In this document: one piece after another, positions 1-64,000 of the stretch
How the letters are laid out: every line of letters begins with the position of its first letter
How positions within the stretch are numbered: position 1 is the first letter of the stretch
Origin: Myxococcales bacterium
Lineage (GTDB): Bacteria; Myxococcota; Kuafuiibacteriia; Kuafuiibacteriales; Kuafuiibacteriaceae
Assembly: GCA_019634385.1 (NCBI GenBank)
Contig: JAHQVK010000175.1
Span: forward strand, 333-64,332
Direction: 5' to 3'
DNA length: 64,000 nt
Translations under genes and position numbers: made by a program
The notes under the pieces: generated by a model
What the model was told of the DNA's origin: nothing
The model's database searches: none
What the model saw: the letters and a program-made list of their open reading frames with translations, nothing else

Positions 1-63
1 AATACCCCGCTGAGCGCCCACTTGTTGATTCTAACAGAATCAATTCGAGTGGTCTTTGCTGTA
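1..63. repeat. family B element, copy B1 (truncated by window edge)
   Basis: ...cacttgttgattctaacagaatcaattcgagtggtctttgctgtag matches the right half of B. Confidence 0.6.
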
Positions 64-299
64 GTTTTACGCGAACAAGCTGAACCCAAAATAAGCTTTT
101 GTCCAGGCGGTGACAGAAAGCGCGGAGGCGCAATAGGAACTGCTCTCGAGGAGGTGTGGCTAAATTCTTACAGAGACATGCCCTAGTTTTTGCAGTACTT
201 GGAGGTCCTGTGACTTAGATTTTCTTATTCAGGGCTTCTCAGTTAGCTTCAGATGTCCAGCGGACTGAGAAGCCGTTTCCGATAGTTAGTTGACGAGTT

Positions 300-486
300 T
301 AGGGCGTGTCTTCAAACTCCGGCTGCGGAGATGACGCCGTATCCCGTGTTTGTGAGGGTTCGGCCCCGGAGGGAGGGTACTGGATGTACCGGACCGAGTG
401 TCCCGAAAGGGTGGCGAAGCCACCGAGCCCTCACGCATGTCGGAAACAAGTCAGAACGCGGTCCGGAGGTTGAAAACACGCCCTAG
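300..486. repeat. family A MITE-like palindromic element, copy A1 (forward)
   Basis: tagggcgtgtcttcaaactccgg...ccggaggttgaaaacacgccctag. 187 bp. Terminal 13-bp inverted repeats with an imperfect long palindrome. Flanked by TTAG/CTAG. Confidence 0.85.
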
Positions 487-596
487 TAAGACCTGACTGG
501 CAAGAAAGGTATGGCAGGGGGAGGGCTGACTGTCGACGGGGGTGGTTGTTCGATCCGGATAATTCTGTCCTAAGACTGGTGTGAAGTATAGTAAGT

Positions 597-1514
597 ATGG
601 CAAATTGGAAAGTGATGGTTATGTATGGTGCGCTGACCAAGAGCCTGAGACCCAATGAGTCCACCACCGAGCGAGTGCTAGATACGCAACCTGATCCCTC
701 TAGTAGCGAAATCGATGATGCTGAAAGTCAGTCTTCAGAAAATCAGAGACACTCTACTGATAAACATAAATTGCTACAGACGAAGGATTCGCCGCCGATA
801 CTCGGGTGGCCTCCCAAGGCTCCTCTCCCATCGGACCACTATCGTCGAAGTCTAGGGTCAAACTGGGTAGAAGTGAGCCAAGGAGCGCCAAATGGCCAAC
901 ATACCTCTGATGGATCAGAAGGTTCGGGGTTTGAAGATACAACGGCGCCGTCTATGGTGGGGTATCTTGGCCTGAGCCGAAGCAAACCACGTATCGTTGT
1001 TGGCAAGCAAGCAGAGGAGATGCACAGAGAGTCGTTATCTCCCCCGGAGAGGAAGACATTGGATATTGTTCCCTTTGATGTTCTGATTGGGGCAATCGTT
1101 GCTCTCGTAGTAGTGATGATGCAATGTGGCACTACTGCGATTAGCCAGTGGTGGTCCGATCGGCCGGTGCTGATAACATCTGACGGAGACGGGCGAACAG
1201 ATTTTCAGCGGGCAAGATGGCTATTCGGTCAACTAAGCTTGATTTCTGATACCCATAAAACATCAGGCAAAGAATGGGTTTTTTTGGAATTGTTTTCCGA
1301 GCTTTATGACTTGAGGAAGTCTACATTAGATTCTAAGATTGTATCTGTATATGACGAAGCAAAGGAATTACCTAAGTTGTTGGAAGTAAAAAAATTCTTA
1401 AAGAAAAATTTCTGGCCTGTATATGGTGAGGCTTTAGTAGAGATCATATCAGGAGACTTTGCGAGCACATCTACTAACTCAGTTAGTGATGAGTCACGAG
1501 TAGGATTTCAGTAA
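597..1514 (+). CDS. hypothetical acidic protein with one central hydrophobic segment
   Basis: 305-aa ORF in the track. It has no recognisable motif. It starts just downstream of repeat copy A1. Confidence 0.3.
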   Translation: MANWKVMVMYGALTKSLRPNESTTERVLDTQPDPSSSEIDDAESQSSENQRHSTDKHKLLQTKDSPPILGWPPKAPLPSDHYRRSLGSNWVEVSQGAPNGQHTSDGSEGSGFEDTTAPSMVGYLGLSRSKPRIVVGKQAEEMHRESLSPPERKTLDIVPFDVLIGAIVALVVVMMQCGTTAISQWWSDRPVLITSDGDGRTDFQRARWLFGQLSLISDTHKTSGKEWVFLELFSELYDLRKSTLDSKIVSVYDEAKELPKLLEVKKFLKKNFWPVYGEALVEIISGDFASTSTNSVSDESRVGFQ

Positions 1515-1537
1515 AACAGCCGTTTGGAGTCATTTGC

Positions 1538-2044
1538 ATGATTGAAGTGGCAGGTTTAATTCGTTCTCAGGCATGTTTTTGGTGGTCTTTGGTGCTTTTG
1601 GGGTTGGTCGGAAATTATGCATGTGCAAGTTCGTATGCCCCGGCTGTAACAATGAAGAAAAGACGATGTAAAATCTGTGGAAAGATTGTTGATAGTAGAG
1701 GTAGTCCGGTTAGAGATGTAACGGTAGTTCTTTTTAGCGGCTCATCCCCAGACGACGATGAGATTGTATCTGCTACAACTAATAAAGCCGGAGTCTATGA
1801 GTTTTATGATGACTACTCTGGAATGCCTATTTCAAGTGGAAAATATCTTATAAAGGTAGGAGGGGGGAAGCTTGGTGAGCAAAGGATTAGTATCAGTTTT
1901 GATGGGATATATTTGGCTTTGAAAAAACCTATCCGACTATATCGACCTAATGAGAATGTTGGCCGTTCAATGAACGAGCCACCCGAGGAGAGTGTAGATA
2001 AAGAGTCCACAAGGCCTAACACAGTACCTGTGTATGGAGACTAG
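1538..2044 (+). CDS. secreted protein with carboxypeptidase-regulatory-like domain
   Basis: N-terminal hydrophobic signal (WWSLVLLGLVGNYACA). The stretch GKIVDSRGSPVRDVTVVLFS...TTNKAGVYEF resembles the CarboxypepD_reg fold. Confidence 0.4.
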   Translation: MIEVAGLIRSQACFWWSLVLLGLVGNYACASSYAPAVTMKKRRCKICGKIVDSRGSPVRDVTVVLFSGSSPDDDEIVSATTNKAGVYEFYDDYSGMPISSGKYLIKVGGGKLGEQRISISFDGIYLALKKPIRLYRPNENVGRSMNEPPEESVDKESTRPNTVPVYGD

Positions 2045-2224
2045 GGCGTGCCTCTAAGTCCGGCTGGGAGATGACGCTGTATCCCGTGTTTGTGAGGATT
2101 CGGCCCGGAGGGAGGGTACTGATGTACCGGACTGAGTGGCCCAAAAGGAAGGCGAAGCCATCGGCGCCTCACACATGGGGGAAACAAGTCAGAACGCGGT
2201 CCGGAGGCTAAAGGCGCGCCCTAG
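2042..2224. repeat. family A copy A2 (forward)
   Basis: About 90% identical to A1. Bounded by ctag on both sides. Confidence 0.85.
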
Positions 2225-2518
2225 GGTATGTAGTCAGATTCGGACTAAGTCTATGGTTGGTTTTTAGTACCGAGTGCCTGGTGGCACACTATTACCTACC
2301 AAATAGGAGGGGTGCCTAAGGTCACCAGATTGTCGCCGAATGAGAAACGAGCAACGCCCACGTCTGAAGTTAGGATCCGCCAGAACTAGTATCACCAAGA
2401 TTCTAGCTCATGATACAGATGGTAACTACGCAGGACCAACAAGCACTTATTGTGTTCGAGCACTTATTGTGTGCCGCTCAGGTGTGTACTTGAGGTGTGT
2501 TTTAAGGGGTGATTATAA

Positions 2519-4474
2519 GTGACTGGCAGGCGGGTTTGTAGGCTCATTATTCTAAGTATGCTCATGTTGAATAATCTCGGATGTCGTGAAGTTCGCGAAC
2601 AAGATATTCGAGTAGTGGTAATTGGGCTGCAAAATCCCATAGATATACAAGTTTTTCTGAGTGGACAAAACGCGGGTAATGTAAGCCAACAAGGCACTTT
2701 GCATGCGACCTTACTGGCCGGGGATGGAGATGTTATTGAGGTTGGTGTCCGAGCCCCCCCCTCGCTCGCCGTTAAGACACCGCGTCCTCAACGTGTACGC
2801 TTCACCGCTGATAATCATCGACAGTCACTGCTGACCTTTGAGCTATTTATAGAGCAACCAACACGTACTTACGAGTACAGCATTATTCCACGAAATCATC
2901 TGGGTGGACACCTGCGGGTAAACGGGAAAATGGTAGGAGAATGGCAGGGGGTTGATGTTGTGAAGGGGCTCTTTAGTGCAGGAATTGGAGCGGATGTTGA
3001 GTTTCAAATATGTGAAAATGGTGGAGCTCCACGTTTGCCGTGCGACTATCTTCTTAGAAGTTATGTGGCCCCGCTCACGTGGGATTTGCAGAAAGGCCTT
3101 GATAGTTGTCCAGCCCGCGGTGAAGGCAAGTCGGATGAAAAAACAGTGCGGATAGTAGCTGGCGAAGTACATGATTTAGGCTCATTAGATTTGGAGAATA
3201 TGTCGGAGAACTATGATTGGGAGCAGTTAGAAGCTCGTCCGACCGGTAATCGATTAGTTGTGCATGGGGAGCTAAGCTCCTTGACTCGGTCGAGTCCCTT
3301 GCCCATACGTAAGTTGAAATCTCGAAATCTAATGATTCCGATTGAATCGCGTAGGAATTTTAGTTCTTTGGATGAAAAACATACCAAAGCTCAGCATGTG
3401 TCCGTGGAGCAGCCTCGCACTCGCCAAAGATTCAGCATAGACAGAGGGGACCTAGATGCTTCAGGACAACGAGTCACGGAAGGGCGTAGTAAGGTCGAAG
3501 GGGAGTTAAGAAAAAGAGTTCTGAAAAAGTCTCCAAGAAAAATTAGTTCAACGATAAGTACCAGTGCTAGCACCGCCGCCGCTTTGCCGTTGATGGATTG
3601 GGAGCAGCAAGTTGTTGCAAAGGAAGGCGGCTACCAGCAAAAAATGGAGCTGAAATCAGCTGGTGATGCGGCTCGTGAAGGTCTTAGGCCTTGGGAATCT
3701 TCGCCGGTGAAACTTAGTATATTGTGTGAGCCGGGTGGATTCAATTTGTGGATGGATGAGAGTCTGCTTATTGAAAACTGTTCTGGCCTAGCTGTTGTGT
3801 GGGTACAACCTGGGATTCACAAAATTTGGCTAAAAGCTAACGGGTGCCTCTCTCTTCGAAAACAATCCGTAGATGTACCAAAGAATGGGCTACCAGCCCC
3901 TGTTGCTCTGAAAGCAAATTGTGAAGACTGCCTAGTTTTGGCAAAAAAAAGATTGGAAGTAGGCCGTTTATCGGCTCGTCATCACCGTTGTTTACGCGAG
4001 ATTCGAAAATATACCCGTCGATGGATAGAAGCACAACGACTTTTGAGTCGAGAGTTTCAACATCAAAACAATTTGAACACAGCTGCCCAAATGCTAGAAA
4101 GAGTTTTATCAACACGCAGAGGTAGGTTGAGCGGAGATGTTTACGCTCAATTGGCTGAAGTGTACTACGATCTTAAGAAATATGACAAAGCGATAGATGC
4201 TTATATGTCTGCATGGCGCTACCGTTTGACCCTGGAGGGAGATAAAAGTCGGAGGATGGCTGTCATGCTCAATCTACTACATATTAATGCCGGCGCTCGG
4301 GAAAAATTATACTACAAATCTCGAGAAAATGGAGTTGGTGATGCAGATGAGTATCAAGCAGCTCTAGGTAGTTACCAGCGCTTACTTTTGGCTGCCCGAC
4401 AAGCAAAGAGTAGACAGGTTCTTAATGAAGCGGAACAGGGATTAGCAAGACTTATACGGGATGGTGGTTCATGA
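2519..4474 (+). CDS. hypothetical lipoprotein with C-terminal TPR-like repeats
   Basis: 651-aa ORF. N-terminal signal with lipobox-like LGC. The C-terminal 150 aa are helical-repeat-like (AQLAEVYYDLKKYDKAIDAYMSAWRY). Its stop overlaps the next start (ATGA). Confidence 0.5.
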   Translation: MTGRRVCRLIILSMLMLNNLGCREVREQDIRVVVIGLQNPIDIQVFLSGQNAGNVSQQGTLHATLLAGDGDVIEVGVRAPPSLAVKTPRPQRVRFTADNHRQSLLTFELFIEQPTRTYEYSIIPRNHLGGHLRVNGKMVGEWQGVDVVKGLFSAGIGADVEFQICENGGAPRLPCDYLLRSYVAPLTWDLQKGLDSCPARGEGKSDEKTVRIVAGEVHDLGSLDLENMSENYDWEQLEARPTGNRLVVHGELSSLTRSSPLPIRKLKSRNLMIPIESRRNFSSLDEKHTKAQHVSVEQPRTRQRFSIDRGDLDASGQRVTEGRSKVEGELRKRVLKKSPRKISSTISTSASTAAALPLMDWEQQVVAKEGGYQQKMELKSAGDAAREGLRPWESSPVKLSILCEPGGFNLWMDESLLIENCSGLAVVWVQPGIHKIWLKANGCLSLRKQSVDVPKNGLPAPVALKANCEDCLVLAKKRLEVGRLSARHHRCLREIRKYTRRWIEAQRLLSREFQHQNNLNTAAQMLERVLSTRRGRLSGDVYAQLAEVYYDLKKYDKAIDAYMSAWRYRLTLEGDKSRRMAVMLNLLHINAGAREKLYYKSRENGVGDADEYQAALGSYQRLLLAARQAKSRQVLNEAEQGLARLIRDGGS

Positions 4475-5781
4475 GCTCCGCTTATGTTCAATGGATGAAG
4501 AGAACACCTTTTATTATGGTCATCTTGTGGCTGGCTTCAAATTGTCAGGAATCGCTTCCAACCTTCTCTTCTGCGGAGGAGGCTTTGGTTCCTGAGTGGG
4601 TTCGGAACACGCTTGATCATCCAGAGAAGGCACAACTGATTTTTGATAACAACCCCGGATGGCGCTATTTTATTGAGGGAGATTACCTTCGGGCGCGACG
4701 CTATTTTCGGACGCGTGAGGAAGCGGCGAGTGAGGCGAGAGTTATGTTCAACCTCAGCCTTTTTTATCGAAATATGGCGGAGATTCAAGCAGACGCTCTG
4801 AAAAAATATTTTGTGGAGCGCGCCCGACTTCAGTTGGCACCTCATCGAGAGTTGGCTGTCCTTCGGCGTAGATTACAATCGTGGAGTCAAGAGAGGCGCT
4901 TTGAAATAGAGGCCAAGCCGCTCAGGATGCTCCATCCCAAAGTTTGGTCTCCTTGTTTGCGAGCTCGTGATTTAGCTAGCCAGGTGGGGTGTGGCTCTCC
5001 CAATGGGTTAGAGAGCAAATTGGAAGAGCTTCAACAGAAAATAGACGAACCGATTGTGCAACTTGAAATCCGGGATGGTGTTACTCAGTCTGTAACCGTC
5101 TTACGCTTTTTCGATCCGTTGGCAGCACTTGGATTGGCGGATGGGTATCTTCGACTCGCACTTCGGCGGATAAAACTAAGGGCTCCAAAGGCGCTTTATA
5201 ATCAAGTTTGCGCAACTCGCCCAAAAATTTGTCGGCCCTCGGAGCCTTTGGTCGATACATTGGAAGTTTCGGATCGGATTCGCCTTTGGGCTTTTTGGGT
5301 AGATCCCCCGAGCAGTACGCCGTCAAGCTTCTCAGATAAGTTCATCGAAGGCAAACAAGAGCAAATGTTTAGTTGGGCTCGGCGAGCCCAGCAGGCGGTC
5401 CGACGACGAGTTACTCGAAATATGGTCTCTGAGGAGCTAAGTGTAGATTGGAGGTTGGGATACCTAGCTAAAGTGTCTATCGAAAGGCGATGGGCGGAAG
5501 TCTTGGCTGAGCAGGGGAAGTGTGAAGAAGCTCTGTACGCGTATCAGATGACTCTTCAGGCGAAGCAAGAACAGAGTCTAAGTAGTATAAATACTCCGGT
5601 CGTTTGGTCCAGAATTGCTGCTTTGGCTCTCTGTGTTCAACATTATCCAACCGCTGTGATGGCACTTCATGCTCTGGAGAAGATGTATCCTATTGCAGCA
5701 TGTTCTCTGGAAATGGTGAAATTATGGAGGGTTTCACAGTTGATTGATATGTCTGATGGTTATCAGGGTCGAGGAAGTTAA
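4471..5781 (+). CDS. hypothetical secreted/lipoprotein
   Basis: 436-aa ORF with a hydrophobic N-terminus (FIMVILWLASNC). Its start is translationally coupled to the upstream gene. Confidence 0.45.
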   Translation: MSSAYVQWMKRTPFIMVILWLASNCQESLPTFSSAEEALVPEWVRNTLDHPEKAQLIFDNNPGWRYFIEGDYLRARRYFRTREEAASEARVMFNLSLFYRNMAEIQADALKKYFVERARLQLAPHRELAVLRRRLQSWSQERRFEIEAKPLRMLHPKVWSPCLRARDLASQVGCGSPNGLESKLEELQQKIDEPIVQLEIRDGVTQSVTVLRFFDPLAALGLADGYLRLALRRIKLRAPKALYNQVCATRPKICRPSEPLVDTLEVSDRIRLWAFWVDPPSSTPSSFSDKFIEGKQEQMFSWARRAQQAVRRRVTRNMVSEELSVDWRLGYLAKVSIERRWAEVLAEQGKCEEALYAYQMTLQAKQEQSLSSINTPVVWSRIAALALCVQHYPTAVMALHALEKMYPIAACSLEMVKLWRVSQLIDMSDGYQGRGS

Positions 5782-5792
5782 CTGGTTGGTAT

Positions 5793-7325
5793 ATGAGATC
5801 GAATGGGCGTTTTTTATATATCGTTGTTGGATGTGTCTTAGTCTGTCGGGTGGGATATTCTCAGGAATTTCGGTATGCTGAGGATGTGGCTCCAAGTGTG
5901 ATTAATCCCATGTTCTCGAAAGAGATGGTGGAGATTCGGCTTAATGAGCTCATGTTTTCTGGGCTATTCAAGGATTCCATTTTTATGGAAGCTGAAGGAG
6001 ATCTAGCAGAGACATGGAAAGTTAGTTTAGATAAGCAAAGAGTTGAAATAACGCTTAGGGAAAAGACATGGCATGACGGTAAACCAGTAACCGCTTATGA
6101 TGTGGCTTTTACGGTTCAAGCATTGAAGAGAGCAAACAGAGGGGCTCGCGAGTTTCGTCGGGTAGCAGCAATCTCTAAGGTTGAGGTTCTGACACCCAAT
6201 AAATTGGTGATAGAGTTCCATCACAACGTGTCTCGTCCATTGAAGTTTTTGTATTTCAAGATTATCCCTAAACATATACTAGTGAAACTCGCTCAAGAGG
6301 GAGAGATTGAATCAATCAAAAATAGTCCAATAGGTTCAGGTCCATTCGCTTTGGATGACTTTGTAGCGAATGAAATTCGGCTGCGACGTGTAGTCAAATC
6401 TGCTGGTGATGACGAGCGTATATTGGAAATCAGAGCCTTGCTGGCGGTACCGAAGAGTACGCAGATAGAGATGTTGAAGTTTGGTTATTTAGAAGCGATC
6501 GTGCGAGTACCACCGGGCAGAATAGCTGAAGTCCGAGCTATTGACTCCTGTCGCCTATATTCATATGAAACTTCGACTTGGTGGTACATAGGTGTAAATC
6601 ATGCTAACCATCATCTGGCTATAAGAAATGTTAGAGAAGCTATAGTACATGCACTAGATAGAGAAAATATTCGGCAGGCTCGACTTGGCGGGGGAAAAAC
6701 TATATCTGGGCCTTTTGCGCCTTGGAGTCCGTTTTACGATAGCAAGGTCACTCCACGGGAGTTTTCTTTGTCGAGCACGGAGCGCTTGATGAAAAAAGCC
6801 GGCTATCACAAGAAAAATGGCGTCTTCAGAGATAGAAACAACAGAATGCTTAAGCTTCGCATGGTTTTGAATATGCAATGGAGCTTGGTTCTTCGCGATG
6901 TAGCCCTAAGCTTAGAGGCTGAGTTGAGGGCAGCGGGGTTCATTATTGAAGTACAATGGCTGGATACTGCGACCTGGTTTCAAGCCGTTGAACGAGATCA
7001 TATCTACGATATAACTCTGGGAATTTGGACTTTCGATGAGGGTTCGAATATTCGGCCCTTGTTTCACTCCAAGGGTGAGAAGAACTTCATTGGCTACCGA
7101 AACCAGCATATGGACAAGCTTTTTGAGCGAGTGCAAGAAGTTCGAGACCCCGATATATTAATTGCCATTAATCGAAAGCTACATCGAATTGCATACGACG
7201 ATTTACCCTATGTTTTCCTTTGGTCTACACCCACCTATTCAGCAATATCGACAAAAATTTATGATGTAGATATTCATCCATTCACTTTTTTTGGTTCGGT
7301 CACTGAGTGGCGATACCAAAAGTGA
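5793..7325 (+). CDS. ABC-transporter-type solute-binding protein, family 5 (peptide/nickel type), orphan
   Basis: 510 aa with an N-terminal signal. Its length and motifs (GPFALDDF, GIWTFDEG, WSTPTY) are typical of SBP_bac_5. No permease or ATPase genes are adjacent. Confidence 0.55.
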   Translation: MRSNGRFLYIVVGCVLVCRVGYSQEFRYAEDVAPSVINPMFSKEMVEIRLNELMFSGLFKDSIFMEAEGDLAETWKVSLDKQRVEITLREKTWHDGKPVTAYDVAFTVQALKRANRGAREFRRVAAISKVEVLTPNKLVIEFHHNVSRPLKFLYFKIIPKHILVKLAQEGEIESIKNSPIGSGPFALDDFVANEIRLRRVVKSAGDDERILEIRALLAVPKSTQIEMLKFGYLEAIVRVPPGRIAEVRAIDSCRLYSYETSTWWYIGVNHANHHLAIRNVREAIVHALDRENIRQARLGGGKTISGPFAPWSPFYDSKVTPREFSLSSTERLMKKAGYHKKNGVFRDRNNRMLKLRMVLNMQWSLVLRDVALSLEAELRAAGFIIEVQWLDTATWFQAVERDHIYDITLGIWTFDEGSNIRPLFHSKGEKNFIGYRNQHMDKLFERVQEVRDPDILIAINRKLHRIAYDDLPYVFLWSTPTYSAISTKIYDVDIHPFTFFGSVTEWRYQK

Positions 7326-7630
7326 TCCAGTGGCTTTCGTATATATTACACTGTGATTTGACCGAATTCTATTAGGTTGAATCGATTCAAGATTATTTTG
7401 AATACTGGGAGCCGTGTTGTTGTCCGTTGCTCAGGTTTTTCCCGCGGCGAGGTCAACCAATTGCCGGCTCGTTGATTCGCCCCAGTAGTGATAGTTTAAG
7501 GCTGGCTTGTGGTGAGACGCTTTGACGAAGAGGCCCTGGGGGGTACGCAGCTGATACCATGCGAAGCCGCTCGGAGTTCTTTACGACACCGGCCGCCCGA
7601 AGCGGACTTGTTGGGCCAATCAACGAGCTA

Positions 7631-7778
7631 CTAGCAGGCCATCGGAAAAGTGAGTTATGCGCTTCGCTCGTCCTTTTTCCGTGGAAGGTCTGGACCGGCT
7701 TCGCCCTCTTCATCCGGAGCGTTCCACGGAAAAGATACTTCGCGGATCACCCATCCCACTTTTCCGATGGCCTGCTAG
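7631..7778. repeat. family C palindromic element, copy C1
   Basis: ctagcaggccatcggaaaagtgagtt...cccacttttccgatggcctgctag. 148 bp with 22-bp terminal inverted repeats. A3 follows after 2 bp. Confidence 0.85.
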
Positions 7779-7780
7779 GC

Positions 7781-8016
7781 TAGGGCGCGTCTTCCAACTC
7801 CGGCTGCGGAGCTGACGCGGTACAGCAAAGACCCCTTATTGATTCTTGCAGAATCAATAAGGGGTCGCGCAGCCGGGCATAGCCCGGCGTAGAATCAGGA
7901 ACTTGGGTTCAACCCAAGTGATTTCTGCTGTATCCCGCGTTTGTGAGGGTTCGTCCCCTCGGTCGGGTACATCCCGTACCTTCCCTCCGGGGCCGAAGTT
8001 GAAAGACACGCCCTAG
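7781..8016. repeat. family A copy A3 (forward, variant core) carrying nested B2
   Basis: The A termini are intact. The interior is interrupted after gacgcggta by a family-B element. It starts immediately after repeat C1. Confidence 0.8.
7823..7930. repeat. family B copy B2 (reverse), nested in A3
   Basis: cagcaaagaccccttattgattcttgcagaatcaataa...cttgggttcaacccaagtgatttctgctg. Flanked by ta/ta inside A. Confidence 0.8.
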
Positions 8017-8796
8017 CGTGATTGTGCCTAGTGGTTGAATCTCCACAATCAGTGCGGTTTCGGTGCTTGGATGCTCTTTGTTGCTGTCAGTAGGCTTTGG
8101 TGCCGCTTGAGAGTGTGGGAAGGTGTGTACGATTGCTGACTTGGCTTAGTGTTGATTGGTAAAAGGATCGCGCACGGGGTTGTAGAGCGAGGAAAGGGGG
8201 CTGGAATGTGGTGCTAGGTCAGCGAGTTATGGCGATACACAAGTGTTTGCTAAATGTAGGAGCAAAGATGTTGTACGATGGAGCGCGAGTATACGCTCGG
8301 GGGTTGTCGCCATCTTTGGCTATCCAAAGCCGACTGAAGAACTGTCAGGAGAATTCTTGGCACCGCCTGACAGACCCTGTGTCTGCTGAGATGTTGGGTT
8401 TGAAGAGCTACGGGATGGAATCGGAAGTCGATACCTCTCACCAGGGAAGTCGAGTTCGTGGCGAATTAACGTGTGTCTGGATCCTGAAGAAAGTTTGGCT
8501 CCGTTGGTGGCGTTCAATAAGGAGAGGCCAGGTGTTCAGCTTGTGGTTCAAGTTACTTCTATTTGAGTTGATTTCTCTAGGGCGGAGTGACCAGAGCAGA
8601 CCACTATGAGCTGTATCTTATTCGTGGTGAGGGGAGGTCCTGAGTAGGTGTCTTTTGGTACGTAGGAGAGCCGCATAGACTCAGTAATATTTGGCGAGCT
8701 TGCTATGGGCTTGAGGTCGAAGAGCAAGCAGATGTTGACGGAGATCATGCTGAATTTTCGATGAGCATATCTTCCGCGAATAGGTGATAGAGGTAT

Positions 8797-9639
8797 ATGG
8801 TCATGAGGTTACGATACATTTCCGGATTATGGATAGTGTCTATGCTGACGTTTTTGCTGGTTGAGGGCGTTTCTATTGGCGCTGAGCTGGTTGGTGACGA
8901 TGGAGTTCAGTCTACACTGAACCAAGCGAAGTATTACCGGGACAACGGTCGTTTGGCCGAAGCTCGAAGTGAGCTCGATACATGGCTGCGGTGCCATGGT
9001 AACCAGGACAACTTCCACATTCTTGCCGCTCTAGCTCGGGTGCAGTTTGAACAATTAGACTTTGATAACGCCTCCATGACATGGATGAAATTGCAAGGCC
9101 TATCGGAGCCCGAAGAGGTGGCCCCTTGGGTGTCATTCTTTGCTGAAAAGTGGCCGAATCTCGTGGGAGGGCTTGAAATTAAGGGCGATGGTCGTCCGGT
9201 GCTGTTCACTCTCGAACGCGCCGGATTGGTCGCTGACGCGGAGCTCACTAAAGCTTTTCTAGAGCGGGAGAAGCGGGTTCTGAAGCGTCTTACCAATCGA
9301 GTGTTTTATTTGCCAGCTGGGAGGTATCGCATCGACTCCGCATATATTGATGTTGTTGCTGATAGCATTGCGGAGGTATCAGTTTCAGAGCTCAAAATGG
9401 GGCCGGAAGCTTACGAACGAGCGAGGGACTATCCAGATAGCTATTCGTTCGTTTCAGAAGTCCGGACTTGTACGTCATCGTCTATGTTTAGTGATTCGCC
9501 GAAGCCTACAAATTTCTTTAGAAAAACGTGGCCTTGGTGGGTTGGCGGGATTGTGGTGGTGGGAACAGCTGTTGGGATCGCCGCGATGATTTCACCTGAA
9601 GATAACTATGTCATTGATTTCCAAAGAGATGGGAGATGA
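8797..9639 (+). CDS. hypothetical membrane-anchored protein
   Basis: 280-aa ORF with a signal-like N-terminus and a C-terminal TM segment (WWVGGIVVVGTAVGIAAMI). It is immediately followed by the TolB-like gene. Confidence 0.4.
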   Translation: MVMRLRYISGLWIVSMLTFLLVEGVSIGAELVGDDGVQSTLNQAKYYRDNGRLAEARSELDTWLRCHGNQDNFHILAALARVQFEQLDFDNASMTWMKLQGLSEPEEVAPWVSFFAEKWPNLVGGLEIKGDGRPVLFTLERAGLVADAELTKAFLEREKRVLKRLTNRVFYLPAGRYRIDSAYIDVVADSIAEVSVSELKMGPEAYERARDYPDSYSFVSEVRTCTSSSMFSDSPKPTNFFRKTWPWWVGGIVVVGTAVGIAAMISPEDNYVIDFQRDGR

Positions 9640-9646
9640 GTAGAGA

Positions 9647-10885
9647 GTGGGATGGATCGAACTGCTGCTGATCCTTGGCGAAACGATGTCCGCCCAAGCA
9701 CTCTCGCAAGCAAGGCTCCATCCACAATTGACGGCGGTACCGTTAGGTGCGGTAGCACCGGGAGACGTTACTTGTCCTCGATGGTCCAAAGACGGAAGGC
9801 ACATTGCCTTTGAACGTGTATTTCATGCTCAGAAACGAGTGGAACTCTATCTGCTCGAGAATGTTCATAGTGGTCACTCCAGTACCGTTCGGTTGAGTGG
9901 TCAACAATCAGCGGGTAGCAAGGAGGGGCGCCGCTCAGAGGATGGCAAGGGGCGGCTACGCTCATTGTTCAAGGGACTGGAGATTGAGCGATGTCATGAT
10001 CTTGCTTGGGCGACAGAGGATGTGGCGTTTGTCTGCAACGATGGGGGAGAGCAACTATACATAAGACGTGGGAAAAGAAGATCGGTTGCAGTCACTGAGA
10101 AGGGTGTGTCTGCTCAACCAACTTGGTCCGCGGATGGGATGACATTGGTGTTTGTGTCTACTCGGGATGGTTTGGGAGCCCTGCATCAGATTTCGTTTGA
10201 AGGGGACCGTCTTGATGGGCCGAGCCCGCTCCTTAAGCGTTCGGAGAATCTAGAGCTCTACCCACAGTGGCACCCGAAAAAACCTTACTTGTTGTACACA
10301 GCCATGACGTCGGGACGGGGCAGTGATGTTCATTTGCTTTCTGAGATAGCTGCGCAAGCTAAAATCCGCCAACTTGTTAGTACCCCATACGATGAATTTC
10401 ATGCTACTTGGTCCCCAAACGGTCAGAAAATCGCGTTTTATAGAGTAAGAAACCGGGGGGAGGGAGGCCCGAGGCAGACATTGCCACGGGCTCTGACTGC
10501 TGACGAATCTGACATCTGGATTAAAGACGTCAGCGCGGACCAGCCTTCATTTCGATTGGCTTCTGCGGTCCATGTGACTACGGGCGGTCCAGCGTGGAGC
10601 CCGGATGGAGACTGGGTCGTATATACATCGGGGGCCAGTGATCAATTGTTTGCCGCGGAGGCAAAAATTGACGGACAAGTTATAGAAATTCCGTTAGCGA
10701 CTATTTCGAACCGGGAGCCGGTGCTAACTAAGTATCAAGAGCGCTGGTTTGTAGCTTATACCACTCTCGGTGAGGCGAAAAACGACAAACGGATGTGGAG
10801 AAGGCTTTATTGGACTCATCTGGACTCTACGATTTTCAGAGTTGCTGGTGATAAAGAAGACAAACGAAATGGGAATGCCTACTAG
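9647..10885 (+). CDS. TolB-like PD40/WD40 beta-propeller protein
   Basis: Repeated WS(P/A)DG...VF/VY motifs (WSADGMTLVFVSTRDG, WSPNGQKIAFYR, WSPDGDWVVYTS) typical of PD40 repeats. N-terminal signal. Confidence 0.6.
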   Translation: MGWIELLLILGETMSAQALSQARLHPQLTAVPLGAVAPGDVTCPRWSKDGRHIAFERVFHAQKRVELYLLENVHSGHSSTVRLSGQQSAGSKEGRRSEDGKGRLRSLFKGLEIERCHDLAWATEDVAFVCNDGGEQLYIRRGKRRSVAVTEKGVSAQPTWSADGMTLVFVSTRDGLGALHQISFEGDRLDGPSPLLKRSENLELYPQWHPKKPYLLYTAMTSGRGSDVHLLSEIAAQAKIRQLVSTPYDEFHATWSPNGQKIAFYRVRNRGEGGPRQTLPRALTADESDIWIKDVSADQPSFRLASAVHVTTGGPAWSPDGDWVVYTSGASDQLFAAEAKIDGQVIEIPLATISNREPVLTKYQERWFVAYTTLGEAKNDKRMWRRLYWTHLDSTIFRVAGDKEDKRNGNAY

Positions 10886-10886
10886 C

Positions 10887-11072
10887 TAGGGCGTGTCTTT
10901 AACCTCTGGATGTGGAGCTGACGCGGTATCTCGCGCGTGTGAAGGGTCGGTCCCGGAGGGAGGGTACCGGATGTACCGGACCGAGGGGCCCGAAAGGGGG
11001 GCGAAGCCACCGGCCCCTCACAAACGATGGAAACAAGTCAGCACGCGGTCCGGAGGGTAAAGACACGCCCTA
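10887..11072. repeat. family A copy A4 (forward)
   Basis: ctagctagggcgtgtctttaacc...ggagggtaaagacacgccctaa. Confidence 0.85.
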
Positions 11073-11074
11073 AC

Positions 11075-11330
11075 ATTACCTGATTGGTGTTGTCCTGAGA
11101 TGTCTGGGCATCCATTGTTCACAACAGGGGTACCGTGCCATTTTCCGTATGAGACTTCTTTTAGGAACCCAGAAAATTGGTTCCAATTCTGAGTAGAGGA
11201 CGGAAAAGTGCTTTCGGTATTGTCCACACCCCGGACGTTGAGCTCGGCCTGTTGTTTCTCCTGGATAATGTGTTGGAGCCGCTCAAACCCTTGTGAGGAC
11301 TGCTTGGCCTTGTGCCACCGCCATCTGCAT
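11075..11330 (-). pseudogene. IS5-family (IS1031/IS427-like) transposase N-terminal fragment, decayed
   Basis: The minus-strand translation PNCYVANVCRWRWHKAKQSSQGFERLQHIIQ...VDNTESTFP resembles the conserved NRWRKKGVWQRIFE...MIDSTIVRAH block of IS5-group transposases. It is truncated by a stop and has no DDE domain. It lies between repeat copies A4 and B3. Confidence 0.35.
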
Positions 11331-11552
11331 ACATTGGCTACATAACAATTAGGTATTGCGAGGTGGCATTTTAATGTCGGAGGTGGTCTATTACTTGTCC
11401 TCGAGGTACCTTAATATCCAGCAACCTGAGCTTTCCCTTTCTCATCATTTGTCTCTTCGGAGGCTAACTGTGGCTAGTCTCCTACGAGTTCAGACATTCG
11501 GTGGATCCGATATTCGCTATAGTTATTTGCCAACTTTGAGTACACATTGCAT

Positions 11553-11665
11553 ACAGCAGAAATCACTTGGGTTGAACCCAAGTTTCTGCTTCTACTCGGG
11601 CCTATACCCCGCCGCGCGCGCCTTGTTGATTCTTACAACATCAATTCAAGTGGGCTTTGCTGTAG
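11553..11665. repeat. family B copy B3 (forward)
   Basis: acagcagaaatcacttgggttgaacccaagtttctgcttctactcgggcctataccccgccgcgcgcgccttgttgattcttacaacatcaattcaagtgggctttgctgtag. Confidence 0.8.
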
Positions 11666-11781
11666 TTGGTATATATAGCTGCACTTAGTAAGAAATATGG
11701 CGCAGGGGAAATCAAAATATTTCGACCCTGCTACTTCATTATGTTTGAATATGAGTGATACAATACCCTCAGCAGTATGAC

Positions 11782-12246
11782 CTAAAAGCAAAAACTAATG
11801 CGCTTTTCTGACAGTGTGCGCAATTTTTTATCTTTGATAGTTCGCAGCTTGATGAGAACTTTACCACAAGTGGCGCTGCTTTGCTCAATTTGGTGGACTT
11901 TTATTCCAACTAGCTTGCTATCGATGTCAATGAACCGCTCGTAGGGTAGCTTGACGGGGCCATTAACGACCGGTTGAAAGCTCGAGACGGGGGTTTTACA
12001 GTGGGTTTCAACAGACATAGAACTATTCATGAGCAACGGCCAGTTTTCCCGAGAGGTGTCGGCACGCATTATGACTTTACAATGGTACCCATCACTTATG
12101 AGCTCTTGAGTGACAACTGTAGGGAGCTGTGACTTCACGGTGTGTGAGGAGCATCCGTGAGCACTGAGTACCAAAGTCGTAATTCGCAGTACCGAAGTCA
12201 AGCGCCAACACGTTGACCGTAGCTTGAAGGGGAGAGAATGCCTCAT
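11782..12246 (-). CDS. hypothetical small secreted/lipoprotein
   Basis: 154-aa ORF with a signal-like N-terminus ending HGCSS. No motif recognised. Its 5' end overlaps the annotated FIST start, so one of the two starts is probably internal. Confidence 0.3.
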   Translation of the reverse strand: MRHSLPFKLRSTCWRLTSVLRITTLVLSAHGCSSHTVKSQLPTVVTQELISDGYHCKVIMRADTSRENWPLLMNSSMSVETHCKTPVSSFQPVVNGPVKLPYERFIDIDSKLVGIKVHQIEQSSATCGKVLIKLRTIKDKKLRTLSEKRISFCF

Positions 12247-13540
12247 GATCTACCTTTATTATGCTATCGGCGCTTTGGTCCTTAAACTAAGGGGGGTCAG
12301 CCGTGGTTATGCACTGGCGGCTCATTTGGTACCACGCTTATTGGTATTGATGGTCTCGATCTGGATGTGGCTGCAAATGGTTGAGAATTTGTCGACTATT
12401 TTAGCTATGCAGCTTACTACCTTTATCCATCAGCTTGGCGTAGGGTGGAATAGCGCTTTTCCCGACCTAGACTCTGAGACTACCCTAGTTCTTGTATTTG
12501 GCTCCCCTGAGTATCGTGGTTCACCGGATGCAGTGATGGAACTACAGCGAGCCTATCCGCGCTCCGTTGTCATTGGTTGCTCAACAGCGGGGGAGGTAGC
12601 GCAGCACAATGTCAATGATAATAGTTTATCCGTGGCGGTGGCGAAGTTTAGTCATACACCGCTCAGAAGTGCCTATGCCGATGTAGATACAAGACGGTCT
12701 CGAGCGGCGGGCTTTGAATTGGCTCAGCAGTTGAAGAGTCCGGAACTAAAAGGAGTATTCGTTGTCTCTGATGGCTTGCAGGTCAATGGTAGTGACTTGG
12801 TACAAGGGCTCTACGATGGATTAGGTACCGAGGTGCCAGTTTGTGGGGGACTAGCGGCTGATGGTGAACGTTTCCAGCAGACCTGGATTGTGCAACGCGA
12901 CGGCTTGGTAAGCGGTAAAGTTGGTGCTGTTGGTTTCTATGGTGAACGGATAAGGCTTGATTGTGGCTCTAAAGGGGGATGGCAGATTTTCGGTCCCGAG
13001 CGAAAGATAACAAGCGCGGAAGGAAATATCGTCTACACCTTTGATGATCAGTCTGCGCTTGAGCTATATAAAGTCTATCTAGGGGAGCACGCGAATGATT
13101 TGCCAGCAGCGGCACTGTTGTTTCCCTTGTCGGTGCGCCGAAGGCCAAATGGACCTGCGGTGGTTCGGACCATACTATCTACGGATGAAGATAGAAAGTC
13201 CATGACTTTTGCTGGTGATATGCCGGTGGGAGCACGGACACAGTTGATGCGTGCTAGTTTTGATCGACTGATTGATGGGGCGGAGGGGGCGGCGAAGATG
13301 TTGAGTAGTCCGGGTGAGCCGAAAGAGTCTCCCATGCTCTGTGTTCTTGTCAGCTGTGTTGGGCGTAGACTGGTCCTGGGCGAGAGGATTGAAGAAGAAG
13401 TTGAAGCAGTACTTGAGGTCCTGCCCGCAAACGCCCAACAGATTGGCTTTTATGCTTATGGTGAAATATCTCCCGACGTCTCTGGGGTATGTGACTTACA
13501 CAACCAGACCATGACCCTAATGACAATCTATGAGCAATAG
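12224..13540 (+). CDS. FIST-domain sensor protein
   Basis: The body matches the FIST_N/FIST_C pattern (VVIGCSTAGEV..., GVFVVSDGLQVNGSDLV, VCGGLAADG, GFYAYGEISP). The true start is probably an internal Met (12245 or later). It overlaps the downstream histidine kinase start. Confidence 0.65.
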   Translation: MKGRECLMIYLYYAIGALVLKLRGVSRGYALAAHLVPRLLVLMVSIWMWLQMVENLSTILAMQLTTFIHQLGVGWNSAFPDLDSETTLVLVFGSPEYRGSPDAVMELQRAYPRSVVIGCSTAGEVAQHNVNDNSLSVAVAKFSHTPLRSAYADVDTRRSRAAGFELAQQLKSPELKGVFVVSDGLQVNGSDLVQGLYDGLGTEVPVCGGLAADGERFQQTWIVQRDGLVSGKVGAVGFYGERIRLDCGSKGGWQIFGPERKITSAEGNIVYTFDDQSALELYKVYLGEHANDLPAAALLFPLSVRRRPNGPAVVRTILSTDEDRKSMTFAGDMPVGARTQLMRASFDRLIDGAEGAAKMLSSPGEPKESPMLCVLVSCVGRRLVLGERIEEEVEAVLEVLPANAQQIGFYAYGEISPDVSGVCDLHNQTMTLMTIYEQ

Positions 13541-15650
13541 TAAGTATCATAGGGCGCTGAGACGACAGTTGCGCCGCTTAGATATAGATGCGGAGAAGGG
13601 TCCCGAGGATGAGAAAGGATGGCGGGCCTTCTTAGCGGCGGTCAGCCAGGCTTATGTTCATAGTGATCGAGATCGATACTTACTCGAGAGATCGCTTAAC
13701 CTCTCTTTCGTTGAGACCTCGGAGCTGCACCGAAATTTGAACACAGAGCGCGACCGTCTACTTGCTGTGCTTAGGGCGATGACTGATGGTTTGTTTGCAC
13801 TGACCTTGGAGGCAAAGGTTATTGTTGCCAACGAAGCGGCGGCGCGGATGCTAGGTGATTCGGTGTCTACGCTCAATGGGGCGAGCGTGCTCGAGCGATT
13901 TCAGTTCTCCAAGCTCAACCACCGAGAGCTTTTTGAGGCGATTAAGAACGGTGAGCCCTACGAAGAGCAAAATGCCTCACTACATTTGGCATCACGCTGT
14001 ATTGATATATCGTGTTCGCTTACGCCGCTTCATGAACATGGGGAGCTTGTGGGCACTGTATTTGTGTTTCGAGACGTCAGTGAACAGCGACTTGCAAAAT
14101 GTCGCCTTGCCAAGGCGTTGAATGAGGCTCAGGAGGCGGTTAGGGTAAAGTCAAGCTTTCTGGCTAATATGAGTCATGAGATTCGCACGCCAATGAATGG
14201 TATCATTGGTATGACTACACTGCTTCTCGATACTTCGCTGTCCTCTACGCAACGCGAGTTCGCCAAAACGATAGGCAATTCAGCTGACGCACTGCTGGTG
14301 ATTATTAATGATATCTTAGATATCTCAAAGCTAGAGGCCGATAGCCTTGAGTTGGAAGAGGTGGATATTGACTTTGTCCAACTTATTGAAGAGGTGGCGA
14401 ATTTGCTTGCGATTCAGGCCCATCGAAAACGGGTTGAATTCGTAATTCGGCTATCACCGAACATACCTAAGTTGGTCACTGGTGATCCAGGGAGGATACG
14501 GCAGATTCTCCTCAATTTGGTCAGTAATGCTATTAAGTTTACGTCTGTTGGTGAGGTTCGGGTGAGTGTCGATGCGATGATTGATGATGGCGTTGCACTC
14601 ATGGAGTGTGCGGTGAGTGATACTGGTATTGGTATCGAGGCAGAGTCGCAGGATAAACTATTTCGACCGTTCTCTCAAGTTGATGCATCGACAACCCGAA
14701 AGTTTGGAGGGACAGGGCTCGGGTTGGCGATTAGTCATCAGTTGGCGGTTGCTATGGGAGGAGATATAACTTTGTCTAGTGCGCCGGGCGTAGGGTCATG
14801 CTTTACGCTACAGGTGCCTCTTAAAGTAAGCGATTTATCACTGGCGGGGCATAGAATTTCTTGTAAATGGGTTGTTGGACTCCTAGAGGGTAATGATAGT
14901 ACAAGAAATATTTTAAGAACTTATCTGAAGGAATTAGGATGCATAACCGTTGATATATCTCCAGATGTTATAGAGATGCCCAATGTAGACATTGATGTAG
15001 TTATATGTGATATCTATTCCATTTGTATAGATGCAGAAAAACGCCTAGAAAAATGGCATTCTGAGCCAATGTTAGCCAGCGGTGGTTGGATCTTTTTGAC
15101 GAAGGTGACGACCCAAAAAAAAGTACAGGAATTGGCGGATCGGTATGGCGCAAGAGTGTTGCCCAAACCGGTGCAGCGCTCAGCGTTTACCAAACTGGTT
15201 ACCGAAGTGGCATCAGGCAAAGCAATGTCTGGGGTTTCAGGCACAGAAGCGCCAGTTATTCCATTGCCCCAATTTAGCGGAACCGCACTGGTGGTTGACG
15301 ATAGCTCGGTCAATCAGCGGGTAGCTCAGGGATTGCTTAACCGCATCGGAATCAAGACAGAGGTGGCTGACAATGGGGAGGATGCGGTTCAAAAGGTTTG
15401 TACGAAGGCATACGACGTAGTGTTTATGGACTGTCAGATGCCGATTGTAGATGGTTACGAAGCAACTCGGCGTATTCGGCAATATGAAAAGGAACAGGCA
15501 CTAGGTCAGCACCAGCTCATTGTTGCAATGACTGCAAATGCTATGAGTGGAGATGTAGCTCGTTGCTTGGAGTCAGGTATGGATGACTACATGTCTAAGC
15601 CGGTATCACGGGAGCAGCTAATAGAAATGCTTATTCGGCGTATAGGCTGA
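13530..15650 (+). CDS. hybrid sensor histidine kinase/response regulator (PAS-HisKA-HATPase-REC)
   Basis: H-box MSHEIRTPMNGIIGMTTLL. N, G1 and G2 boxes are present (LVSNAIKF, DTGIGI, GGTGLGLAIS). The C-terminal receiver has VVDDSSVNQ...DVVFMDCQMP...MTANAMSGD. Confidence 0.85.
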   Translation: MSNSKYHRALRRQLRRLDIDAEKGPEDEKGWRAFLAAVSQAYVHSDRDRYLLERSLNLSFVETSELHRNLNTERDRLLAVLRAMTDGLFALTLEAKVIVANEAAARMLGDSVSTLNGASVLERFQFSKLNHRELFEAIKNGEPYEEQNASLHLASRCIDISCSLTPLHEHGELVGTVFVFRDVSEQRLAKCRLAKALNEAQEAVRVKSSFLANMSHEIRTPMNGIIGMTTLLLDTSLSSTQREFAKTIGNSADALLVIINDILDISKLEADSLELEEVDIDFVQLIEEVANLLAIQAHRKRVEFVIRLSPNIPKLVTGDPGRIRQILLNLVSNAIKFTSVGEVRVSVDAMIDDGVALMECAVSDTGIGIEAESQDKLFRPFSQVDASTTRKFGGTGLGLAISHQLAVAMGGDITLSSAPGVGSCFTLQVPLKVSDLSLAGHRISCKWVVGLLEGNDSTRNILRTYLKELGCITVDISPDVIEMPNVDIDVVICDIYSICIDAEKRLEKWHSEPMLASGGWIFLTKVTTQKKVQELADRYGARVLPKPVQRSAFTKLVTEVASGKAMSGVSGTEAPVIPLPQFSGTALVVDDSSVNQRVAQGLLNRIGIKTEVADNGEDAVQKVCTKAYDVVFMDCQMPIVDGYEATRRIRQYEKEQALGQHQLIVAMTANAMSGDVARCLESGMDDYMSKPVSREQLIEMLIRRIG

Positions 15651-15671
15651 AATCGCGATATTTCGACGACT

Positions 15672-15858
15672 TAGGGCGTGTTTTTACCCTCCGGATCGCG
15701 TTCTGACTTGTATCCTGCGTTGGTGAGTGGTCGGTGGCTTCGCCACCTTTTCGGGCCCCTTGGCCAGGTAGATCCAGTCCCCTCCCTCCGTGGCCGCCCC
15801 CTCACAAACGTGGGCTACGGCGTCATCTCCGCAGCTGGAGGGTAAAGACACGCCCTAG
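15672..15858. repeat. family A copy A5 (reverse orientation)
   Basis: Reverse complement of the A consensus. Its right terminus shares CTAG with the start of repeat C2. Confidence 0.8.
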
Positions 15859-16033
15859 CAGGCCATCGGAAAAGTGAGTTAGGCGCTTCGCGGGTCCTTT
15901 TTCCGTGGAACGTCCGGACCGGCTTCGCCTTTCATCGGTTGCATACGCCCGGTATGCGCCTTCTTCATCCGGAGCGTTCCACGGAAAAGATACTTCGCGG
16001 ATCACCCATCTCACTTCTCCGATGGCCTGCAAG
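15855..16033. repeat. family C copy C2 (with ~30-bp internal insertion)
   Basis: Same termini (the right end reads cctgcaag). It carries an extra tttcatcggttgcatacgcccggtatgcgcc block. It shares CTAG with A5. Confidence 0.8.
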
Positions 16034-16097
16034 TGAGCACTTTGTTGGTGGAGGTAGGTCTGAGTCGAAGTAAGAGGTGAAAGAAGCAGTATGATTC

Positions 16098-17453
16098 TTG
16101 GTGAAGCCTGCAATAGACTCCGTGAGTAGGCTGGATATGGAAGACTTAGCACTGCAGCGACTGCCGCGACCCAAGCAAAGCGAGCTGATGATTAAGAAGC
16201 TCGGCCCCTGCGAATATCCGTCCCCACTCGAAGTGCGAGGGAGACGGTTTATTGCTGATGATTGCCGAGTAGAGTTGAGCAAGCATATTGTCGGGGGGGT
16301 CCTCAACGAGGAGTTATCGTTTGAGGCGGCTGGTCCCCGGGCCAACGTATTCTTCAACCCAGAGAACACAACCGCGGCATTCGTGACCTGTGGAGGTTTA
16401 TCACCAGGACTAAACAATGTGATTCGATCCGGATACCTTGAGCTATTCTTTAACTATGGAGTGCAGCGTATCTTGGGAATTCATAATGGGTACAGGGGGT
16501 TGAATCCTAAATCTGGTTTGGAACCTACGGTGATGACCCATCGATTTGTACAGGATATCCATTACATGGGTGGTACGGTTTTGGGGAGCTCTCGAGGCGC
16601 GCATGACCCAGTTCTTCTCGTGGATGCCATGGAAGCCCATCAGATTGATATTCTCTTTTGTATTGGGGGGGATGGAACTCAGCGAGGTGCGCATCGGGTC
16701 CAGCAAGAGATTGCCCGGCGAGCTCTGAAGAAATCTGTTGTAGGTATTCCTAAGACTATCGATAATGATGTGCCCTATGTGGAATTGAGCTTCGGCCATG
16801 TGACGGCGCTTGAAGTAGCGGCGGATGTCTTGCGTGGTGCACATGTCGAAGCAAAAGGGGCGCCCAATGGCGTCGGTTTGGTTAAGGTTATGGGCCGGGG
16901 CGCCGGATTTATTGCGGCGGGCGCTGCGCTTGCGAGCCAGGAGGCTAATTTTGTCCTGGTCCCTGAAGTACCCTTCCCTCTAGAGGGAGAAGGAGGCTTC
17001 CTTGATTGTCTAGAACAGCGTCTACTGGCCCGCGATCATGCTCTGGTGGTAGTCGCTGAGGGAGCGGGTCAGCATCTTTTTAACGATACAAGCTCAGAAG
17101 TGGATCAGTCAGGTAATCAGCGGTTTCGAGACATTGGCGTCTTCCTCAGGGATCGAATCAAAGAGCACTTCAAGAGAAAGCGCATTGAACTCAATCTCAA
17201 ATATATTGATCCAAGCTACGCTATTCGCAGCGTACCGGCGAATGCGTGGGATCGCATACTAAGCGATCGAATGGCGAGAGCTGCTGTTCATGCGGCTATG
17301 GCAGGGAAGACGGATACAATGATTGGCTACTGGAGTAATGAGATCGTTCACGTACCTATCTCAGCGGCGGTAGCACAAAAGAAGCAGATGTTTCTGGGTG
17401 GGGATCTTTGGAATGCGGTAATGGCTACCACTGGTCAGCCAGAGTGGTATTAA
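16098..17453 (+). CDS. pfk: 6-phosphofructokinase (long type; ATP versus PPi dependence not decidable)
   Basis: GGLSPGLNNVIRS, GGDGTQRGA and IPKTIDNDV are canonical PFK motifs. Confidence 0.85.
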   Translation: MVKPAIDSVSRLDMEDLALQRLPRPKQSELMIKKLGPCEYPSPLEVRGRRFIADDCRVELSKHIVGGVLNEELSFEAAGPRANVFFNPENTTAAFVTCGGLSPGLNNVIRSGYLELFFNYGVQRILGIHNGYRGLNPKSGLEPTVMTHRFVQDIHYMGGTVLGSSRGAHDPVLLVDAMEAHQIDILFCIGGDGTQRGAHRVQQEIARRALKKSVVGIPKTIDNDVPYVELSFGHVTALEVAADVLRGAHVEAKGAPNGVGLVKVMGRGAGFIAAGAALASQEANFVLVPEVPFPLEGEGGFLDCLEQRLLARDHALVVVAEGAGQHLFNDTSSEVDQSGNQRFRDIGVFLRDRIKEHFKRKRIELNLKYIDPSYAIRSVPANAWDRILSDRMARAAVHAAMAGKTDTMIGYWSNEIVHVPISAAVAQKKQMFLGGDLWNAVMATTGQPEWY

Positions 17454-17464
17454 CAAGATGGCTG

Positions 17465-18529
17465 TTAGCTGCTGTGGGTGCGCCGTTGGCGCACAGCAGC
17501 GGCGAGTTGTTCCAGGACTGGAACGGTATCTTCCCATCCTAGACAGGCGTCGGTGATCGACTGACCATATCGTAGATCCTCGGGCCTGGTGAGGTTTTGC
17601 CGGCCGGCAACCAAGTGACTCTCCAGCATGGTACCAACAAGTGCTTGATTACCCTTAGTGACTTGCTCCGCGAGATCGCCGGCAACTATTGGTTGTCGGC
17701 TGTGATCTTTTTGGCTGTTCGCGTGTGAGCAATCGACCATGATCCCCGTAGAGATTTCAGCGCTGTCGAGATGTTTCTCTAGAATTGAGAGGTGATCGGC
17801 TGAGTAATTAGGGCCAGAGGCGCCTCCACGGAGAATGACGTGGCAGGCGTCGTTACCCTTGGTCGCTACGATGGCAGAGATCCCTTGTTTTGTGACGGAG
17901 AGAAAGTGATGTGGAGCTCGAGCCGCTCGAATGGCATCTACGGCAATGGCTACATCTCCTCCCGTACTATTTTTGAAGCCCACTGCCATCGATAATCCTG
18001 AAGCGAGTTCGCGATGGATCTGGCTCTCTGTCGTACGAGCGCCGATGGCACCCCATGCGACAAGGTCAGCGATAAATTGAGGGCTAATAGTGTCCAAAAA
18101 CTCGGTGCCTACCGGAACCCCAAGTTGCGAGATTGTGAGAACCAAGTTACGAGCGATCCGGAGGCCTTCGTTGATTCGAAAGGTGCCATCTAGGTAAGGA
18201 TCGTTGATAAGTCCTTTCCAACCGACGGTCGTGCGAGGCTTTTCAAAATAGACTCGCATCACAATAAATAGATCGTCTTGTAGGCGTTCAGCGCAAGCTT
18301 TGAGCAGGCGGGCGTATTCCACGGCCGCGCCTGGATCGTGCACGGAGCACGGCCCAACAACCACAAGCAGACGATCATCTTTTTGCTTGACGATATCATC
18401 AACGGTGGAACGCCACTGTCGCACAGCAGTTGCGATTTCCTCGGTTGCGGGAAGTTCCTCCATCAAGATTTGGGGAGGAATCAGAGGCTTGAGTTGGAGT
18501 ATGCGCACATCGTCTGTGGCGGAGGACAT
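17465..18529 (-). CDS. aroG: 3-deoxy-7-phosphoheptulonate (DAHP) synthase, class I alpha
   Basis: LLVVVGPCSVHD, KPRTTVGWKGLINDP and the C-terminal architecture of the AroG/F/H family. 354 aa. Confidence 0.85.
   Translation of the reverse strand: MSSATDDVRILQLKPLIPPQILMEELPATEEIATAVRQWRSTVDDIVKQKDDRLLVVVGPCSVHDPGAAVEYARLLKACAERLQDDLFIVMRVYFEKPRTTVGWKGLINDPYLDGTFRINEGLRIARNLVLTISQLGVPVGTEFLDTISPQFIADLVAWGAIGARTTESQIHRELASGLSMAVGFKNSTGGDVAIAVDAIRAARAPHHFLSVTKQGISAIVATKGNDACHVILRGGASGPNYSADHLSILEKHLDSAEISTGIMVDCSHANSQKDHSRQPIVAGDLAEQVTKGNQALVGTMLESHLVAGRQNLTRPEDLRYGQSITDACLGWEDTVPVLEQLAAAVRQRRTHSS
17468..17500. terminator. hairpin between convergent pfk and DAHP synthase
   Basis: gctgctgtgggtgcgcc-gtt-ggcgcacagcagc is an imperfect inverted repeat lying 15 bp after the pfk stop and overlapping the last codons of the convergent gene. 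Confidence 0.3.
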
Positions 18530-18862
18530 GTCGCCTTACGAGTACGGTGCGCGTCCCAATTCAGCAAGTGTCGCAAATAGCTAGCGCGTTTTATGGGCAT
18601 TGAAGGCTGGTTCTGAGGGGTGATGAACCGGACTGACACCTTCAAAGTGGGTGGTTCCCGCACTTTCGGGGGGGTATTGCCGGAGCGCTGCAAACCGCGT
18701 GATATTCGACGACCGAAATAGAGCTACGACGTTTCTTTTACGTCGGCGTGAAACTATTGCGAAGAATTTGCTTTGGCCGAATGTGCGGACTGGGGGGCAG
18801 GCTAGCCATAGCCCGCTGACTGAGAATCCCGATTAGATAGGTGGCCGCAAGTTACAGGATAT

Positions 18863-19159
18863 TAGGGCGTGTCTTTAAACTCCAGCTGCGGAGATGACGC
18901 TGTACAGCAGAAATCACTTGGGTTGAACCCAGGTTCCTGCTTCTACGCGGGGCTATGCCCCGCTGCGCGACCACTTGTTGATTCTTATAGAATCAACAAG
19001 TGGTGTTTGCTGTATCCCGTGTTTGCGAGGGTTCGGCCCCGAAGGGAGGGTACGGTAAGTACCGGACCGAGGGGCCCAAAAGGGGGGTGAAGCCACCGAC
19101 GCCTCACAAATGAGGGAAACAAGTCAGACCGCGGTCCGGAGTCTAAAGACACGCCCTAG
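18863..19159. repeat. family A copy A6 (forward) carrying nested B4
   Basis: A termini intact. B4 is inserted at the same internal ...gta|tcccgtg site as in A3 but in the opposite orientation. Confidence 0.85.
18905..19012. repeat. family B copy B4 (forward), nested in A6
   Basis: cagcagaaatcacttgggttgaacccaggttcctgcttctacgcggggctatgccccgctgcgcgaccacttgttgattcttatagaatcaacaagtggtgtttgctg. Flanked by ta/ta. Confidence 0.8.
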
Positions 19160-20007
19160 CTAGGTGGAATCATGGACGAGTACCAACCGTAAGAGACGTC
19201 CTAATGAGGGACAATACGGACTCAAGTCTGCAGAGCGAAGATGGAGCCTTTATATCTCCGCCCCGAATACAAAACACCACGAGGTGATCCGCCATTGGGG
19301 GTAAAGTGCTGGCGAAGATAATGTTTCGCGGTGCGCGACTGGTTTGGGGTCTTGTTTTTGGCTCTGCACCAAGCGGACCGACCTCGGCCTCTTGTTGAGG
19401 GGTGCTTACGTCGATTGAGGGATGCGTAAGTTGTTCCATTCTCGCTAGCCCATTGGGGCAAAACTATCCCTGAATGCAGAGCGCCACGGGACTAGAGTGA
19501 TATGTACAGTTTGCTGTACAATAGTTCTACGTAGCCCTAGCATTGATAGTCTCTATGTGACTGGAGTAGTTGGTATGGAGCGGTCACAAAGTTGATGGTT
19601 TTCAATACGCGGTTGCCGAAAGTTGGTCTCAGCGGGGTTTGTGGTCGCGGGGTGTTCTGGCGGTTGAATTGTCGGTTGCTACGACACTTAGGCGGAGTTG
19701 GGCACAAGTACACTATGCTCCGTCCCCGAATGGCGAGGACGAGTCACTAGGTAGGTTATTGACTGATACTGCGTGTGAGTCGGATTCATAGCTTTCTTGT
19801 GTATTGAGACAACGAATGCTTGAGTGTCTACGCTGTCTGTTGGTGAGGGTTGGGTGTTGGAAGGTTATAAAGTGCCTTAATCCGTTGTTGACCAGTTCGT
19901 AGGAGACCCACTTGACAGCTGGCTTGATGTATCGGTTCAAAGTTTCCCAGCATCAATGTGGGGAGGTGCACAGCTGATGTCGGCAGAGCTGGCAAAATTG
20001 ACTGGCT

Positions 20008-20121
20008 ACAGCGGAAATCACTTGGGTTGAATCCAAGTTCCTGCTTCTACGCGGGGCTATGCCCCGCTGCGCGACCCCCATGTTGATTCTTACAGAATCA
20101 ATTCAAGTGGTCTTTGCTGTA
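20008..20121. repeat. family B copy B5 (forward)
   Basis: It has the same structure as B4. It lies at the left edge of the AT-rich leader of the MotAB-helicase island. Confidence 0.8.
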
Positions 20122-20668
20122 TTAATCTCTTATCTAGACGCTTTCTGCGACTGGTTCCGCAGGGCGGAGAAAACTCGTTAACTGCGAGTTTTTCGAGTAT
20201 CTGTTTGACAAAACATTATCCTAGGAGATCGCCCGGCAGTTTTTGTGTTGATGGGATCAAGAGCACAAAAATGATATCTGTAACGTACCAATAATTGGGT
20301 AGCCGCGCGGTTGCTTACCCTGCCGGGGTATGCGTACCTCATGAGATCCTTGAATCAGCTTATGATAAATTACCATATTGAATGTTTTCCCAAAGTGCTT
20401 CAACTCTAATGAGGATATTTACACGTTGAACTCCGTGAGGTTTCCCACGTATATAAGCCGACATAGCAGTAGATAATAATGTAGGGTGACTAGATGAGCT
20501 GTAGAGATAACGATCGGTTAGGATTTAATCCTTGAACCTTAGCTATTGGGGGAGCGGAAAGATGGCACTTGCTTATGATGATCGAGGTCAAACAATGACC
20601 AACAGTCACCTATTGTATCTTCGGGGGCTTTGAGGGCAGACCCTCAATAGCACTCCGAAGCAAGTATA

Positions 20669-20675
20669 GAAGGAG
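20669..20675 (+). promoter_or_regulatory. Shine-Dalgarno-like AAGGAG upstream of TTG start of first operon gene
   Basis: aaggag lies 5-6 nt upstream of the TTG at 20681 that opens the 366-codon ORF. Confidence 0.4.
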
Positions 20676-20680
20676 CCTCT

Positions 20681-21781
20681 TTGAGAGCCGTCAACGACGA
20701 AGCGTGTAGAGTTGTTATCGAGCCGGATCGCTGTGATCTGCAAGAGGCAACCTACGATCCCCGGCTGTCATCGGCTGGACGAGATGATGGTCAGCATGTT
20801 GTTTATACAACAGTAGATCGGGTTGTCTATCAGCCGGCACCAGACGTCGTGGAGAAGATCCTCGATGCCAATGGATATTCAATGAATCTCGAGAATATCC
20901 TTGCGGTACTTGACGAGGTCAAAATTGGTTACCGGCTTCAGGTGTCGAACGAGCCTTTGGCCCCCAACTCTGTCCCCATCGCCAAGACTTTTCTGCCTGC
21001 ACTCACCCTGCGACTCCCGATGAAGAACCGGGTGGGTCCACTGCTTGCAAAGTTCTATGCTGAGGTTGGTGGATACCAGAATGAACTTGTTCGGCTGCGT
21101 GAGCAAGCGGGACGAGCTCATGGAGGACAACGAAAAGAGCTGGAAGACCTTCGTCGAGAGCACGAGAAACTCAAGGCGGAGAATGAGCAGCTTCGAACCC
21201 AGGTTGACAGTCTCAATGCTGAGTTGGGTCAACTTCGAAAATCCCACGCAGCGGCCAATCACGCCTTGGCTGAACAGAATATTTTGCCGGCTCAGGTGCG
21301 TGTGGCTCAGGTGCACAAGGTTGACTTGGAGGAGCGATATGTTGCGCTTAAGTCAGGGCGCAAAGTCTTCAGTGTCCCCTTGGTGGCCATCTGGGTCTAC
21401 CCGGAAAAAGACGAGCCGTGTTTAGTTAGTATCCAAGACGGTGAAGTATCGGGCGTATTTTTTCATGAAGGTGCTCAGCCTATCCCCGGTATGGTCCTGG
21501 GTGAGGTGCTTCATGTGGCTGAGGGGCAGTGCAAAGTTCGGGAAGAAAACCGCCGTACACGGGTCATTCAAGCTCAAAATCCTGCGGAGAAGGAACTCAT
21601 CAGTCAAATGAGACGAGGGGACCGAGTCTTGTTATTCCTTCACAACGATGAGCTTCTGAGGTTTGTTCCCTGTGGAACGTTCAACGCGGAAGCTTTTGCT
21701 CGCGCGGTACAAGAATCTATCGCTCGTTGGGAAATTGCACAGTCGGAAGAACAGGGGTCAGATGGAACAGGGCCTGTATAG
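20681..21781 (+). CDS. hypothetical cytoplasmic coiled-coil protein (first gene of MotAB-helicase operon)
   Basis: 366 codons with a probable TTG start. The central segment (residues ~130-190; ELVRLREQAGRAHGGQRKELEDLRREHEKLKAENEQLRTQVDSLNAELGQLRK) is heptad-rich. Its 3' end overlaps the next gene by 20 nt. Confidence 0.5.
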   Translation: MRAVNDEACRVVIEPDRCDLQEATYDPRLSSAGRDDGQHVVYTTVDRVVYQPAPDVVEKILDANGYSMNLENILAVLDEVKIGYRLQVSNEPLAPNSVPIAKTFLPALTLRLPMKNRVGPLLAKFYAEVGGYQNELVRLREQAGRAHGGQRKELEDLRREHEKLKAENEQLRTQVDSLNAELGQLRKSHAAANHALAEQNILPAQVRVAQVHKVDLEERYVALKSGRKVFSVPLVAIWVYPEKDEPCLVSIQDGEVSGVFFHEGAQPIPGMVLGEVLHVAEGQCKVREENRRTRVIQAQNPAEKELISQMRRGDRVLLFLHNDELLRFVPCGTFNAEAFARAVQESIARWEIAQSEEQGSDGTGPV

Positions 21782-22586
21782 TCGAGCCTATTTCTCTAAG
21801 CCGCGAGCGGGAAGAGATTTCTTATCTGTTGTTACCAGCGCAATTGGGCTGGGTGCTGTAGGTTGGGCCGTTACACAAACTAGCTCTTTGGAGCAACTAG
21901 TTGATGTACGGAGTATTTTCATTGTGGGAGTGGGAACGGTCGCCACTACTCTGCTACAATATAATTTCCGGACGTGTTGGCTCACCTTAGTATCTATTCT
22001 GCGGTCGCTTTTGGGTACGCCCGTCAAAGCCGCAGTGGCCATGCGGAGAGAAATTGACGACGCGATCATCAATGGTGATCACTTGGTTACCTTGCGTGAG
22101 GGAACTCGCGTGACCGGGGAGCTTCTAAACGATATCGTATTTATGTATCGGCAAGGGCTCTTGTTTGACGAGATCGACCAATTTGTTACCTCCCGTTTGG
22201 AGGCTGAATTGAGCGACAAGCGGGTAGCGGCAGAATTACTTCGACGAGCAGCGCTTACGGCACCAGCCCTCGGACTGTTTGGAACGGTATTAGGTCTGAC
22301 AGGGGTGCTCCGATCCATGGATGATCCAACCAAGATAGGGCCATTGATGTCCCTGGCCCTGATGACAACCGCTTATGGATCAGGCCTTGGATCCTTTGCG
22401 TGTACACCACTAGCTGGTCGATTAGAGCATCATAATACCGTTTTTGTGGAAGTCCATCGACAGCTATTGAGTCGGGTAGGGATCCTTCTTGCTCGCGAGG
22501 AGCGTACTTTTGGTGTGACCCATGCACCTCAGATTAGTGACAATGCATCAGACCAGATTAGAACTTCCGAGCACGCCGATAACTGA
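21762..22586 (+). CDS. MotA/PomA-family proton-channel subunit (stator-like, compact, no C-terminal tail)
   Basis: Four TM segments. TM3 APALGLFGTVLGLTGVL and TM4 ALMTTAYGSGLGSFACTPLAGRL carry the conserved prolines of MotA. The ATG at 21762 is preferred over the track start at 21663. Confidence 0.7.
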   Translation: MEQGLYSRAYFSKPRAGRDFLSVVTSAIGLGAVGWAVTQTSSLEQLVDVRSIFIVGVGTVATTLLQYNFRTCWLTLVSILRSLLGTPVKAAVAMRREIDDAIINGDHLVTLREGTRVTGELLNDIVFMYRQGLLFDEIDQFVTSRLEAELSDKRVAAELLRRAALTAPALGLFGTVLGLTGVLRSMDDPTKIGPLMSLALMTTAYGSGLGSFACTPLAGRLEHHNTVFVEVHRQLLSRVGILLAREERTFGVTHAPQISDNASDQIRTSEHADN

Positions 22587-23193
22587 CGAGTCTAGCGCAT
22601 TCTTCATCAGTCTAAGCGATCTGATGATCCTGCTGTGCGTCTTTTTTATTATGATGGTTAGTGTAAGTAAGATCGATATGGGCTCTTTTGAGCGGGTACG
22701 CAGTGCTCTACAAGGTCATACCCAAAATACCCTGGTTGAGCTGTCGGATCGATTGGAGGAGATGGTCACTGAAGAAGCTGGTATCTCCGGGGTAGAGGTC
22801 GGTATTGGTCGGGAGGGGGTACGCCTGGATTTTGAGGCCGCTGCTCTTTTTGATTCAGGCAGTGCTGTGCTGAAAACTGGCGCTTTAGACGGCATGTTAC
22901 CAATTTTTGAAATCATTAGTACCACTCGCTACCGTATTGATGTTGAGGGACACAGCGATGATGTTCCGCTACACCGAAAAAGTGGAGATGAACTAGAAAC
23001 AAATTGGTCACTGAGTGGACGGCGAGCGAGCAGCGTGGTTCATCGTCTACAGGAATTGGGTTTTCCGCCTAGCCGGCTTCGTATCGTGGGGTATGCGGCG
23101 ACGCGGCCCAAAGTACCTATTGATGGACTCAGCGAGGAGGCCCTTGATCGTGCCCGCGCTGAGAATCGAAGGGTGTCTATCTTAATTCGATGA
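22522..23193 (+). CDS. MotB-like protein: single TM with conserved Asp plus OmpA-like peptidoglycan-binding domain
   Basis: SLSDLMILLCVFFIMMV contains the protonatable Asp at the MotB/TolR/ExbD position. The C-terminal part has OmpA-like motifs (VEGHSDDVPL ... NWSLSGRRASSVVHRL). The alternative start at 22543 is equally possible. The stop overlaps the next start. Confidence 0.7.
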   Translation: MHLRLVTMHQTRLELPSTPITDESSAFFISLSDLMILLCVFFIMMVSVSKIDMGSFERVRSALQGHTQNTLVELSDRLEEMVTEEAGISGVEVGIGREGVRLDFEAAALFDSGSAVLKTGALDGMLPIFEIISTTRYRIDVEGHSDDVPLHRKSGDELETNWSLSGRRASSVVHRLQELGFPPSRLRIVGYAATRPKVPIDGLSEEALDRARAENRRVSILIR

Positions 23194-26100
23194 GCGCGGC
23201 TATGAACCCTCCGGAAATTGAGCATCCGCATGCTCTTCAGCAACAGGTGGTCGTTAAGCACGACCGTTGGCACCGCTTTGTCATCAGTCGGAACTTGGAT
23301 CCCAGTGGTCTATATAGTTATCGACTGACTAATGCAGCTAAGCGAGAGGCACTGATAGTGCCTCTTGATCTTTTTGAGCGCTTTAGGCTAGACGTGCGTT
23401 CTTTCGCAGTGAGTGACAGGGTTGGGGATGAGGACCAACCGACCTATACCGAGCTGCGTTTTGGGGGTCGAGTATGCTTTGCCTTTCAGCGGGGACGGTT
23501 ACCGGCTGACTGGATAAAAATTCTAAGTTTCGGTGCAGATGAAGTTCCCAATCAAGAGTTTTCTATTGCTGCATCCGCCGGAGCATCATTGGTATCGGTG
23601 TTGTTCCATCCGCAGCTTGAGCATCCTCATGATCTCTTAATTCGAATTGTAACCTACCACCGATTGTTTTCCGCGACATTTCAAGGAGGAAGCGAAAGTA
23701 TCACCAGTAATTTGCAACTAAGAAAAGATCTCCTTTGTCATGTTGATCGATATACGCCGTCGCTCGTAAAAAAATCGCCAGAGGCGCAAACGGAGGAAGT
23801 ACTCTCAGATCCGGCGATGTTGAAAGACCTAGCGGTGGGGACCCCAACCCCAAAAAATAGCTCAACTTTTAAGTCGCGTCTTGGGGAAAGAGATGAGGAA
23901 AACAAATATCTGGTGGACTATGAGTCCTTGTTTTCGAGTAGGGCTACCCGTGGTCGAAAGAAGAGTCCGTCTAATCCTGCTTTGGATTTAAATACAACCT
24001 CGTCATCGGACGAGAACGTGGGGCACTTTGCGGTGCCACTTTTAGCAAAAGATATAAAGGCGTTTGCCAAGGTACCATTTCGATGTGAGCTCTCTCGAGG
24101 GGATGCGAAAATCCTTCGACAAAATTTCTTAGACGACCGAGATGCTTCCTTCTTTCTTGGTTTCGAGATGCTGGACTGCATATTCGAACAGCGCAAGAAA
24201 TTATATACTTATCGATTTCCGTTATACTATATTCCGGTACGAATTGTAGAGTCGGGGCGAGAGGCTATTCTTCATCCGCTGGAGGATAATCGTTTCTACT
24301 TGAATCATTTTGCGTTGGCGAATCTTGTAGAAACCTATTCTTCGGCTGGGCAAGCGGCAAAGCGACTGTCCGGTTTATTATCTTCGCTGCTGACCCACCA
24401 GTTTATCGTCCGTGGTGCCCAAGATCGGGTTCGAATCATACGGATGCTTCCATCACATTCGGAGGTGTTTGAGCGAACGAGGGAAATACTTCTCGGGCTG
24501 CCCGGTGAAGAAGGAAAAGGAGGGCTACTTTCTGAGGTTAAAGTTCGTGCGATTGAATGTGACTTGGAAAGTGTTGTTCTTTACAAAGCACCTCAGTCTT
24601 CCTCCCCAATCATTCGTGCTTTGGACGATGATCTAACCAAGATTGTGGCTCTCGCGAAGCGAGGAAAAGGTGCTTACCAGTCATCGCTGTTGTCTCGCGC
24701 CCTTTCGGGGAATCTCGTGAGTGTTGATGGAGGCCAAGACGAGGCGTTTTCTCGCGCTCTGTCCATGCACAGCGCGCCAACGCGGGCGGTTCGGGCGTTG
24801 ATGGGACGTCTCAATTCAAGTGATCTGGTGCTGCTTGAAGGTCCCCCAGGAACCGGAAAGACCTACACGATTGCCAACCTTCTGATTCACTGCGTTGCGA
24901 CCGGTCGCCGTCTGCTAGTGGTCAGTGATCAGAAGGCAGCGATTCAGGCCCTGGTGGAGCAAATACAGCAGTATGTGGTCGGGTCAAAGAAGAATACCGC
25001 CGAGGGAAAGCAGCTAGGTTTGTTATGGCGACTTGCAATAAAGGTAGTGGACGAGCTCCCGGAGAACACCGAATCTTTAGCTTCTTGGTCGAGGCAAGTT
25101 CGGCGTATGCTCGGCGTGGACATATCTTTAGAATTGGACTGGGGCAGTCCGGTTGATGGGTATGAGCGGGCGATTTCTCGTATAGATGTAAAAATAGCAG
25201 AAGCTGTGAAAGAAGTTGGGCTGGCCGTTCGGCGTCGCTTCGGACAGGATAAGCGATGGCGAATCCCTGTGGTGGCGGACAAGTCGGAGCATCCTAACTC
25301 AGAGAATGACGTGCAGGCTGCTCTTGAGTTGTCAGAGCGTTTACTTAGCATGGAGGGACTGCGGGAGTGGTTGGCTAGCTATTTGGGATCTCTTCAGCGT
25401 TTACTTGAGCTTAAGCTTTCCGCAATGTTCGAGTTGTTCGCGTTACGAGGCCGCAAAGATGTGGCTGTTCAACGTCTTGAACGGACCGTTGATTGGCTGA
25501 GGCGCTTGCTCCTCGAAATGCCGACCAGCATGGAAGAGTATGAGCAGCTTGAGGTAGCGGATACGGTAAAGGCGGTTCAGGCCGGCCTTGCACCCCGATG
25601 GAGAGAGTTCTATCCCCCGAAACTGGGTTGGGCGGCGAGAGCCGCTCGACTCGTGAGTCCGTTCTCTGGTGGGGCGCAACTCCGTAAATTGGTTCGGGAG
25701 TTGATCTCTATGGTTGAGAAGCAGCTGCTACTTTGGGAGCAGCAGCCAGCCTGGGATGGTGAGGTATGGCAGAGCCTTGGACGACTGCACGCGACAATAT
25801 CGCCGGATACTAAGGGATCTATTGATATTGCGCTGGAATTGCTTCTTGCTGAGTGTAGTGATCTTCACCAGGAAGAGTCGATTCACGAGAAGCTAGAATA
25901 CATTGCTCAAATGCAGCGAGATCGAGATGATCTGGTGCGTCAGCAATTTTTGTATGGGCTTGGGCGTATCGGTCAGCGCGCGTTTGCCTCTGCTCGTGGT
26001 GGGGGAACCAGTCGCCTCACGAGTATACTGGCGATGCTCGACCGCTTAGAGTCAGCACAATCTTGGGCTAAAGCTCAAGATACTGTCCGAGAGCTCCGAG

Positions 26101-27440
26101 AGTTGCTGTTTGATGTTTTCCCGATTTGGTTGTCTCGCAAGCAGGCTGTTTCGTTCTTACTACCATGTCAGGAGCAGAGTTTTGACCTTGTGGTGGTGGA
26201 TGAGGCGACGCAGTGTCGGGTTGATGATGCGCTTCCTCTGTTATTTCGGGGGAAGAAGCTCATGGCGGTTGGAGATGAACGCCAAACAGTACTCGCAAAG
26301 AACTCGGCGATCGATGATTACCTGTTTGACGACTTTGAGCTTGATGAGCATCTAAGCTTAGCTCAGGCTCGTGGTATTAAAGGCGGGGGATCTCACCTTT
26401 TTGGTCTTATTAAACGAATCAAGCAGGCATCGGTCATGTTGGATGAGCACTACCGCTGTCCGCCGGATATAATTGAGTTTTCGAATAGGTATGTATATGA
26501 AAACCAACTGCGTACCATGCAGTGGAAGATGCTCGGTTCCCCACAGTCGGTGATTGTTGATAATAGTGAATCTCGAGTACCACCCAGCGAACGGGTCCGT
26601 TCTGGAAAGTACAAGGGCACTGAAATCAGCATGATCGATCGATTTTTCGTTTACGTAGCTCGAACCATTCGACGTCTGGAGCGAGAAACCGGTCAGGAAA
26701 TAGATCCAGAAACGGATGTGGCGATTGTCTACTTTCTTCTTAAAAACGAGGCCTATATTAAAGATAAAAAGAGTGAACTGCTGAGAAAGTTACCCAGGGG
26801 TCGAGATATTCTCGATGGAGCGGGCGCGGCTCTTCAGGGTAAAGAGCGGGATTATATCTTTTATCTATGGGATATGACTCGATACAATATGGCTGCATTT
26901 CGTCAAGGAGATGATGAAAGTAAGCGTAAGGGTGAGCTAAATGTCCTGATGAGTCGTCCAAAAAAGCGAGCGTATCATTTTCTCCATAGAGAATTTGACC
27001 AGCTTAAGCATCAAACCAGTTCGATATCAGACTACCTTATGCGTGTTCAGCAAAGGAGCTATCGTAACCGAAGTTTGTCCAGTGAGCGAGGTTCTGGGTT
27101 GCTCATGCGGATGCTACTCGAGCGAGCACTGTCTGAAGATGGGGTAGAGCGCAGCGAGCTTCAACTGGAGGTCCCCATTGGTAACCAGTTACTTGGTGTT
27201 GATCTCATGTGGCTCCCTCCTAAGAAACGAGAGGAACAGTCTTCAATTGGACTGGTAGATCTGAGTATATTTGGCAGTAGTAGAGATCCTGGTCAAGATG
27301 TGGTGGACTATTTCTTTCAGGTGCAGCGAGCGATACCACGGGTCCAACCAGTATTTGGCTTTGTACACGAGTTTGCTCGTTCGTCTTCGGTGGTGATAGC
27401 TCGGCTTAAGTCACTCGCCCGGCAACGAAAAGAGGATTAA
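23190..27440 (+). CDS. 1416-aa multidomain protein: DUF4011-like N-terminal region, Upf1/DNA2-type SF1 helicase core (AAA_11/AAA_12), uncharacterised C-terminal domain (possible nuclease)
   Basis: The N-terminal YRFPLYYIPVRIV...ILHPLEDNRFYLNHFALANL block resembles DUF4011. Walker A LLEGPPGTGKTYTIANLL is at ~aa 545. Motif II VVVDEATQCRVDDA, then MAVGDERQ, and motif IV-like YRCPPDIIEFSNRYVYENQL follow. The C-terminal 170 aa (GVDLMW...IGLVDLSIF) are unassigned. Confidence 0.75.
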   Translation: MSAAMNPPEIEHPHALQQQVVVKHDRWHRFVISRNLDPSGLYSYRLTNAAKREALIVPLDLFERFRLDVRSFAVSDRVGDEDQPTYTELRFGGRVCFAFQRGRLPADWIKILSFGADEVPNQEFSIAASAGASLVSVLFHPQLEHPHDLLIRIVTYHRLFSATFQGGSESITSNLQLRKDLLCHVDRYTPSLVKKSPEAQTEEVLSDPAMLKDLAVGTPTPKNSSTFKSRLGERDEENKYLVDYESLFSSRATRGRKKSPSNPALDLNTTSSSDENVGHFAVPLLAKDIKAFAKVPFRCELSRGDAKILRQNFLDDRDASFFLGFEMLDCIFEQRKKLYTYRFPLYYIPVRIVESGREAILHPLEDNRFYLNHFALANLVETYSSAGQAAKRLSGLLSSLLTHQFIVRGAQDRVRIIRMLPSHSEVFERTREILLGLPGEEGKGGLLSEVKVRAIECDLESVVLYKAPQSSSPIIRALDDDLTKIVALAKRGKGAYQSSLLSRALSGNLVSVDGGQDEAFSRALSMHSAPTRAVRALMGRLNSSDLVLLEGPPGTGKTYTIANLLIHCVATGRRLLVVSDQKAAIQALVEQIQQYVVGSKKNTAEGKQLGLLWRLAIKVVDELPENTESLASWSRQVRRMLGVDISLELDWGSPVDGYERAISRIDVKIAEAVKEVGLAVRRRFGQDKRWRIPVVADKSEHPNSENDVQAALELSERLLSMEGLREWLASYLGSLQRLLELKLSAMFELFALRGRKDVAVQRLERTVDWLRRLLLEMPTSMEEYEQLEVADTVKAVQAGLAPRWREFYPPKLGWAARAARLVSPFSGGAQLRKLVRELISMVEKQLLLWEQQPAWDGEVWQSLGRLHATISPDTKGSIDIALELLLAECSDLHQEESIHEKLEYIAQMQRDRDDLVRQQFLYGLGRIGQRAFASARGGGTSRLTSILAMLDRLESAQSWAKAQDTVRELRELLFDVFPIWLSRKQAVSFLLPCQEQSFDLVVVDEATQCRVDDALPLLFRGKKLMAVGDERQTVLAKNSAIDDYLFDDFELDEHLSLAQARGIKGGGSHLFGLIKRIKQASVMLDEHYRCPPDIIEFSNRYVYENQLRTMQWKMLGSPQSVIVDNSESRVPPSERVRSGKYKGTEISMIDRFFVYVARTIRRLERETGQEIDPETDVAIVYFLLKNEAYIKDKKSELLRKLPRGRDILDGAGAALQGKERDYIFYLWDMTRYNMAAFRQGDDESKRKGELNVLMSRPKKRAYHFLHREFDQLKHQTSSISDYLMRVQQRSYRNRSLSSERGSGLLMRMLLERALSEDGVERSELQLEVPIGNQLLGVDLMWLPPKKREEQSSIGLVDLSIFGSSRDPGQDVVDYFFQVQRAIPRVQPVFGFVHEFARSSSVVIARLKSLARQRKED

Positions 27441-27542
27441 AGTCTTACTCTTTAAGCGAAAACTATTGATCTCACTCCCTATCATTTTTACTGAGATGTT
27501 ATCGCCCACAAGGAGCTTTGATGGCTGAAGCTGAATTGTGTT

Positions 27543-27724
27543 CTAGCAGCCTGTTGATTTGTCCATGTGTGTAGCTATCGAGCCAGGATTTTCGAGAAAC
27601 GCTCTGACGACGAGGCGAGCGTACCTGGCGGTGCGTGACCGAGGAGAGACTTTTAGTGGTCAGAAAGTTTCACGCAAAGACTGGCCGATAGATGCGTGCA
27701 GGGCTAGATCAACAGGCTGCTAGG
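27543..27724. repeat. family D palindromic element, copy D1
   Basis: ctagcagcctgttgatttgtcc...ggctagatcaacaggctgctag. 182 bp with 16-bp perfect terminal inverted repeats. Confidence 0.8.
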
Positions 27725-27908
27725 GGGTGTCTTTACGCTCCGGCTACGGAGATGATGCCGTGTCCCACGTTTGTGAGGGGTCGTGCTCGGAGGGAGGGTA
27801 CCGGGATGTATTGGGTCGAGTGGCCCGAAAAGGGGGCGAAACCACCGACACCCTCACAAACGCGGGAAAGAGTCAGAACGCGGTCCGGAGTTTATAGACA
27901 CGCCCTAG
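27721..27908. repeat. family A copy A7 (forward)
   Basis: tagggggtgtctttacgctccgg...gtttatagacacgccctag. Shares CTAG with the end of D1. Confidence 0.8.
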
Positions 27909-29851
27909 CAAGAGAACGGTTGCTTCTGTGTTCGAGCCGTTTCTGTATAGTGTGCTGGGAGTTGATTTAGTGATTCGCGAAGCTGTTGCTCACCAAGCTC
28001 AAGGAGCTTCTCGCCCCGATTCAGAAGATCCTCTACAGTGTGAAACCAACGAGTATATTGATCTATGAAGTTTCGGCCCAGCTCGGTAGGTGTTTTAGCC
28101 ATACGTTCCGCTGCGTAGCGTTCAATTTCAATTTCTAGAAACATAGTCTGAATAATGGGCGTGCTGAACGAGAGGAAAATATCACCTCCCTCAATGATAA
28201 CCTTTTGACGTATGATATCAAGAGTTTGGTAGGGATCCGTTTTTATCAGAGCGTCAAGATGTAACTCGGAGATATCGGGCGGACTATAGTTTATTTGGCA
28301 TTGTGAGGAGAATGATTTGCCTAAATCTAGCAATTTCCGTGTTTTCTGATTGGCTTCTCGTGTATCCTGAATTTGTGCTAAGAGCTGTTGCTGTTTAGAA
28401 GACTGCTCTGTTTGGTCTTTCGGCAGACAAGCAGCTAGCAGGAGGGGGCGGGGATCAGTACCCTTTCTGAGAGAGGTTAAGAGCTCAGGTAGTTCGCCAA
28501 CTTCGGTACGTGGAATATGAAGACCACGGGCCGTTGCGTTGATAACCCGGCCTGAGTAGTCTGCAATGTCGAGATCAAATTGCCGTTGGAATTCCAGCCA
28601 CCGGGAGGTGGTGGTGACGGTATCGCCTCGGGAGCCTTTGGCCTCAATTGCAGGCTGTGTGTTGAACCACTTGATCCTATTTCCGGTTGCAGTACCCTCA
28701 GCGTGTGTATTGCCGTTTTCGGCAAAACATAAATCTTGTCCAACAAGGATAATGGGATTACATCCCGCTAGAGCAGCGATTCGAAAGGCTAAGTTACCTG
28801 CGGAACCACCAAACTCAAACTCTGGTTCATCAACACCTAGCCATTGATGAAAATCTGCGGAGCGAAAAATCAGAGCAAGCGGGCCTTGGTAGTTAGATAG
28901 TATACTTGGTTGCAGTACTGGACAACATGCAAGTACTGTGTCCGGCGCTTCAAGATTCTCAAAATGACGAATGGTCATCTCTACGCGCTCTCGAGAGGTG
29001 GCGACATGTGGGCGAATTCCAGCAGCCTGTAAGATGCGTATAGATGTGTCGGGACAAAAAATAGGTACTTGGTCTTGAATGGGTTTTAAGTATGGAAGAC
29101 TGGCTTGTAAGGAAGGGCCCGCAGAAGCAACGATCGCGGGACGGCCTTTTAATATGTCTTTGAAAGCCCAGATGCTTTTCGATCGAGAAAGTATAGGTAG
29201 GTTGTGACAAATGTTTTCAAGGCCAAGCAAGACATCATTGTAGTCGTTGCCTATCATACGGGCACCGTTTTTCACTGAGTCTAAGAATATATTGGATGCT
29301 GCAACAACATAGTTGGGATATCGATGGGCAGCTCCGTGGGGTACAACCTGAGCAATACTTTTGCAGAAAAAATTATAGCGAGCATGGATGGTGTTCACGT
29401 TGAGCCTGAGTTTCAGCTCGTCGAGTGTTTGACCTATTTGCCAATCGACATGTTTATGGGCAATGGCAGAACGTAAATCAGTCATTCGTATTGCGCACTG
29501 GAAAAGGGCTACATCGGGCTCAACAACGAGGATAGTGCGATCTCTACCTTTGAAGAGTTGGAGAAGCGCATTGAGCTCCAGGCCGAGACCCAGCCCGAAG
29601 AGTCCGACCAAACGGCATTTCTGGATATCTTCGCGGCGTTGTAGCTGCTCCAGTGCGCTAGTAACAGTAGGTGTATACCATTTCTCCTGGTTGTTGGTGT
29701 CCAATAAATTGAGCGTTCCGTCAGGATCTTGGACCGTCCGTAGTGATGAAGGAGAGAGTGTGCTGGCAAGCTCGACGAGCTGCGGTCGATGCTCTTGTAG
29801 AGCAGCCATATTGGCGTCAAAGAATGGCCCGTGCATGCAGTCCCTTTTCAT
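27905..29851 (-). CDS. Maf-like (motility-accessory-factor family) protein with MptE-like/DUF115 domain
   Basis: 648 aa. AIVASAGPSLQASLPYL...FCPDTSIRILQAAGIRPH matches the GPSL-containing DUF115 core of Maf glycosyltransferase-family proteins. No flagellin genes lie nearby. Confidence 0.45.
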   Translation of the reverse strand: MKRDCMHGPFFDANMAALQEHRPQLVELASTLSPSSLRTVQDPDGTLNLLDTNNQEKWYTPTVTSALEQLQRREDIQKCRLVGLFGLGLGLELNALLQLFKGRDRTILVVEPDVALFQCAIRMTDLRSAIAHKHVDWQIGQTLDELKLRLNVNTIHARYNFFCKSIAQVVPHGAAHRYPNYVVAASNIFLDSVKNGARMIGNDYNDVLLGLENICHNLPILSRSKSIWAFKDILKGRPAIVASAGPSLQASLPYLKPIQDQVPIFCPDTSIRILQAAGIRPHVATSRERVEMTIRHFENLEAPDTVLACCPVLQPSILSNYQGPLALIFRSADFHQWLGVDEPEFEFGGSAGNLAFRIAALAGCNPIILVGQDLCFAENGNTHAEGTATGNRIKWFNTQPAIEAKGSRGDTVTTTSRWLEFQRQFDLDIADYSGRVINATARGLHIPRTEVGELPELLTSLRKGTDPRPLLLAACLPKDQTEQSSKQQQLLAQIQDTREANQKTRKLLDLGKSFSSQCQINYSPPDISELHLDALIKTDPYQTLDIIRQKVIIEGGDIFLSFSTPIIQTMFLEIEIERYAAERMAKTPTELGRNFIDQYTRWFHTVEDLLNRGEKLLELGEQQLRESLNQLPAHYTETARTQKQPFSC

Positions 29852-29966
29852 CGGCTGCTAGAGCATTAATGACAGTGTGGTGACGAAGATTGGTTCGGGC
29901 TGCAGTGGAGATTCAGTTTTTTGCTAACAATGCGCACTCGACCTCAGTAGGTCTTCGTCTTAAAGT

Positions 29967-30827
29967 TTGTCATGTTTCATGACGTATGAATTCGTCGATA
30001 TTGGCAGAGCGTCTATGCGCTTACGTCGCATTGGGACCGGAAAGCCTACGATCCTACTCGATGCTGGTTGGGGTCACTGGTCCACCGTGTGGATACGTAT
30101 CCAGGAGCTCCTAGCTACTCAGTTCCAAACGGTTGCCTTCGACCGAATGGGACTAGGTGGGAGTACACGAGTGGGATCGGATCGGCACGCCTTTCAAATA
30201 GTAGACGAACTGCAGGCCGCCTTGCTTGCGGCTCAGGTCGCGGGACCATACGTGTATGTTGGTCATGCCATAGGTGCTGTCCACGCACGAATTCATGCAC
30301 GACGAGACCATCGGGTCCAGGCTATGGTCTTGGTTGAACCTATTGTTGAGACTTTGGCTATGCAGCGGGTCTTCTCTAATTATCGTTACGGCCTTGAGAA
30401 ATCCTACCGGCGGGCATTGAGGTCCGCACGGTGGGGAGTGATTCAACCCACAGCGTGGTTGTTAGGGTGGCCGAAATTTGGCCGGAATTTACCATCAACA
30501 GGTCGCCGAGATCTCCGACGGGGCTATCGTCGGTCGGTTATGCAGACCGTATTGGATGAACTGGACTCGTGTGAGCAAAGTATGCAGCAGCTCGCTGGGG
30601 TGGGCAGTCCCGCGGTACCTATACATGTACTATCAGCCGGTCGAGACTGGTTGTTTGCCCGCCGGGACGGTCATGAGAATCATGTACAGGTGATGCATCG
30701 AAAACTGGCTTCGATGTCGCCGGTTGGATTTCATTCTGTTGTCCCAAATGCAGGGCATAATCTACATCTAGAGTATCCGCGGGAGGTGTTGTCAGCGGTT
30801 CAAGGACTCGTTAAGAAAGTGTGCTAG
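29967..30827 (+). CDS. alpha/beta-hydrolase-fold protein, probable pseudo-enzyme (Ala at nucleophile position)
   Basis: TILLDAGWGHWSTVW is an HG-like oxyanion region. The nucleophile elbow reads YVGHAIGAV (G-H-A-I-G) instead of G-x-S-x-G. C-terminal His region PNAGHNLHLEYP. Confidence 0.5.
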   Translation: MSCFMTYEFVDIGRASMRLRRIGTGKPTILLDAGWGHWSTVWIRIQELLATQFQTVAFDRMGLGGSTRVGSDRHAFQIVDELQAALLAAQVAGPYVYVGHAIGAVHARIHARRDHRVQAMVLVEPIVETLAMQRVFSNYRYGLEKSYRRALRSARWGVIQPTAWLLGWPKFGRNLPSTGRRDLRRGYRRSVMQTVLDELDSCEQSMQQLAGVGSPAVPIHVLSAGRDWLFARRDGHENHVQVMHRKLASMSPVGFHSVVPNAGHNLHLEYPREVLSAVQGLVKKVC

Positions 30828-30961
30828 CAGCCGGTTGGTTTGGCTAGGTAGCTCTTCTTCGGGAGGTTCTTTCGGTGGAATATCTCGAGCGGTCCGCCTC
30901 CTTATTGGTTACATACCCTTTGTGTACTCTCATTTTTTGCAAAAAAATTTCAGCGATAGTC

Positions 30962-31147
30962 TAGGGCTGTTTTTATACTCCAGCTGTGGAAATGCCGCCT
31001 TAGCCTGCGTTTGTGAGGGGTCAGCGTCGGAGGGAGGGTACCGCACGTACCGGGCCACGAGGCCCGAAAGGGTGGCGAAGCCACCGACTCGTAGCAAATG
31101 CGGGAAACAAGTCAGAACGTGGTTCGGAGTTGCAAGACACGCCATAG
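30962..31147. repeat. family A copy A8 (forward, degenerate)
   Basis: ctagggctgtttttatactccagc...gttgcaagacacgccatag. Diverged about 20%. Confidence 0.65.
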
Positions 31148-31194
31148 TGTTGGCGATCGTGGCTCAGTCAAATCAACGGCTGCTAGAGCCAGAA

Positions 31195-31307
31195 TACGGC
31201 AAAGACCCCTTGAATTGCTTCTGTAAGAATCACCAAGCGGTCGCGCAGCGGGGCACAGCCCGGCGTAGAAGCAGTCACTTGGGTTCAACCCAAGTGATTT
31301 CTGCTGT
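31195..31307. repeat. family B copy B6 (reverse, degenerate start)
   Basis: ...caaagaccccttgaattgcttctgtaagaatcaccaagcggtcgcgcagcggggcacagcccggcgtagaagcagtcacttgggttcaacccaagtgatttctgctgtag. It lies 48 bp from A8. A solo D-type terminus (atcaacggctgctag, 31172-31187) sits between them. Confidence 0.7.
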
Positions 31308-31504
31308 AGTCTTGAGCTGTCTATCTTTATCATCAATAAGACTCCCTTGCTGACCGGATAGATGTTCGGCTGTCCTCCCAGAACCTATGAGTTGCCGAGC
31401 CGTACTTGGGTAAAGCACAGTATTGTACCCCTCCGATCAACAAGACTTTGAATTACATAAGTCAGCTATTGTCAGCCACCTTTGGCAAGACGCTCCGCAT
31501 TGTT

Positions 31505-31853
31505 GTAGCTTCACAGCCGGTTGATCTAGCCCTGCACGCATCTATCGGCCGGTCTTTCCGTGAAAGGTCCTGACCACTAGCAGGCCATCGGAAAAGTGGG
31601 ATGGGTGATCCGCGAAGTATCTTTTCCGTGGACCGCTCCGGATGAAGAGGGCGCATACAACCGATGAAAGGCGAAGCCGGTCCAGACGTTCCACGGAAAA
31701 AAACCCGCGAAGCGCCTAACTCACTTTTCCGATGGCCTGCTAGAAGTCTCTCCTCGGTCGCGTACCGCCAGGTACGCTCGCCTCGTCGTCAGAGCGTTTC
31801 ACGAAAAGCCTGGCTCGATAGCTACACACAGGGCTAAATCAACCGGCTGTTCA
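31505..31853. repeat. family D copy D2 (reverse orientation relative to D1, split by C3)
   Basis: 31505-31576 and 31745-31853 are the reverse complement of D1 (about 90% identity). C3 is inserted between them. Confidence 0.75.
31577..31744. repeat. family C copy C3 (reverse), inserted inside D2
   Basis: ctagcaggccatcggaaaagtgggatgggtgatccgcgaagtatcttttccgtgg...cacttttccgatggcctgctag interrupts the D sequence at a CTAA site. Confidence 0.8.
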
Positions 31854-31861
31854 GTGAAAAA

Positions 31862-33586
31862 CTATCCTGCTACACCCACCGCGTCCCAGGCTTCGCTAAT
31901 GATCTGTGAAGTACGCTGATCCTCGGCGAAAATATCATTAGCGGATTGTAGTGTGGCTCTTCTTGCGTCACGAAAGGTACTAGCTGGTTGAAGGTAATGT
32001 TGGAGAGCGTGCATCCATATTTGACCCGCACTACGCATGGCTCGTTCCATATCGCCACTATAGTGGGCTTTGAGACCGATTGTATGACCACCTAGGCGGT
32101 GTTGACCACCTTCAACGCTCAGATAAAAAGCATGGTTTTGTATGCCGGAGGAGTAATGAACATCAATGTTCTCTTGATAGTTGTCAAAATGATCAAGAGA
32201 CCTTCCATCAGCGAGAGGATCATCCATAAATCGAAGTGCATCGTCGTCTGAGCCATGCGGAGTAAATGTATCCTCACCAAGACGCCAGTCGAACGGATGA
32301 ACATTTGAAGTTTCTGGATCTGCAGATTGGGTATGCCACCATTCGAATAGAGTGCCGATGATGTCGCTATAGGATTCGTTTAGCCCACCTGATTCCCCTC
32401 TGTAAATGAGTCCTGCGGACTTCTCCGTGATTCCATGAGCAAGCTCATGACCAATAATATCAATGGTTGATAATCTACCAAATGTTTGGTTGTCACCGTG
32501 TCCGATATGAATGACATCTTGATACCAGAATGCATTGTTGTAGTCTTTCCCAACGTTAGTCAAAGCTTGTAGTTTCAGCTGTCGATTATCCAACGATCTC
32601 AATCCAAAGAAGTCCTGCAAAAAGTCTAGGAAGGTTGTGGTGGCGTAGTGCGTTTCGACGGCCGCCTTGATTCGGTTCGAGGCTTGTGGTCCACCCCACG
32701 TATCGTCAGCGCTTACAAATGGGCTTCCGAGATCAAAATGTCCCGCGATTTGTTCGGGATCTTGCTCTTGCGCGTCGCGGGTCTCTGCGTAGTCTTTGGG
32801 CGTTCGAAGCTCGTAGCCAGCGGTGCTAAGGGTTGTACGGAGCTGTACAAAACCAACTAAGTCCCCAAAATCGTCAGCTTGATCTGCGCCAGGGCTAAAC
32901 TGTCTCACCCTACGAAGAGTAGGGTGTTCAGTGAGGTTGATGTGGGGATCGTGGCCTCGGATTTGGTCCCAGGATAATAGTACGTGGTCAGAAAGTGCAT
33001 CGATCAGCAGGTGGGGAATAAGAGGGAGAGACTGAGTCTCGGCACGGGATAGGCAGAAATCTGCCATGCGAATGTAGTAGGCTAACTGGATAGTCCGGGC
33101 GGAGCCGCGGTAATTGACCAACTCAATGGACGTGGTTTGAATGGTATCATGGCTACATCCATAGTAGTTTACAACAAAGTTCCGGGCGATGGCGTCGACT
33201 TCATCAATAGTGTGTACGTGGGTGTTAGACGGCACGAGAGATGAAAATGGTTGCCATAGATCTGTGGATGTTCCGGAGAACTTAATCTCGCCATCGGGAT
33301 GAATTTGTGCGAGAAAGTATTCCCCGAATAGTGACCGACGATCGTACTCGATACCTAAACGCACATGGATAATGCTTTGCGCATCAACATCTATACGAAG
33401 TGGCACAAGGCGGTGAAAGGTACCTGGGCGTAAGATGGTTTCGTTTTTGCTGCATTCTGGTCTAAAATGGTCGGGTAATTGTTGCTCAACGGTAGCGAGG
33501 ATGTACTTACCTGCTTCACTTTGGAGTGTCACTGGTGTGCTAGGGGCTAGGGTCGACAATTGGTCCGAAAATGGTTGGGTGCTCAT
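31862..33586 (-). CDS. M4 (thermolysin-like) zinc metallopeptidase without recognisable signal peptide
   Basis: HELAHGITE (HExxH) plus GGLNESYSDIIG (ExxxD zinc ligand) are M4 hallmarks. The N-terminal 30 aa are hydrophilic (MSTQPFSDQLSTLAPSTPVT). Confidence 0.7.
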   Translation of the reverse strand: MSTQPFSDQLSTLAPSTPVTLQSEAGKYILATVEQQLPDHFRPECSKNETILRPGTFHRLVPLRIDVDAQSIIHVRLGIEYDRRSLFGEYFLAQIHPDGEIKFSGTSTDLWQPFSSLVPSNTHVHTIDEVDAIARNFVVNYYGCSHDTIQTTSIELVNYRGSARTIQLAYYIRMADFCLSRAETQSLPLIPHLLIDALSDHVLLSWDQIRGHDPHINLTEHPTLRRVRQFSPGADQADDFGDLVGFVQLRTTLSTAGYELRTPKDYAETRDAQEQDPEQIAGHFDLGSPFVSADDTWGGPQASNRIKAAVETHYATTTFLDFLQDFFGLRSLDNRQLKLQALTNVGKDYNNAFWYQDVIHIGHGDNQTFGRLSTIDIIGHELAHGITEKSAGLIYRGESGGLNESYSDIIGTLFEWWHTQSADPETSNVHPFDWRLGEDTFTPHGSDDDALRFMDDPLADGRSLDHFDNYQENIDVHYSSGIQNHAFYLSVEGGQHRLGGHTIGLKAHYSGDMERAMRSAGQIWMHALQHYLQPASTFRDARRATLQSANDIFAEDQRTSQIISEAWDAVGVAG

Positions 33587-33588
33587 GA

Positions 33589-34521
33589 TTGGGTGTGGCG
33601 GATCCTTTACGTTTTAGGCATACGATGCAAGTGCTTAGCCAGGCTGGTGATATGCGTTGGGTTGTTCATAGTGTTCCAGAGAATGCGAGGGTGGTGTGCT
33701 TATCGGATATACATGGAAATCGTGCTGCGCTTGAGGCGGTTTGGACAACTTCCAACCTGGATCAGGCAGAGTTGGTGGTGATGCACGGTGACCTGGTGAA
33801 TCGGGGGCCGTGCTCTGATGTCGTTTGGGATATGTGTGTTTCCGAGCCTCGCTGGAGGTTGATCTCAGGTAATCACGAGCGATACGTCCGAAATCATCTT
33901 ATACCAGGTGCTGCTCCGCAGGGTCGATGGGCTGAAATCCATTCTACCTCCGCCTGGACGTGTCGAAAGTTAGGAACTCGCGCACGTGGGCTCTTCGATT
34001 GGCCGGATGGTGTTATTCTTCAGTCACCGGGCCTTCCCGAGATTCGGGTGGTACACGCCTCGCTCTTAGGAGATGATCGAGGAGTAGGTCCAGGTGACTC
34101 ACCAAAATATCAACGGATGGCCGCAGAGGGGCTGTGGTCACTTCTGGTTGTTGGCCATATTCACCGGTGTTATGACTTTTGGGCAGGCACGACGCAGGTA
34201 CTAAATGCTGGATCCGTGGGATCCGCCTCTGATGGGGTGCACCAGGCTGGATGGGTTGAGCTACGGGCGCTTCCGACCGGATGGTCAACGACCATTCACC
34301 GAATACCGTACGATGAACAGCGTGCAGATGACGATTTCTACCACTCTGGTTTTTTGAGCGAAGGAGGGCCAACGGCAAGATTGATTTACCGCGAATGGCA
34401 GCTTGCGCGCCCGGTGATAAGACCATGGTTCGAGCGGTATGTAGAGCGAGTATTGCAGGAGGAGCTTTCGATCGAAAAAGCGGTTTCAGACTATCTGGAG
34501 GAACTGGATGAGGACTTATAA
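33589..34521 (+). CDS. calcineurin-like metallophosphoesterase (PPP/ApaH-like)
   Basis: LSDIHGN, GDLVNRGP and GNHE motifs. The start is probably the internal Met at 33625, because the annotated start abuts the divergent M4 gene. Confidence 0.7.
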   Translation: MGVADPLRFRHTMQVLSQAGDMRWVVHSVPENARVVCLSDIHGNRAALEAVWTTSNLDQAELVVMHGDLVNRGPCSDVVWDMCVSEPRWRLISGNHERYVRNHLIPGAAPQGRWAEIHSTSAWTCRKLGTRARGLFDWPDGVILQSPGLPEIRVVHASLLGDDRGVGPGDSPKYQRMAAEGLWSLLVVGHIHRCYDFWAGTTQVLNAGSVGSASDGVHQAGWVELRALPTGWSTTIHRIPYDEQRADDDFYHSGFLSEGGPTARLIYREWQLARPVIRPWFERYVERVLQEELSIEKAVSDYLEELDEDL

Positions 34522-35343
34522 ACTTAGGCTGAGGCCAAAGTTAAGGCCGTAGAAACCGTCGCTATCAAATGCGAAGCCATATGGCTCGGTGAGATTCATC
34601 CACAGCCCGGCATGGGCGGTAAGCAAACCAGCGATAGAGGCTTCCACAAAGGGTTCGATGGCGACCTGTGCGTCGGAGCTAGCGTATGCTTCCGGTAGTA
34701 CGGCGGTTTGGATTCTTAGGCCAATTCCTGCAATCCCCAGCAACGGTAGCATGGCTTGGGCCCCGGCCTGAAATCCGACACCATCGGCGTCACTACTGAC
34801 ATTTGCGGTGCTAAATAGGGCGATAGGGGTGATATCGCCGGCTACTTGGATGGGACCAACATTGAGCTCAGCTTCAGCAGTAGCGGTGAGCCCAAAAGTC
34901 TGAGGTGCATACATGAAGGCATTGTATCCCCCTCGAGTTGCAATATTAGCACGTGCGATGTTTATTGCGTTGGTTCTGTCTGGGTTCGAGAGGGGAATTG
35001 AAGCTCCAACTCCCAGACGAAGGGTTAAAATCTTTATGTCGAAGGTATGTAGTACATTAAAGTAGGGATTAAAAAAGACAACATCGTCCGTCTTTTCTTC
35101 GTTATTAAAGAAACCGTTGGAATTGGCGAAGCCCCATCGTCCACGAAAAGCTAACTGACCGGTCGTAAATTGTACGCCAAACTCCGGAGAATGAACGGTT
35201 GTTTCGTTTTGAGAAAAGAAGGTGTACTCCGCTTCAACATCCATAGCGGCTCGGGCGGGGGAAACTACCCCGACTAGGGTGGTTGCAGCGAGGAGAACGT
35301 GGCTACTGACGATCCCAAAGTGCTTCTGATTCAAAACCCTCAT
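34516..35343 (-). CDS. hypothetical outer-membrane (beta-barrel-like) protein
   Basis: Cleavable signal (LLAATTLVGVVSPARAA). The sequence has alternating hydrophobic periodicity and a glycine-rich C-terminus ending GLSLSL. Confidence 0.4.
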   Translation of the reverse strand: MRVLNQKHFGIVSSHVLLAATTLVGVVSPARAAMDVEAEYTFFSQNETTVHSPEFGVQFTTGQLAFRGRWGFANSNGFFNNEEKTDDVVFFNPYFNVLHTFDIKILTLRLGVGASIPLSNPDRTNAINIARANIATRGGYNAFMYAPQTFGLTATAEAELNVGPIQVAGDITPIALFSTANVSSDADGVGFQAGAQAMLPLLGIAGIGLRIQTAVLPEAYASSDAQVAIEPFVEASIAGLLTAHAGLWMNLTEPYGFAFDSDGFYGLNFGLSLSL

Positions 35344-35650
35344 AGCAAGAGGTTAGTGGACTCGAAGAATGAAACCAAGCCATCATATGATGTGTCGACA
35401 CGCACAGGATATATTTTGAGGGGGCTCGCCCTAGAACGTCGGATTGGTTGAAATAGGCCTTTGTTACTGATTCTTATAAGTTTTAGGCGTTGTGCTCGTG
35501 CCTCAAGGAGCGTCTTAGTCTTTGGGATTCATTCAGCCCCTCCGGCGCGCAAGCCTTAGAACTCACGAAAATGGTGTATGTCAGGCGATTTCAACCCATT
35601 GGTCTTGAACCAAGTCGAAGCCGAGGCGTGGGATAAAGCAGGGAAGTTCC

Positions 35651-36232
35651 TCAGCGGTAGGTGAGATTGCGCGGCGGTACCGGATGATTTCGGCTGGCAA
35701 ATAGTGCAATAGCGGCAGCGTTGGTTACATTGATAGATGAGTTGCGTCCGAACATCGAAATGTGAAAAATTTTATCGCAGGCAGCAAGAAGGTCATCTGG
35801 CAGACCAAATTTCTCCGATCCAACTAACCAACATAACTGGGAACCTAGTAGTCGTGGCAATTCACAGATGTCTTGACTTAATGAGGCTATTTCGAGAGCT
35901 ACGAGCTGAAATTGTTTTCTTCGAAGCTCCTCTATGTATGGTTGGGGTTGGGCGGAGTAAGAATAAGGAACCCAACGATCTGCGCTGCGCGCATTCCGAT
36001 GTATCTTAACATTTGGTGGTTTGGATGCACGTCCGGAGAGATAGATATGCTCTACGTCGAACGCATCAGCGAGTCGAAATAGTCCACCAACATTAGCCGG
36101 GTTGTGCACATCGTGAGCCCACAAGCGAAGAGGAGACGAGACGCGTGAACTGGGCCATGCACCAGGGGGTGAATTCATTTTTGATAGTCCTCTCATCATT
36201 ATCGTAATCCCCAGTGTGTTAAGACGATACAC
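35651..36232 (-). CDS. SpoU/TrmH-family RNA 2'-O-methyltransferase
   Basis: HNPANVGGLFRLADAF (motif 1) and SINVTNAAAIALF (motif 3) of the SPOUT class. 193 aa. Confidence 0.6.
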   Translation of the reverse strand: MYRLNTLGITIMMRGLSKMNSPPGAWPSSRVSSPLRLWAHDVHNPANVGGLFRLADAFDVEHIYLSGRASKPPNVKIHRNARSADRWVPYSYSAQPQPYIEELRRKQFQLVALEIASLSQDICELPRLLGSQLCWLVGSEKFGLPDDLLAACDKIFHISMFGRNSSINVTNAAAIALFASRNHPVPPRNLTYR

Positions 36233-36282
36233 TTATGTAATCATCCTTGAGCCGACGCGACTGAAAGCTTACATGTGCTCAT

Positions 36283-36606
36283 ATGAAAGATTTTACTCAT
36301 GCAGTCGTTCAAACCATTGGAGAAGATGGTCGAGCTCGATCCGTGCTATTGGATATAGAGACTGCTTCACAATTAACCAACGCGAAAGTGAGTCAGCTCG
36401 TGGCCGCTGGATCTTCCATAGAAAATATTCCCCCAGAAGTTCAGCAAATTCTAAGCTGGGATTTGGCGGGCATGAAACGGGCTCTGGTCGAGGGTGAGAA
36501 ACGGGGAGAGATCTCAGCCGATTCATCAATGGAACAAATCGAAAAGTATCTCAAGGACTATCAACAACGCCATAAAGTTGATTTTGGCTTGCCCAAACTT
36601 ACCTGA
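36283..36606 (+). CDS. hypothetical small protein
   Basis: 107-aa ORF with no motif recognised. It is followed by a 19-bp tandem duplication. Confidence 0.3.
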   Translation: MKDFTHAVVQTIGEDGRARSVLLDIETASQLTNAKVSQLVAAGSSIENIPPEVQQILSWDLAGMKRALVEGEKRGEISADSSMEQIEKYLKDYQQRHKVDFGLPKLT

Positions 36607-36723
36607 ACTTGGTTTCGCCTAACGCTAAATGAGGTTTAACGCTAAATGAGGTTTGCCTTGCCAGGCACAGCTCAGTCCTCTTTGGTGATTTAAGATGCTG
36701 AATATGTTGAATCCTCCGCAGCA

Positions 36724-36838
36724 CTACAGCGGAAATCACTTGGGTTGAACCAAAGTTCCTGCTTCTACGCTGGGCTATGCCGCGCTGCGCGACCCCTTGT
36801 TGATTCTCACAGAATCAATTCAAGTGGTCTTTGCTGTG
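36724..36838. repeat. family B copy B7 (forward)
   Basis: ctacagcggaaatcacttgggttgaaccaaagttcctgcttctacgctgggctatgccgcgctgcgcgaccccttgttgattctcacagaatcaattcaagtggtctttgctgtg. Confidence 0.8.
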
Positions 36839-36891
36839 TAGCCGCTATTTGCCGTTGATTGTTCCCTCTGGATTTTAGCGATAGTTCTAGC

Positions 36892-37071
36892 TAGGGCATG
36901 TCTTTAAACTCTGGCTGGGGTGATGACGCTTTATCCAGCGCTTGTGAAGGGCCGGCCCCGGAAGATACTGGATGTACTGGGCCGAGGGCCCGAAAGGGTG
37001 GCGAGCCAACGACCCCTCAAAAATACAGGAAACAAGTCAGAATGCGGTCCGGAGCTTAAAGACACGCCTAA
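36892..37071. repeat. family A copy A13 (forward)
   Basis: ctagctagggcatgtctttaaactctgg...ggagcttaaagacacgcctaa. It lies 54 bp from B7. Confidence 0.8.
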
Positions 37072-37159
37072 ACCACCGGCTGGAAATCCTCTCCGGGTAG
37101 CAACGGACGTGGAGTGAATTTGCTGGTCACCATTCGGCGGGTTCGATGTAAACGATGAC

Positions 37160-38740
37160 GTGGATGCTAAAGCCACCCGGCCGCTTGGTACAAGCTGGTT
37201 ACGAGGTGAACCAGAAGCTCAACCTTTTCTACCACAAATCTACACAGACTCTGTTCAGCGCAGGCTGTCTGTGAATCGAGCTGCCAGGGTTTGTGCGGAA
37301 TCGAAGGCTGTTTTGGCTTTGAGGGAGAGTTGGGACTCTAGCCGACCAAGAGCGCTGGAGGCTTGGGGGCGGTTGGCTGCGGGGCAGGCCACAGTGGTGA
37401 TTACTGGTCAGCAAGCGGGTCTTCTACTTGGTCCAAGGTATACTTTTCATAAAGCGCTGAGCGCAATTCTCATTGCCCAAGCGCTCGAAGCAGAAACCAG
37501 AGTACCGTGCGTGCCGGTTTTTTGGGTTCAAGACGAAGATCACGATTTTCCAGAAGTTGCCAGTTACGCCTGGATAACTCGTGCAGGGAAGCTCCGGCAC
37601 TATCAGTTATCTGACGAACAGCCGCGAGTTCCAGTTGGAGATCGTCAAATCCCGACTTCGATTCACAAAGTCTTGGACGCTTTGGAGGCTGACCTTTCAG
37701 GAGAGCCGTTTGCGGATGAAGCTTTTGCGTTGACTCAAATCTGGCGAGATCGGTCATCTTGGTCTGAAGCGTTTTGCGAAACTCTAGTTGAGGTCTTTCG
37801 GGATGAACCGCTGCTGGTGATAAGAGGGCGCAGCAATGAGATGAGTGCGCTTGCACAGAGTTATCATCACCTAGCGCTCGAAGAACGAGAACCAGTGGAG
37901 ACTTGTCTTCGTGAACAAACTTCTCGAATTGAGGCGGCTGGGTTTAAGATTCAGGTCCCGATTGTCACAAAGCGCTTCTTGTCTTTTTACCAGCCGGACG
38001 GTGTTGGCTCACCAAGATATCGCTTTGATGTTACTCCGAACGGTTGCCTCAGAATACGTGATCGAACGTGGACCTTGCCGGAGATCCTTGAAAGCTTGCA
38101 CAAGGAACCACAACGGTTTAGCACCTCCGCCTTGCTCCGCCCCATTGTTCAAGACGGTGTCTTCCCGGTAGTTGCTCAGATTGTTGGTCCAGGCGAGGCA
38201 TCGTATTTGGCGCAGCTAGAACCTACTAGGCAGTTGTTTGGGGTTCCAACTCCGATGGTCATCCCACGTGGCCAGGCCCGATGGATTGAGCCTCCTGTAC
38301 GCCGGTGCTTAATGGCGATGCACGCAACTGCTGACGAGGTCTGTGGAGATCGGTACGCGTTTCTGACCCGGCGCTCGACAATATCCTCGTCACCAGAACG
38401 CCTTAGGGAGCAGGTGTTGGGGGTCCTTAGTGAACATCTTCTTAACTTTGGTGAGCTCTCACCGGTCTTAGATAAAGCTAGACGTAGAACGTTCCGAAGT
38501 GTTCAGAGGAATATCGACCGGTTTGTGGGACAGATGACACGCCAGTTAGCGACACAAGATCAGCTGGCGGTTTGGCGTCTATCTGTCGCTAGGACTGCAT
38601 TACTCCCTAAGCAACACCCGCAGGAACGATTTCTTGGCATATTGGACCTGGTAGCTCGCTATGGCTCGGCTCAGCTCAAGCACCAGTTTAAGGCGGAGTA
38701 CCAACCATACACCCATCAAAAAATGGAGTTCACTCTGTGA
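37160..38740 (+). CDS. bshC: bacillithiol biosynthesis cysteine-adding enzyme
   Basis: VVITGQQAGLLLGPRYTFHKALSAILIAQ...VPVFWVQDEDHDFPEV closely matches the conserved N-terminal block of BshC/YllA (GGQQAGLLTGPLYTIHK...IFWVAGEDHDLDE). 526 aa. Coupled (GTGA) to a downstream GT4 gene. Confidence 0.7.
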   Translation: MDAKATRPLGTSWLRGEPEAQPFLPQIYTDSVQRRLSVNRAARVCAESKAVLALRESWDSSRPRALEAWGRLAAGQATVVITGQQAGLLLGPRYTFHKALSAILIAQALEAETRVPCVPVFWVQDEDHDFPEVASYAWITRAGKLRHYQLSDEQPRVPVGDRQIPTSIHKVLDALEADLSGEPFADEAFALTQIWRDRSSWSEAFCETLVEVFRDEPLLVIRGRSNEMSALAQSYHHLALEEREPVETCLREQTSRIEAAGFKIQVPIVTKRFLSFYQPDGVGSPRYRFDVTPNGCLRIRDRTWTLPEILESLHKEPQRFSTSALLRPIVQDGVFPVVAQIVGPGEASYLAQLEPTRQLFGVPTPMVIPRGQARWIEPPVRRCLMAMHATADEVCGDRYAFLTRRSTISSSPERLREQVLGVLSEHLLNFGELSPVLDKARRRTFRSVQRNIDRFVGQMTRQLATQDQLAVWRLSVARTALLPKQHPQERFLGILDLVARYGSAQLKHQFKAEYQPYTHQKMEFTL

Positions 38741-39861
38741 CACGACAACGTTTTGGTATAGCCACCGTCTGTTTGTCTGGAGTGGGGGGTAGTGGCATTG
38801 TAGCCGCAGAAGTAGCTATCGGCTTAGCGCAACGCGGTCATCGCGTACATGTTATTTCGGACCGGCTACCATTTCGCGGTAAAGAACTTGCAGAGGCCGG
38901 TGTACGGCTCCATGAGGCGCATCTGCCGCATTCCCCATCTTTGGTTTACCCCCCTATCACTTTGGCACTTGCCTCTACGTTGGCTGAGGTTGTTGCTCAA
39001 GAAAAGCTTGATCGAATTCATGTTCATTATGCGTTACCCAATGCGGTAGTTGCACAGCTTGCTAGGAGTGTTCTTGGGCCCGAAGCTCCGCGCTCGATAG
39101 TGACATTGCATGGCACCGATGTATCTCCGCTTGGTGGGGATCCGGCTTACTGGCCAGTATTGCGGCGGGCTCTCTCTGACGCATCAATACTTACAACTCC
39201 TTCTCAGTATTTGGCGGATCAAGTATCGGACATTTTTAAGCTTCCGAATACCCATCAGCCGTGGGTTATTCCTAATTTTGTTGATGTTTCTCGTTACGCT
39301 GGAGGTCCCGATCTATTGGAGCGTTCGTTCACTGTTATCCATGCGTCAAACTTTCGACCAGTGAAGCGAGCCTTGGATGCTGTGCTAGCGTTTGCCCGTT
39401 TGGCTAAGGTTGAGCCCGCTCGTATGATAATGGTAGGTGACGGGCCACAGCAACCAGAGGCTAGAGCGTTGGTGGACAAACTGGGTCTGTTGGACCAAGT
39501 ACGGTTTGTGGGGGTGCACAACCAAATAGTAACTTTTCTGCGGGAAAGCGACGTAGCATTGATGCCTAGTGCTAGCGAAAGTTTTGGACTATTTGCGCTG
39601 GAGGCCTTGGGTGCGGGTCTGCCGGTGGTGGCGTCGCGAGTGGGAGGGCTGACCACTGTCGTTCGTGAAGGTGAGACCGGTCTACTTGCTGAGGTTGGAG
39701 ATATAAACGGTTTTGGGCAGTGTTTGATTCATCTGGCTCGGAATGCTTCCTTGCGACGCCAGTTGGGTAGAGCTGGAAGGATAGATGTGGAACGTAGGTT
39801 TCATCCTAATGTGGCTATTGATAGATATGAGTCAGCAATAGAAGCAGTGGATAAGGTATAA
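38737..39861 (+). CDS. bshA: GT4 glycosyltransferase, probable N-acetylglucosaminyl-malate synthase
   Basis: GT4 EX7E region SESFGLFALEALGAGLPVVASRVGG. 374 aa. GTG start overlapping the bshC stop. Sits between bshC and the LmbE-type deacetylase. Confidence 0.65.
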   Translation: MTRQRFGIATVCLSGVGGSGIVAAEVAIGLAQRGHRVHVISDRLPFRGKELAEAGVRLHEAHLPHSPSLVYPPITLALASTLAEVVAQEKLDRIHVHYALPNAVVAQLARSVLGPEAPRSIVTLHGTDVSPLGGDPAYWPVLRRALSDASILTTPSQYLADQVSDIFKLPNTHQPWVIPNFVDVSRYAGGPDLLERSFTVIHASNFRPVKRALDAVLAFARLAKVEPARMIMVGDGPQQPEARALVDKLGLLDQVRFVGVHNQIVTFLRESDVALMPSASESFGLFALEALGAGLPVVASRVGGLTTVVREGETGLLAEVGDINGFGQCLIHLARNASLRRQLGRAGRIDVERRFHPNVAIDRYESAIEAVDKV

Positions 39862-39867
39862 GGTATC

Positions 39868-42333
39868 GTGAGGGAAATGATGGTTTTGGGGTTGTTGACG
39901 GCGATGACTTCTGGGTCCGCGGCAGAGATTGCTCACCGGCTAGAGCGACTACGAAGTCCGGTGAGAGTACTTTATGTCGCTGCACATCCGGATGATGAGA
40001 ATACTCAGTTGTTGACCTGGTTGTCTCGTGGACGTAAGGTCCGAGCGGCATATCTATCACTTACTAGGGGAGATGGGGGACAAAATCTAATAGGTCCCGA
40101 ACAGCGTCCTCTGTTGGGAGTTATGCGAACCCACGAGTTACTTGCCGCTCGTAAACTGGATGGGGCCGAACAGCTGTTTACTCGCCTGCGAGACTTTGGC
40201 TACTCAAAATCTGCGGATGAGTCTCTAAAGAGGTGGGGGGAAGAGTTTGCACTTTCCGAAGTAGTCTATGCATTTCGGTCGTTTCGACCCCACGTAGTTA
40301 TAACGCGGTTTCCGGAAGTTGGTGACACTCATGGGCATCATTTGGCTTCGGCCCAGCTTGCCCGTCGGGCTATGCAAGCAGCCAATGATCCAAAAATGTT
40401 TCCCGAGCAACTTACTCGAGGATTGAAGCCATGGAAGACTCACCGTCTATTTTATAACTTCCCCCATTTTTTTCGGCGAAGAGGTGTGATGCCACCCCCC
40501 GACTCGAAGTATGAGATCGATATTGGGGGCTATGATTCCTGGTTGGGACAGTCGTACGGCGAGATATCAGCTCTGTCGCGGTCGATGCACAAGAGTCAGG
40601 GATTTGGCGCAAGTGCTCGTATTGGACCGTGGAAGGAGACCTTGGTTCTTCTTGAGGGATCTCGTCCGCAACAAGATGACCCGCTATCTGGATTACCCAC
40701 CTGGATGACCGTGCCCGGCGGTGGACCATTCGCGGAGGCGATCGAGCAAGCAAACCGGGCCATGGATGGTCGACTGCCATCAGCTGTGATTCCTTGGCTT
40801 GGAAAGGCTCACAAAGCAACCGAGGGTATAAAAGACCCGATCTTGCGAGAAGAGCTTCGTGCGGCAGTCGAGTCACTACTCATAGATGCTGCTGGATTAC
40901 ACCTCGAAGCGCGGACAGAGAGTGCTGAAGTTGAACCAGGTGCTAGGGTATCGATCGAGGTGCAGGCTTTAGCACGAACACCTGGAGCAAGTGTTGTTCT
41001 TAGGAAGGTCTCGGGTCCTGGGTTTGAAGATATTCCTCGGATGGTTCTCGATGGAAAGAATGTCTATCGTTTTCAGGCCTCAGTAGAGGCTGATGCGTCA
41101 ATGGGACCGACCCGGCCGCACTGGTTGGAAGTACCTGCTACACCCGCTCGGTATATGAGTCCCGAAATAGACCATGCGCAGCAACCCACAGTACCTGCTC
41201 CGTTCCAGGTTGCATTTGAAGTAGGTATCGGAGGCGTTGGGGTTCGAGCCGAGCGCCCGATACAGCGTCATTGGGTAGATCCGGTTGAAGGGGAGCGTAC
41301 GGAAGCCTTGGAAGTGGCTCCAGCGGTGAGTGTTACTCCGGAGGTTGGCGTGGTGGTGGTTCCAAAAGGTCGAGGTCAGTCGCTGTCGGTTGAAGTTCGG
41401 GCTGGGCCCAGAGGGTTCTCGGGTACCATCGGCTGGCAGGGGGCGGACGGGGCGATTACTCCGGAAAGGCAAAGAGCAACGCTTAAGCCAGGAGCCGTGA
41501 CTCGTCTAGAGTTCCAGGTTCTCGGATCATTGCGGGCGCGCAGCTCAGTAAGAGGGACCTTTGCCGGTGATGGAAAGAAGCCCCAGCCGGCGTGGACCCG
41601 GCAGGTGATTGACCATTCTCATATTTCTCGGATGACTTACCGGTCACCCTCCGCTGTAGAATTGGTCCCGGCTGAACTTTCCGTGCCGGAGGGGCTTTTT
41701 GGTTATGTCCCCGGCTCAGGTGACGTGGTGGCTCCGATTTTGGCTCGATTGGGGCTTAATTTAGAAACCCTGGATGACCAGGCGTTGCTAAATGGTGAGC
41801 TTAACCGTTTTCGAGCCATACTGCTTGGTATCCGAGCGTTTAACGTCAACCAAAGTTTACTCCGAGCTCGGGATAAACTTATGAATTATGTGAGGCAGGG
41901 CGGCACGCTAGTTGTCCAATATAATACCAAAAATTGGTCGTCAAAATTGGATGTGGCCTTTGGTCCGTATCCTATATCTATCTCAAGATTGCGCGTGACT
42001 GATGAAGGAGCATCGGTAAATATTTTAGCACCAGAGCATTTTCTTTTGACCACTCCGCACCAGATTACGAACAAAGACTTTGATGGTTGGATACAAGAGC
42101 GAGGTTTATATTTTGCTGAGTCTTGGAATAAGGCTTATATACCGCTGTTTTCGATGAATGACCCCGGCGAAAGTCCTTGTGAAGGGAGCACATTGTATGC
42201 GCCATATGGCAAGGGGCATTACATTTTCTCTGGCCTCTCTTTTTTTCGTCAACTACCAGCTGGTAACGCGGGAGCTCTTCGACTGCTCATCAATTTTCTT
42301 GAAGCCAGTCGTTCGCAAGGAGAGAAATCATGA
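39868..42333 (+). CDS. bshB: PIG-L/LmbE-family deacetylase (BshB-like) fused to a ~580-aa uncharacterised C-terminal region
   Basis: N-terminal LYVAAHPDDENTQLLTWL...LTRGDGGQN is the LmbE zinc-binding signature. The remaining ~580 aa have no motif I can assign. Confidence 0.6.
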   Translation: MREMMVLGLLTAMTSGSAAEIAHRLERLRSPVRVLYVAAHPDDENTQLLTWLSRGRKVRAAYLSLTRGDGGQNLIGPEQRPLLGVMRTHELLAARKLDGAEQLFTRLRDFGYSKSADESLKRWGEEFALSEVVYAFRSFRPHVVITRFPEVGDTHGHHLASAQLARRAMQAANDPKMFPEQLTRGLKPWKTHRLFYNFPHFFRRRGVMPPPDSKYEIDIGGYDSWLGQSYGEISALSRSMHKSQGFGASARIGPWKETLVLLEGSRPQQDDPLSGLPTWMTVPGGGPFAEAIEQANRAMDGRLPSAVIPWLGKAHKATEGIKDPILREELRAAVESLLIDAAGLHLEARTESAEVEPGARVSIEVQALARTPGASVVLRKVSGPGFEDIPRMVLDGKNVYRFQASVEADASMGPTRPHWLEVPATPARYMSPEIDHAQQPTVPAPFQVAFEVGIGGVGVRAERPIQRHWVDPVEGERTEALEVAPAVSVTPEVGVVVVPKGRGQSLSVEVRAGPRGFSGTIGWQGADGAITPERQRATLKPGAVTRLEFQVLGSLRARSSVRGTFAGDGKKPQPAWTRQVIDHSHISRMTYRSPSAVELVPAELSVPEGLFGYVPGSGDVVAPILARLGLNLETLDDQALLNGELNRFRAILLGIRAFNVNQSLLRARDKLMNYVRQGGTLVVQYNTKNWSSKLDVAFGPYPISISRLRVTDEGASVNILAPEHFLLTTPHQITNKDFDGWIQERGLYFAESWNKAYIPLFSMNDPGESPCEGSTLYAPYGKGHYIFSGLSFFRQLPAGNAGALRLLINFLEASRSQGEKS

Positions 42334-42464
42334 GGTCGGTAAATGGAGAAGAAGAACCGCCGCCGTCGGTGCTTGGGTCTTGGGTGCAACTATATATACT
42401 TGAAATCGTCGTATTGGTGGTTCTAGTGGCTCTTTTTGTTGGGATTGGACGATATTACCAATGA
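42330..42464 (+). CDS. small single-TM membrane protein, symporter-associated (DUF4212/DUF3311-like position)
   Basis: 44 codons (MRSVNGEEEPPPSVLGSWVQLYILEIVVLVVLVALFVGIGRYYQ). Its ATG overlaps the TGA of the upstream gene, and its TGA overlaps the ATG of the symporter. Confidence 0.45.
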   Translation: MRSVNGEEEPPPSVLGSWVQLYILEIVVLVVLVALFVGIGRYYQ

Positions 42465-44143
42465 CCGCTATCGATTGGGGTGTTCTTGTAGGCACGATTT
42501 TGGCGATTGTTTTCTATGGGATATGGGCTTCACGACGAACTAATACGGTTGAAGCATATCTTCGCGGTAGCGGGCAGTTTGGGTGGATGACGATTGGGTT
42601 GTCTGTTATGGCAACCCAAGCGAGTGCCATAACGTTCTTGTCTACTCCAGGGAAAGCCTTCGAAGATGGCATGGGCTTCATACAGTTCTACTTAGGTCTG
42701 CCTTTAGCCACGATCGTTGTTTCTGCTGTTTTTATTCCTATGTTCTATCGGTTAGAAGTATATACAGCATATGAATACCTGGAGAAGCGATTCGACCTAA
42801 GAATGCGGCTCATTGGTGCAGCTATTTTTCTCGTTAGCCGAGGTATTGCAACTGGGTTTACAATATATGCCCCGGCGATAATACTATCATCGATATTGGG
42901 TTGGTCGTTGAACCTTTTGATCGTCGTCATTGGAACCTTGGTGATCGTGTATACGGTATCGGGGGGTACAACCGCAGTTAGCTACACTCAGAAGCAGCAA
43001 ATGATTGTGATTATGCTAGGTATGATATTGGCGGCGGGTACGCTTGTCTGGGCTCTACCGTCAGGCGTTGATGTAGATAGTGCAACAGCGGTGGCTGGTG
43101 CACTAGGGCGGATGCAGTTCATAAATTTTGAGTTGGATTTTCAGGAACGCTATAACCTTTGGTCTGGCCTGATTGGTGGATTTTTTCTGCAACTTTCGTA
43201 TTTTGGCACCGACCAGTCCCAGGTTCAGCGATATATTGCTGGGAGATCCCTTGTAGCGGGGCGCTTGGGGTTGTTGTTTAATGGATTCGTAAAGATTCCG
43301 ATGCAGGCATTTATTCTGTATGTCGGTATTTTACTTTTCGTATTTCACATCTTTGTTCGCGGACCAGTGTTCTTTGATGATGTTCGGTGGAGCCAAGTAG
43401 ATGAAGGCCGTCGAACCGAGATTGAGGAGGCGTTTGACGAGGCGTTCGTCGTCAGGAAATCAGCCGCCTTGGCCTATGTTCAGGCTCGCAAGCAAAGGCA
43501 AGACGTGGGTTTTTTTGCGGAACGCTTGCAAGTGGCGCAAGGAGAGGTGCAGCGCGTTCGCGAGCAGGCTAAGGCCTTGATTTCTTCTTCAGGGGTTGCG
43601 GACAATGACGGGGACTATATCTTTGTTCAATTTGTGCTCTCGACGTTGCCGCGAGGGCTGGTGGGATTGCTCATTGCGGTGATCCTATCCGCGGCGATGT
43701 CAAGCACCGCGAGTGAGTTGAATGCGCTAGGCACCACGACAATGGTTGATGTCTTCAAGCGGCTGGGCTGGGTGGGGGGTTCCGAAGCCCGAATGTTGTT
43801 GGTTTCTAAGGGACTTACGGCGTTTTGGGGTGTGGCGGCGATCGCTTTTGCCGCTTTCGCTAGTTTGTTTGACAACTTGATTGAGGTTGTTAACTTACTC
43901 GGATCCATATTTTACGGTCCAGTGTTGGGCATTTTCATCGTGGCCTTCTTTCTCAAGAGGGTCAAAGGGCGATCCGTTTTTGTGGGCACTCTCATTGGCC
44001 AGCTGATGGTGTTCGTGTTGCTTGGGATGGGGCAGCTCAGCTATTTGTGGTTCAACGTGGCTGGGTGCTTAGTGGTAGTGATGGTTGCTTGGAGTGTCGA
44101 GCGTGTTCTGCCTCAGCCAGTGATGTCGTCAGAGGCAGGGTAG
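42461..44143 (+). CDS. sodium:solute symporter (SSS family)
   Basis: 560 aa with about 13 TM segments. It has the SSF-type profile (GGTTAVSYTQKQQMIV, and a central insertion followed by TM helices). Confidence 0.8.
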   Translation: MTAIDWGVLVGTILAIVFYGIWASRRTNTVEAYLRGSGQFGWMTIGLSVMATQASAITFLSTPGKAFEDGMGFIQFYLGLPLATIVVSAVFIPMFYRLEVYTAYEYLEKRFDLRMRLIGAAIFLVSRGIATGFTIYAPAIILSSILGWSLNLLIVVIGTLVIVYTVSGGTTAVSYTQKQQMIVIMLGMILAAGTLVWALPSGVDVDSATAVAGALGRMQFINFELDFQERYNLWSGLIGGFFLQLSYFGTDQSQVQRYIAGRSLVAGRLGLLFNGFVKIPMQAFILYVGILLFVFHIFVRGPVFFDDVRWSQVDEGRRTEIEEAFDEAFVVRKSAALAYVQARKQRQDVGFFAERLQVAQGEVQRVREQAKALISSSGVADNDGDYIFVQFVLSTLPRGLVGLLIAVILSAAMSSTASELNALGTTTMVDVFKRLGWVGGSEARMLLVSKGLTAFWGVAAIAFAAFASLFDNLIEVVNLLGSIFYGPVLGIFIVAFFLKRVKGRSVFVGTLIGQLMVFVLLGMGQLSYLWFNVAGCLVVVMVAWSVERVLPQPVMSSEAG

Positions 44144-44196
44144 GAAAGGTTCGTAAACGATTGGCCTGGGTAGCAATACAGTCTAGGTCCTGCTTT

Positions 44197-44733
44197 GTGC
44201 TTCGCTTCATCCGGACTGGTCTCATCTTTTTGAGCGTGTGGGTACTCCAGGGGTGTTCGTCTCGCACTATGCCGGATGCAACCGACGAAGGGGAGCTTCT
44301 TTTGGTGGATGGTCCGGCGTTGAATCGGCGCATTGATGGGTTGGTAGGCTCACCAGCGGTAGTGGTTAACTTTTGGGCTACATGGTGCGAGCCGTGTCTT
44401 GAGGAGTTCCCAGGCTTTGTGAGTGTTGCCCGAGCGTATGCCTCAAAAGAGGTGAAAGTGCTCTTTGTGAGCATGGATTTTCCAGATGAGCAGGAGCCGG
44501 TGCTGGCCTTTCTTCGTGAGGCGGGTGCTTCATTACCAAGCTATCTTCGGCGGGGTAAAGATCATGACTTCATTATGACAGTCCATAGTTCTTGGTCGGG
44601 GGCGTTGCCCGCCACCCTCATATATGGATCCAAGAAAAAGATTCGCTACTTTTGGGAAGGAAAGGTCGACGAAGCCCAGCTACGTAAAGCTCTAGATGAG
44701 CTTATTGCTGAGGCTTCGGCTGATAGGAAATAA
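44197..44733 (+). CDS. TlpA/ResA-like thiol-disulfide oxidoreductase lipoprotein
   Basis: WATWCEPC thioredoxin active site. An in-frame GTG at 44197 gives the lipoprotein signal LIFLSVWVLQGC. The track ATG at 44047 would overlap the symporter by 96 nt. Confidence 0.6.
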   Translation: MLRFIRTGLIFLSVWVLQGCSSRTMPDATDEGELLLVDGPALNRRIDGLVGSPAVVVNFWATWCEPCLEEFPGFVSVARAYASKEVKVLFVSMDFPDEQEPVLAFLREAGASLPSYLRRGKDHDFIMTVHSSWSGALPATLIYGSKKKIRYFWEGKVDEAQLRKALDELIAEASADRK

Positions 44734-44736
44734 ATC

Positions 44737-45483
44737 ATGAAATTATCTATGACGTCATTGATAGCAACGACCGGGCTGATGCTGAGTCTAGCATGCCAGA
44801 GCAACTCGGAGACTTCACATGAGGCGACTCATGTAGAGCCAGCGGCTGCTGCCGCCACTCAACCTTCGAGGAATTCTGCGGAGCATTCGAAAACGCCCTC
44901 TGGAGATACTCATGAGGCGAAAAAATATCGAGCGACTAGTAAATTAGCGATTGGTGATACCGCCCCAGCTAAAGATGTAGAGATGAAGAATGTAGATGGC
45001 CAGATGGTAACCATTGCTAAGGTTGCACAAAAAAAGGGAACGTTGGTTGTATTCACTTGTAACCATTGTCCTTTCGCTAAGGCTTGGGAGGGCCGCATCG
45101 CCGCTCTTGGTAATGAGTTTCTTTCTCAGGAGGTTGGGGTGATCGCGATTAATTCGAATGATCCCAAAAAGGCACCTGAGGACGGATTTTCAGCTATGCA
45201 AAAGCGTGCTCATGAATTGGGAATGAAGTTCCCATATGTTGTGGATGCTGACTCTGGAATGGCTCGAGCTTATGGCGCAACAAAAACTCCGGAGCTATTT
45301 CTCTTCGCTGGTGATGGCAAGCTTGTGTATCACGGGGCGGTTGATGATAATTCTCGAGAGCCTGACAAGGTGGAGTCACACTACCTTCGAGATGCCCTGC
45401 AAGCGCTCGTTGCAGGCCATCCTATTAAGCAACCGGTGACAAAGGCGGTGGGTTGCTCTATTAAACTTAGAGCACAGAGCTAG
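44737..45483 (+). CDS. thioredoxin-fold (AhpC/TSA-like) lipoprotein
   Basis: Lipoprotein signal MLSLAC. CxxC in FTCNHCPFAKAW. The thioredoxin-fold body PELFLFAGDGKLVYHG. Confidence 0.55.
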   Translation: MKLSMTSLIATTGLMLSLACQSNSETSHEATHVEPAAAAATQPSRNSAEHSKTPSGDTHEAKKYRATSKLAIGDTAPAKDVEMKNVDGQMVTIAKVAQKKGTLVVFTCNHCPFAKAWEGRIAALGNEFLSQEVGVIAINSNDPKKAPEDGFSAMQKRAHELGMKFPYVVDADSGMARAYGATKTPELFLFAGDGKLVYHGAVDDNSREPDKVESHYLRDALQALVAGHPIKQPVTKAVGCSIKLRAQS

Positions 45484-46044
45484 GAGGTTTTTGGCTTTCT
45501 CCGCTGCCTATCATTTCAAAAAGATAGTTTGGAATACGACACAATATCTTTGCTAAGCGACGGAGGCCTTGGCAAACTGTGCTTATCGCTTCTTTGCCAA
45601 GACTGGTCCCTATTGACCGAAGGCCTGACCATAATCGTTTAATAAAATTGGGAGGTTGGGTTTTGTGTGCGGCCGGCGAGCGCGTTTCTTGGGCTTGCGG
45701 CTGGGCAGTGGGCATAGATAGAGTTTGTTCTGTGGATCTAGAGGCTAGGGAGGTTGTGATCCAATGATAGGTCGCGGTTGACGTTTCAGTATGGACGGGT
45801 GGTGGTGAGGAGGAGTAAACCGTGCGGGGGTTGATAGAGGTATCTGCAACATTGGTTGAAGTTGTTGTTGGTGTACCGGCTTTAGATGTAGAGTCGAAGC
45901 CGGAAATGGGACCGGGGAAGGTCGAGGACAGTGATGAGGTATCCACACTGAGGCTAGGAAACAATGTCTATGCCAACCCCAGAAATATATGAGATTTCAC
46001 TCTTTCGTTCAGATAGTTGGGTGTTAGCATTCGCCGAACGTGCT

Positions 46045-46220
46045 TATGGCGTGTCTTCAAATTCCGGCCCGCGTTCCTACTTATTTCCCACATGGGTGAG
46101 GGGTCGTTGGCTTCGCCCCCTTTCGGGCCCCTCGGTTAGGTACATCCCGTACCCTTCCTCCGGGGCCGGCCCTTCACAAACACGGGATACGTCGTCATCT
46201 CCGCAGTCGAAGTTTGAAGA
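46045..46220. repeat. family A copy A9 (reverse, right terminus truncated, abutting B8)
   Basis: Reverse-complement A core (ggcttcgccccctttcgggcccctcgg...). It ends at gtttgaaga without a terminal inverted repeat and is joined directly to a 5'-truncated B8. Confidence 0.7.
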
Positions 46221-46221
46221 T

Positions 46222-46309
46222 GAATTGATTCTGTAAGAATCAACAAGTGGTCGCGCAGCGGGGTATAGTCCGGCGTAGAGGCTGGGTTCAACCCCAGTGA
46301 TTTCTGCTG
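46222..46309. repeat. family B copy B8 (reverse, 5' truncated) abutting A9
   Basis: gaattgattctgtaagaatcaacaagtggtcgcgcagcggggtatagtccggcgtagaggctgggttcaaccccagtgatttctgctg. Confidence 0.7.
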
Positions 46310-46321
46310 AATTGTTGACGT

Positions 46322-48592
46322 TCAGATAGTTGGAGGCTGCCATCGACGAAGCAAGAGCGCATTGCTGACGACACTGATGCTCGAGAGGGCCATCATGGTG
46401 CCTGCGAGTATCGGTGTGAGCAGGCCAGCGGCTGCCAACGGGAGGCCGAGTAGGTTGTAGGTAAATACCCAAAAGATGTTATGGTGGAGTTTGACATGCA
46501 TTTGTTGGGCAATATCTATGGCGGCCAAAACCAGCTGGGGGTCTGCTTTCATGAGGGTAATATCCGCCGCTTGCTTGGCTAGATCAGTTCCGGTGCCCAT
46601 GGCTATACTCAGATTGGCTACAGAGAGGGCAGGGGCATCGTTGATACCGTCTCCGACCATGACTACTCTGTGCCCATCAGCTTGGAGGCGTTGAATGCAC
46701 TCTGCCTTAGCCTCCGGTAAGATCTCACTTTCTACATCAGTGATACGGAGCTCTTTGGCGAGGGTTTCGGCGGTATGTCGGTTGTCTCCCGTGAGCAGAA
46801 TTACTTTGAGATTTGCCCGGTGAAGGGCTTCAATGGCGGAGGGCGTGCTAGGGCGGAGGGGGTCTTCTACTGCAATACCTCCACAGAGCTTGTGGTCTAT
46901 TTCTATCAGCATGACCGTTCCAACGCGTTGGTGACTGGTTATTAGGTTTTTATGGGCAACGAGATTGTGACCACGTTCGGCCATCCACTGGGGACTACCT
47001 ATAGCTACTTCCATGTGAGCAAGACTATTGGTGGCTGAGCCCCTGAGGGTTGCTATTACTCCACGACCAGGAACAGCAACGAGTTCGGAGGGGGCTGAGC
47101 CTAAAGATGTTTGAGATGGATGGCTTTGCCAGGCTTGGACTACCGCCCGAGCCAGCGGGTGTTCGGAACCGGCTTGGGTTTGCGCTGCTAGTTCAAGCAA
47201 ACGCTCTTCGGAGAAGATAGATTCAGGAAAAGACCAAGTATTTCGAACTTTTGGCACTCCGAGGGTCAGGGTGCCGGTCTTGTCCAAAACCACTGCTGAT
47301 AATCGGAGCGCCTTTTCCATTGCCGCCGGACGACGAATGAGAATTCCGGCTCGAGCGGCGGTGCCCAGCCCAACCGCAATGACTGTGGGTGTAGCGAGAC
47401 CCAAAGCACAGGGGCAGGCAACAACCAGAACGGCCACCGCGCGTAACACTGCCTCTGTTGGGGGGAGGCCAAGTGCCCACCATCCTCCGCCGGTACAGAT
47501 AGCAAGCAGTACAACAGTGGGAACAAACACGGCCGACACCCGATCGATGGTGCGCTCTACCGAGGCTTTTTCTGCCTGAGCTCGTTCGACGACGGCGACA
47601 ATTTGCGCAAGTCTACTGGTGTGACCAACATGGGTGGTCCGTACCCGCAGCATACCTGAATGATTAAGAGCTCCGGTGAGTACCTGGTCGCCTTCGTGTT
47701 TGCCAACGGGCATGGATTCTCCGGTCAACAGAGATTCGTCCACAGTGGAGGTCCCAGAAATGATTGTGCCGTCTACGGGGATATGTTCACCGGGCCGAAC
47801 CACCACCGTGGTGTTGGTGCCTACGGCTTCAATGGGTACTTCAACCGTACCGTCAGGCGTTTCTAGACTGGCCCTGGTCGGATAAAGTTTGCTTAGGCCA
47901 TCAAGGGCTTCCGTAGTTTGCTGTTTTGCTCTTCGCTCGATGAACTTGCCGCTGAGAATCAGGGTGAGAATCAACGCGGAACTTTCAAAGTAGAGCGGAC
48001 CGTCGGTGATGAGACCGTATATGGACAGCCCAAGTGCGGCGGTAGTACCAAGAGCCACCAACACATCCATATTGGCGCCTCGGTGCCGGACAGCTTGCCA
48101 TGCTCCAGCGTAGATTCGAGCACCAATGGTACCCTGAATGACCATAGCTAGTAGACACTGAGTCCAACCGGGTAGTTCCCACCGTACGCCGAGGGGATGT
48201 AGGAGCATGGGCAGTACAAGAGGAGTGCTGAATAGGACGGCGATCATCAGCAATTTCCGGTCCCGCTGCGCCTGTGCAGCCTGAGCTTGCTGACGAGCAT
48301 TTCGGCCTTCTACAACGGAATCAACCGGATTCGCGGTGAAGCCGATATGCTCTACCGCATCTACCAAGGTATCGGAGGAGGCTGTACCTACGACCGAGGC
48401 GGTTTCGTTGGCAAAATTGACTCGGACGGATATCACTCCTGGGGTTTGTTGCAGGGTTCGTTCTATGCGCCGCGCGCATCCTGCGCAGCTTAGTCCACCC
48501 AGGGTCAGCCGTACCGGCTCCAGAACAGTAGTAGGGGGGAAAAGGCGATCATGTGCGGGGGGGGGCGCACTGGTGTTCATAGATTGAGTCAT
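46322..48592 (-). CDS. copA: copper-translocating P1B-type ATPase
   Basis: N-terminal HMA GLSCAGCARRIERTL. CPC motif ACPCALGLATP. Phosphorylation site DKTGTLT. Hinge GDGINDAPAL. Confidence 0.85.
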   Translation of the reverse strand: MTQSMNTSAPPPAHDRLFPPTTVLEPVRLTLGGLSCAGCARRIERTLQQTPGVISVRVNFANETASVVGTASSDTLVDAVEHIGFTANPVDSVVEGRNARQQAQAAQAQRDRKLLMIAVLFSTPLVLPMLLHPLGVRWELPGWTQCLLAMVIQGTIGARIYAGAWQAVRHRGANMDVLVALGTTAALGLSIYGLITDGPLYFESSALILTLILSGKFIERRAKQQTTEALDGLSKLYPTRASLETPDGTVEVPIEAVGTNTTVVVRPGEHIPVDGTIISGTSTVDESLLTGESMPVGKHEGDQVLTGALNHSGMLRVRTTHVGHTSRLAQIVAVVERAQAEKASVERTIDRVSAVFVPTVVLLAICTGGGWWALGLPPTEAVLRAVAVLVVACPCALGLATPTVIAVGLGTAARAGILIRRPAAMEKALRLSAVVLDKTGTLTLGVPKVRNTWSFPESIFSEERLLELAAQTQAGSEHPLARAVVQAWQSHPSQTSLGSAPSELVAVPGRGVIATLRGSATNSLAHMEVAIGSPQWMAERGHNLVAHKNLITSHQRVGTVMLIEIDHKLCGGIAVEDPLRPSTPSAIEALHRANLKVILLTGDNRHTAETLAKELRITDVESEILPEAKAECIQRLQADGHRVVMVGDGINDAPALSVANLSIAMGTGTDLAKQAADITLMKADPQLVLAAIDIAQQMHVKLHHNIFWVFTYNLLGLPLAAAGLLTPILAGTMMALSSISVVSNALLLRRWQPPTI

Positions 48593-48597
48593 ATCTT

Positions 48598-48645
48598 GAG
48601 GGAACGAGTGTGAGTGGGCTCGGATACACTCGAAGCCCGTCCCTC
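48598..48645. promoter_or_regulatory. 48-bp palindrome in copA leader/divergent promoter region
   Basis: gagggaacgagtgtgagtgggctcggatacactcgaagcccgtccctc has outer arms gaggga/tccctc and inner arms cgagtgt/acactcg. It starts 6 nt upstream of the copA start codon. Confidence 0.35.
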
Positions 48646-48677
48646 ATACATGCTACACTCATACTTCCGGAGCCGCT

Positions 48678-49190
48678 GTGAGAATCGAATCTAAGGTATA
48701 CGTCTCGGCACCGACGACCACCGTGTTTAGCTTTTTCACATGGCTTGATCACTTGCCATTGATCAGTGCTGAGCAGCGGCGAGAGTGGTGCCCCTCGGAG
48801 GGGCAGAGACTGGTAGAGGGGCAGAGTCAGGAGGTTTTTCTTGAGCAGGGTCGGCACCGATTGAAGCTGGCTTTTACAACCCGGGTTATGCTGGAAAACG
48901 AGCGTATTGAGGATGTGTTCTCCACATGGCCGTTTCAGGGGGCCCTACGGATCCTGACATTTACCGAGGGCAATGACCACACCGTTGTGACCGAGGTGTA
49001 TGTTTGGAAGCCACCATTTTTCCTGAAACAATTGGTGGATCGCAGGGTGAGTGCCCAGGAGAATGTATTTCTCGAAAAATTAAGTAATGCTAAGCGCTTG
49101 ATTGAGACTGCTTACAACGCCTCCGGTGAGCATGCGTTTGCGGGAGGGGTTTTGGAGTCGGCGAAGGTTGTGAGTTGGCCAATGGTGTGA
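48678..49190 (+). CDS. SRPBCC-like (START/Bet v1-fold) hypothetical protein
   Basis: IESKVYVSAPTTTVFSFFTWLDHLP is typical of the N-terminal strand and helix of SRPBCC proteins. Weak. Confidence 0.35.
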   Translation: MRIESKVYVSAPTTTVFSFFTWLDHLPLISAEQRREWCPSEGQRLVEGQSQEVFLEQGRHRLKLAFTTRVMLENERIEDVFSTWPFQGALRILTFTEGNDHTVVTEVYVWKPPFFLKQLVDRRVSAQENVFLEKLSNAKRLIETAYNASGEHAFAGGVLESAKVVSWPMV

Positions 49191-49212
49191 GTTGTGTGCT
49201 TGATCCCCTGGG

Positions 49213-50334
49213 ATGTCGACAACTGCGCTTGTAGCATGGCTGCCGGGGGATGGAATTGGTCCGGAGGTTGCCCAAGCGGCCAGAGAAGTTTTGGATGTTG
49301 TGCTCCAACGATGTTCGCTGGTGGCAAACCATGATGTTATTCCCTGTGGAGGAAAGTACTATCTTCGGCACGGACAAGACTGGCCGTCTGATGGTGCCGA
49401 ACGATGTGCTCGCGCGGATGTCATGTTTTTGGGGGCGGTAGGGTACCCATCGCCCACTGGGTCTGGTCCGGTGACGAGAGGGGATGGTCGGATGGCTGGC
49501 TACTCAGCGGTCCTCGGAAATCGCCAGAAGTTTGATCTATTTGCGAACATCCGCCCCGTTCGCCTGTGGCCTGGACTCAGTCGCCGAATAACGGGGCGTT
49601 TACGGTCGGTGTGGTCACCCGAAGACGTTAATCTAGAGATCATTCGAGAGAACACTGAAGGCTTGTATATTGAAGCCGGGGCAACCTTGCGCTCTGGTGG
49701 CTCTCCGGTTGGGCAGGTGGCAGTGGACACAAGAGTTGTCACCCGAGCCGCCTCAATGCGAATATGTGAGGTTGCTTTCCAGCGAGCATCTCGTAGCGTG
49801 ACTGCGGTGGTCAAACATAACCTTCTTGAAGGCTGTCGATTATTTGTAGATACCTTTAAAGAAGTCTCTTTAAGGTATCCTCACATTGAGGCTAACGTGA
49901 CTTTGGTGGACGCTTTTGCACCGGACCTCATACAGAGTCCAGAGAAGTATGATGTAGTGGTGACGACTAATCTATTTGGTGATATCTTGACTGACCTGGC
50001 GGCGGTACTACAAGGAGGGATGGGAATGGCAATAGGTGGCAATATAGGTCTATCTCATGCCATGTTTGAGCCAATACATGGCTCGGCACCGGATATTGCG
50101 GGACAGGGTAAAGCAAACCCGCTTGCGATGATACTTTCGGTGGCAGAAGGGCTTCGTTGGTTATCTCTCCAAAAAGGGAGTCCTTGGAGGGAGGCTGCGG
50201 AGAGGATCGAGCGAGCAGTAGGGCATATTATTAGCCAAGGACCACTCACTGCCGACTTGGTGGGGAGTGCTGGAGGGGCTTCAACCGCTGAGGTTACTGA
50301 GGCCCTAGTGGACGTGATTCGGCGAGTTGAATAG
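49213..50334 (+). CDS. isopropylmalate/tartrate dehydrogenase-family oxidative decarboxylase (LeuB-like)
   Basis: The N-terminal LPGDGIGPEV and the NLFGDILTDLAAVLQGGMGMAIGGNIG signature of the IDH/IMDH family. Confidence 0.8.
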   Translation: MSTTALVAWLPGDGIGPEVAQAAREVLDVVLQRCSLVANHDVIPCGGKYYLRHGQDWPSDGAERCARADVMFLGAVGYPSPTGSGPVTRGDGRMAGYSAVLGNRQKFDLFANIRPVRLWPGLSRRITGRLRSVWSPEDVNLEIIRENTEGLYIEAGATLRSGGSPVGQVAVDTRVVTRAASMRICEVAFQRASRSVTAVVKHNLLEGCRLFVDTFKEVSLRYPHIEANVTLVDAFAPDLIQSPEKYDVVVTTNLFGDILTDLAAVLQGGMGMAIGGNIGLSHAMFEPIHGSAPDIAGQGKANPLAMILSVAEGLRWLSLQKGSPWREAAERIERAVGHIISQGPLTADLVGSAGGASTAEVTEALVDVIRRVE

Positions 50335-51525
50335 TTACTTTGCCCAGCTGTGTAGCAATCGCTCTTTGAGTAGGTTTTGATTGGCTGAGAGGTCAGCTGG
50401 TTCTTTGACGGGAAAGAAGCGGCCTTCAGGGCCTTCCCGGGGTACTCGAAGTAGGGATACTTTAAATATTGGCTTGCCAGATAGATCGAGTGTGCCACTT
50501 GCCTCGCATGTGATGGTTTCTAGCTGGAGTGCTGGGCGGTTTGCGACTTTCTTTTGCACCAGGTAACGATCAAGAATGACATCTTGGTTTAGAGCTTGGA
50601 CACTGAAGATCATGTTGTTGGTAGAGAAGTCGGGTAGCTTTTCTTGGGGAAAGTCATGAGGAAACCGAAACCCCTCAACGACTTGATTGGATCTCCCGTT
50701 GATCCGTGCCGGTGCGCCACCTTTATCCCAATTCCCTGAGGCCGTACGTTGTTTCTGTGTCACCTCTAGCGTCATTTCACCTTGTGATAAGATATGATGA
50801 CCAATGATGACAGGGCTGATAGTTGCACCCAGGTTGTCGACGTTAGAGAAGAGGATATATTTGATGCCTCTTGTTTCTAGTTTTTTGAGCACCCCTGATT
50901 TTCGGATGCAGTGAAAAAAATCTCCGTGCCCTGGTGCGTGGTATGAGGGCTGACCCTCGTCGTCGACAAACAGGGAACCATCCGGATTCATTCGAATAGA
51001 GATGGACTGAGAAAAATCGAGAATATTCTGCGGTGCCAAATGGAAGTTGTTGTGCTCCGATATATGCGCCAGCGTCTTTTGCTGCGTAGCAAAAGAATTC
51101 ATTAACACTAAAGGCACATCCTGTCCGTATCGTTCGTGTGCGCGTCGGGTGTCTTCCCCTTTGAGGGCCAGGAAGCTCTTACCATCAAAGACTTCTACGA
51201 CCCCTTTCACTACTCCACCAAAGCGGGTAGCCATGCCTCCGTTGAGGACAACGGAAGCCACTTCGCCTCCTTTGAGGGCTGTCTCCCCGGCCTCGCGGGC
51301 GGCTTCCTTATTTTGTTCCACATCGATGACACCTTCTGCGGGTTCGATGTTGCCGGTGATTCGATGGGTCTCGGTCGTCAAACGCCCGTCCACAATGGCC
51401 GCTTGGTTCTCTCGGAACCGAGGCTCGTCAAAGCCGAAACGGCTGAGGAGGGCAAAGTCGAGGCGGGTGTCCTCGAGAGGGTGGGTCATATCAAAGGTTT
51501 TTTCTGTCAGCGGGTCCGGTGTCAA
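50335..51525 (-). CDS. UDPGP-family nucleotide-sugar pyrophosphorylase (eukaryotic-type UTP-hexose-1-P uridylyltransferase-like)
   Basis: VVLNGGMATRFGGVVKG corresponds to the LNGGLGT/LAGGQGTRLG nucleotide-binding loop of the UDPGP family. 396 aa. Confidence 0.5.
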   Translation of the reverse strand: MTPDPLTEKTFDMTHPLEDTRLDFALLSRFGFDEPRFRENQAAIVDGRLTTETHRITGNIEPAEGVIDVEQNKEAAREAGETALKGGEVASVVLNGGMATRFGGVVKGVVEVFDGKSFLALKGEDTRRAHERYGQDVPLVLMNSFATQQKTLAHISEHNNFHLAPQNILDFSQSISIRMNPDGSLFVDDEGQPSYHAPGHGDFFHCIRKSGVLKKLETRGIKYILFSNVDNLGATISPVIIGHHILSQGEMTLEVTQKQRTASGNWDKGGAPARINGRSNQVVEGFRFPHDFPQEKLPDFSTNNMIFSVQALNQDVILDRYLVQKKVANRPALQLETITCEASGTLDLSGKPIFKVSLLRVPREGPEGRFFPVKEPADLSANQNLLKERLLHSWAK

Positions 51526-51534
51526 TGGTTGAGC

Positions 51535-54500
51535 CTATGCAGTTTGAGAGCTGGACGGTTCTTCAATTTTTTCCATAACTCGCTGGGCAACCCGGTCGAC
51601 TCGTAAGCGGGTAGCTTCCATGAGTTTTTTAAGTTGGTGCCCATAATCACCACGAATTCCGACAACGGACAGAGGTTTGAGATTGTTGGCGATGTCGATC
51701 ATCAATTGCGGCTCCATGTAGTCATCAAATGCAACCATGAGCCGATAGAGATCTCTGGCTCTGCGGAGTTCGTCATGCGCAACCATCAGGAATCGCAGTT
51801 CACCACCACACCCATCGAGTTGTGCAACCATGGCTCGTAAGTCTGCTGCACCAAATGGATGATCGAGTTTGGCGAAGGCGCGTAGGGCCAGCCAGAGCAA
51901 GTGAATATCTCGAAGGCCTCCGGGCCCGAGTTTGGCGTTCAGGCCGTGGGGAGGGACCTGTTGTCGCTCACGGATTTCACCGAGGATATCGTAAATGAAT
52001 GCTTTGCGATTATCTTGAGTAACAACGGTTCTTACCTCCGCATCGAACCGTCGGGCGAGCAGGGGATCTCCGAGAAAAAATCTCCCTTCCAATACTTCCG
52101 CTTCATCGATGAAAACGTCAGGATGTCGTTCTTTTAAGTACCGAAGCAGTTCGGGCAAGCTAACGGTGTATGAGCAGAAAATGTCCGCGAAGCGATTGTG
52201 AGGTTGAAGACCACATCGCGCCATAGTGGCGCTGACTCGCTGTAGAATCTTGCCGAAGAATTTTTGCAAACCCGGGTCGTTTTCCGAGACTAGAGCAATA
52301 TAGTCAAAGTCACTACCAAAGGCCTCCCCGCGCCCATAACCACCGGTTGCAAAGATGGCTACTCGGGAACCCGGACGGTAATGTTGGAACATGGGGGAAC
52401 GTTGTCGGACTTCTCGAAAATATGCTTTAAACAACTCTCTGACAAACTGGTCGACCGCAGCCACATGTTCTTTGTCTTGGCTCGCTGGGGCGCCCTTTAG
52501 GACCCCCTGAATGGCTGCTCGTAGGGTGGCGACGTCACCAGCGTCCGCCAGCAATCTCACCTGTTCAGCGGGACGAGGCTCTTGGGCTGCTCGCTGCATA
52601 ATTTCCGTCGCCAACTCTTTTAGCCGCCGCCCATCCCCGATGCGCTGAACAAACTCAGTCGTGCGGGCGAGCACTCGGCTTGCGATGCGTCCGATAGCGT
52701 TCGAGCGATGATGTACAAGAACGAGCATGGAGCGCAGAGCTCGGGTCACGCGGGCGCCGCGGGGGGTTGGATCCGCGGCCTCAATCAGGTCAGCGAGGTG
52801 GGCCAAGTATTTGGAAGGAAACGCGTTGGCGAGTCTGAAGAGAGCCTCTGATTTTGTTTCGGTGTCGAGGCGTTGGGTGAATTGTTCGAGTGCTCTAGGA
52901 TGAGCTTCTAGGTGAGCTATCAGTCGACTCCAAAACAAACGAGCATTGGTACCAGTGGTTGTGATGTCATAAGATTCGGGTTCGTTTTGCTCGCTTGGGA
53001 GACTAAGGGGGCTGAACTCTGAGGTGGTTTCGTAGGCGCTGGATGCGGTGTTGAGTGCGGATGTGGTGGCAGAGCCTTGGGGGACTGGGATTTGATTACA
53101 ACTTACAAGTATGTCATCACTCGGGAGCGCGTTTGGGTTTCGTCTGGTTTGTGCGAGGTCCCGGTCTTTGTCCGCAAGAAACACCAAAAAATCGACGAAA
53201 GAAGGGGCGTCCTCGCACATCATTTCTACGTAGCGAGTGGCGAGAGTTACTCGGCGTTCCGAACTCAGATTAGCGAAATCTTGGACAAAACGATGACCGG
53301 TTTCGTATTGGCGACTGATAAGCTCCACAACCTCATCCCAAAAGACCCCCCCTTGATGGGCTTCCAGGGCAGCCATGAGGTTTTCAGCCATGTTCTCGGA
53401 GCTGCTACCATCCATATTCTTGCCGCGCTCAACGATCTTTCGGAAGGTCGAAACACGGTTGAGATGTCGGCTAATCTCCTCGCTAAGTGTTGCGAAAGCA
53501 GTCAGTGCTCGGCTGCGAAGTTCAGCATAGTATCCGAGAAGTCGGTTGGCAGTGGTGCGACGAGGGCTTTCGCGAAGGCCTAACAGCAAGGCAACGTGCT
53601 CACTCGCTTTGAGAGATGCTGGGTCCTGAAGCTGTATTTCGTCACCGGCATAAACATATAGAAAGATGAGAGCCCGCATGACCTCTACTTGGACGGCGCT
53701 GTTGGCGAGGGTTACATAAATATCTCGTCGTTCGGGATCTCGTTCGGCAACCGCTTTCAGTGCTAGAGGATGAAGCGGCTCAACCACCCCGTGTACCACT
53801 CGCATGGCCGCGGTGACCAGCTTGGTTGGAATATATACTTCGCGTTTGGGGGCAAGTACTCCGGGGGTAGTTGTCGGAACGAGATAGTGCTTCAGCTCAG
53901 CCATGATCGAACGCAAGAAGCCTTCATGGATAATGGGTTCTCCTTGGCCGGCATAGTAGGCGCTGATGACCTCGTCTTGGAGGCGTTTATGCAGGGTTTG
54001 GCTTCCACATAAATACTGCGCGCCCAGTAACTGCATAATGGAAACGATACTTCGGGTGGGGCGTTCTTTGAGCTCTGCGTACTCATCAACAAGTGCACAC
54101 ACGCGAGGTGTATCTAGCTCTTCTGTTAGAAACAGCTGGATCTTAGAGGCATAACGAACAAAAGTTCTGCTGACCAGACTAAAGCCGCGAGACAAGGCCG
54201 TTCGGGCTTCTACATTGGTCACGACAAAAGCGAGGTCAACGTCCTCATGGTCAATGAGGGCCCCAGTGTTTAGTGCAACGTAGTCATTAGGATCCAGGTC
54301 TGGGCATGCCTCGCGTATAGACAATTCCAAGAGGCTAGCGACCCATTCCCGCCGGGTCTTCTCCGCACTTTGGTATATTCGCCAACAGGTTCGCACGCGA
54401 TGACCGGGGGTCATGCGGTAACTTTCGCGGAGCAAATCTCTAGATAGCTCAGCTTGGCTCCGTAGATAGTGATGCGCAAAATAAGCACCTACGAGAGTGG

Positions 54501-54744
54501 TGCGTTTTTCCCTATGGAGTCGGGCAAATCTATCAACCGCTGCTAGTGCTTTGGTAGGATTGATCGGAGTTGTATCTAAAGGGGCTTGCCCATTGCTCCA
54601 ATCGTTCACCTTGGTGAGGATCGTTCGGTGTCGCAGACTCGCCATGAGGTATCGCCGAGTATGATTGGCGAAGCGACTGATAGGTTTACCAAGCTTTCTA
54701 AAGCCAGGGTCAAACGTGAGTGGTTTTTCTGGAGGCCAAGTCAT
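51535..54744 (-). CDS. glnE: GlnE-like bifunctional nucleotidyltransferase (probable glutamine synthetase adenylyltransferase/removing enzyme)
   Basis: Two Pol-beta-type NTase signatures: NTGALIDHEDVDLAFVV near the N-terminus and FATGGYGRGEAFGSDFDYIALV near residue 800. 1069 aa. GlnD is not excluded. Confidence 0.5.
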   Translation of the reverse strand: MTWPPEKPLTFDPGFRKLGKPISRFANHTRRYLMASLRHRTILTKVNDWSNGQAPLDTTPINPTKALAAVDRFARLHREKRTTLVGAYFAHHYLRSQAELSRDLLRESYRMTPGHRVRTCWRIYQSAEKTRREWVASLLELSIREACPDLDPNDYVALNTGALIDHEDVDLAFVVTNVEARTALSRGFSLVSRTFVRYASKIQLFLTEELDTPRVCALVDEYAELKERPTRSIVSIMQLLGAQYLCGSQTLHKRLQDEVISAYYAGQGEPIIHEGFLRSIMAELKHYLVPTTTPGVLAPKREVYIPTKLVTAAMRVVHGVVEPLHPLALKAVAERDPERRDIYVTLANSAVQVEVMRALIFLYVYAGDEIQLQDPASLKASEHVALLLGLRESPRRTTANRLLGYYAELRSRALTAFATLSEEISRHLNRVSTFRKIVERGKNMDGSSSENMAENLMAALEAHQGGVFWDEVVELISRQYETGHRFVQDFANLSSERRVTLATRYVEMMCEDAPSFVDFLVFLADKDRDLAQTRRNPNALPSDDILVSCNQIPVPQGSATTSALNTASSAYETTSEFSPLSLPSEQNEPESYDITTTGTNARLFWSRLIAHLEAHPRALEQFTQRLDTETKSEALFRLANAFPSKYLAHLADLIEAADPTPRGARVTRALRSMLVLVHHRSNAIGRIASRVLARTTEFVQRIGDGRRLKELATEIMQRAAQEPRPAEQVRLLADAGDVATLRAAIQGVLKGAPASQDKEHVAAVDQFVRELFKAYFREVRQRSPMFQHYRPGSRVAIFATGGYGRGEAFGSDFDYIALVSENDPGLQKFFGKILQRVSATMARCGLQPHNRFADIFCSYTVSLPELLRYLKERHPDVFIDEAEVLEGRFFLGDPLLARRFDAEVRTVVTQDNRKAFIYDILGEIRERQQVPPHGLNAKLGPGGLRDIHLLWLALRAFAKLDHPFGAADLRAMVAQLDGCGGELRFLMVAHDELRRARDLYRLMVAFDDYMEPQLMIDIANNLKPLSVVGIRGDYGHQLKKLMEATRLRVDRVAQRVMEKIEEPSSSQTA

Positions 54745-55586
54745 TGTACAATCTGAATGGCGGACAAGTGTCGCCCGGTGCGACCTTGGTCGCGTCTATG
54801 AGAAAAAAATAGCTCTGGCTCAGAGATGGTACATCGGCCCAAGGTATCCACGTTACCAACCCCTACGTCCTTGAGGTGAGTATGCACCAAGTGGGCAAGA
54901 TCTAGGAGAGGACGACCACGAGGACCGGGTTGAGTTTTGGGGCTTCGGTATGGGCCTAAACTTTCGCTTGCGGCCAGTATAACCTCTTCGCCCACTTCAA
55001 AGGCTTGAGGGCCTATCGTAGGGCCTATTGCTGCCCGCATGTGGGCTGGTTGGTAACCAGCATCGACCAAACTTCGGATCGTGTGGTGGACAATACCCAT
55101 GACCGCGCTGCGCCAACCGGCGTGGATGGCTGCAACAGCCTTCGGTTGTCCTCCGGGAGCCAGTGCGACCAGCAGAATAGGTGCGCAGTCGGCCGTGGTG
55201 ACGGCCACCGCTAAGCCTGGCTCTGAAGTCCAGAGCGCATCAGCATTGGTTTGACGGAGTTCCCCGGACTGAAGGGTTGCCCACGTGGCTTTAACTACAT
55301 TGATTCCATGGATTTGTGTGATCTCACCAAGGGTTTGGGGATCGCCAAAGAGCGCCTCACTAGCGAATGTGTGTCGGTTACTAGTTACCTTGGAGTTCTG
55401 ATCACCCACAGTGTAGCTCAGGTTTAGAGAGGCGTATGGTCCTACTGAGGTCCCCCCCTTTCTTGTAGAAAAGGCGTGCCGAAGATGCGCTATGTCTAGC
55501 GCGCTACTACGGAGAAGCACTTGAGCATGGTACTGGAGTCGTCGGGCACGAACCATGTTGCAGTGCCCTAAGGAGCAATTGAGCAT
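54741..55586 (-). CDS. pgeF: YfiH/PgeF-family (DUF152, laccase-domain) purine-nucleoside/peptidoglycan-editing enzyme
   Basis: HAFSTRKGGTS, HGINVV and ADALWTSEPGLAVAVTTADCAPILL motifs. The start may be an internal Met because it abuts the divergent queD-like start. Confidence 0.7.
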   Translation of the reverse strand: MLNCSLGHCNMVRARRLQYHAQVLLRSSALDIAHLRHAFSTRKGGTSVGPYASLNLSYTVGDQNSKVTSNRHTFASEALFGDPQTLGEITQIHGINVVKATWATLQSGELRQTNADALWTSEPGLAVAVTTADCAPILLVALAPGGQPKAVAAIHAGWRSAVMGIVHHTIRSLVDAGYQPAHMRAAIGPTIGPQAFEVGEEVILAASESLGPYRSPKTQPGPRGRPLLDLAHLVHTHLKDVGVGNVDTLGRCTISEPELFFSHRRDQGRTGRHLSAIQIVQ

Positions 55587-56118
55587 GTACCGTATTCAAA
55601 AAAGTATTGATGTGAGTATGGCCCACCATGTTCGAGGGCATACGGGCCCATGTATCAATGTGCACGGCCACACTTGGAAGCTCGAGGTTGGACTCAGCGC
55701 AAAGACGCTGGATACTCAAGGTTTTGTTGTGGATTTTGCTGAGCTGCGGACTGAGGTGCTCATGCCGTGTTTTCGGCTCCTTGATCATGCACTGGCTGTG
55801 GGAGCCGAAACTTATGCCGAAACGGAAGAGGCTCTGGCGCGGTTGGGTGAATCACTGATTCACAGTCGTGTGCTCATTCATGGCCACGAACTGGCGTCTT
55901 CCCAGCCGAAACTCATCCTCAATGGGGCGCAGCTGCACTATCCCGGGAATATGAAAGTCTGTGTATTTCCGTTCAATCCAACATCTGAACGGCTTGCGGA
56001 ATGGTTGTACGGCTTGGCTGAACAAACTGTAGCCAATGATCGGGTACGGGTGGATGTGGCTCGGGTTTACGAGACTCTCCATCCGGTAGAGTCGGTGGCT
56101 GAGTTTGATCGGCGCTAG
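55585..56118 (+). CDS. queD: 6-carboxy-tetrahydropterin synthase / 6-pyruvoyl-tetrahydropterin synthase family
   Basis: CINVHGHTWKLEV (Cx5HGH zinc motif) and DFAEL. The start is taken at MYRIQK. Confidence 0.65.
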   Translation: MYRIQKSIDVSMAHHVRGHTGPCINVHGHTWKLEVGLSAKTLDTQGFVVDFAELRTEVLMPCFRLLDHALAVGAETYAETEEALARLGESLIHSRVLIHGHELASSQPKLILNGAQLHYPGNMKVCVFPFNPTSERLAEWLYGLAEQTVANDRVRVDVARVYETLHPVESVAEFDRR

Positions 56119-56194
56119 GTTTTATTTTCCTCCGAGGTGTGTCCTCGAACCAGCCACCGGCGCGAATGAGGCTACTTACCGACCTTTTGGTGGT

Positions 56195-57430
56195 TTAGAA
56201 CACAACCCGGGCACGGATGGTGCCATCGATTTGTTTGAGCGCGCTTAATAGCTCGGGGGAACTTGCTCGATCCACGTCCATGACGACGTAGCCGAGATCT
56301 ACATTGGTGCCGAGGTATTGGCCGAGTACATTCGCTTCCGCAGAAGCGATCGCGCGGTTGATAGCTCCGAGAACCCCCGCACGGTTCTCATGGATATGTA
56401 GTAGGCGGTGGGCTCCCTCTCGGCTGGGTGGGAGGGATATATTCGGGAAATTAACGGCCCCAATGGTGCGGCCCAAATCGCTGTAACTCATCAATTTATT
56501 GGTGACTTCAATCCCGATGTTCGCTTGCGCCTCTTGGGTGGAGCCACCGATATGAGGGGTGAGTATTACGTTGGGGAGGCCGCGGAGAGGGCTTGCAAAT
56601 TGTTCATGGTTGGAACCTGGTTCGGTGGGGAAGACATCGATCGCGGCTCCGCCCAGGTGACCACCCTTAATGGCCTCTGCGAGGGCATCAACATCTACGA
56701 CGGTGCCTCGGCTCGCGTTGAGCAGCATGGCCCCTGGTTTCATCTGCTTTAGACGTTCCCGGTTGATAAGGTGCTGAGTGGTGGGATCCTGAGGTACGTG
56801 GAGTGTGACGAGATCTGATTGCCCAAGGAGCTCCTCTAGGCTCTCGAGTTGACGAGCATTTCCCATCGAGAGCTTCGGTTCCAGATCGTGATAGATGACC
56901 TGCATGCCAAATGCTTCTGCAAGTATCGAAACCTGTGAGCCGATATGCCCATAGCCGATGATGCCCAGGGTTTTTCCCCGAAGCTCGTAGCTATTTGTGG
57001 CCGACTTTGTCCATTTCCCAGCGTGAGCAGCGAGGCTTTTATCAAACAGCCCTCGAACCAAAAATATGCATTCCGCGAGGACCATTTCCGCGACACTGCG
57101 TGTGTTGGAATGGGGAGCATTAAATACGGGGATGCCTCGCTTTGCGGTGGTGTTGAGGTCCACTTGGTTGGTTCCGATGCAATAGCAACCAACCGCCACT
57201 AGTTTTTTAGCGGCCTCAATCATTTCTTGGGTCAACTTGGTTCGCGACCGAATACCAACAAAATGGGCGTCGGATAGCGCTTCCTTTAGCTCCTCACCAT
57301 CGAGGGCTTTTGGATGGGTGGTCACGTGAGTGTAGCCCGCACGCTCGAAAGATGCGGTTGCTGAAGCATGGATCGACTCCAACAATACGATGTGAATGCG
57401 CTCTCGGGGGAAGGATAACCGTTCGGGCAT
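56195..57430 (-). CDS. serA: D-3-phosphoglycerate dehydrogenase with C-terminal ACT domain
   Basis: Rossmann motif GIIGYGHIGSQV. Catalytic region ASRGTVVDVDALAEAIKGGHLGGAAIDVFPTEP. 411 aa, like E. coli SerA. Confidence 0.85.
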   Translation of the reverse strand: MPERLSFPRERIHIVLLESIHASATASFERAGYTHVTTHPKALDGEELKEALSDAHFVGIRSRTKLTQEMIEAAKKLVAVGCYCIGTNQVDLNTTAKRGIPVFNAPHSNTRSVAEMVLAECIFLVRGLFDKSLAAHAGKWTKSATNSYELRGKTLGIIGYGHIGSQVSILAEAFGMQVIYHDLEPKLSMGNARQLESLEELLGQSDLVTLHVPQDPTTQHLINRERLKQMKPGAMLLNASRGTVVDVDALAEAIKGGHLGGAAIDVFPTEPGSNHEQFASPLRGLPNVILTPHIGGSTQEAQANIGIEVTNKLMSYSDLGRTIGAVNFPNISLPPSREGAHRLLHIHENRAGVLGAINRAIASAEANVLGQYLGTNVDLGYVVMDVDRASSPELLSALKQIDGTIRARVVF

Positions 57431-57439
57431 GGCTCGCCG

Positions 57440-58282
57440 TTACTTGGGGACGACATCTCGGGGCAAGACTTCGAGCACCATACCATCGTCAGCAAAGTCC
57501 AAACGAGGTCCGGGCGGAGCATTGGCAAGGAGCTTAGTGCTGGCCTCCCGAACGGCTCGGCCCAGGTGGGTAAGCACCACCCGCTTTGCGGTCATTGTGG
57601 GCAATTCTTGTTTCCAGTCTTCCCAGGTGCAATGACGTCCGGCTGGTGGAGCTAAAGCTGAGCACTCGGCGATCAACAGATCCACCTGGTGGGCGGCATT
57701 TCGAAGGCCCTCGGCCATTTCTGTGTCCCCGGAAAACGCAATAGATTCCCCAGTGGAAGCCTCAAATCGCAAGCACAACGGCTGGTGAGGAGGATCCATA
57801 TGGGCGGCTGGAAACGTCTTCAAAGCCATCCCGTTAAGGAGGCGGGTGTGGCCCGGTTGAATCTCTTCAAAGATAAGTTGTGGGGCGGTGGGGTACTTAA
57901 GAAATTCTAGACCATAAGTGAGTTCCAGCAAGGCTCTTATGGTTTTTTCTAGTCCGATTGGCCCAACAAAACGGAGTGGTGTTGAACGCACATCGGAAAA
58001 CGTACTGTCGATGATCAAGAAGGGGATGCCACCTATGTGATCGCCGTGGAGATGAGTGAAGGTAAAAGTTTCAATATTGCAGGCTTTTCGGCCGATTTGA
58101 TGCAGGCCCGCGAGCGCGGTGGCACCAAAGTCCACCATGGTGGACTTCAATCTGGTGCCTTCTATCAGGTAGCAGGAATGTAAACGGCCACTGGCATTAA
58201 ATGCATCTCCGGAACCAACGACGGTCACCTGCATAGGCGGAAGTTGGACGCCAAGCAAGAGTGGGTCAACCCATGGTACCAA
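57440..58282 (-). CDS. MBL-fold metallo-hydrolase
   Basis: FTHLHGDHIGG (HxHxDH) plus downstream His/Asp ligands. 280 aa. Lies 10 bp downstream of serA on the same strand. Confidence 0.7.
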   Translation of the reverse strand: MVPWVDPLLLGVQLPPMQVTVVGSGDAFNASGRLHSCYLIEGTRLKSTMVDFGATALAGLHQIGRKACNIETFTFTHLHGDHIGGIPFLIIDSTFSDVRSTPLRFVGPIGLEKTIRALLELTYGLEFLKYPTAPQLIFEEIQPGHTRLLNGMALKTFPAAHMDPPHQPLCLRFEASTGESIAFSGDTEMAEGLRNAAHQVDLLIAECSALAPPAGRHCTWEDWKQELPTMTAKRVVLTHLGRAVREASTKLLANAPPGPRLDFADDGMVLEVLPRDVVPK

Positions 58283-58453
58283 TAGGCGGCCTGAAAAAAG
58301 GTTCTCGCGCTTTGCTCGGTTCGTCCGTGAAACATCCAGCTCGGCTCTGTGGTTTTTGGCGGTTGGACCCGACTAAGCCTGTTTCCCCTTTCCTCCAAGG
58401 TTTCACGCAAGGACCGAGCGGAGCGCGGGGACGCTTGTTCGGGCCGCCGGATA

Positions 58454-58578
58454 GCTAGGGGCGCGTTGCTGAGTTCGGTCAGGAACTATCGCTAAGCGCC
58501 TGGATCCCTCCGGGGCCAACCCCTCACAAGGCGGGCTACGTGTCAGCTCCGCAGCCGGAGGCTAAAGACACGCCCTGC
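58454..58578. repeat. family A copy A10 (reverse, internally deleted)
   Basis: ctaggggcgcg...ccctccggggccaacccctcacaaggcggg...gcagccggaggctaaagacacgccc. It keeps both ends and lacks part of the core. Confidence 0.55.
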
Positions 58579-58602
58579 CTTACGGAGACGCTCCGAGTGC
58601 AG

Positions 58603-58890
58603 TCACAGCAGCATGCGTACACCAGCGATCTTACGAAAGCGCGCATACAGGGCGTACACCGTTTCTGCGTCCGGCACGGGTATGATGAGGGTAATCGATT
58701 GATGATTGCCTTTGTCCGATTCTTTTCGGCTTACCTGTGGTTTGGCTGCTGGCAAAATTTGTCTGGTGGTTTCCAGAGCAGAATTTAGCAATTGTGCCTG
58801 GTTATCGCCGATGAGTTTAAAGGTGTAGTTCGCTGGGAACTGATGGGTAGCGTTAAGAGTTTGAAGAAAACGCTCTCGCTCTTCGCTCAT
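58603..58890 (-). CDS. YbeD-like DUF493 small protein
   Basis: 95 aa. The central YTFKLIGDN motif matches the DUF493/UPF0250 family. Its start overlaps the upstream ORF stop. Confidence 0.4.
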   Translation of the reverse strand: MSEERERFLQTLNATHQFPANYTFKLIGDNQAQLLNSALETTRQILPAAKPQVSRKESDKGNHQSITLIIPVPDAETVYALYARFRKIAGVRMLL

Positions 58891-59687
58891 TCGTTTGTTT
58901 TTGCCACGTCCATTGGGATTTCGGGAAGATCGAGTGTGCTGGAATCTGAAAAACCCTCAATCGCCGCATCCTGGAGGGCGGTTAATATTTCCGCGAGAGC
59001 AGAGCCTGATCGGGGTGATACCGCGTCAAACATTACGCCAACGTGAAATATACCCTCATGCAAAGTAGGGGTTTGCCGAATAACGCGGGCGCTGACTCGG
59101 AATGGTTCGCCGGTGGCTGGATGGATACACTCTATGAGAAGGTGACCGCTCAGATGTTCTTTGACGAGAAAACCGAGGCCCCCCAGGGATATCTCTACCC
59201 GTGGATCTGGTTCGACCCAAGCACCACTGGGCGAGTTCGGTTGTTCCTCAACCGCCCAACTGCGGACATCGAAGCCTTCTGGGGGACTGAGATACCGGAA
59301 TCGGAGTCGCCCTTTTTCACGGGGGGACCACCGATCTTCGCGGTGGCCGGTACGGCGGATCTCGACCGCTATGTGTGTTCCCAGAACATGCCGAACAATA
59401 CCAATAAGTTCCAAGTTGCGTTTGCCCTCTGGTCTGATGGATACACCCAGTCCCTCAACCAGTCCTGCGGGCGGGTCGTGGGTGAGCTCAACCTCCGCAT
59501 ACCCATCTGTCACCTCAGTAAGCCTGCCGCTTACAGCCGCCCGTTGGGAGCCCCAGTAGAGTGAGACTGGCAAGAGGATCCCTATAGGAGAAGTTTCGGG
59601 CATGACCGCCTTCATATCATGGAGCCCTCTGTGGGGGGGGGAAGCTTTGCTTTCGTTGAAGCACGTTGAATTGTGGAGTTTGCACAT
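58887..59687 (-). CDS. hypothetical protein
   Basis: 266-aa ORF coupled to the ybeD-like gene. A LipB identity was tested and not supported (no RGGxxTYHGPGQ). Confidence 0.3.
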   Translation of the reverse strand: MCKLHNSTCFNESKASPPHRGLHDMKAVMPETSPIGILLPVSLYWGSQRAAVSGRLTEVTDGYAEVELTHDPPAGLVEGLGVSIRPEGKRNLELIGIVRHVLGTHIAVEIRRTGHREDRWSPREKGRLRFRYLSPPEGFDVRSWAVEEQPNSPSGAWVEPDPRVEISLGGLGFLVKEHLSGHLLIECIHPATGEPFRVSARVIRQTPTLHEGIFHVGVMFDAVSPRSGSALAEILTALQDAAIEGFSDSSTLDLPEIPMDVAKTNE

Positions 59688-60569
59688 GAGTTGAGGGCTA
59701 GAAGAGCCACATCTGATAGAGCCTCCGGTATGCAGTGGTTTGTTTCTCGAAATGTGGTATACATACTTCTATTTGCCTTCATGCACCTCAGTGGGTGCGC
59801 TACAGTAAGTAGCGTGCTGTCTTCCAGCGTTCAAAAGCCTTCGTTTGTATTTACGAAGCTACATCTGCGTGACATAAGCTTTGAAACGGTGACGATGGAT
59901 TTTGAGTTTTTGGTTAATAATCCTAATGATTTGGGAGTAAGTCTGAACAGTTTGGACTATGCTCTGGATCTTGATGGTAAAAGCGTCGCAAAAGGTACAT
60001 CTAATCAAGGTATTGAGCTGAAAGCTCGGGCGTCGGCACCAGTACGGCTGCCGCTGACGATAACGTTTAAGGATTTTGCGGAGAACGTGGCGACCTTGTT
60101 CTCTACAAAACCTTCGGTACCTTATGCGATTTCTGCAGGACTTGGGGTAGCGACACCGGTGGGACCAATCCGCATCCCAGCTAGGCATAACGGTGACCTC
60201 CCTCTTCCAAAAGCTCCGGATGTAGCGGTGGAAGATGTACGCCTGGCAAAAATGGGTTTGACTGGCGCAAAATTAGAATTCCAATTGAGTGTAAAGAACC
60301 GTAGTGCGTTTTCTATTATTCCTAAAGGTATGAGTTATAATCTTTCTTTGGCGGGGGTAGATGTGACGAAAGGGCAAAGGAAGATACCCACTATTGATGC
60401 TAACGAAAAACAGACGATCGTTTTACCCTTGGAGGTGAGCTTCTTTAGTTTAGGCCAGGCGGTTGTACAGGCCATTCAAACCAAAAGTGTGCCATATGTG
60501 GTCAAAGGGGATGTGGATCTGGGAGTATTCAAGCAGCCCTTTCACGTTGATGGAGAGGCAAAGCTATAG
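59673..60569 (+). CDS. membrane-anchored LEA_2/WHy-domain (LEA14-like) protein
   Basis: N-terminal TM, then two WHy-like repeats (FLVNNPNDLGVSLNSLDYALDLDGKSVAKG and LSVKNRSAFSIIPKGMSYNLSLAGVDVTKG). Confidence 0.55.
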   Translation: MEFAHELRARRATSDRASGMQWFVSRNVVYILLFAFMHLSGCATVSSVLSSSVQKPSFVFTKLHLRDISFETVTMDFEFLVNNPNDLGVSLNSLDYALDLDGKSVAKGTSNQGIELKARASAPVRLPLTITFKDFAENVATLFSTKPSVPYAISAGLGVATPVGPIRIPARHNGDLPLPKAPDVAVEDVRLAKMGLTGAKLEFQLSVKNRSAFSIIPKGMSYNLSLAGVDVTKGQRKIPTIDANEKQTIVLPLEVSFFSLGQAVVQAIQTKSVPYVVKGDVDLGVFKQPFHVDGEAKL

Positions 60570-60638
60570 GCTGACTGCGGGAGGAATGACCCCTGGGTAC
60601 CAGAATGGGTGGGCTTGGCAAGGAGGCCAAGTTGAGAG

Positions 60639-61643
60639 TTATTTTCTCTTAAGTATAGATTCACGGAGTTGAATATTCGGTTGCAATGAAATGGGAGAGG
60701 CGATGGTGTTATCTATCCTACTCCGATCGTTGTGACGAACGGCGTTACATCGTTGCTCGGTGGTTCGAAGGAGCTGGTACAACGTTCGTTGTGCATAACG
60801 GACAGGGTTGGCTACCGGCAACAAGGCATCTACTTCAGTACTACGTAGGTGCTTAGCCCATGCTTTAAGTCGAAAAATCAATTGATCGGTTAAGTATACA
60901 ATTTCTTCGATTGTATACTTATGGATATCATCTGCGGGAAGGGTGAGTTTGTCGAAATTTGTCCGCCAGCCAGTCAGGAACCTTGCACGGTCTTCAATGC
61001 TTTGGGCTTGTTGTCCTGGTGTCTGTGGCTCGGATAGGGCTAATGTATTCAGAAGACGATTACGAATATCTCTCTGATGCACTTCTATGATAGGCTGAAG
61101 TGTCATACATGTGTTTGCTCGGGACCGAGGATAGACGTATTGAGGACTGAGAGCAAAGGCAAACACAGTGAGAATGACAACTTGGGTCAAGATGGCTTTT
61201 AGGATACTAGCGAGTGATCCCCCGTGGATAAGAAGATGAAGAGCACTCCACCCAGCCACCACAAATGAACTCCCCATAAGAAGTGTGGTGCAAGGGTAAC
61301 CCAACCACCAAGGTATGAAGGTGGGGCTTAGCCCACCGATGATCGCTCCGAGCATGAGCAGCATCACGGCTAGATGGCTACGTCGATGGTCACGAGCATG
61401 GAGTGGTTCACGAAGCCACATTGGCAGAGGGTTTTTGTTCCGCTGTTTCCGATTGGGTGTCGCTTGAACCGTTGGTGTAGGGGTTGTCGGTTGCTCGGTG
61501 GGTAGAAGAGCAGGGGGTGTGGATGTCTGTGTATGAAGTTGTTTAGGGGTGATGGAAGATGTTTTCTTATCGTAAGCAATAGATTCGAGTTGCTGACGAA
61601 TGTGGTTCATGAAGTTTTGGAAGCTGGAGGCGGGGCTTGGCAC
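60639..61643 (-). CDS. hypothetical polytopic membrane protein with Pro/Thr-rich N-terminus
   Basis: 334 aa with several hydrophobic helices (LAVMLLMLGAIIGGL, VVAGWSALHLLIHG, VVILTVFAFALS). No motif. Confidence 0.4.
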   Translation of the reverse strand: MPSPASSFQNFMNHIRQQLESIAYDKKTSSITPKQLHTQTSTPPALLPTEQPTTPTPTVQATPNRKQRNKNPLPMWLREPLHARDHRRSHLAVMLLMLGAIIGGLSPTFIPWWLGYPCTTLLMGSSFVVAGWSALHLLIHGGSLASILKAILTQVVILTVFAFALSPQYVYPRSRANTCMTLQPIIEVHQRDIRNRLLNTLALSEPQTPGQQAQSIEDRARFLTGWRTNFDKLTLPADDIHKYTIEEIVYLTDQLIFRLKAWAKHLRSTEVDALLPVANPVRYAQRTLYQLLRTTEQRCNAVRHNDRSRIDNTIASPISLQPNIQLRESILKRK

Positions 61644-61765
61644 GACACCATCCAGAGTCGACTAAGGTCGATGAACGTCCATGGCGACCACCGTGTAAGC
61701 TAAAAAGCGAGTGTCTGTTGCGCCAGCTAGTTGGTGAGTTTAGCTAAAAGCACGGGTTATGCACC

Positions 61766-61856
61766 TACAGCAAAGACCCCTTGGTCCAGACACGGACCCC
61801 TCACAAATGTGGGAAACGAGTCAGAACGCGGTCCGGTGTTTGAAGACACATCCTAA
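61766..61856. repeat. composite fragment: B-like terminus joined to right half of A (A11)
   Basis: ctacagcaaagacccc (B end) followed by ccctcacaaatgtgggaaacgagtcagaacgcggtccggtgtttgaagacacatcctaa (A right arm). Confidence 0.5.
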
Positions 61857-61954
61857 ACTCGACGTCTCAAAACGTGATAGTTGGGCGAGCTATCTTTACT
61901 GCGGTTTGGTTCCACTTTGCGGAGGTTACATTGAAGAAGCTATACACAAAGTCC

Positions 61955-62872
61955 TTATTGGCTTACGGAAAAGCAAACGGCGTTAGAGACTAGTTCCGTG
62001 CCATCTCTTTCGCCGCGTAAGAAGATGGCGTTAATTGCATCTTCATCTTCCAGGCAGAGCGTGAAAATGAGGTCTATGATATTATCATTATCATCACTAT
62101 CCGGCTCGCTCAGACTGGGATGAGAGGGGGAGTCTACGCCAGCTGAGTATACAAGCCTCTCACCGCCATTGGGGCCGAGGCCTTTGAGCCGCTGACTATA
62201 GAGGGAGCTCTGAATATCTACATTTTCGTCAGGTAGGGCAATTTGCGCGGCAAATTCACGAACAAAACGACAGTCATCGGTGGTCTCAAGGTCTCGTCCA
62301 TAGGCTACGGAGAGAATGATAGGCCCATCACTGTCACGCTGGTGATTGCTAGCGTTGTCGCAGCTACCGTTGATTTGCTGTGGGTCTACACATTGATTGT
62401 AGTCGTCGCCGGCATTGACGTCGGTTTGGCATAGCTGCTGCTGAGCGAGACAACCGGTTTCCCCTAAATTCACGCAAGTCAGAGGATCACCCTCCTGGCA
62501 TCCATCAGCGGTGCACGTTTCACCGTCGGGACACGTGCCTTGTTCTCCGATGGTACCACAGAGAGGGGCGCCTTCTTCACCGCAGAGACCGTTGGCGAGG
62601 CATACTTCGCCGTCAGGACAAGAGGTTTCGTTGCAAACACACACGCCTAAAGGAGCGTTATTGGTGGGCTCAGTATTGCACTCCGGAATGGTTCCCGCGC
62701 AGCTGTTGTCGAGTTCACAGCTTGTGACGCAACCAGGGTCGATGGTGCGGTCATCACAAACCTCTTCATCGCTACAGGCGTCATTACAAGCATCTCCAAG
62801 AGAAAAGTCTTCGTCGTCACCGCAGGCGCCGATCGTGGTAAACAAGGCTAGGGCAAGAAGATAGCGTTTCAT
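61955..62872 (-). CDS. cysteine-rich repeat lipoprotein (secreted, acidic)
   Basis: Lipoprotein signal LFTTIGAC. More than 30 Cys in repeated CxDGExC / CPDGETC modules resembling myxococcal-type Cys-rich repeats. Asp/Glu-rich. Confidence 0.5.
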   Translation of the reverse strand: MKRYLLALALFTTIGACGDDEDFSLGDACNDACSDEEVCDDRTIDPGCVTSCELDNSCAGTIPECNTEPTNNAPLGVCVCNETSCPDGEVCLANGLCGEEGAPLCGTIGEQGTCPDGETCTADGCQEGDPLTCVNLGETGCLAQQQLCQTDVNAGDDYNQCVDPQQINGSCDNASNHQRDSDGPIILSVAYGRDLETTDDCRFVREFAAQIALPDENVDIQSSLYSQRLKGLGPNGGERLVYSAGVDSPSHPSLSEPDSDDNDNIIDLIFTLCLEDEDAINAIFLRGERDGTELVSNAVCFSVSQ

Positions 62873-63281
62873 AAGTTCCTATGGTGTTGGCTACGGTTTA
62901 CGGATGCTTCTTTCAAGAAGTGCTCGCGATCAATCACTGTCGAATGATTGAGGACAAAGGTCAGATGCATACCAACGCCGTATGGGATTGCTACAGCTTT
63001 AATAGTCGCCCACAAGCCAAAAGTGCATTGGGTTTCGATCTTGTCGACGAGGATGGGTGCGGTTGCGAGCCTTGGAGCCAATGGGATCGGTGCCTAGTTA
63101 CCGTGTGTTCCACTAATCTTGGTACATCCCCTTTCTCCCCAGTACGAGTTCAAGAGGAGGGGAAAAGCTGCACTCTGCAGGGAAAACTTCTCTTTGGATG
63201 TCGGAATACTGCCAAGATTTTGTTCCTGAGCATGACGAAGCTTGACCGAACCGGCCAGCTCACGGCTTTTGTACGAGCTAG

Positions 63282-63620
63282 GTGACGACGACCCCAAACC
63301 CATGGCTGATCCTCGGCTGTGCCATCATCCTCGAGGTGGCGGGAACTACGTTTTTAAAGCTGTCTGATGGCTTCCGAAACGTGGGGGCTTCCGCGATTAT
63401 GGCTGTTTTTTATGCAGCCTCATTCTTTTGTGTGTCTATCGTGATTCGGCAACTCAGTATGGGGATGGCCTACGCGATATGGGCGGGAGTAGGCACGGTG
63501 CTTATCGCTTTGGTTGGGCACACTATCCTTGGAGACCGCCTCACACCCACCCAAGGCATTTTCATTCTTATGGTAGCTATAGGCGTGGCTGGCTTGAAGC
63601 TTTCTGCCCCCTCGTCGTGA
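63282..63620 (+). CDS. SMR-family small multidrug efflux protein (EmrE/SugE-like)
   Basis: 112 aa with four TM segments. The conserved Glu is in TM1 (ILEVAGTTFLK), with AYAIWAGVG and GIFILMVAIGVAGLKL. Confidence 0.75.
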   Translation: MTTTPNPWLILGCAIILEVAGTTFLKLSDGFRNVGASAIMAVFYAASFFCVSIVIRQLSMGMAYAIWAGVGTVLIALVGHTILGDRLTPTQGIFILMVAIGVAGLKLSAPSS

Positions 63621-63725
63621 CTGGTTATTTGGTCAGTGATGAGTGCCCGGTCTGGTGTTTCTCTTAGGCATGGAATGCTTGTGGGTTAAATGCCCACACA
63701 GCTGCGAACTGCATGGCTGCCGCCA

Positions 63726-63820
63726 TAAGGGCGCGTCTTTGCCCTCTGGCCGTGGAGATGGGGCCGTATCCGGCATGTGCGAAGTGTCGGCCCCGGAGGG
63801 AGGGCAAAGACACGCCATAA
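63726..63820. repeat. family A copy A12, internally deleted 95-bp derivative
   Basis: taagggcgcgtctttgccctctggccgtggagatggggccgtatcc...cggccccggagggagggcaaagacacgccataa. Both arms are kept and the central hairpins are lost. Confidence 0.6.
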
Positions 63821-64000
63821 TGTCCTTCAGGTGTCAGGGGATGTGACCAGGTGACGGCGTAGAAATTGACGTTGAGCAGCCCAGCTGCTCTGGGCTGCAG
63901 GACGCCAGCCCAGAGCATGAAATGCGTGAGGCTCTCCTGGATAGATGTCCAGCTCGTGCAGGATATTACGCTCGTGGAGGGCGGTGGCCAGGCGGAGGGT

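Follow-up and report, generated by a model that had tools for sequence, protein, structure and literature searches.

Duplication of TA is a hallmark of IS630/Tc1-mariner elements; members of the IS630 family insert at TA, classically within CTAG, and duplicate the TA. The Correia elements of Neisseria also have a TA duplication and, to our knowledge, their transposase has not been established. The mobile insertion cassettes (MICs) of Bacillus cereus have been described with IS231 (IS4-family) ends. Correia elements (CREE/NEMIS) are abundant, mostly intergenic, TIR-bounded MITEs of ~100-200 bp that are co-transcribed as long hairpins (PMC10969869), and MICs, as cited in PMC3281130, are bounded by IS ends, lack a transposase and carry passenger genes. 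The Nezha MITE of Anabaena and Nostoc is a hairpin of 130-170 bp whose ends link it to ISNpu3 (Zhou et al. 2008, as summarised in PMC3184786); its TIRs equal those of an IS from a different species, and its mobilisation is presumed to occur in trans. Elements of the IS5/IS427 group are reported to be 832-865 bp long, with two frameshifted ORFs and, in all but one, a 2-bp direct repeat (PMC3281130, Table 2).

Family A, the repeat described here, is a 186-bp hairpin-forming MITE that has no gene of its own and is found at 13 loci in the window, which is the whole 64-kb stretch of DNA, from a contig of an uncultured myxobacterium, that was analysed. It resembles the Correia elements in being a TIR-bounded MITE, but the TIR sequences are unrelated. 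Furthermore, Correia elements have promoters, an IHF site and RNase III cleavage, whereas no promoter-like sites were found in the family A copies within 1-20 kb, and of the two only family A has had a candidate transposase family identified. RUP and other IS630-derived MITEs share TA duplication, small size and an intergenic location with family A; in contrast, the ends of family A belong to IS5-family elements. Nezha is likewise a hairpin MITE with ends that match an IS of another species, although the hosts are from different phyla; the likeness of Nezha and ISNpu3 to family A (ends of the type GGGCGTGT...CAAAC) was judged by description. MITEs and an IS that bear family A type ends were also observed on cyanobacterial plasmids.

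Family A copies in the window

An nhmmer profile was built from the full family A copies and run against the window. It recovered 13 loci and no others, identical to those listed in the earlier note for a repeat of ~187 bp; full copies measured 182-187 bp. The loci comprised eight near-full copies, two with a nested family-B element and three fragments, which totalled 2,012 bp (3.1% of the window) and lay in both orientations as claimed (ten plus, three minus). The palindromic unit with common termini that had been described was also borne out: the TIRs were 19-23 bp long (GGGCGTGTCTT(C/T)AAAC(TCCGG)), the terminus TAGGGCGTGTCTT occurred 17 times in the window with at most one mismatch compared to 0.04 times expected from shuffles, and the consensus folded into a near-perfect long hairpin (-132 kcal/mol, z = -14). 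No match to family A was found in Rfam, and its interior was not found beyond this window.

The copy at 300..485 (plus strand, 186 bp including both flanking TA; nhmmer E 5e-60, HMM 1-186) was nearest to the consensus of all copies (93.5%) and had the reconstructed target site tTAGt. Two copies supplied the stop codon of a neighbouring ORF. In the plus-strand copy at 2042..2223 (182 bp, E 1e-50) the left TA and the first G of the element formed the TAG stop codon of ORF 1538-2044, and after excision a 183-codon stop-free run terminated exactly at the junction (target cTAGg). At 27721..27907 (plus, 187 bp, E 1e-52) the right-end CTA was the minus-strand TAG stop codon of ORF 27905-29851; here a 499-codon stop-free run terminated exactly at the junction after excision (target cTAGc). 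The plus-strand copy at 10887..11072 (186 bp, E 1.1e-56; target cTAAc) started 1 nt past the stop codon of ORF 9647-10885. The right TA (15856-15857) of the copy at 15672..15857 (186 bp, E 2.3e-55 on the minus strand; repeat families D11/D13) was common to an adjoining family-C element (15855-16033). The copy at 30962..31146 (plus, 185 bp, E 8.1e-54), which lay between convergent genes, was among the two most diverged (84% identity to the consensus), and that at 36892..37070 (plus, 179 bp with small internal deletions, E 8.7e-51) was 90 bp upstream of a bshC-like ORF (37160-38740; Pfam match).

The remaining loci were interrupted, rearranged or reduced, and include the decay products that the earlier note had recorded. 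Both nested copies carried a family-B MITE of ~110 bp in the TA at A positions 41/42. At 18863..19158 (plus; nhmmer matches to HMM 1-42 and 28-186) this insert occupied 18905-19014 and the TA was duplicated; once it was removed, alignment gave a full-length copy of 186 bp. At 7781..8015 (plus), where nhmmer matched partially on both strands, reading of the sequence together with repeat families D5/D9/D12 gave the order left arm (1-42), family-B MITE (7823-7932), an inverted and partly deleted A centre, and right TIR. The near-full, truncated copy at 46045..46220 (minus strand, E 2.2e-44, HMM 10-186; repeat families D9/D10) lacked 9 nt at the end abutting a truncated family-B element (46224-46318). 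Only 58505-58577 of the minus-strand remnant at 58454..58577 (E 2.4e-12) aligned (A positions 2-75, reverse), the remainder being unrelated or degenerate, and its terminal TA had mutated to TG. The remnant at 61788..61855 (plus, E 2.8e-13) retained the right third (A positions 119-186) just after a family-B end fragment (~61766-61785), and in the internally deleted copy at 63726..63819 (plus, E 9.5e-13, HMM 2-81) A positions 1-81 were fused to the final ~15 nt of the right TIR, with ~90 bp gone.

No supported ORF in the window enclosed any family A copy, and in silico excision of each intact copy rejoined no long ORF over the junction, in agreement with the earlier claim that the family is exclusively intergenic and interrupts no ORF. 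No transposase was detected in the window, either by Pfam on ~40 ORFs or by tblastn. The flanks were unrelated between all copies, and similarity stopped exactly at the TA junctions. These results support the classification of family A as a MITE family that is palindromic, non-coding and dispersed, with TIRs at its boundaries.

The 13 copies known so far are all on a single 64-kb window, as they would be if segmental duplication or recombination, acting locally and in this region alone, had produced the repeats without any transposition. Such duplication is excluded as an explanation, since the flanks differ from copy to copy and each copy has TA junctions of its own. The presence of copies in both orientations, and of matching ends, in several phyla, around ISs that carry a transposase and around other MITEs, also argues against it. 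Furthermore, an independent assembly of the same sample breaks in the family A/family B cluster at ~46260, as would be expected if the repeat also occurred at other places in the genome, which hints at a wider distribution. The chance that the repeats are a segmental duplication is extremely remote.

Target sites and ends shared with IS5-family elements

TA was present at 18/18 ends of the nine intact copies. Removal of the element and one TA left YTAR at all nine sites (five CTAG, two TTAG and two CTAA), an outcome with a probability by chance of ~4e-6 by our estimate. A 4-bp target duplication was rejected because the outer bases differed between the two sides at 5/9 sites. In any single copy the paired TA is only weakly suggestive of a duplication, and the closest relative, with just 64% identity in LeuB, offered no empty orthologous site for comparison. 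The family as a whole would nevertheless have been mobile in the past.

The earlier note had proposed a search for a full-length IS with matching ends, and such elements were found in other organisms. Ends of the family A type with TA flanks bounded IS5-family ISs of 864-899 bp, with ORFA (DUF4096) and ORFB (DDE_Tnp_1) in different frames, that matched NCBIfam transpos_IS5_3; the sources were one Nostoc plasmid element and seven others (metagenomes and a Rhodococcus plasmid). The element on Nostoc flagelliforme plasmid pNFSY07 (L007 2503-3405) was 899 bp long and read GGGCGTGTTTTCAAACT...AGTTTGAAAACACGCCC between TA dinucleotides, with 18/19 positions identical to the family A end TAGGGCGTGTCTTCAAACT. 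Its two overlapping ORFs matched transpos_IS5_3 (E 8e-40 and 2e-27) and Pfam DUF4096 and DDE_Tnp_1. Six more transposase homologues recovered with their DNA (P0221, P0182, P0225, P0203, P0227 and P0244) were all bounded by TA followed by GG(G/A)NNTGT.T.CAAA, in elements of 864-875 bp where both ends were present; one of these elements occurred at several different sites that had the TA alone in common. The Rhodococcus plasmid IS, annotated as IS5 family, had the ends TAGGCCGTGTTTCGAAAG.

Family A has in common with the short two-ORF ISs of the IS5 family (transpos_IS5_3; IS5/IS427 group as described for Paracoccus, PMC3281130) the TIR pattern GGG(C/T)GTGT.T.CAAA next to TA, the 2-bp (TA) duplication and the YTAR target preference. 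Its interior has nothing in common with the recovered ISs, which are 864-899 bp with ORFA and ORFB, whereas family A is 186 bp without an ORF. Identity between the recovered IS ends and the family A end never extended beyond ~19 nt, and the inner ...CTCCGG extension that is common to the non-autonomous elements was on no recovered IS end; one of them, the right end of P0225, extends to ...CAAACTCC. The window held no full-length IS bounded in this way, and there was none among the matches listed from this organism or on contigs firmly assigned to Myxococcota; a scan of the genome collection for family A ends gave at least two loci.

The TA flanks and the CTAG preference would also fit an IS630/Tc1-mariner-type MITE, like RUP of Streptococcus pneumoniae, with ends GGGCGTGTCTTYAAAC and mobilised by an IS630-family transposase. 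An IS630 mobiliser was our initial working hypothesis and was dropped, since the full-length elements recovered with family A ends all encode an IS5-family transposase and none encodes an IS630-type DDE_3/HTH protein. In addition, 2 bp is the duplication length given most often for the IS5/IS427 group (PMC3281130). An IS630-type origin is highly improbable and, judged from these sequences, the mobiliser is likely to have been an IS5/IS427-type transposase despite the TA duplication. The putative assignment to the IS427 group was set by description, from properties and NCBI product names.

Several elements matched family A at their ends only and had unrelated interiors. They were found on contigs of an Opitutaceae-labelled genome bin (L001, L002), an Allocoleopsis plasmid (L008; cyanobacterium) and an Embleya replicon (L009; actinomycete), and included a 45-bp end-to-end mini-element (L004) and a TA-flanked 1,003-bp metagenomic cassette (L005/L006) whose ORF encodes not a transposase but a protein that is rich in Cys and looks secreted. 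By its passenger ORF this cassette resembles MICs, unlike family A, which has no ORF. Shared ends on unrelated interiors are expected if one transposase clade mobilises whatever bears its ends.

Decay of the copies and proposed origin

The earlier note had suggested a recent or ongoing burst, a reading that the divergence of the copies does not support. Pairwise identity between full copies was 73-87% (mean 80%) and identity to the consensus 82-93.5%; the TIRs (79-82% conserved) were no better kept than the interior (79%). Hairpin energies ranged from -66 to -106 kcal/mol, so that each copy folded 26-66 kcal/mol worse than the consensus. The RNAalifold covariation term was +2.49, a penalty and not a bonus, with double (compensatory) changes in only 6/58 pairs and many pairs broken. 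This is what an old burst leaves once its copies have decayed neutrally and independently of one another.

The hairpins are still very stable and several copies lie directly after stop codons, and so are probably co-transcribed. The host might have retained them as functional RNA or DNA hairpins, with the transposon features secondary; they could act, as proposed for REP, ERIC and Correia elements, as 3' mRNA stabilisers, attenuators, protein-binding sites or sites of RNase III processing, and for Correia and ERIC the literature documents effects of RNase III and RNase E (PMC10969869). However, the covariation data gave no sign of selection on hairpin structure, all copies had lost stability, and TIRs and interior had decayed at an equal rate. 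The lack of an Rfam family, the mixed orientation relative to adjacent genes and, in those family A copies that lie at 1-20 kb, the absence of sigma-70-like promoters and the presence of only two, weak terminator-like matches also count against such a function, which we consider distinctly unlikely.

Most probably, family A is a MITE that expanded in the past, was mobilised in trans by an IS5-family transposase and has since decayed neutrally. The ancestral copy would have been a near-perfect palindrome of ~182 bp, with the 19-23-bp TIRs serving as putative binding and cleavage sites of a short, two-ORF, frameshifted IS5-family DDE transposase (NCBIfam transpos_IS5_3; by its properties, ISfinder IS427 group). 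This enzyme would have come from a full-length IS at another place in the genome. The element would have entered YTAR sites, with CTAG the most frequent, at their central TA, which would have been duplicated. As the first base of the element is G, each end reads TAG inward, and the element can occupy the TA of a TAG stop codon and leave the protein unaltered. Insertions within genes were presumably purged by selection, which would have left the intergenic copies, and these may have had some effect on neighbouring transcripts. After the expansion, point mutations, internal deletions, an inversion and the insertion of a second MITE family would account for the present copies. Family A is ordinary, long-decayed selfish DNA and not a new kind of system.

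Copies, anatomy and gene context of family A

The window was searched, without filtering, with an HMM built from an alignment of eight full copies of family A, a 186-bp palindromic MITE. This search returned 13 loci, exactly those of the earlier note and no extras, confirming its claim of a dispersed family of 13 copies and fragments. The terminus TAGGGCGTGTCTT occurred 17 times in the window with no more than one mismatch, compared to 0.04 occurrences expected from shuffles, and a repeat finder assigned the family A places to overlapping families. Eight copies were full or nearly full (300-485, 2042-2223, 10887-11072, 15672-15857 on the minus strand, 27721-27907, 30962-31146, 36892-37070 and 46045-46220, also minus), two carried an insertion of family B, a ~110-bp repeat (7781-8015 and 18863-19158), and three were remnants (58454-58577, 61788-61855 and 63726-63819). 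Family A occupied 2,012 bp in total, or 3.1% of the window. Ten copies were in the plus and three in the minus orientation, mixed relative to the adjacent genes; the earlier note had been correct on both orientations, on the decay products and on the truncation at 46220.

Every copy fell between supported ORFs, and no long ORF was regained across any junction when the copies were excised, in agreement with the previous description of the family as exclusively intergenic. The copies were small (179-187 bp) and non-coding: no ORF of at least 100 aa originated inside any of them, and no credible tblastn match to IS5-type transposases was obtained at the family A loci. The 13 loci were spread over 64 kb and had unrelated flanks. 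By the properties open to testing, namely size, TIRs, target duplication, copy number and lack of coding sequence, family A is a MITE.

The consensus was 186 bp, counting the TA at each end. Every intact copy had a TIR of 19-23 bp, GGGCGTGTCTT(C/T)AAAC(TCCGG), at its two ends; inward of the TIRs the arms still paired, imperfectly, and the tip consisted of two small hairpins. The conserved tip hairpin, GGTGGCGAAGCCACC (consensus positions 110-126, for example 409-425 in the window), included the motif GCGAAGC, which forms an unusually stable DNA mini-hairpin. The RNA fold of the consensus had an energy of -132 kcal/mol, compared to -71 +/- 4 for shuffles (z = -14).

The genes around the copies were those of an ordinary bacterial chromosome segment, and included DAHP synthase, phosphofructokinase, LeuB, SerA-like, CopA, BshC, MotA/B-like and hybrid histidine kinase genes. 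The LeuB-like protein (49213-50334) was 100% identical to an NCBI protein labelled Myxococcales bacterium and was also encoded in a Logan assembly of SRR12681089; its next relative was 64% identical, and its named homologues were mainly from Myxococcota. The GC skew was positive in all 2-kb bins of the window (0.06-0.23) and the cumulative skew climbed without a turn. This monotonic rise places the entire window on one replichore arm; the skew is unusually strong.

Decay of the copies and neighbouring repeats

The earlier note had suggested a recent or ongoing burst, an interpretation that did not survive comparison of the copies. Pairwise identity among the full copies was 73-87% (mean 80%), and their identity to the consensus was 82-93.5%; the pattern was star-like. 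Conservation of the TIRs (79% and 82%) was no higher than that of the interior (79%), and every copy folded less well than the consensus (-66 to -106 compared to -132 kcal/mol). Rearranged, deleted and half copies were also present. Family A expanded long ago, and its copies have since decayed neutrally.

A reading of the hairpin as a structured RNA was rejected, since a search of the whole window against Rfam at gathering thresholds gave no match and RNAalifold returned a covariation penalty (+2.49), with a double change in only 6 of 58 pairs and many pairs broken. Selection does not maintain the hairpin. Within the copy at 7781-8015, the central part (7926-8015) ran in the opposite direction to the left arm and carried two internal deletions, which suggests that palindromic copies have recombined internally or with one another.

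The possibility that family A carries promoters or terminators was considered and rejected. Copies within 1-20 kb gave no sigma-70-like promoter match and only two weak terminator-like matches, and the good terminator-like hairpins in this interval were found in family B. Family A resembled the Correia elements in size and habit, and differed from them in that the Correia promoters were absent from the copies within 1-20 kb (PMC10969869).

Family A was also compared with REP/BIME sequences, and did not fit them. The family A unit was 186 bp in length, had TIRs and TA flanks and lacked a GTAG/CGTC head; no RAYT-like ORF was present among the window ORFs scanned. The REP/BIME elements mobilised by RAYT (REPtron; PMC3733652) are imperfect palindromes of 20-40 bp that have a conserved head of GTAG or CGTC type and an associated Y1 transposase.

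Two further repeats accompanied family A. Family B was a ~110-bp MITE of the form TA-CAGCAG...CTGCTG-TA. Two copies were located inside family A (7823-7932 and 18905-19014), six elsewhere (2-62, 11552-11663, 20007-20120, 31214-31308, 36725-36837 and 46224-46318), and a fragment was present at ~61766-61785. Both internal copies had entered the same TA (family A positions 41/42), which was duplicated, and the two were oppositely oriented; family A copies that lack family B at this position represent its empty sites. Family B tended to sit in or beside family A copies, and it carried the best terminator-like hairpin plus T-run of the first 20 kb. Family C, of ~150-180 bp and of the form TA-GCAGGCCATCGGAAAAGTGAG..., had two copies (7631-7778 and 15855-16033) that were 93-95% identical over the aligned segments and directly adjoined family A copies. 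The TA at 15856-15857 served as the flank of both families, as expected if one element had entered the TA flanking the other.

Mechanical ORF calling produced ORFs of 100-170 aa through the MITE clusters, at 30835-31353, 46077-46472, 15823-16152 and 11356-11688. These are probably spurious, the first three, which overlap family A copies, being probable read-throughs of repeats, and automatic annotation could mis-call all four as genes. The Logan contig SRR12681089_21409, from an independent assembly of the same sample, started at ~46260, inside the family A/B cluster at 46045-46318, and extended across the degenerate remnants at 58.5, 61.8 and 63.7 kb. The break at this cluster fits, as a hint, with further intact copies in other parts of the genome. 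Families A, B and C make up ~3% or more of the contig, and they also explain breaks in assembly and a number of spuriously called ORFs, for example 30835-31353 and 46077-46472.

Target sites and stop codons

The nine intact copies were flanked by TA at all 18 ends. Pre-insertion sites were reconstructed by removal of the element plus one TA, and read tTAGt, cTAGg, cTAGc, cTAAc, tTAGc, tTAGc, cTAGc, cTAGt and cTAAa. All nine conformed to YTAR, and five were CTAG; the chance of nine YTAR sites was estimated at ~0.25^9 = 4e-6. Duplication of all four bases (YTAR), with element ends of GGCGTG..., would require a C before and a G after each copy. The outer bases on the two sides differed from each other at five of the nine sites, so the 4-bp model fails and the duplication is that of the central TA, which was consistent with all of the copies. 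At any single copy the TA is weak evidence, a repeat of 2 bp being so short; full-length ISs in several different sites have the same TA flanks, which makes the case for a TA duplication stronger.

Family A starts with a G, so that reading inward from either end gives TAG. This triplet was the stop codon of an adjacent ORF at 2042 (ORF 1538-2044, +) and at 27907 (ORF 27905-29851, -). The same arrangement was observed in L005, a locus fetched from elsewhere, in which the left TA and first G of a 1,003-bp cassette (6418-6420) served as the stop codon for the ORF upstream (5710-6420). In the reconstructed sites a TAG stop was already present at 2042-2044, 27905-27907 and L005 6418-6420, and the proteins encoded by these three ORFs were therefore unaltered by insertion. 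A YTAR/CTAG target, combined with a G as the first base of the element, neatly explains in mechanistic terms why copies lie flush with gene ends. A scarcity of CTAG within genes was rejected as the cause of the intergenic bias, as CTAG was not depleted (174 observed compared to 191 expected); selection against genic insertions is the simpler account.

IS5-family elements and other interiors with the same ends

No transposase was detected within the window by Pfam analysis of ~40 ORFs or by tblastn. The earlier note had proposed a search for a full-length IS with family A ends, and such elements, of the IS5 family, were found in other organisms. A plasmid collection was searched by blastn with a 33-nt query comprising the left-end TIR and a little adjoining sequence, and matches were obtained on cyanobacterial and actinomycete replicons. 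The match on Nostoc flagelliforme pNFSY07 was the end of an 899-bp element (L007 2503-3405), bounded by TA-GGGCGTGTTTTCAAACT ... AGTTTGAAAACACGCCC-TA and located in a CTAG target, whose end was the same as that of family A at 18 of 19 positions. Its two overlapping ORFs matched the NCBIfam model transpos_IS5_3 (E = 8e-40 and 2e-27) and the Pfam families DUF4096 (ORFA) and DDE_Tnp_1 (ORFB). Tblastn with the Nostoc ORFA identified 1,937 plasmid records; among the matches listed, the annotated ones were named IS5 family transposase, including ISLpl3, ISSfl7 and ISAba31. In a large protein database there were at least 6,595 ORFA homologues at E <1e-20, many of them from ~1-kb contigs, as repeats are expected to break assemblies. 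Thousands of homologues were recovered in these protein searches, none with a taxon label pointing to Myxococcota.

The DNA around six ORFA homologues (P0221, P0182, P0225, P0203, P0227 and P0244) was then examined. A DDE ORFB followed ORFA in another frame wherever the element was intact, and the elements were bounded by TA followed by GG(G/A)NNTGT.T.CAAA (for P0182 only the left end was recovered) and measured 864-875 bp where both ends were present. The P0225 element was found at several different sites that had the TA alone in common; a Y preceded the TA, and a G followed wherever the right flank lay within the contig. Ends of this form were present in seven independent fetched elements that carry a transposase. 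A more distant IS, on a Rhodococcus plasmid and annotated as a member of the IS5 family, had a related variant as its ends, TAGGCCGTGTTTCGAAAG. A Streptomyces IS in L010 had TAGGGCCTGTCC as its left end and no clear matching right end, and was set aside as evidence.

Parentage by an IS630-family element had been the first idea, given the TA and CTAG. It was dropped because all of the recovered elements with these ends encoded IS5-family proteins; none belonged to the IS630 family. Family A has ends identical or nearly identical to those of elements that encode transpos_IS5_3 proteins, and its 2-bp TA duplication has the length found in IS5/IS427. The properties tabulated for IS427-group members of the IS5 family in Paracoccus are their size, two frameshifted ORFs and a 2-bp direct repeat, the last being given for all but one of the IS5/IS427 elements listed (PMC3281130). 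Since these properties match, family A appears to belong to the elements that a transposase of IS5/IS427 type can mobilise; the name IS427 is used here on the basis of properties and not of ISfinder entries. The pairing of family A by its ends with IS5-family elements parallels that of the cyanobacterial Nezha MITE with ISNpu3 (PMC3184786).

Derivation by internal deletion of one of the fetched ISs was not supported, in that blastn of the consensus against all of them matched the TIRs only; this result leaves room for descent from an unsampled IS. Many MITEs have only their ends in common with their mobiliser.

In the proposed mechanism, a transposase of IS5/IS427 type encoded elsewhere in the genome would bind both ends of family A, excise or copy the element and integrate it at TA, where the cut would be staggered by 2 nt. 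Genic insertions would be lost by selection, and copies beside stop codons would be co-transcribed as long hairpins, with effects that are probably incidental. The directly supported components are the IS5-family TIRs, the TA duplication in YTAR, the dispersed non-coding copies, the lack of a transposase in the window and the decay.

Exact-pattern scans and the plasmid matches revealed that family A type ends, up to an identical 23-mer (TAGGGCGTGTCTTCAAACTCCGG), enclose unrelated sequence elsewhere. Elements of ~180 bp were present on two contigs (L001 and L002) of a genome bin labelled Opitutaceae, one of ~160 bp on an Allocoleopsis plasmid (L008) and one of ~165 bp on an Embleya replicon (L009), the record of which has six query matches. 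At L004 115-160 two TIRs lay end to end in a ~45-bp palindrome (TAGGGCGTGTCTTCAAACTCCGGCGACGGAGGAGTTTGAAGACC...), which may have arisen by deletion or may represent a minimal form of this class of element. The TA-flanked 1,003-bp cassette with family A type TIRs (L005 6420-7422; reversed in L006, ~13654-14628) lay, in L005, between two convergent genes of a contig with a high GC content (65-67%). Its ORF (6620-7348) encoded a Cys-rich protein of 242 aa with a signal-peptide-like start, and the cassette contained no transposase and no Pfam match; it looks like a passenger element of the mobile-insertion-cassette type.

The genome-collection scan for family A ends gave at least two loci, the metagenome scan for a parent IS gave three, none with a transposase, and the viral-contig scans for the ends gave no match. 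When the consensus was compared by blastn with all fetched loci, only the ends matched. The interior was not seen outside the window, which is weak evidence given that the scanned patterns were those of the ends and that the two loci from the genome collection are a lower bound. Literature searches returned only unrelated aptamer and primer sequences for the TIR string and nothing relevant on myxobacterial MITEs.

The non-autonomous elements have an inner extension, ...CTCCGG, in common that no sampled IS end has in full. This hints at either a specialised, as yet unsampled mobiliser or MITE-to-MITE descent across phyla. It is possible, though less likely than not, that one clade of small IS5-family transposases that recognises ends of TA followed by GGGCGTGT(C/T)TTCAAAC acts as a cross-phylum generator of non-autonomous elements and has repeatedly captured unrelated DNA. 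Its hosts may include Myxococcota, Cyanobacteria, Actinomycetota and a bin labelled Verrucomicrobiota. Its smallest products would be the 45-bp end-to-end minis and its largest the 1-kb passenger-gene cassette, with hairpin MITEs of 155-186 bp in between.

Family A leaves the current understanding of MITEs unchanged. At ~1 copy per 5 kb it would be among the densest bacterial MITE loads reported, if this density is true genome-wide. The TIR is a useful search key for the element class, as it bounds MITEs with unrelated interiors in several phyla. The family is of modest interest for its misleading IS630-like TA, for one TIR reused across phyla, including around a passenger-gene cassette, and for insertions in stop codons that remain unchanged; it is a clear case in which a TA duplication does not imply IS630.

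Follow-up and report, generated by a model that had tools for sequence, protein, structure and literature searches.

CTAG-associated MITE families in a Myxococcales genome: evidence for TA and 4-bp target duplications

Results

MITE families in the window

Analysis of a 64-kb stretch of DNA (the window) from a Myxococcales bacterium MAG (locus tags KTR25_) revealed a dense population of short repeats that probably falls into two classes, one duplicating TA on integration (families A and B) and one duplicating 4 bp (family D, the variant D' and probably family C). MITEs lack a transposase of their own; they derive by deletion from DDE insertion sequences and are moved in trans. By repeat finding and blastn, at least 23 MITE-like copies belonging to four families (A-D) and variants were obtained, which are dispersed in either orientation, are intergenic in every case and occupy 6.4% of the window (Table 1). 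The elements measure ~183 bp (A), ~110 bp (B), 140-171 bp (C) and ~173 bp (D), with TIRs of ~21 nt in A and ~37 nt in C, and they are devoid of coding capacity, as internal ORFs are short and lack Pfam matches. The repeats are genuine and their sequence is new, while their kind is ordinary. Family B, which the sequence-only reading did not list, is part of the same nests.

Table 1. Positions of repeat copies and of the alleged transposase remnant in the window.
Feature	Position	Strand	Description and flanks
A1	302..483	+	Family A MITE (GGGCGTG...CACGCCC); TA at 300-301 and 484-485, outer bases T, G
A2	2044..2221	+	Family A; left CTAG 2041-2044 holds TAG stop of ORF 1538-2044
C1	7635..7774	+	Family C MITE (CAGGCCATCGG...CCGATGGCCTG); CTAG at 7631-7634 and 7775-7778
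A3	7783..8013	+	Short A variant carrying B2
B2	7823-7930		Inside A3; TA at 7821-22 and 7931-32
A4	10889..11070	+	Family A; left CTAGC-TA, right TA-A; paired tetranucleotides CTAG / CTAA
Alleged IS5 transposase remnant	11075..11330		No detectable transposase similarity
B3	11554..11662	+	Solo family B MITE (CAGCAGAAATCACTTGGG...CTTTGCTG); TA-flanked
A5	15674..15855	-	Family A; TTAG (15671-15674), CTAG (15855-15858, common to C2)
C2	15859..16029	+	Long family C variant; left CTAG = last C of A5 + TA + G, right CAAG
A6	18865..19156	+	Carries B4; flanks TTAG, CTAG, then CTAG
B4	18905-19012		Inside A6; same TA as B2, reverse orientation
B5	20009..20119	+	Solo family B; TA-flanked
D1	27547..27719	+	Family D MITE (CAGCCTGTTGAT...ATCAACAGGCTG); CTAG at 27543-46 and 27720-23
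A7	27723..27905	+	Abuts D1 via common CTAG; right CTAG 27905-08 holds stop of ORF 27905-29851 (-)
D'	30828..31182	+	Separate family with D-type TIRs only, carries A8; CTAG-flanked, left CTAG holds stop codon of ORF 29967-30827
A8	30964-31144		Decayed copy within D'
B6	31197..31306	-	Solo family B; TA-flanked
D2	31514..31849	-	Carries C3; TTCA at 31510-13 and 31850-53
C3	31581-31739		Inside D2; 31577-31743 with flanks
B7	36727..36836	+	Solo family B; left TA, right TG
A9	36894..37068	+	Family A; left CTAGC-TA, right TA-A
A10	46044..46312	-	Truncated, fused to truncated B8 (deletion junction)
B8	within 46044..46312		Truncated, fused to truncated A10
A11	58458..58576	+	Decayed A-like copy; left flank TAGC-TA
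A12	61768..61853	+	Right half of A fused to 19-nt B-end fragment
A13	63729..63817	+	Internally deleted mini-A, ~90 bp

The tetranucleotide CTAG is not rare in the window (174 occurrences in 64 kb, ~1 per 370 bp), yet the ends of A, C and D fall on CTAG/YTAR far above chance expectation. The view of these three families as TIR-bounded, non-autonomous elements that strongly prefer CTAG/YTAR sites is supported. The families extend beyond the window: at least 12 further contigs of this MAG yielded A-derived peptides, and peptides of spurious ORFs on other contigs represent further D::CTAG::A junctions (P0126, P0133) and C::CTAG::A junctions (P0122, P0129).

Outside this MAG, none of the searches matched the element sequences. 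A genome-contig scan with the short 16-base A terminus yielded chance matches only, none of them real by blastn, and no match came from scans of viral contigs (A, C and D) or of JGI metagenomes (C and B), from blastn searches of plasmids with A and C, or, for the repeats, from Rfam.

Families A and B and the TA dinucleotide

The empty-site comparison that the sequence-only reading had called for gave TA for B within A: the empty site reads GCCGTATCCCG, and the filled sites in A3 and A6, with B in opposite orientations, read GGTA[CAG...CTG]TATCCCG. This proves TA as the target duplication of family B. In the closest relative (L043, 80% protein identity), where only B-like copies occur, these are TA-flanked as well; its divergence is too great for orthologous empty sites.

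For family A, the flanks had been described as CTAG, TTAG or CTAA, and this was borne out, except that the confinement of the variation to the outermost base had gone unnoticed. TA is present at every one of the 22 A ends except one mutated end. Eighteen ends have G as the inner base next to it, the other four (in decayed A8, A10 and A13) having T or A, and an inward reading of CTAA, needed for a non-palindromic 4-bp duplication, was never seen at the 22 ends. Nine copies retain both ends, and in these the outer base is either C or T and the flanks pair as TTAG/CTAG, CTAG/CTAA and CTAG/CTAG. The two tetranucleotides are unequal in five of the nine, always at the outermost base, so that the same 4-bp YTAR does not stand on both sides. 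Only TA is common to both flanks, which points to a 2-bp stagger for the enzyme of A. Judged from these flanks, family A appears to duplicate TA within a YTAR target and not the 4-bp CTAG that had been taken for its target site. D' was considered as an empty-site source for A8 and was discarded, its interior being unrelated to that of D1 and D2.

Families C and D and the 4-bp flanks

The CTAG-to-CTAG outline proposed for C stood as a pattern (6 matches vs 0.13 expected) but failed at one flank. Including flanks, the copies at 7631-7778, 15855-16033 and 31577-31743 read CTAG-CAGGCCATCGG...CCGATGGCCTG-CTAG, with CAAG at the right of C2; all nine C ends carry CTAG, one of them mutated to this CAAG. 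Such flanks fit a 2-bp TA and a 4-bp duplication equally. D1 also offers an empty counterpart of the C3 site in D2, which reads CTAG...CTAG against one CTAA in D1.

The same outline had been proposed for D, where it holds for D1 (27543-27723 with flanks) but not for D2. The three copies, including D', have the flank pairs CTAG/CTAG (D1), CTAG/CTAG (D') and TTCA/TTCA (D2); in D2, TTCA stands on both sides of CAGCCGG...CCGGCTG and neither junction contains TA. On another contig, peptide P0139 crosses a D end with the residues A-V-R, which places T and not C next to this end. One two-flank non-CTAG copy and one peptide-derived flank thus support a duplication of 4 bp, mostly CTAG, in family D, and for D the earlier equation of CTAG with the duplicated target site would stand. 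For family C a 4-bp duplication is probable. With CAG...CTG, C and D differ at their ends from the GG/GA usual in the IS5 family.

Search for a transposase

A decayed IS5-like transposase N-terminus had been placed at 11075-11330. This was not substantiated: the six frames of 11074-11552 gave no Pfam match at E<=10, and a tblastn search of 72,556 plasmids with its most transposase-like frame returned just one, non-significant match (E=0.3) without an annotated feature. None of the 44 main ORFs of the window encodes a transposase domain, and neither an IS5-family transposase nor a remnant of one was found within the 64 kb. The possibility that, as in IS870, a parent transposase ended in the frame of A that runs through the right TIR to TAG was considered and rejected, since the profile search (1.8 billion representative proteins) returned only short spurious ORFs of 43-155 aa, the named ones from this MAG and the unnamed ones NCBI-only singletons.

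Since A appears to make a 2-bp and D a 4-bp duplication, at least two transposase types would be needed, and the enzyme of A could not be the mover of D. The proposal of non-autonomous families mobilized by an IS5-family enzyme was thus upheld in its first part, whereas a single such enzyme for A, C and D is excluded on duplication length as deduced from the flanks.

Nesting and order of insertion

The expectation that new insertions target the CTAG made by previous ones was supported by C2 in the A5 junction, D1/A7, C3 inside D2 and A8 inside D'. The tetranucleotide common to A5 and C2 lies at 15855-15858 as described; that of D1 and A7 is present too, but at 27720-23, one position off the reported 27721-27724. 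The left flank of A5 is TTAG (15671-15858 with both flanks), which indicates that A5 inserted first and that C2 then used the CTAG made by the last base of A5.

Discussion

In our preferred explanation, several MITE families would have colonized an ordinary chromosomal region of an uncultured Myxococcales bacterium, and genes at other places in the genome would supply the enzymes that move them in trans. Elements of the first class would integrate at TA with a 2-bp stagger, A preferring Y-TA-R and B taking N-TA-N, through a transposase of the IS630/Tc1-mariner type; in the case of A the enzyme might instead belong to the IS427 group of IS5. For the second class (D, D' and probably C) the stagger would be 4 bp and the usual site CTAG, in the manner of IS5-group elements. 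Because the first base of A is G and its last is C, its insertion into YTAR would rebuild xTAG on the left and CTAy on the right, so that each insertion yields at least one perfect CTAG junction. C- and D-type elements as well as further A copies may then land on these junctions, and this recreation of CTAG would account for the adjacent and nested copies.

Several known systems resemble these families. IS630 duplicates TA within CTAG (PMC2577343 Table 1; Tenzen & Ohtsubo 1991, as cited in PMC2170065), and its preference for TA inside CTAG is comparable to that of A for TA inside YTAR; the IS630-family element ISY100 also duplicates TA (PMC2170065). IS630, ISY100 and Stowaway-like MITEs share this duplication with B, where the empty site demonstrates it, and with A, where the flanks suggest it. 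The ends of B (TA-CAG...) resemble many Tc1-type ends, and MITEs derived from IS630/Tc1-mariner elements are small, TIR-bounded and non-coding like the families described here. Unlike in the IS630 group, neither an IS630-type transposase nor a matching TIR was found here, and D, whose copy D2 lacks the TA duplication, and probably C do not fit. In the IS5 family, IS427-group elements have 2-bp direct repeats (PMC3281130 Table 2) and GG-starting ends like those of A (GGGCGTG...). By its flanks and ends, A would thus fit both IS630/Tc1-mariner and the IS427 group, and the earlier label 'IS5 family' could be right for A in this broad sense. For D, and possibly C, the closest likeness is MITEPsy1 of Pseudomonas syringae, a short MITE derived from the IS5-family element ISPsy2 that duplicates the 4 nt CTAG or YTAA (PMC3189936). 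The flanks of D are CTAG, probably TTAG, and TTCA, the last outside YTAR; MITEPsy1 ends in GG, matching its parent IS, whereas C and D end in CAG and no parent was found. As the searched material yielded no autonomous element whose TIRs match, the transposase families named for A-D are putative assignments.

An explanation in which one IS5-family transposase moves A, C and D as IS5-group derivatives, with CTAG/YTAR as a 4-bp duplication throughout, would have the advantage that all three families end on YTAR tetranucleotides, that IS5 makes 4-bp YTAR duplications (PMC5009759), that MITEPsy1 is a known IS5-derived MITE with a CTAG/YTAA duplication (PMC3189936), and that D2 carries a 4-bp repeat. 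It is nevertheless very unlikely, because a 4-bp duplication cannot give the mismatched outermost base of five of the nine complete A copies, and neither an IS5 remnant nor a transposase was detectable in the window. Somewhat less improbable, though still unlikely, is the opposite simplification, that all four families are IS630-type and duplicate TA, C and D being GCAG...CTGC elements at C-TA-G and the TTCA of D2 aberrant or coincidental. The CTAG target of IS630, the TA duplications of A and B and the uninformative flanks of C agree with it, and the C3 site would fit a TA duplication plus one substitution. However, D2 has an exact 4-bp repeat (chance ~1/256) with no TA at its junctions, and the T adjoining the D end in P0139 also speaks against it.

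Target duplication is almost universal among TIR-bounded DDE elements, which makes it highly improbable that the TA belongs to A itself as its terminal bases, A having inserted between Y and R with no duplication. With no empty site for A in the window material, the TA is formally assignable to the element, and the two dinucleotides pair in the hairpin fold of A; but the empty site of the similarly flanked B demonstrably contains TA, and the Y...R context matches the CTAG/TA behavior of IS630. That same fold, a long hairpin of -49 kcal/mol (consensus) with double changes at five pairs, could suggest that the repeats are not transposons but selected structured elements that have spread through recombination, be they REP/REPIN-like palindromes, small RNA genes or terminators. 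This scarcely credible reading was dropped, as the covariation term is unfavorable (+3.3) and Rfam gave no match; occurrence in both orientations, precise nesting and flanking duplications oppose it too, and the terminal repeats, unlike REPs, are not themselves palindromic.

Within the preferred two-class explanation, 4 of the 22 A ends have TAGC immediately beyond the flanking TA (P ~1e-6). An active two-enzyme relay, recorded in the arrays, might be behind this, in which TA-duplicating A makes perfect CTAG sites, 4-bp C/D elements enter and later leave by cut-and-paste, and CTAGCTAG at A ends is an excision footprint. We regard this relay as rather doubtful; if true, it would be evidence, at the level of sequence, that a myxobacterium excises MITEs and repairs the site by end joining.

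In concept this is an ordinary result, and we know of no description of MITE swarms in this lineage. Elements that duplicate only TA at CTAG look identical to IS5 elements unless non-palindromic targets are examined, and the tetranucleotide alone cannot place CTAG-bounded elements in IS5. For the annotation of this MAG, MITE DNA at about 6% yields dozens of spurious 'hypothetical proteins'.

Inventory and genomic setting of the MITE families

Four MITE families (A to D) emerged from repeat finding and from blastn searches with a single copy of each as query; their copies account for 6.4% of the window and are without exception intergenic. Nesting is frequent: A3 and A6 each contain a B copy, C3 is nested in D2 and A8 in D', an element that resembles D solely in its D-type TIR, its interior being unrelated. 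C2 and A5 as well as D1 and A7 abut, C1 and A3 are 2 nt apart, and a possible decayed D-type relic with similar ends is located directly upstream of C1. The ends of C (CAGGCC) and D (CAGCC) are alike, and one type of end seems to be common to several of the families. A limited literature search found no earlier description of such MITEs for this lineage; A to D are new in sequence but belong to a well-known kind of element.

MITE families and associated features of the window
Feature	Position (nt)	Size	Ends	Copies in window	Remarks
Family A		~183 bp	TIR GGGCGTGTCTTTAAACTCCGG	10 full or composite, 3 fragments	75-85% alike
Family B	1-64, 7823-7930, 11554-11662, 18905-19012, 20009-20119, 31197-31306, 36727-36836, 46221-46312	~110 bp	CAGCAGAAATCACTTGGG...CTTTGCTG	8	83-94% alike
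Family C		140-171 bp	TIRs ~37 nt, CAGGCCATCGGAAAAGTG...	3	94-96% alike
Family D		~173 bp	CAGCCKGTTGAT...	2	92% alike
D'	30828-31182		D-type TIR
Possible D-type relic	7463-7628		GCTCGTTGATT
Stop in junction CTAG	2041-2044				ORF 1538-2044
Stop in junction CTAG	10882-10885				ORF 9647-10885
Stop in junction CTAG	27905-27908				ORF 27905-29851(-)
Stop in junction CTAG	30824-30827				ORF 29967-30827
Footprint-like sites	10882-10889, 19156-19163, 36887-36894, 58451-58458
MotA/MotB-like gene cluster	20681-27440

The window has a G+C content of ~50%, each 2-kb bin of positions 1-64000 shows a positive GC skew (0.06-0.23), and the + strand holds most genes of the first 45 kb. Ordinary functions were assigned to the 44 main ORFs (solute-binding protein, FIST/histidine kinase, phosphofructokinase, DAHP synthase, MotA/MotB-like proteins, thermolysin-like protease, BshC, glycosyltransferases, P-type ATPase, isocitrate dehydrogenase and others), and a transposase domain was detected in none of them. 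Neither tRNA genes nor Rfam matches were found in the window. The DAHP synthase is 100% identical to a protein of the source MAG; in the nearest relative beyond that MAG it is only 80% identical.

One gene cluster encodes coiled-coil, MotA/ExbB-like and MotB/OmpA-like proteins together with a helicase-like protein of 1416 aa (AAA_11). ZorB models match the MotB-like protein (E ~1e-15), and the helicase-like protein matches the candidate defence helicases PDC-S37 and MkoA (E 1e-19 to 1e-23). No ZorA match was obtained. Judged by these profile matches, which are not sufficient to establish it, the cluster could be a Zorya-like defence locus.

MITE-derived peptides in the source MAG

Scans of public DNA collections revealed no copies of the families. 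Profile searches with A-peptides gave 5 protein matches in one case and 16 in another, all of 43-155 aa; all named matches come from the source MAG, where they are spread over at least 12 other contigs, and none was found in other organisms among billions of proteins. Translated A is matched by at least 21 'hypothetical proteins', annotated or predicted (P0121-P0141), in several of which it is fused to C or D; all of them look like annotation artefacts that arose when gene callers translated MITE copies. P0126 and P0133 encode the junction of a D right end, CTAG and A, P0122 and P0129 that of a C end, CTAG and A, and P0125 contains D within an A TIR. As no protein of transposase size was among the matches, the open frame that runs through the right TIR of A to TAG does not point to any parent gene.

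Target duplications of the families

The sequence-only reading had proposed that A, C and D may have been moved by an IS5-family enzyme, with CTAG or YTAR as the duplicated target. IS5 duplicates the entire YTAR tetranucleotide (PMC5009759), so a non-palindromic target must recur identically on both sides, as in CTAA...CTAA. The four bases outside GGCGTG were read at each of 22 ends of family A. TA was present at all ends but one, which is mutated. The base adjoining the element was G at 18 ends; at the other four, which belong to the decayed copies A8, A10 and A13, it was T or A. The outermost base was C or T. Flank pairs were TTAG/CTAG for A1 and A6, CTAG/CTAA for A4, A5 and A9, and CTAG/CTAG for A2, A3, A7 and A8. 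Differences are thus confined to the outermost base, and the inward CTAA, which must arise if all 4 bp of a CTAA/TTAG target are duplicated, was never seen, which argues that G and C are part of the element (GGG...CCC). TA alone is common to both flanks and the target is Y-TA-R, so the 4-bp interpretation is wrong for family A. No empty site of A was recovered, and its TA duplication is inferred from the flank pattern. A 2-bp duplication within a CTAG target site is recorded for IS630 (PMC2577343 Table 1; Tenzen & Ohtsubo 1991, as cited in PMC2170065) and matches the behaviour of the A flanks; IS427-group IS5 elements, whose direct repeats are 2 bp long (PMC3281130 Table 2), are compatible with them as well.

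For family B, uninterrupted A copies represent the empty site (GACGCCGTATCCCG). The filled sites in A3 and A6 read ...GTA[CAG...CTG]TATCCCG, with the same TA and opposite B orientations, and B duplicates TA without a CTAG context. The closest relative (80% protein identity; L043, 16239-16505) also harbours diverged B-like copies flanked by TA, which makes B the older and more widely shared family. The B sequence folds into three hairpins.

Family D agrees with the earlier proposal in part: D2 (CAGCCGG...CCGGCTG) is flanked by an exact 4-bp repeat, which is TTCA and not the claimed CTAG, with TA at neither junction, and CTAG stands on both sides of D1 and D'. In P0139 a D end is followed by a Val codon (GTN), so that T, not C, adjoins the element, a second observation that a TA-only model for D cannot explain. 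All C ends seen carry CTAG (one mutated to CAAG). In D2, the site of C3 reads CTAG...CTAG, versus a single CTAA in D1; this needs one substitution under either model, and C therefore fits a 2-bp and a 4-bp duplication alike.

Proposed mechanism

At least two transposases probably act in trans, one with a 2-bp stagger at TA that would move A and B, and one with a 4-bp stagger, mostly at CTAG, that would move D, D' and probably C. Since A begins with G and ends with C, its insertion into TTAG or CTAA creates a single perfect CTAG junction, and insertion at a CTAG target keeps two. The outer flank of A5 is TTAG, indicating that A5 inserted first, into TTAG; C2 then landed on the CTAG made from the last base of A5. 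This order supports re-targeting of a CTAG created by an earlier insertion, as the sequence-only reading had suggested, but on a different molecular basis.

CTAG boundaries, possible footprints and gene ends

The CTAG borders at element ends are real; the tetranucleotide is not rare (174 copies in the window), and its association with the ends is non-random. An IS5 remnant claimed at 11075-11330 was undetectable, with empty six-frame Pfam scans at E<=10. A tblastn search of its most suggestive frame (CRWRWHKAKQ...VDNT) against 72,556 plasmids, a class of sequences containing many IS5-family copies, gave nothing significant.

The octamer CTAGCTAG occurs three times in the window, each time directly next to an A end; a fourth end, which is A-like, carries ATAGCTAG. 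TAGC lies immediately outside the flanking TA at 4 of 22 A ends (P ~1e-6). Excision of a C/D-type element that once occupied the junction may have left CTAGCTAG as a footprint.

At several MITEs the TAG stop of the adjoining gene lies within the junction CTAG. Insertion at CTAG restores the stop codon, making gene ends tolerated landing sites.

Follow-up and report, generated by a model that had tools for sequence, protein, structure and literature searches.

Two dispersed repeats of one family, A, are each interrupted by a repeat of a second family, B, at the same TA dinucleotide, which raises the question whether B inserted twice independently, whether a single composite was copied, and whether B prefers A as a target. 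Both structures lie in a 64-kb stretch of ordinary chromosomal DNA (the window, analysed at its full length) from the MAG of an uncultured Myxococcales bacterium. At least four TA-flanked families are present in the window, A (about 186 bp), B (about 108 bp), C (145-177 bp) and F (about 175 bp), with 13, 9, 3 and 2 copies or fragments in 64 kb, respectively, each in a different intergenic context. Together they account for 3,697 of 11,639 nt (32%) of the non-coding DNA of the window, the same few intergenic gaps hold pile-ups of all families, and further A and B copies were found in 7 kb beyond the window.

All four families are non-coding and fall within the size range of MITEs (about 50-500 bp). 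Their translated frames yielded only stops or short peptides, a six-frame peptide search of the elements returned no homologous proteins, and ORFs overlapping them had no Pfam match; among the 40 ORFs scanned, three in MITE regions or large spacers were without one. Rfam covariance models gave 0 matches at gathering thresholds across the whole window. Terminal inverted repeats are present in A, B, C and F. About 28 nt of each A terminus are predicted to pair with the opposite end, the whole of A forming a long hairpin, and the ends of C are predicted to pair over more than 20 nt. F carries GCAGCCTGTTGAT and ATCAACAGGCTGC at its opposite termini and B carries CAGCAGAAATCACTTG and CAGCAAAGACCACTTG, the inverted termini of B being 16 nt long. 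Predicted folding of A, B and C was far better than that of shuffled sequences (z -3.9 to -8.2). The B terminus motif CAGCARARAYCACTTG was found 15 times with up to 2 mismatches versus 0.29 expected, and the B termini are thus not due to chance. By size, non-coding nature, inverted ends and copy number, A, B, C and F are MITEs.

Repeats of the REP/BIME or REPIN type are imperfect palindromes of 20-40 nt that occur without target duplication and with a RAYT gene. This class was rejected for the present elements, which measure 108-186 bp and have a TA duplication, and no Y1/RAYT-like ORF was seen among the scanned ORFs.

The A copies were compared in a MAFFT alignment (n=13), which was repeated with B removed, and are 69-87% identical to one another. 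Solo copies on the forward strand are the full-length A1 (300..485), A2 (2042..2223), A4 (10887..11072, directly 3' of the stop codon of the ORF at 9647-10885), A7 (27721..27907), A8 (30962..31146) and A9 (36892..37070); A5 (15672..15857) is solo on the reverse strand. Reduced copies are A10 (46045..46220, reverse), which lacks its first approximately 10 nt, the half copy A11 (58505..58576, reverse), the right half A12 (61786..61855, forward) and A13 (63727..63819, forward), which is short and internally deleted with both termini kept. Family B is more uniform, with copies 84-95% identical to one another. B3 (11552..11664, forward), B5 (20007..20121, forward) and B6 (31195..31308, reverse) are solo with TA on both sides, and solo B7 (36725..36838, forward) has TA on the left and TG-TA on the right. 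B1 (1..63, forward) is a right part cut by the start of the window, B8 (46221..46311, reverse) lacks its last approximately 20 nt and is fused to A10, and a 19-nt end fragment, TA-CAGCAAAGACCCCTTGG (61766..61785, forward), is fused to A12.

The two nested B copies are each 108 bp long. The left arm of A3 (7781..7822, forward) reads TA, GGGCGCGTC...GACGCGG and TA, this last TA (7821-7822) being the left copy of the target duplication; B2 (7823..7930, reverse strand, CAGCAAAG...TTTCTGCTG) follows, and the right part of A3 (7931..8015, forward) begins with the right duplication copy (TA 7931-7932) and TCCCGCG. The left arm of A6 (18863..18904, forward) ends in GACGCTG and the left copy of the duplication (TA 18903-18904), B4 (18905..19012, forward, CAGCAGAAATC...TGTTTGCTG) comes next, and the right part of A6 (19013..19158, forward) runs from TA 19013-19014 through TCCCGTG to GACACGCCC-TA. 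At the corresponding position, the alignment gives a single TA in A1, A2 and A10 (GTATCCCG), A4 (GTATCTCG) and A13 (GTATCCGG). A1 (GACGCCG-TA-TCCCG), A2, A4 and A13 (GGCCG-TA-TCCGG) are empty sites, and in A7 the site is mutated to TG. The intact site thus reads GACGCnG-TA-TCCCG, and A3 and A6 read GACGCnG-TA-[B]-TA-TCCCG. An earlier note on this DNA had claimed that B duplicates a TA at this site and that the two copies lie in opposite orientations; the alignment confirms the former, and B2 is indeed reverse and B4 forward. Since the solo copies act as empty sites, the nested copies provide internal proof of mobility, present or recent, and of the TA duplication.

The same mode was observed for C inside F. 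Intact F1 (27544..27722, forward, TA-GCAGCCTGTTGAT...ATCAACAGGCTGC-TA) is the empty site, GACTTT-TA-GTGGTCAG, and F2 on the reverse strand is split into halves at 31509..31579 and 31741..31853 by C3 (31578..31742, reverse), giving GACTTC-TA-[C]-TA-GTGGTCAG with the TA duplicated by C. Other elements abut: C2 (15856..16032, forward) shares the flanking TA at 15856-15857 with A5, F1 shares that at 27721-27722 with A7, and C1 (7632..7777, forward, TA-GCAGGCCATCGG...CCGATGGCCTGC-TA) lies 3 nt from A3.

A3::B2 and A6::B4 are known from one short-read MAG assembly, and the nested structures might be chimeric joins made by a metagenome assembler across dispersed repeats. An independent assembly from the same population (Logan SRR12681089) spans neither composite and breaks before reaching them, its contigs ending inside MITEs (A2, C1 and a C copy at the end of contig L003), as expected of dispersed repeats. 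Repeat chimeras, however, join at shared sequence, and A and B share none; moreover, the four junctions all differ, each with an exact TA duplication at a position that holds only one TA in solo copies. The two assemblies also agree by at least 99.9% over their 17.5 kb overlap, which includes A11, A12 with its B fragment, and A13. An artefact is therefore extremely unlikely.

The identical junctions, with the same TA and the same duplication, could also have come from one ancestral A::B composite that was copied whole and in which recombination between the 16-nt inverted termini of B later reversed its orientation. Against this stands the finding that A6 is closer to the solo copies A1 and A2 (87% identity) than to A3 (77%), and the left arms alone agree (A3-A1 90%, A6-A1/A5 92%, A3-A6 85%). 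B2 and B4 are likewise not mutual nearest relatives (B2-B4 89%, B4-B5 93%, B2-B5/B7 90%). A3 has a different internal architecture, being a short form of A in which the central segment is inverted and the right arm truncated, and no excision footprint was seen at the site in solo A copies. A single copied composite is very improbable. As far as can be read from the aligned copies, A3::B2 and A6::B4 are independent events and not copies of one composite, in line with the two independent insertions that had been proposed; identity matrices and the differing architecture of A3 and A6 both bear this out.

The enzyme that moves these elements was approached from the target sites and the termini. 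A, C and F are flanked by Y-TA-R, mostly C-TA-G, and B only by N-TA-N. In A, the inner G/C is constant and the outer bases are variable, so that the duplication would be TA and not CTAG; from constant TA flanks and variable outer bases, we infer that A and F also duplicate TA. As the first base of A, C and F is G and the last is C, insertion into C-TA-G would recreate CTAG on both sides. B ends in TA-CAG...CTG-TA, as Tc1-type elements do. IS630 targets CTAG and duplicates TA. TA duplication is a hallmark of the IS630 family (PMC3606827, PMC2229807).

The IS630/Tc1-mariner assignment made in the earlier note fits the TA duplication and the B termini. The search for the enzyme itself, run on 40 window ORFs with Pfam, found no transposase, and no HTH plus DDE/D (DDE_3-type) gene was present in the window or in the further sequences L001, L003 and L004. 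An autonomous element with CAGCAGAAATCACTTG-like ends was not found in the DNA examined, scans of genome and metagenome collections with the B pattern gave no match, and a plasmid collection held no match to the A6::B4 composite. Because the window holds no transposase gene, an IS630/Tc1-mariner-type enzyme would act in trans, which the TA duplication of 2 bp and the nature of the termini make plausible.

A mover outside this group, particularly for A, C and F, is a rather unlikely alternative, for instance an IS5-family subgroup with 2-4-bp duplications at YTAR-like sites. IS5-family ends often start with GG or GA, some subgroups make such duplications, and A, C and F begin with GG or GC in their Y-TA-R (mostly CTAG) sites; the lack of an IS630-type gene among the scanned ORFs points the same way. 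Yet both cases with an empty site for comparison, B in A and C in F, show a duplication of exactly 2 bp (TA), the CTAG target is also that of IS630, and the B ends resemble those of Tc1-type elements.

The region is very probably one of TA-duplicating MITEs in intergenic spacers, with B having entered A twice independently and a TA-specific DDE transposase presumed to be encoded elsewhere. At least four families of non-autonomous transposons with inverted repeats would have spread into the spacers, all inserting at TA and duplicating it. A copies would have been present first, and the younger family B would then have inserted twice, once in each orientation, into the TA of GACGCnG-TA-TCCCG in the A left arm, giving A-left/TA/B/TA/A-right, with C entering F in the same mode. 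That B copies are more alike (84-95%) than A copies (69-87%) is consistent with B being younger. The elements encode nothing; their cut-and-paste movement would presumably depend on an IS630/Tc1-mariner-type DDE transposase whose gene lies elsewhere in the genome and which recognises the inverted repeats at their ends. Clustering and nesting most likely reflect three things: insertions may be tolerated only in a few intergenic gaps, existing MITE DNA may serve as a harmless landing pad, and every insertion would add a new TA site at each of its two borders.

Beyond these causes, the B transposase may prefer the left-arm TA of A through local sequence, distortion or a cruciform, which would add to the explanation above. 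Two clean events and one degenerate one all fall on one of about five conserved internal TA columns of A, the others being unused. The degenerate case, a third A copy (L003:33-77), lies shortly beyond the window: its homology ends exactly at the same TA, with a B copy of an unrelated lineage 14 nt further, and it is rearranged and without clean TA flanks. With only about five conserved TAs in A, of which the used column holds about 23% of A's TAs, a second insertion at the same site has a probability of about 0.2 (Σp²=0.21), and three events in one column, the degenerate case included, one of about 0.04 (Σp³=0.04). The predicted single-strand fold of A1 places the TA in an irregular, weakly paired part of the hairpin, but the predicted fold of A4 around the site differs, and IS630/Tc1 enzymes integrate into duplex DNA.

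Close spacing between the families, reported before, was borne out: the gap is 48 nt between A8 and B6 and 53 nt between A9 and B7, and B8 and A10, both truncated, are fused to each other. The earlier count of five A-associated B copies out of eight now stands at six of nine inside A or within 57 bp of it, compared with 25% of candidate TAs (p≈0.01 for this count and p≈0.01-0.03 for proximity to A overall, the threshold being post hoc and the null crude). The strong preference for the A palindrome that had been drawn from it is not established, as reuse of the same site has p≈0.21 and the two of nine B copies inside A are at random expectation (p≈0.25 for random TA choice in non-coding DNA). 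The flanks of other B and B-like insertions also have no common motif beyond TA.

A relative whose DAHP synthase is 80% identical offers a comparison, as its locus contains at least eight TA-flanked B-like copies, about 75% identical, in 21 kb. They cluster as densely as B does in the window, and no family A was seen in this 21-kb locus, which speaks against a preference for A. A true hotspot, at which B would favour this one TA of A over and above the causes listed, seems possible but clearly the less likely reading. That B or its transposase recognises this one left-arm TA specifically, making one non-autonomous element the dedicated parasite of another, is doubtful.

Nested and clustered MITEs are already described and are ordinary behaviour of such elements. 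RUP of Streptococcus pneumoniae, a non-coding MITE of 107 bp with inverted ends, targets TA, and its movement has been ascribed to IS630-Spn1 in trans (PMC2229807). In the pneumococcus, members of different MITE families are found clustered and inserted in each other, which has been put down to either shared site preference or regional tolerance (PMC3049150). RUP, BOX and SPRITE thus show the same pattern and leave the same alternative of preference versus tolerance as found here, with unrelated sequences and a Firmicutes instead of a Myxococcota host. The partner IS of RUP is known, whereas none was found for the window families; in contrast to the pneumococcal elements, all four window families sit at TA, and the same TA of A was used twice in opposite orientations.

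In plants, Stowaway uses TA and Tc1/mariner enzymes. PMC5172404 summarises multimers (Jiang & Wessler 2001) nested by independent insertions, with some families as preferred targets, and in such MITE-in-MITE multimers the Stowaway/Tourist elements resemble the present case. They are eukaryotic and reach thousands of copies, and preference could therefore be shown statistically there, as opposed to two to three events in about 71 kb here.

A mobile element at one defined position within another dispersed palindromic repeat is also found in bacteria. IS1397 and ISKpn1 are autonomous IS that insert into REP/BIME units with demonstrated site specificity and different duplications; unlike them, B is itself non-autonomous, and its specificity is putative. 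Correia elements duplicate TA. Correia/NEMIS of Neisseria and Nezha of cyanobacteria, bacterial MITEs of 100-160 bp, have inverted ends and are numerous in intergenic DNA like the window families, with which they share no sequence similarity. Nezha is attributed to an ISNpu3-like IS (cited in PMC3049150), and functional motifs described for Correia comprise an IHF site, promoters and RNase III sites (PMC2229807, PMC3049150).

A, B, C and F are new families, but their biology is that already described for pneumococcal and plant MITEs, and genuinely new biology would follow only if a real hotspot were demonstrated genome-wide. In that case, the three independent hits on a single TA out of five would be the first indication that, in bacteria, structure or sequence can guide one MITE to another. 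The nesting orders the families, with B younger than A, and implies TA-specific transposase activity in an uncultured Myxococcales lineage; with B relatives also in a second genome, the family may extend through the whole lineage. As MITEs make up about one third of the non-coding DNA and are the site of assembly breaks, knowing them helps the assembly and annotation of MAGs.

The window, with a G+C content of 51%, is a segment of bacterial chromosome carrying housekeeping genes, and its genes include those for a FIST protein with a hybrid histidine kinase, phosphofructokinase, DAHP synthase, BshC, a P-type ATPase, and isocitrate dehydrogenase. Four families of TA-flanked MITEs were delimited by a repeat search and by blastn with seed copies. 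Family A (~186 bp, termini TA-GGGCGTGTCTTTAAACTCCGG...CCGGAG..TAAAGACACGCCC-TA) is present in 13 copies or fragments, family B (~108 bp, TA-CAGCAGAAATCACTTGGGTTGAACCC...CAAGTGGTCTTTGCTG-TA, also given as TA-CAGCAGAAAYCRCTTG...CAAGYGGTYTYTGCTG-TA) in nine, family C (145-177 bp, TA-GCAGGCCATCGGAAAAGTGAG...CCGATGGCCTGC-TA) in three, and family F (~175 bp, TA-GCAGCCTGTTGAT...ATCAACAGGCTGC-TA) in two. Together they occupy 3,697 of the 11,639 non-coding bases of the window (32%), and once they were masked no further repeat family was left in its non-coding DNA.

The earlier note had claimed that family B entered family A twice at the same TA, in opposite orientations and with duplication of this TA. 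An alignment that took in all A copies and was repeated with B removed confirmed this. Solo A copies, which lack B, hold a single TA in GACGCnG-TA-TCCCG, whereas the two composites hold two. The junctions read GACGCGG-TA-[7823-7930, B reverse]-TA-TCCCGCG in A3 (the composite A3::B2, 7781-8015) and GACGCTG-TA-[18905-19012, B forward]-TA-TCCCGTG in A6 (A6::B4, 18863-19158), and both insertions fall in one alignment column of A.

The proposal that these were two independent insertions rather than one copied composite was likewise borne out by identity matrices and by the architecture of A3 compared with A6. A6 is 87% identical to the solo copies A1 and A2 and only 77% identical to A3. With the left arm alone, A3 is nearest to A1 (90%) and A6 to A1 and A5 (92%), while A3 and A6 share 85%. 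The inserted elements B2 and B4 are 89% identical, B4 being nearer to B5 (93%) and B8 (92%) and B2 nearest to B5 and B7 (90%). A3 also differs in being short, with a central segment inverted relative to the other copies and a right arm reduced to the terminal ~16 nt. Copying of one composite, with a later flip of B, was rejected on the identity matrices, and solo A copies showed no extra bases as excision footprints at the insertion site. Thus, identities, A3 architecture, and the lack of footprints together make such a history unlikely, and two separate insertions are preferred. Identity within B is 84-95% versus 69-87% within A, and this greater likeness fits a younger B family entering older A copies. 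A3 and A13 (63727-63819) are short A forms with both termini, and the inverted centre of A3 (~40 nt) matches A5 and A10 on the opposite strand.

From run SRR12681089, an independent Logan assembly provided two contigs that belong to the same population. L003 matches window positions 51955-64000 at 99.975% and extends 7.1 kb further, L004 matches 2184-7655 at 99.89%, and neither spans A3::B2 or A6::B4. Their ends lie inside MITEs, namely A2 (~2184), C1 (~7655), and another C copy (L003:1), as would be expected of dispersed repeats; MITEs at this locus fragment short-read assemblies. The 7 kb beyond the window contain two more A copies. In a solo one (L003:3066-3220), the site has mutated to CA. 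In the other (L003:33-202), homology to the A left arm ends exactly at the same TA; 14 nt (GCAGTAGGCCACGT) and a forward B come next, and no right part of A is present; a C-element end lies just upstream, where the contig stops (L003:1-246). Its B is nearest to B6 (86%) and its A arm to A1 and A5 (82%), so it is not a copy of either composite, but it is rearranged and has no clean TA flanks.

Nesting belongs to the locus at large and not to the A/B pair. C3 (31578-31742) is nested in F2 (31509-31853). Intact F1 (27544-27722) has one TA at this point, GAGACTTT-TA-GTGGTCAG, and F2 has two, reading GAGACTTC-TA-[C3]-TA-GTGGTCAG. Other elements abut through one common flanking TA, as do A5 and C2 (CACGCCC-TA-GCAGGCC, 15856-15857) and F1 and A7 (GGCTGC-TA-GGGGGTG, 27721-27722). 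Isolated F-type ends without the rest of the element (ATCAACGGCTGC-TA-G and CATCGGCTGC-TA-G, 31170-31190 and 29850-29862) also occur, and one lies between A8 and B6.

Outside the flanking TAs of A, a pyrimidine stands at the left and a purine at the right, mostly as C-TA-G, and the first and last bases of the element (G and C) are constant. A 4-bp CTAG duplication was considered for A and rejected, since half of the copies have different 4-mers at left and right, with the inner G and C constant; the duplication is thus TA within a YTAR/CTAG-like target. The first base of A, C, and F is G and the last is C, so that an insertion into C-TA-G remakes CTAG at both new borders. The remade CTAG might be the reason why A, C, and F abut via shared TAs and could seed such arrays. 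For B and the B-like elements of a relative, no motif beyond TA was common to the insertion flanks in the window and the relative genome. In the window, three occurrences of CTAGCTAG were counted versus 0.57 expected, all of them immediately next to an A end (10882-10889, 19156-19163, and 36887-36894), and at 10882 the first TAG is the stop codon of a gene. TAGCTA occurs 21 times versus 9.3 expected, with 10 occurrences in the non-coding 18%. These may be excision footprints of TA elements with GC...GC ends, whose 2-nt GC overhangs are self-complementary, or alternatively may reflect an extended YTAGCTAR target.

In the closest other genome available, a 6.05-Mb ENA contig with a DAHP synthase 80% identical, a 21-kb locus (L001) contains at least eight copies or fragments of a B-like family (TA-CAGCAGAAACCGCTTGAGTTGAAC...CAAATGGTCTTTGCTG-TA) that is ~75% identical to B. 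They are intergenic and tightly clustered, with four in a 1.5-kb gap (15977-16505), and these 21 kb showed no A, C, or F. The subterminal hairpin of B is kept in the relative by a two-sided change (GGG/CCC to GAG/CTC), CTTGGGTT/AACCCAAG in the window versus CTTGAGTT/AACTCAAG in the relative. The left 39 nt of B (for example 11552-11592; L001:14086-14120) form a near-perfect local palindrome that includes the terminal repeat.

The elements have a 2-bp TA duplication, inverted termini, and no coding capacity, and they were inserted independently several times and in both orientations, with a related family in a second genome. No protein homologous to a 965-aa concatenate of stop-free six-frame peptides of A1, A4, B5, and B2 was found at E≤0.001 among 5.8 billion proteins, and Rfam gave no match to the window. 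No transposase was found among 40 window ORFs scanned with Pfam. The large unannotated spacers (8016-8796 and 19160-20680) held only short ORFs and no transposase remnants, and the sole spacer ORF scanned with Pfam (8208-8609) was without a match. The A6::B4 composite had no blastn match in 72,556 plasmids, and the B pattern, both exact and in a degenerate form covering the variant of the relative, had none in genome and metagenome contig collections. As a separate observation, window positions 20681-27440 (+) hold a possible Zorya-like defence operon, which encodes a MotA/ExbB-like protein, an OmpA/MotB-like protein (PADLOC ZorB1, E=4.6e-15), and a 1416-aa AAA_11/AAA_12 helicase that partially matches PDC-S37, MkoA, and Hhe in PADLOC.

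The ends of B, TA-CAG...CTG-TA, resemble Tc1-type ends. The elements were probably moved by an IS630/Tc1-mariner-type DDE transposase acting in trans. Duplication of TA is a hallmark of this family (PMC3606827), and a bacterial precedent is RUP, a MITE that targets TA and is moved by an IS630 member (PMC2229807). For A, C, and F, with their CTAG-like borders, an IS5-family enzyme of the short-duplication subgroups is a possible mover.

The earlier note also saw a strong preference of B for the A palindrome. The proximity on which this was based stood, with B6 at 48 nt from A8, B7 at 53 nt from A9, and a truncated B8 fused to a truncated A10 (46045-46311, both partners truncated). The B8/A10 junction would match the remnant of a ~23-nt deletion across a TA-sharing B/A abutment. 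Likewise, 19 nt of a B end (61766-61785) run directly into A12, the right half of an A copy (fusion 61766-61855, both partners truncated). The preference itself is less secure. Non-coding, non-B DNA of the window contains 527 TA sites, of which 56 (10.6%) are inside A and 131 (25%) inside A or at most 57 bp away. Two of nine B copies inside A are as random choice gives (binomial p≈0.25), whereas six of nine in A or no more than 57 bp from it give p≈0.01 (five of eight, p≈0.03), with a threshold set after seeing the data and a null that takes no account of selection on promoters and small genes. Five conserved internal TA columns of A are present in 8, 11, 10, 11, and 7 of 13 copies, and the chance of one shared column is 0.21 for two insertions and 0.04 for three. 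In the predicted single-strand fold of A1, the hairpin is irregular where the insertion TA lies, but the predicted fold of A4 differs. All intergenic gaps with B also hold A, yet nearly every sizeable gap holds A, and F fragments lie between A8 and B6 and between A9 and B7; the gaps are mixed MITE graveyards. A site preference of B for A is therefore possible but rather unlikely, and the simpler reading is that permissive gaps and TAs are few and MITE DNA serves as a harmless landing pad.

Pneumococcal MITE families cluster and insert into one another as here, and shared site preference or regional tolerance was offered as the cause of clustering (PMC3049150). In the part of the literature that summarises Jiang & Wessler 2001 (PMC5172404), more than 10% of rice MITEs are described as multimers, with nested multimers arising from independent insertions, and plant MITEs as preferentially targeting other MITEs. 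Here, then, new families in a new lineage show a behaviour that is already known.

Follow-up and report, generated by a model that had tools for sequence, protein, structure and literature searches.

In a 64-kb stretch of DNA (64,000 nucleotides, hereafter designated the window), we found four co-directional genes, A, B, C and D, that form a conserved cassette and, at about even odds (probability roughly 0.5), encode a single Zorya-like, motor-coupled defence machine composed of non-orthologous parts. Somewhat more tentatively, a stator of the flagellar lineage may have been recruited independently of ZorAB to serve a helicase-nuclease immune effector, giving a second, convergent form of motor-coupled immunity with no long tail and with a separate coiled-coil/OB-fold adaptor. 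The defence reading draws on the conservation of the cassette, the closed families of A and D, the invariance of functional residues, the closeness of D to antiphage helicases, the absence of a motility or envelope context and the precedent of Zorya; against it stand the lack of defence or mobile neighbours, the housekeeping flanks, vertical inheritance in one clade, the lack of a ZorA-like tail and the generic nature of the helicase core that D shares with its defence matches. No such system is described in PADLOC, NCBIfam, Pfam or the searched literature, in agreement with the initial annotation, which had called the operon undescribed.

The coordinates of the four open reading frames, all on the + strand, were confirmed; the gene boundaries used here are those of a gene caller on an identical public contig, and D residues are numbered by the 1416-aa open reading frame.

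20670..20675, + strand: Shine-Dalgarno-like AAGGAG, read from the sequence, 5 nt 5' of the TTG start of gene A
20681..21781, + strand: gene A, 366 aa, soluble; conserved N-terminal region (aa 1-116), long helix (aa 115-198), predicted tandem OB-fold barrels (aa 206-331), then a C-terminal helix
21762..22586, + strand: gene B, 274 aa, MotA/PomA-type A subunit; reading frame open from 21663
22543..23193, + strand: gene C, 216 aa (223 aa from the alternative ATG 22522), MotB/PomB-type B subunit
23202..27440, + strand: gene D, 1412 aa (1416 aa from ATG 23190), soluble SF1 (Upf1-like) helicase extended at both its N and C termini

With the gene-caller starts (ATG 21762 for B, 22543 for C and 23202 for D), A and B therefore overlap by 20 nt and B and C by 44 nt, or by 65 nt from ATG 22522, as had been proposed. 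The ATGA overlap assigned to C and D exists if D starts at 23190, but not with the start shared among homologues (23202), which lies 8 nt past the C stop. The TTG start of gene A is also TTG at the equivalent position in the related loci L001, L002/L005 and L006. All the motifs quoted initially (SLSDLMILL, GPPGTGKT, VVVDEATQ and YRCPPDIIEF) were found and are invariant in 30 homologues.

These are real genes, far beyond chance. In all of the roughly 20 related loci for which enough sequence is available, the same four occur in the same order, with tight or overlapping spacing throughout. The hosts, from three phyla, are Myxococcota, Oligoflexales, Gammaproteobacteria MAGs and Teredinibacter sp. 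ISS155, the one cultured host known. The cassette is rare and patchy: scanning 185,579 species genomes gave at least 13 loci, and 1.84 billion clusters contained about 126 representatives. Families A and D are both closed and confined to this cassette, and D never occurs alone but always with A, B and C. The four genes constitute one conserved module, as the annotation of them as an operon implied. Moreover, the identity matrices of the four proteins match, and hence the proteins have been inherited as a unit. In a freshwater Oligoflexales clade, where the cassette occupies a fixed chromosomal position and has diverged about as fast as its flanks, it looks like a stable, vertically inherited core operon.

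On sequence comparison, B and C are a stator pair of the flagellar PomAB/MotAB type, not of the ZorAB type. B matched MotA_ExbB (PF01618, E 3e-17) in Pfam and has four transmembrane (TM) segments with a conserved cytoplasmic domain of ~100 aa between TM2 and TM3; its prolines in TM3 (P168) and TM4 (P216), which had already marked it as MotA/PomA-like, are invariant in 14 homologues, and its PomA-like Thr residues in the GT..G and TT motifs are likewise invariant. The top PDB matches of B were PomA (2e-13) and MotA, with no ZorA, ExbB or TolQ at E<=1, and none of the PADLOC ZorA models matched at E<=0.1. The protein measures 260-274 aa across the family, and only a C-terminal tail of about 50 residues follows TM4, so that the long ZorA tail is indeed missing. 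C, with matches to MotB_plug (2e-8) and OmpA (1e-12), has one TM segment carrying the Asp of SLSDLMILL (codon 22618-22620), a plug helix and an OmpA-like peptidoglycan-binding domain, all invariant, which bears out its description as MotB-like; its PDB alignment to MotB/PomB spans the TM segment and the plug. Its match to PADLOC ZorB (5e-15) fell below the flagellar MotD/MotB scores.

Directly downstream of the cassette, on the opposite strand (27905-29851), lies a Maf/MptE-like gene, which is also found downstream in the closest relative, L030, and is absent from the other loci. With this gene excepted, the statement that the window holds no flagellar genes is correct for the whole 64 kb, and neither the window nor the +/-10 kb around the related loci contained flagellar structural, Ton, Tol or gliding genes. 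Both the Maf-like neighbour and the best scores of B and C, against PomA/MotA and MotB/PomB, would be expected if the pair were a flagellar stator, ordinary or auxiliary, with A and D as unrelated neighbours. We regard this as very improbable, since the four genes stay together in every locus and phylum, the Maf-like gene is not retained, flagellar structural genes are lacking near any locus, and B and C score far under the NCBIfam equivalog cut-offs (B, 79.6 versus 341 bits for PomA at 2e-22; C, 113.3 versus 283 bits for MotD at 1e-32). The cytoplasmic loop of B is also conserved inside the family while aligning poorly to PomA.

A and D contain no TM segments and are therefore taken as cytoplasmic partners of the stator; neither matched ZorC, ZorD, ZorE, ZorF or ZorG in PADLOC. 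The N-terminal region of A is poorly modelled in the predicted structure, whereas the C-terminal half is predicted to form tandem OB folds resembling those of EF-P, S1 and CSD, which may serve to bind single-stranded nucleic acid or to build a ring. The intervening single helix of ~84 residues (~12 nm) is far too short to replace in trans, as had been suggested, the long pentameric coiled-coil tail of ZorA, which extends ~70 nm and is present in all Zorya subtypes (PMC11946911).

The features of D are as follows.

24129..24341, + strand: N-terminal conserved core (GFE..D.IF, FRFPLYY, ESGR, LNH.ALA), residues ~314-384, remotely DUF4011-like
24840..24863, + strand: Walker A GPPGTGKT, residues 551-558, invariant in 30 homologues
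24987..26114, + strand: ~375-aa insertion separating motif Ia from motif II within the first RecA-like domain, residues ~600-975
26199..26213, + strand: motif II DEATQ, residues 1004-1008, with D1004, E1005, A1006 and Q1008 invariant
27093..27437, + strand: predicted C-terminal Vsr/DUF559-like (PD-(D/E)xK superfamily) endonuclease-fold domain, residues ~1302-1416

The assignment of D as a Upf1-like SF1 helicase was confirmed by Pfam matches to AAA_11 and AAA_12, with IGHMBP2 and Sen1 as the nearest solved relatives. The AAA_11 match is split into two stretches flanking the insertion, which is itself weakly conserved in the homologue alignment. There are 38 full-length homologues (1325-1468 aa), after which the E value jumps from 1e-274 to 1e-17. 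The label "DUF4011-type" fared less well: neither the window protein nor any of 16 family N-termini matched DUF4011 (PF13195) in Pfam, and what stands is a weak, remote profile-profile signal, in which hhalign of the N-terminal core with the DUF4011 regions of distant helicases gave 29.5, compared with 15.1 +/- 2.0 (maximum 20.0) for 48 column shuffles and 22.3 for a reversed control. The C-terminal domain, previously suspected to be a nuclease, is predicted to fold as a Vsr/DUF559-like endonuclease, with D1338, D1357, D1373, Q1377 and R1380 invariant; the same fold also matches RAP domains, and PF18741 had no Pfam match in D. The best matches of D in the defence libraries were all antiphage helicases (PDC-S37 at 2e-23, MkoA, Hhe, ProA and PLuB), with the similarity limited to the generic helicase core.

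Genomic context does not support the defence role put forward initially. At all loci examined, the cassette is flanked by housekeeping genes, which differ between clades with no neighbour common to all, and no defence gene adjoins it. There are also no mobile-element genes nearby, no cassette members on viral contigs and no match of protein A on plasmids. Among 78 flank proteins, the PADLOC matches of note (RpoD to MzaA and DnaG to RT_UG29) were rejected as false. The housekeeping flanks, together with the fixed position in the one vertical clade, are what would be expected of a non-immune role, in which a membrane-anchored helicase-nuclease coupled to ion-motive force would process nucleic acid that is either native to the cell or brought in from outside; such a complex might, for instance, turn over DNA or RNA at the envelope, take up DNA from prey or the environment, or serve in the quality control of RNA. 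This alternative, which we judge unlikely though the strongest competitor, also gains from the RNA-modification genes directly upstream at three unrelated loci, the RNA/DNA helicases IGHMBP2 and Sen1 nearest to the Upf1-like core, the resemblance of the A OB folds to EF-P, S1 and CSD, and the RAP-like C-terminal fold of D. It is weakened by the rare, patchy spread of the cassette, by the lack of a neighbour gene conserved across clades and by the antiphage proteins being the closest named relatives of D. Furthermore, we know of no housekeeping process that pairs a stator with a helicase-nuclease.

If the cassette is a defence machine, B and C would form an inner-membrane, ion-driven motor, presumably of 5:2 stoichiometry, which the C plug would keep shut and the OmpA domain of C would anchor to peptidoglycan, and the conserved cytoplasmic domain of B may engage the soluble partners in place of FliG. 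The motor would be unplugged when the envelope is disturbed, as by an adsorbing phage or the injection of a genome, and the resulting ion flow and rotation of B would be passed to A and D. D, a putative helicase-nuclease whose overall layout is that of Hhe, a single-gene antiphage helicase, would then be recruited or activated at the membrane and move along the incoming nucleic acid, whether DNA or RNA, for cutting by its Vsr-like domain. This scheme follows, by analogy, the logic of type I Zorya, in which the ZorAB motor acts through its tail to recruit ZorC/ZorD (PMC11946911; PMC11890865). The sensor-effector logic proposed initially is plausible, although B and C stand nearer to flagellar stators than to ZorAB and the ZorA tail is lacking.

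The signal might conceivably run in the opposite direction, as in abortive infection: D with A would sense foreign nucleic acid in the cytoplasm and unplug B/C, and the ion leak would depolarise the membrane and stop growth. A and D being cytoplasmic accords with this, as does the MotB-type plug, which indicates a channel closed by default that needs a cytoplasmic partner to open, and the original Zorya model was of this kind (cited in PMC11946911). For Zorya, however, depolarisation was rejected by experiment, defence being direct and without cell death (PMC11946911). In the cassette, the nuclease fold and invariant acidic residues of D would be superfluous for a pure sensor, and the conserved peptidoglycan-binding domain of C argues for envelope coupling and not a simple leak. 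We consider the reversed signal improbable.

Of the 5:2 ion motors treated in the cited papers (PMC12505986; PMC11946911; PMC11890865), only that of Zorya has been linked to immunity, and the route from its rotation to the effectors is still under study. In the present cassette, the stator is of the flagellar type and much smaller, and a separate 366-aa protein couples it to the predicted helicase-nuclease. Should the cassette be a defence system, motor-coupled envelope sensing would have arisen more than once, and with four genes and no 70-nm tail, it would be simpler to study; given a convergent origin, it would offer a compact system for the activation of a cytoplasmic enzyme by 5:2 rotation. 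If it is not, it would be the first flagellar-clade stator to drive a nucleic-acid enzyme for another purpose, challenging the view of that clade as purely flagellar (PMC12505986).

Compared with known systems, B and C share with flagellar PomAB/MotAB (the "FIT" clade, PMC12505986) the four-TM A subunit with its TM2-TM3 cytoplasmic domain, the TM3/TM4 prolines and the GT..G and TT motifs, and the B subunit with its TM Asp, plug and OmpA-like domain, and their best PDB and NCBIfam matches are all flagellar stators; they differ in gene context, in the sub-cut-off scores, in the diverged loop and in their constant linkage to A and D. The N-domains of Mpa/ARC/PAN resemble A in placing OB folds after a coiled coil, a likeness that is architectural only, with low TM-scores; A lacks an AAA+ module, and its N-terminal region has no counterpart there. 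The single-gene antiphage Hhe/DUF4011 helicase-nucleases (NF042953, PADLOC Hhe, PDC-S37) resemble D in the Upf1-like SF1 core split by an insertion, remotely in the DUF4011-like N-terminal core, and in the predicted C-terminal Vsr/DUF559-fold nuclease domain. D differs from them in that only its helicase core is similar in sequence (71.8 bits versus the NF042953 cut-off of 2000), PF13195 and PF18741 are undetected, and it always accompanies A, B and C. From Zorya, the cassette is set apart by a B without the long tail or a ZorA model match; by a C with a MotB plug and linker, whereas the peptidoglycan-binding domain of ZorB is fused to its TM segment without either (PMC11946911); by the SF1 Upf1-like D with its Vsr-like C-terminus in place of the Snf2/DEAD-type ZorD; and by A, which is unrelated to ZorC and first in the gene order, at loci outside defence islands. 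What it has in common with type I Zorya is a set of four genes comprising a MotAB-like, peptidoglycan-binding ion motor with the conserved TM Asp, a soluble protein that may bind nucleic acid (A, in the place of ZorC), a large helicase (D, in the place of ZorD) with a nuclease activity that for D is predicted, and, by analogy, recruitment of the effector at the envelope (PMC11946911).

Open reading frames (ORFs) of all four cassette genes were found on the plus strand, as the initial annotation had proposed, with the starts of B, C, and D taken from the gene caller on the identical public contig:

20681-21781, plus strand, gene A ORF (coiled-coil protein)
21663-22586, plus strand, gene B ORF (MotA/PomA-type stator subunit); called start ATG 21762
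22522-23193, plus strand, gene C ORF (MotB/PomB-type stator subunit); called start 22543
23190-27440, plus strand, gene D ORF (SF1 helicase, 1416 aa); called start 23202

With B starting at ATG 21762, genes A and B share 20 nt, and B and C share 44 nt, or 65 nt if C starts at 22522, in agreement with the overlaps originally described. The ATGA overlap also claimed for C/D exists if D starts at 23190 but is lost with the homologue-supported start at 23202; because of the homologues' N-termini, an 8-nt gap is the more probable junction, and D begins at Met5 in the public gene calls. An AAGGAG box lies 5 nt upstream of the TTG start of gene A (window 20681), and a TTG start is found at the equivalent position in several distant loci (L001 7478; L002 7419; L006 7431). 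Promoter and terminator scans of the locus gave no signal exceeding shuffles. An internal stop suspected in gene B of the related locus L014 proved to be B's ordinary stop codon.

The A-B-C-D order, with short gaps or overlaps, was kept in every related locus with enough sequence (at least 13 among species genomes and assemblies, plus further metagenome/assembly loci), so that the synteny check suggested in the initial annotation came out positive. There are 38 full-length D homologues (1325-1468 aa), beyond which the E value jumps from 1e-274 to 1e-17, marking the onset of generic SF1 helicases. Among 1.84 billion cluster representatives, profile searching recovered just 126 proteins of family A; those of full length are ~330-450 aa and alike in layout, and none is fused to other domains. 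Hosts among the matches listed were Myxococcota, Oligoflexales/Oligoflexus, Gammaproteobacteria MAGs, the isolate Teredinibacter sp. ISS155, and one MAG labelled Bacteroides. Pairwise identities of A, B, C, and D each group the loci alike, which indicates from sequence comparison that the cassette is one co-inherited module; within it, A evolves fastest and C slowest. Neither A nor the cassette has a model in Pfam, NCBIfam (2026), PADLOC v2, or PHROGs, and full-text literature searches turned up neither an account of an SF1 helicase joined to a MotAB-type pair nor a further Zorya type, which bears out the description of the operon as undescribed.

The assignment of B and C as a MotA/MotB-like pair was corroborated by Pfam matches to MotA_ExbB in B (3e-17) and to MotB_plug and OmpA in C. 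In B, TM1-3 are hydrophobic and TM4 less so, the prolines of TM3 and TM4 are invariant, and the TM2-TM3 cytoplasmic domain (~100 residues) is strongly conserved inside the family. Among solved structures it is best matched by Vibrio PomA (2e-13) and other flagellar MotA proteins, with ZorA, ExbB, TolQ, and GldL absent at E<=1 in the PDB search; PomA also ranks first in NCBIfam (2e-22; 79.6 bits, cut-off 341), TolQ being far lower, and the PADLOC ZorA models gave no match to B. The alignment of C to MotB/PomB spans the TM Asp, plug helix, and OmpA domain, and C scores better with flagellar MotB-family models (1e-32) than with ZorB models (5e-15). In TM3-TM4 of B (window 22254-22421), the polar residues follow those of PomA, with GT in TM3 and TT in TM4; T175, T202, and T203 are invariant, and their positions line the Na+ site in PomA. 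By published structural criteria, namely an A subunit that has four TMs and a cytoplasmic interface, a plug with linker, and an OmpA-like domain (PMC12505986), B/C look like a flagellar-clade stator. That B/C simply serve as a plain flagellar stator is nevertheless very improbable: no flagellar, Tol, or gliding genes stand beside any related locus, and no flagellar, Ton, Tol, or gliding genes were found in the 64-kb window, apart from one gene:

27905-29851, minus strand, Maf/MptE-like glycosyltransferase (PF01973 and Maf_flag10_N), converging on the end of gene D

Thus, the earlier statement that the window has no flagellar genes stands for structural genes and needs amending for this downstream gene. 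It is retained only in the closest relative, L030 (7322-9274; D 72% identical), and is missing from other loci.

For protein A, Pfam returned nothing but coiled-coil noise. In its AlphaFold model (mean pLDDT 67), residues 1-116 are poorly defined despite several invariant positions, and a single helix (115-198) is followed by a well-predicted beta-rich region (206-331); Foldseek matches were the Mpa coiled-coil-plus-OB interdomain, EF-P, and S1. On this model, A combines a coiled coil with OB folds in tandem, an architecture that would suit single-stranded nucleic acid binding or ring formation. As stated, the proposal that A stands in for the ZorA tail in trans was rejected, since A has a single helix of ~84 residues leading into the OB folds; this helix measures ~12 nm, whereas the tail of ZorA extends ~70 nm (PMC11946911).

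Protein D matches Pfam AAA_11/AAA_12, its helicase motifs are invariant among homologues, and the solved cores closest to its own are those of IGHMBP2 and Sen1, which identifies the core as Upf1-like SF1, as originally assigned. A ~375-residue insertion splits the first RecA domain. The last ~115 residues are confidently modelled (pLDDT 86.5) with an alpha-beta-beta-beta-alpha-beta core, in which D1338 on the second strand, D1357 on the third, and D1373, Q1377, and R1380 on the next helix are all invariant; the model suggests that this domain is likely a functional nuclease. Membership of PF18741 was not borne out by sequence, with no Pfam match, and the C-terminal profile comparison did not score above column shuffles. 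The N-terminal 530 residues matched no Pfam family across 16 members and no PDB sequence, and neither the N-terminal nor the C-terminal profile found anything useful among PDB sequences. The label 'DUF4011-type' is not borne out by sequence searches, which gave no Pfam match and no hmmsearch signal between the N-terminal, insertion, and C-terminal profiles and DUF4011 helicases, whereas in profile comparison FRFPLYY..V.I..ESGR and LNH.ALA of D align with the DUF4011 core of distant helicases (score 29.5; column shuffles 15.1 +/- 2.0; reversed profile 22.3), which is suggestive only of remote homology. The best PADLOC/NCBIfam matches of D are the antiphage helicases PDC-S37, MkoA/MkoC, Hhe, ProA, and PLuB, in the helicase core only and far under cut-offs.

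The flanks hold ordinary genes that differ from clade to clade: phosphofructokinase and DAHP synthase in the window, and ATP synthase, RluD, TGT, QueA, PBP1, BamD, TonB, SLT, M16 peptidases, glutamate synthase, or a dnaG-rpoD operon elsewhere. A PADLOC scan of 78 flank proteins, drawn from 12 loci, gave matches to MzaA (1.8e-76) and RT_UG29 (4.5e-44) that were rejected as RpoD and DnaG, and the others were generic kinases and helicases. This mis-scoring of housekeeping genes, at L008 (9288-11084 and 11170-12939, minus strand), is apt to mislead automated calling of defence islands. In three unrelated loci (L010 6234-7190; L027 6471-7259; L028 700-1377), the gene immediately upstream of A, on A's strand, is an RNA-modification gene, two encoding RluD-type pseudouridine synthases and one Methyltransf_30, possibly by chance; in L027, TGT and QueA also lie downstream. 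MITE-like repeats fill the intergenic regions of the window and border almost all other gene blocks as well as the cassette:

300-500, 2067-2223, 7781-7995, 10887-11087, 18863-19173, 27721-27907: MITE/REP-like element, ~200-310 nt
30961-31161, 36892-37071, 58528-58576, 61753-61855, 63727-63810: further copies of this element
2-62, 7838-7932, 11552-11663, 18903-19015, 20007-20120, 31214-31308, 36725-36837, 46224-46318: second repeat, ~115 nt, TACAGCAGAAATCACTTGGGTTGAACCC...TTGATTCTTATAGAATCAA..., both orientations
7631-7995, 15746-16033, 46118-46220: other multi-copy segments, 75-103 nt, 80-95% identity (families D10-D13), distinct from both repeats

The MITE/REP-like element, present in most intergenic regions, has terminal inverted repeats TAGGGCGTGTCTTTAAACTCCGG ... 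CCGGAG..TAAAGACACGCCCTA, and its translation accounts for the apparent ORFs at 27692-27970 and 30835-31353. The ~115-nt copy at 18903-19015 is nested in this element, and two ~115-nt copies fall within the 2-kb gap that precedes gene A.

A mobile-element origin was rejected, since a viral-contig scan found generic SF1 cores but no family member, protein A had no match in a plasmid collection, and a PHROGs search gave nothing informative; no integrase or transposase was among the listed flank families. In a freshwater clade of Oligoflexales, conservation extends to the flanks on both sides (62-88%, tblastx) and the cassette proteins are 55-88% identical, which indicates vertical descent at a fixed site. 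Because of this stable inheritance and the lack of defence-island context, a non-immune role of the same complex stays alive, although it is rather unlikely.

By predicted function, the cassette is classed with motor-coupled nucleic-acid effector systems. B/C would form a membrane motor, shut by default through the plug and wall-anchored through the OmpA domain, whose conserved cytoplasmic face on B may couple it to two soluble partners: A, with nucleic-acid-binding folds, and D, an ATP-driven translocase with a putative nuclease. To our knowledge, type I Zorya is the only known system of this motor-to-effector logic. There, ZorAB detects a perturbed envelope and brings in ZorC and ZorD to degrade phage DNA (PMC11946911). 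An abortive-infection variant with reversed signalling would use the same parts and is improbable. Since the anatomy of the cassette is shared, in logic only, with type I Zorya, a Zorya-like defence machine is ranked first, with a probability of about 0.5. Collectively, the cassette falls outside Zorya by the features that define it (tail, homology to ZorA, and effector families) but shares with it the logic of a membrane motor joined to soluble nucleic-acid effectors.
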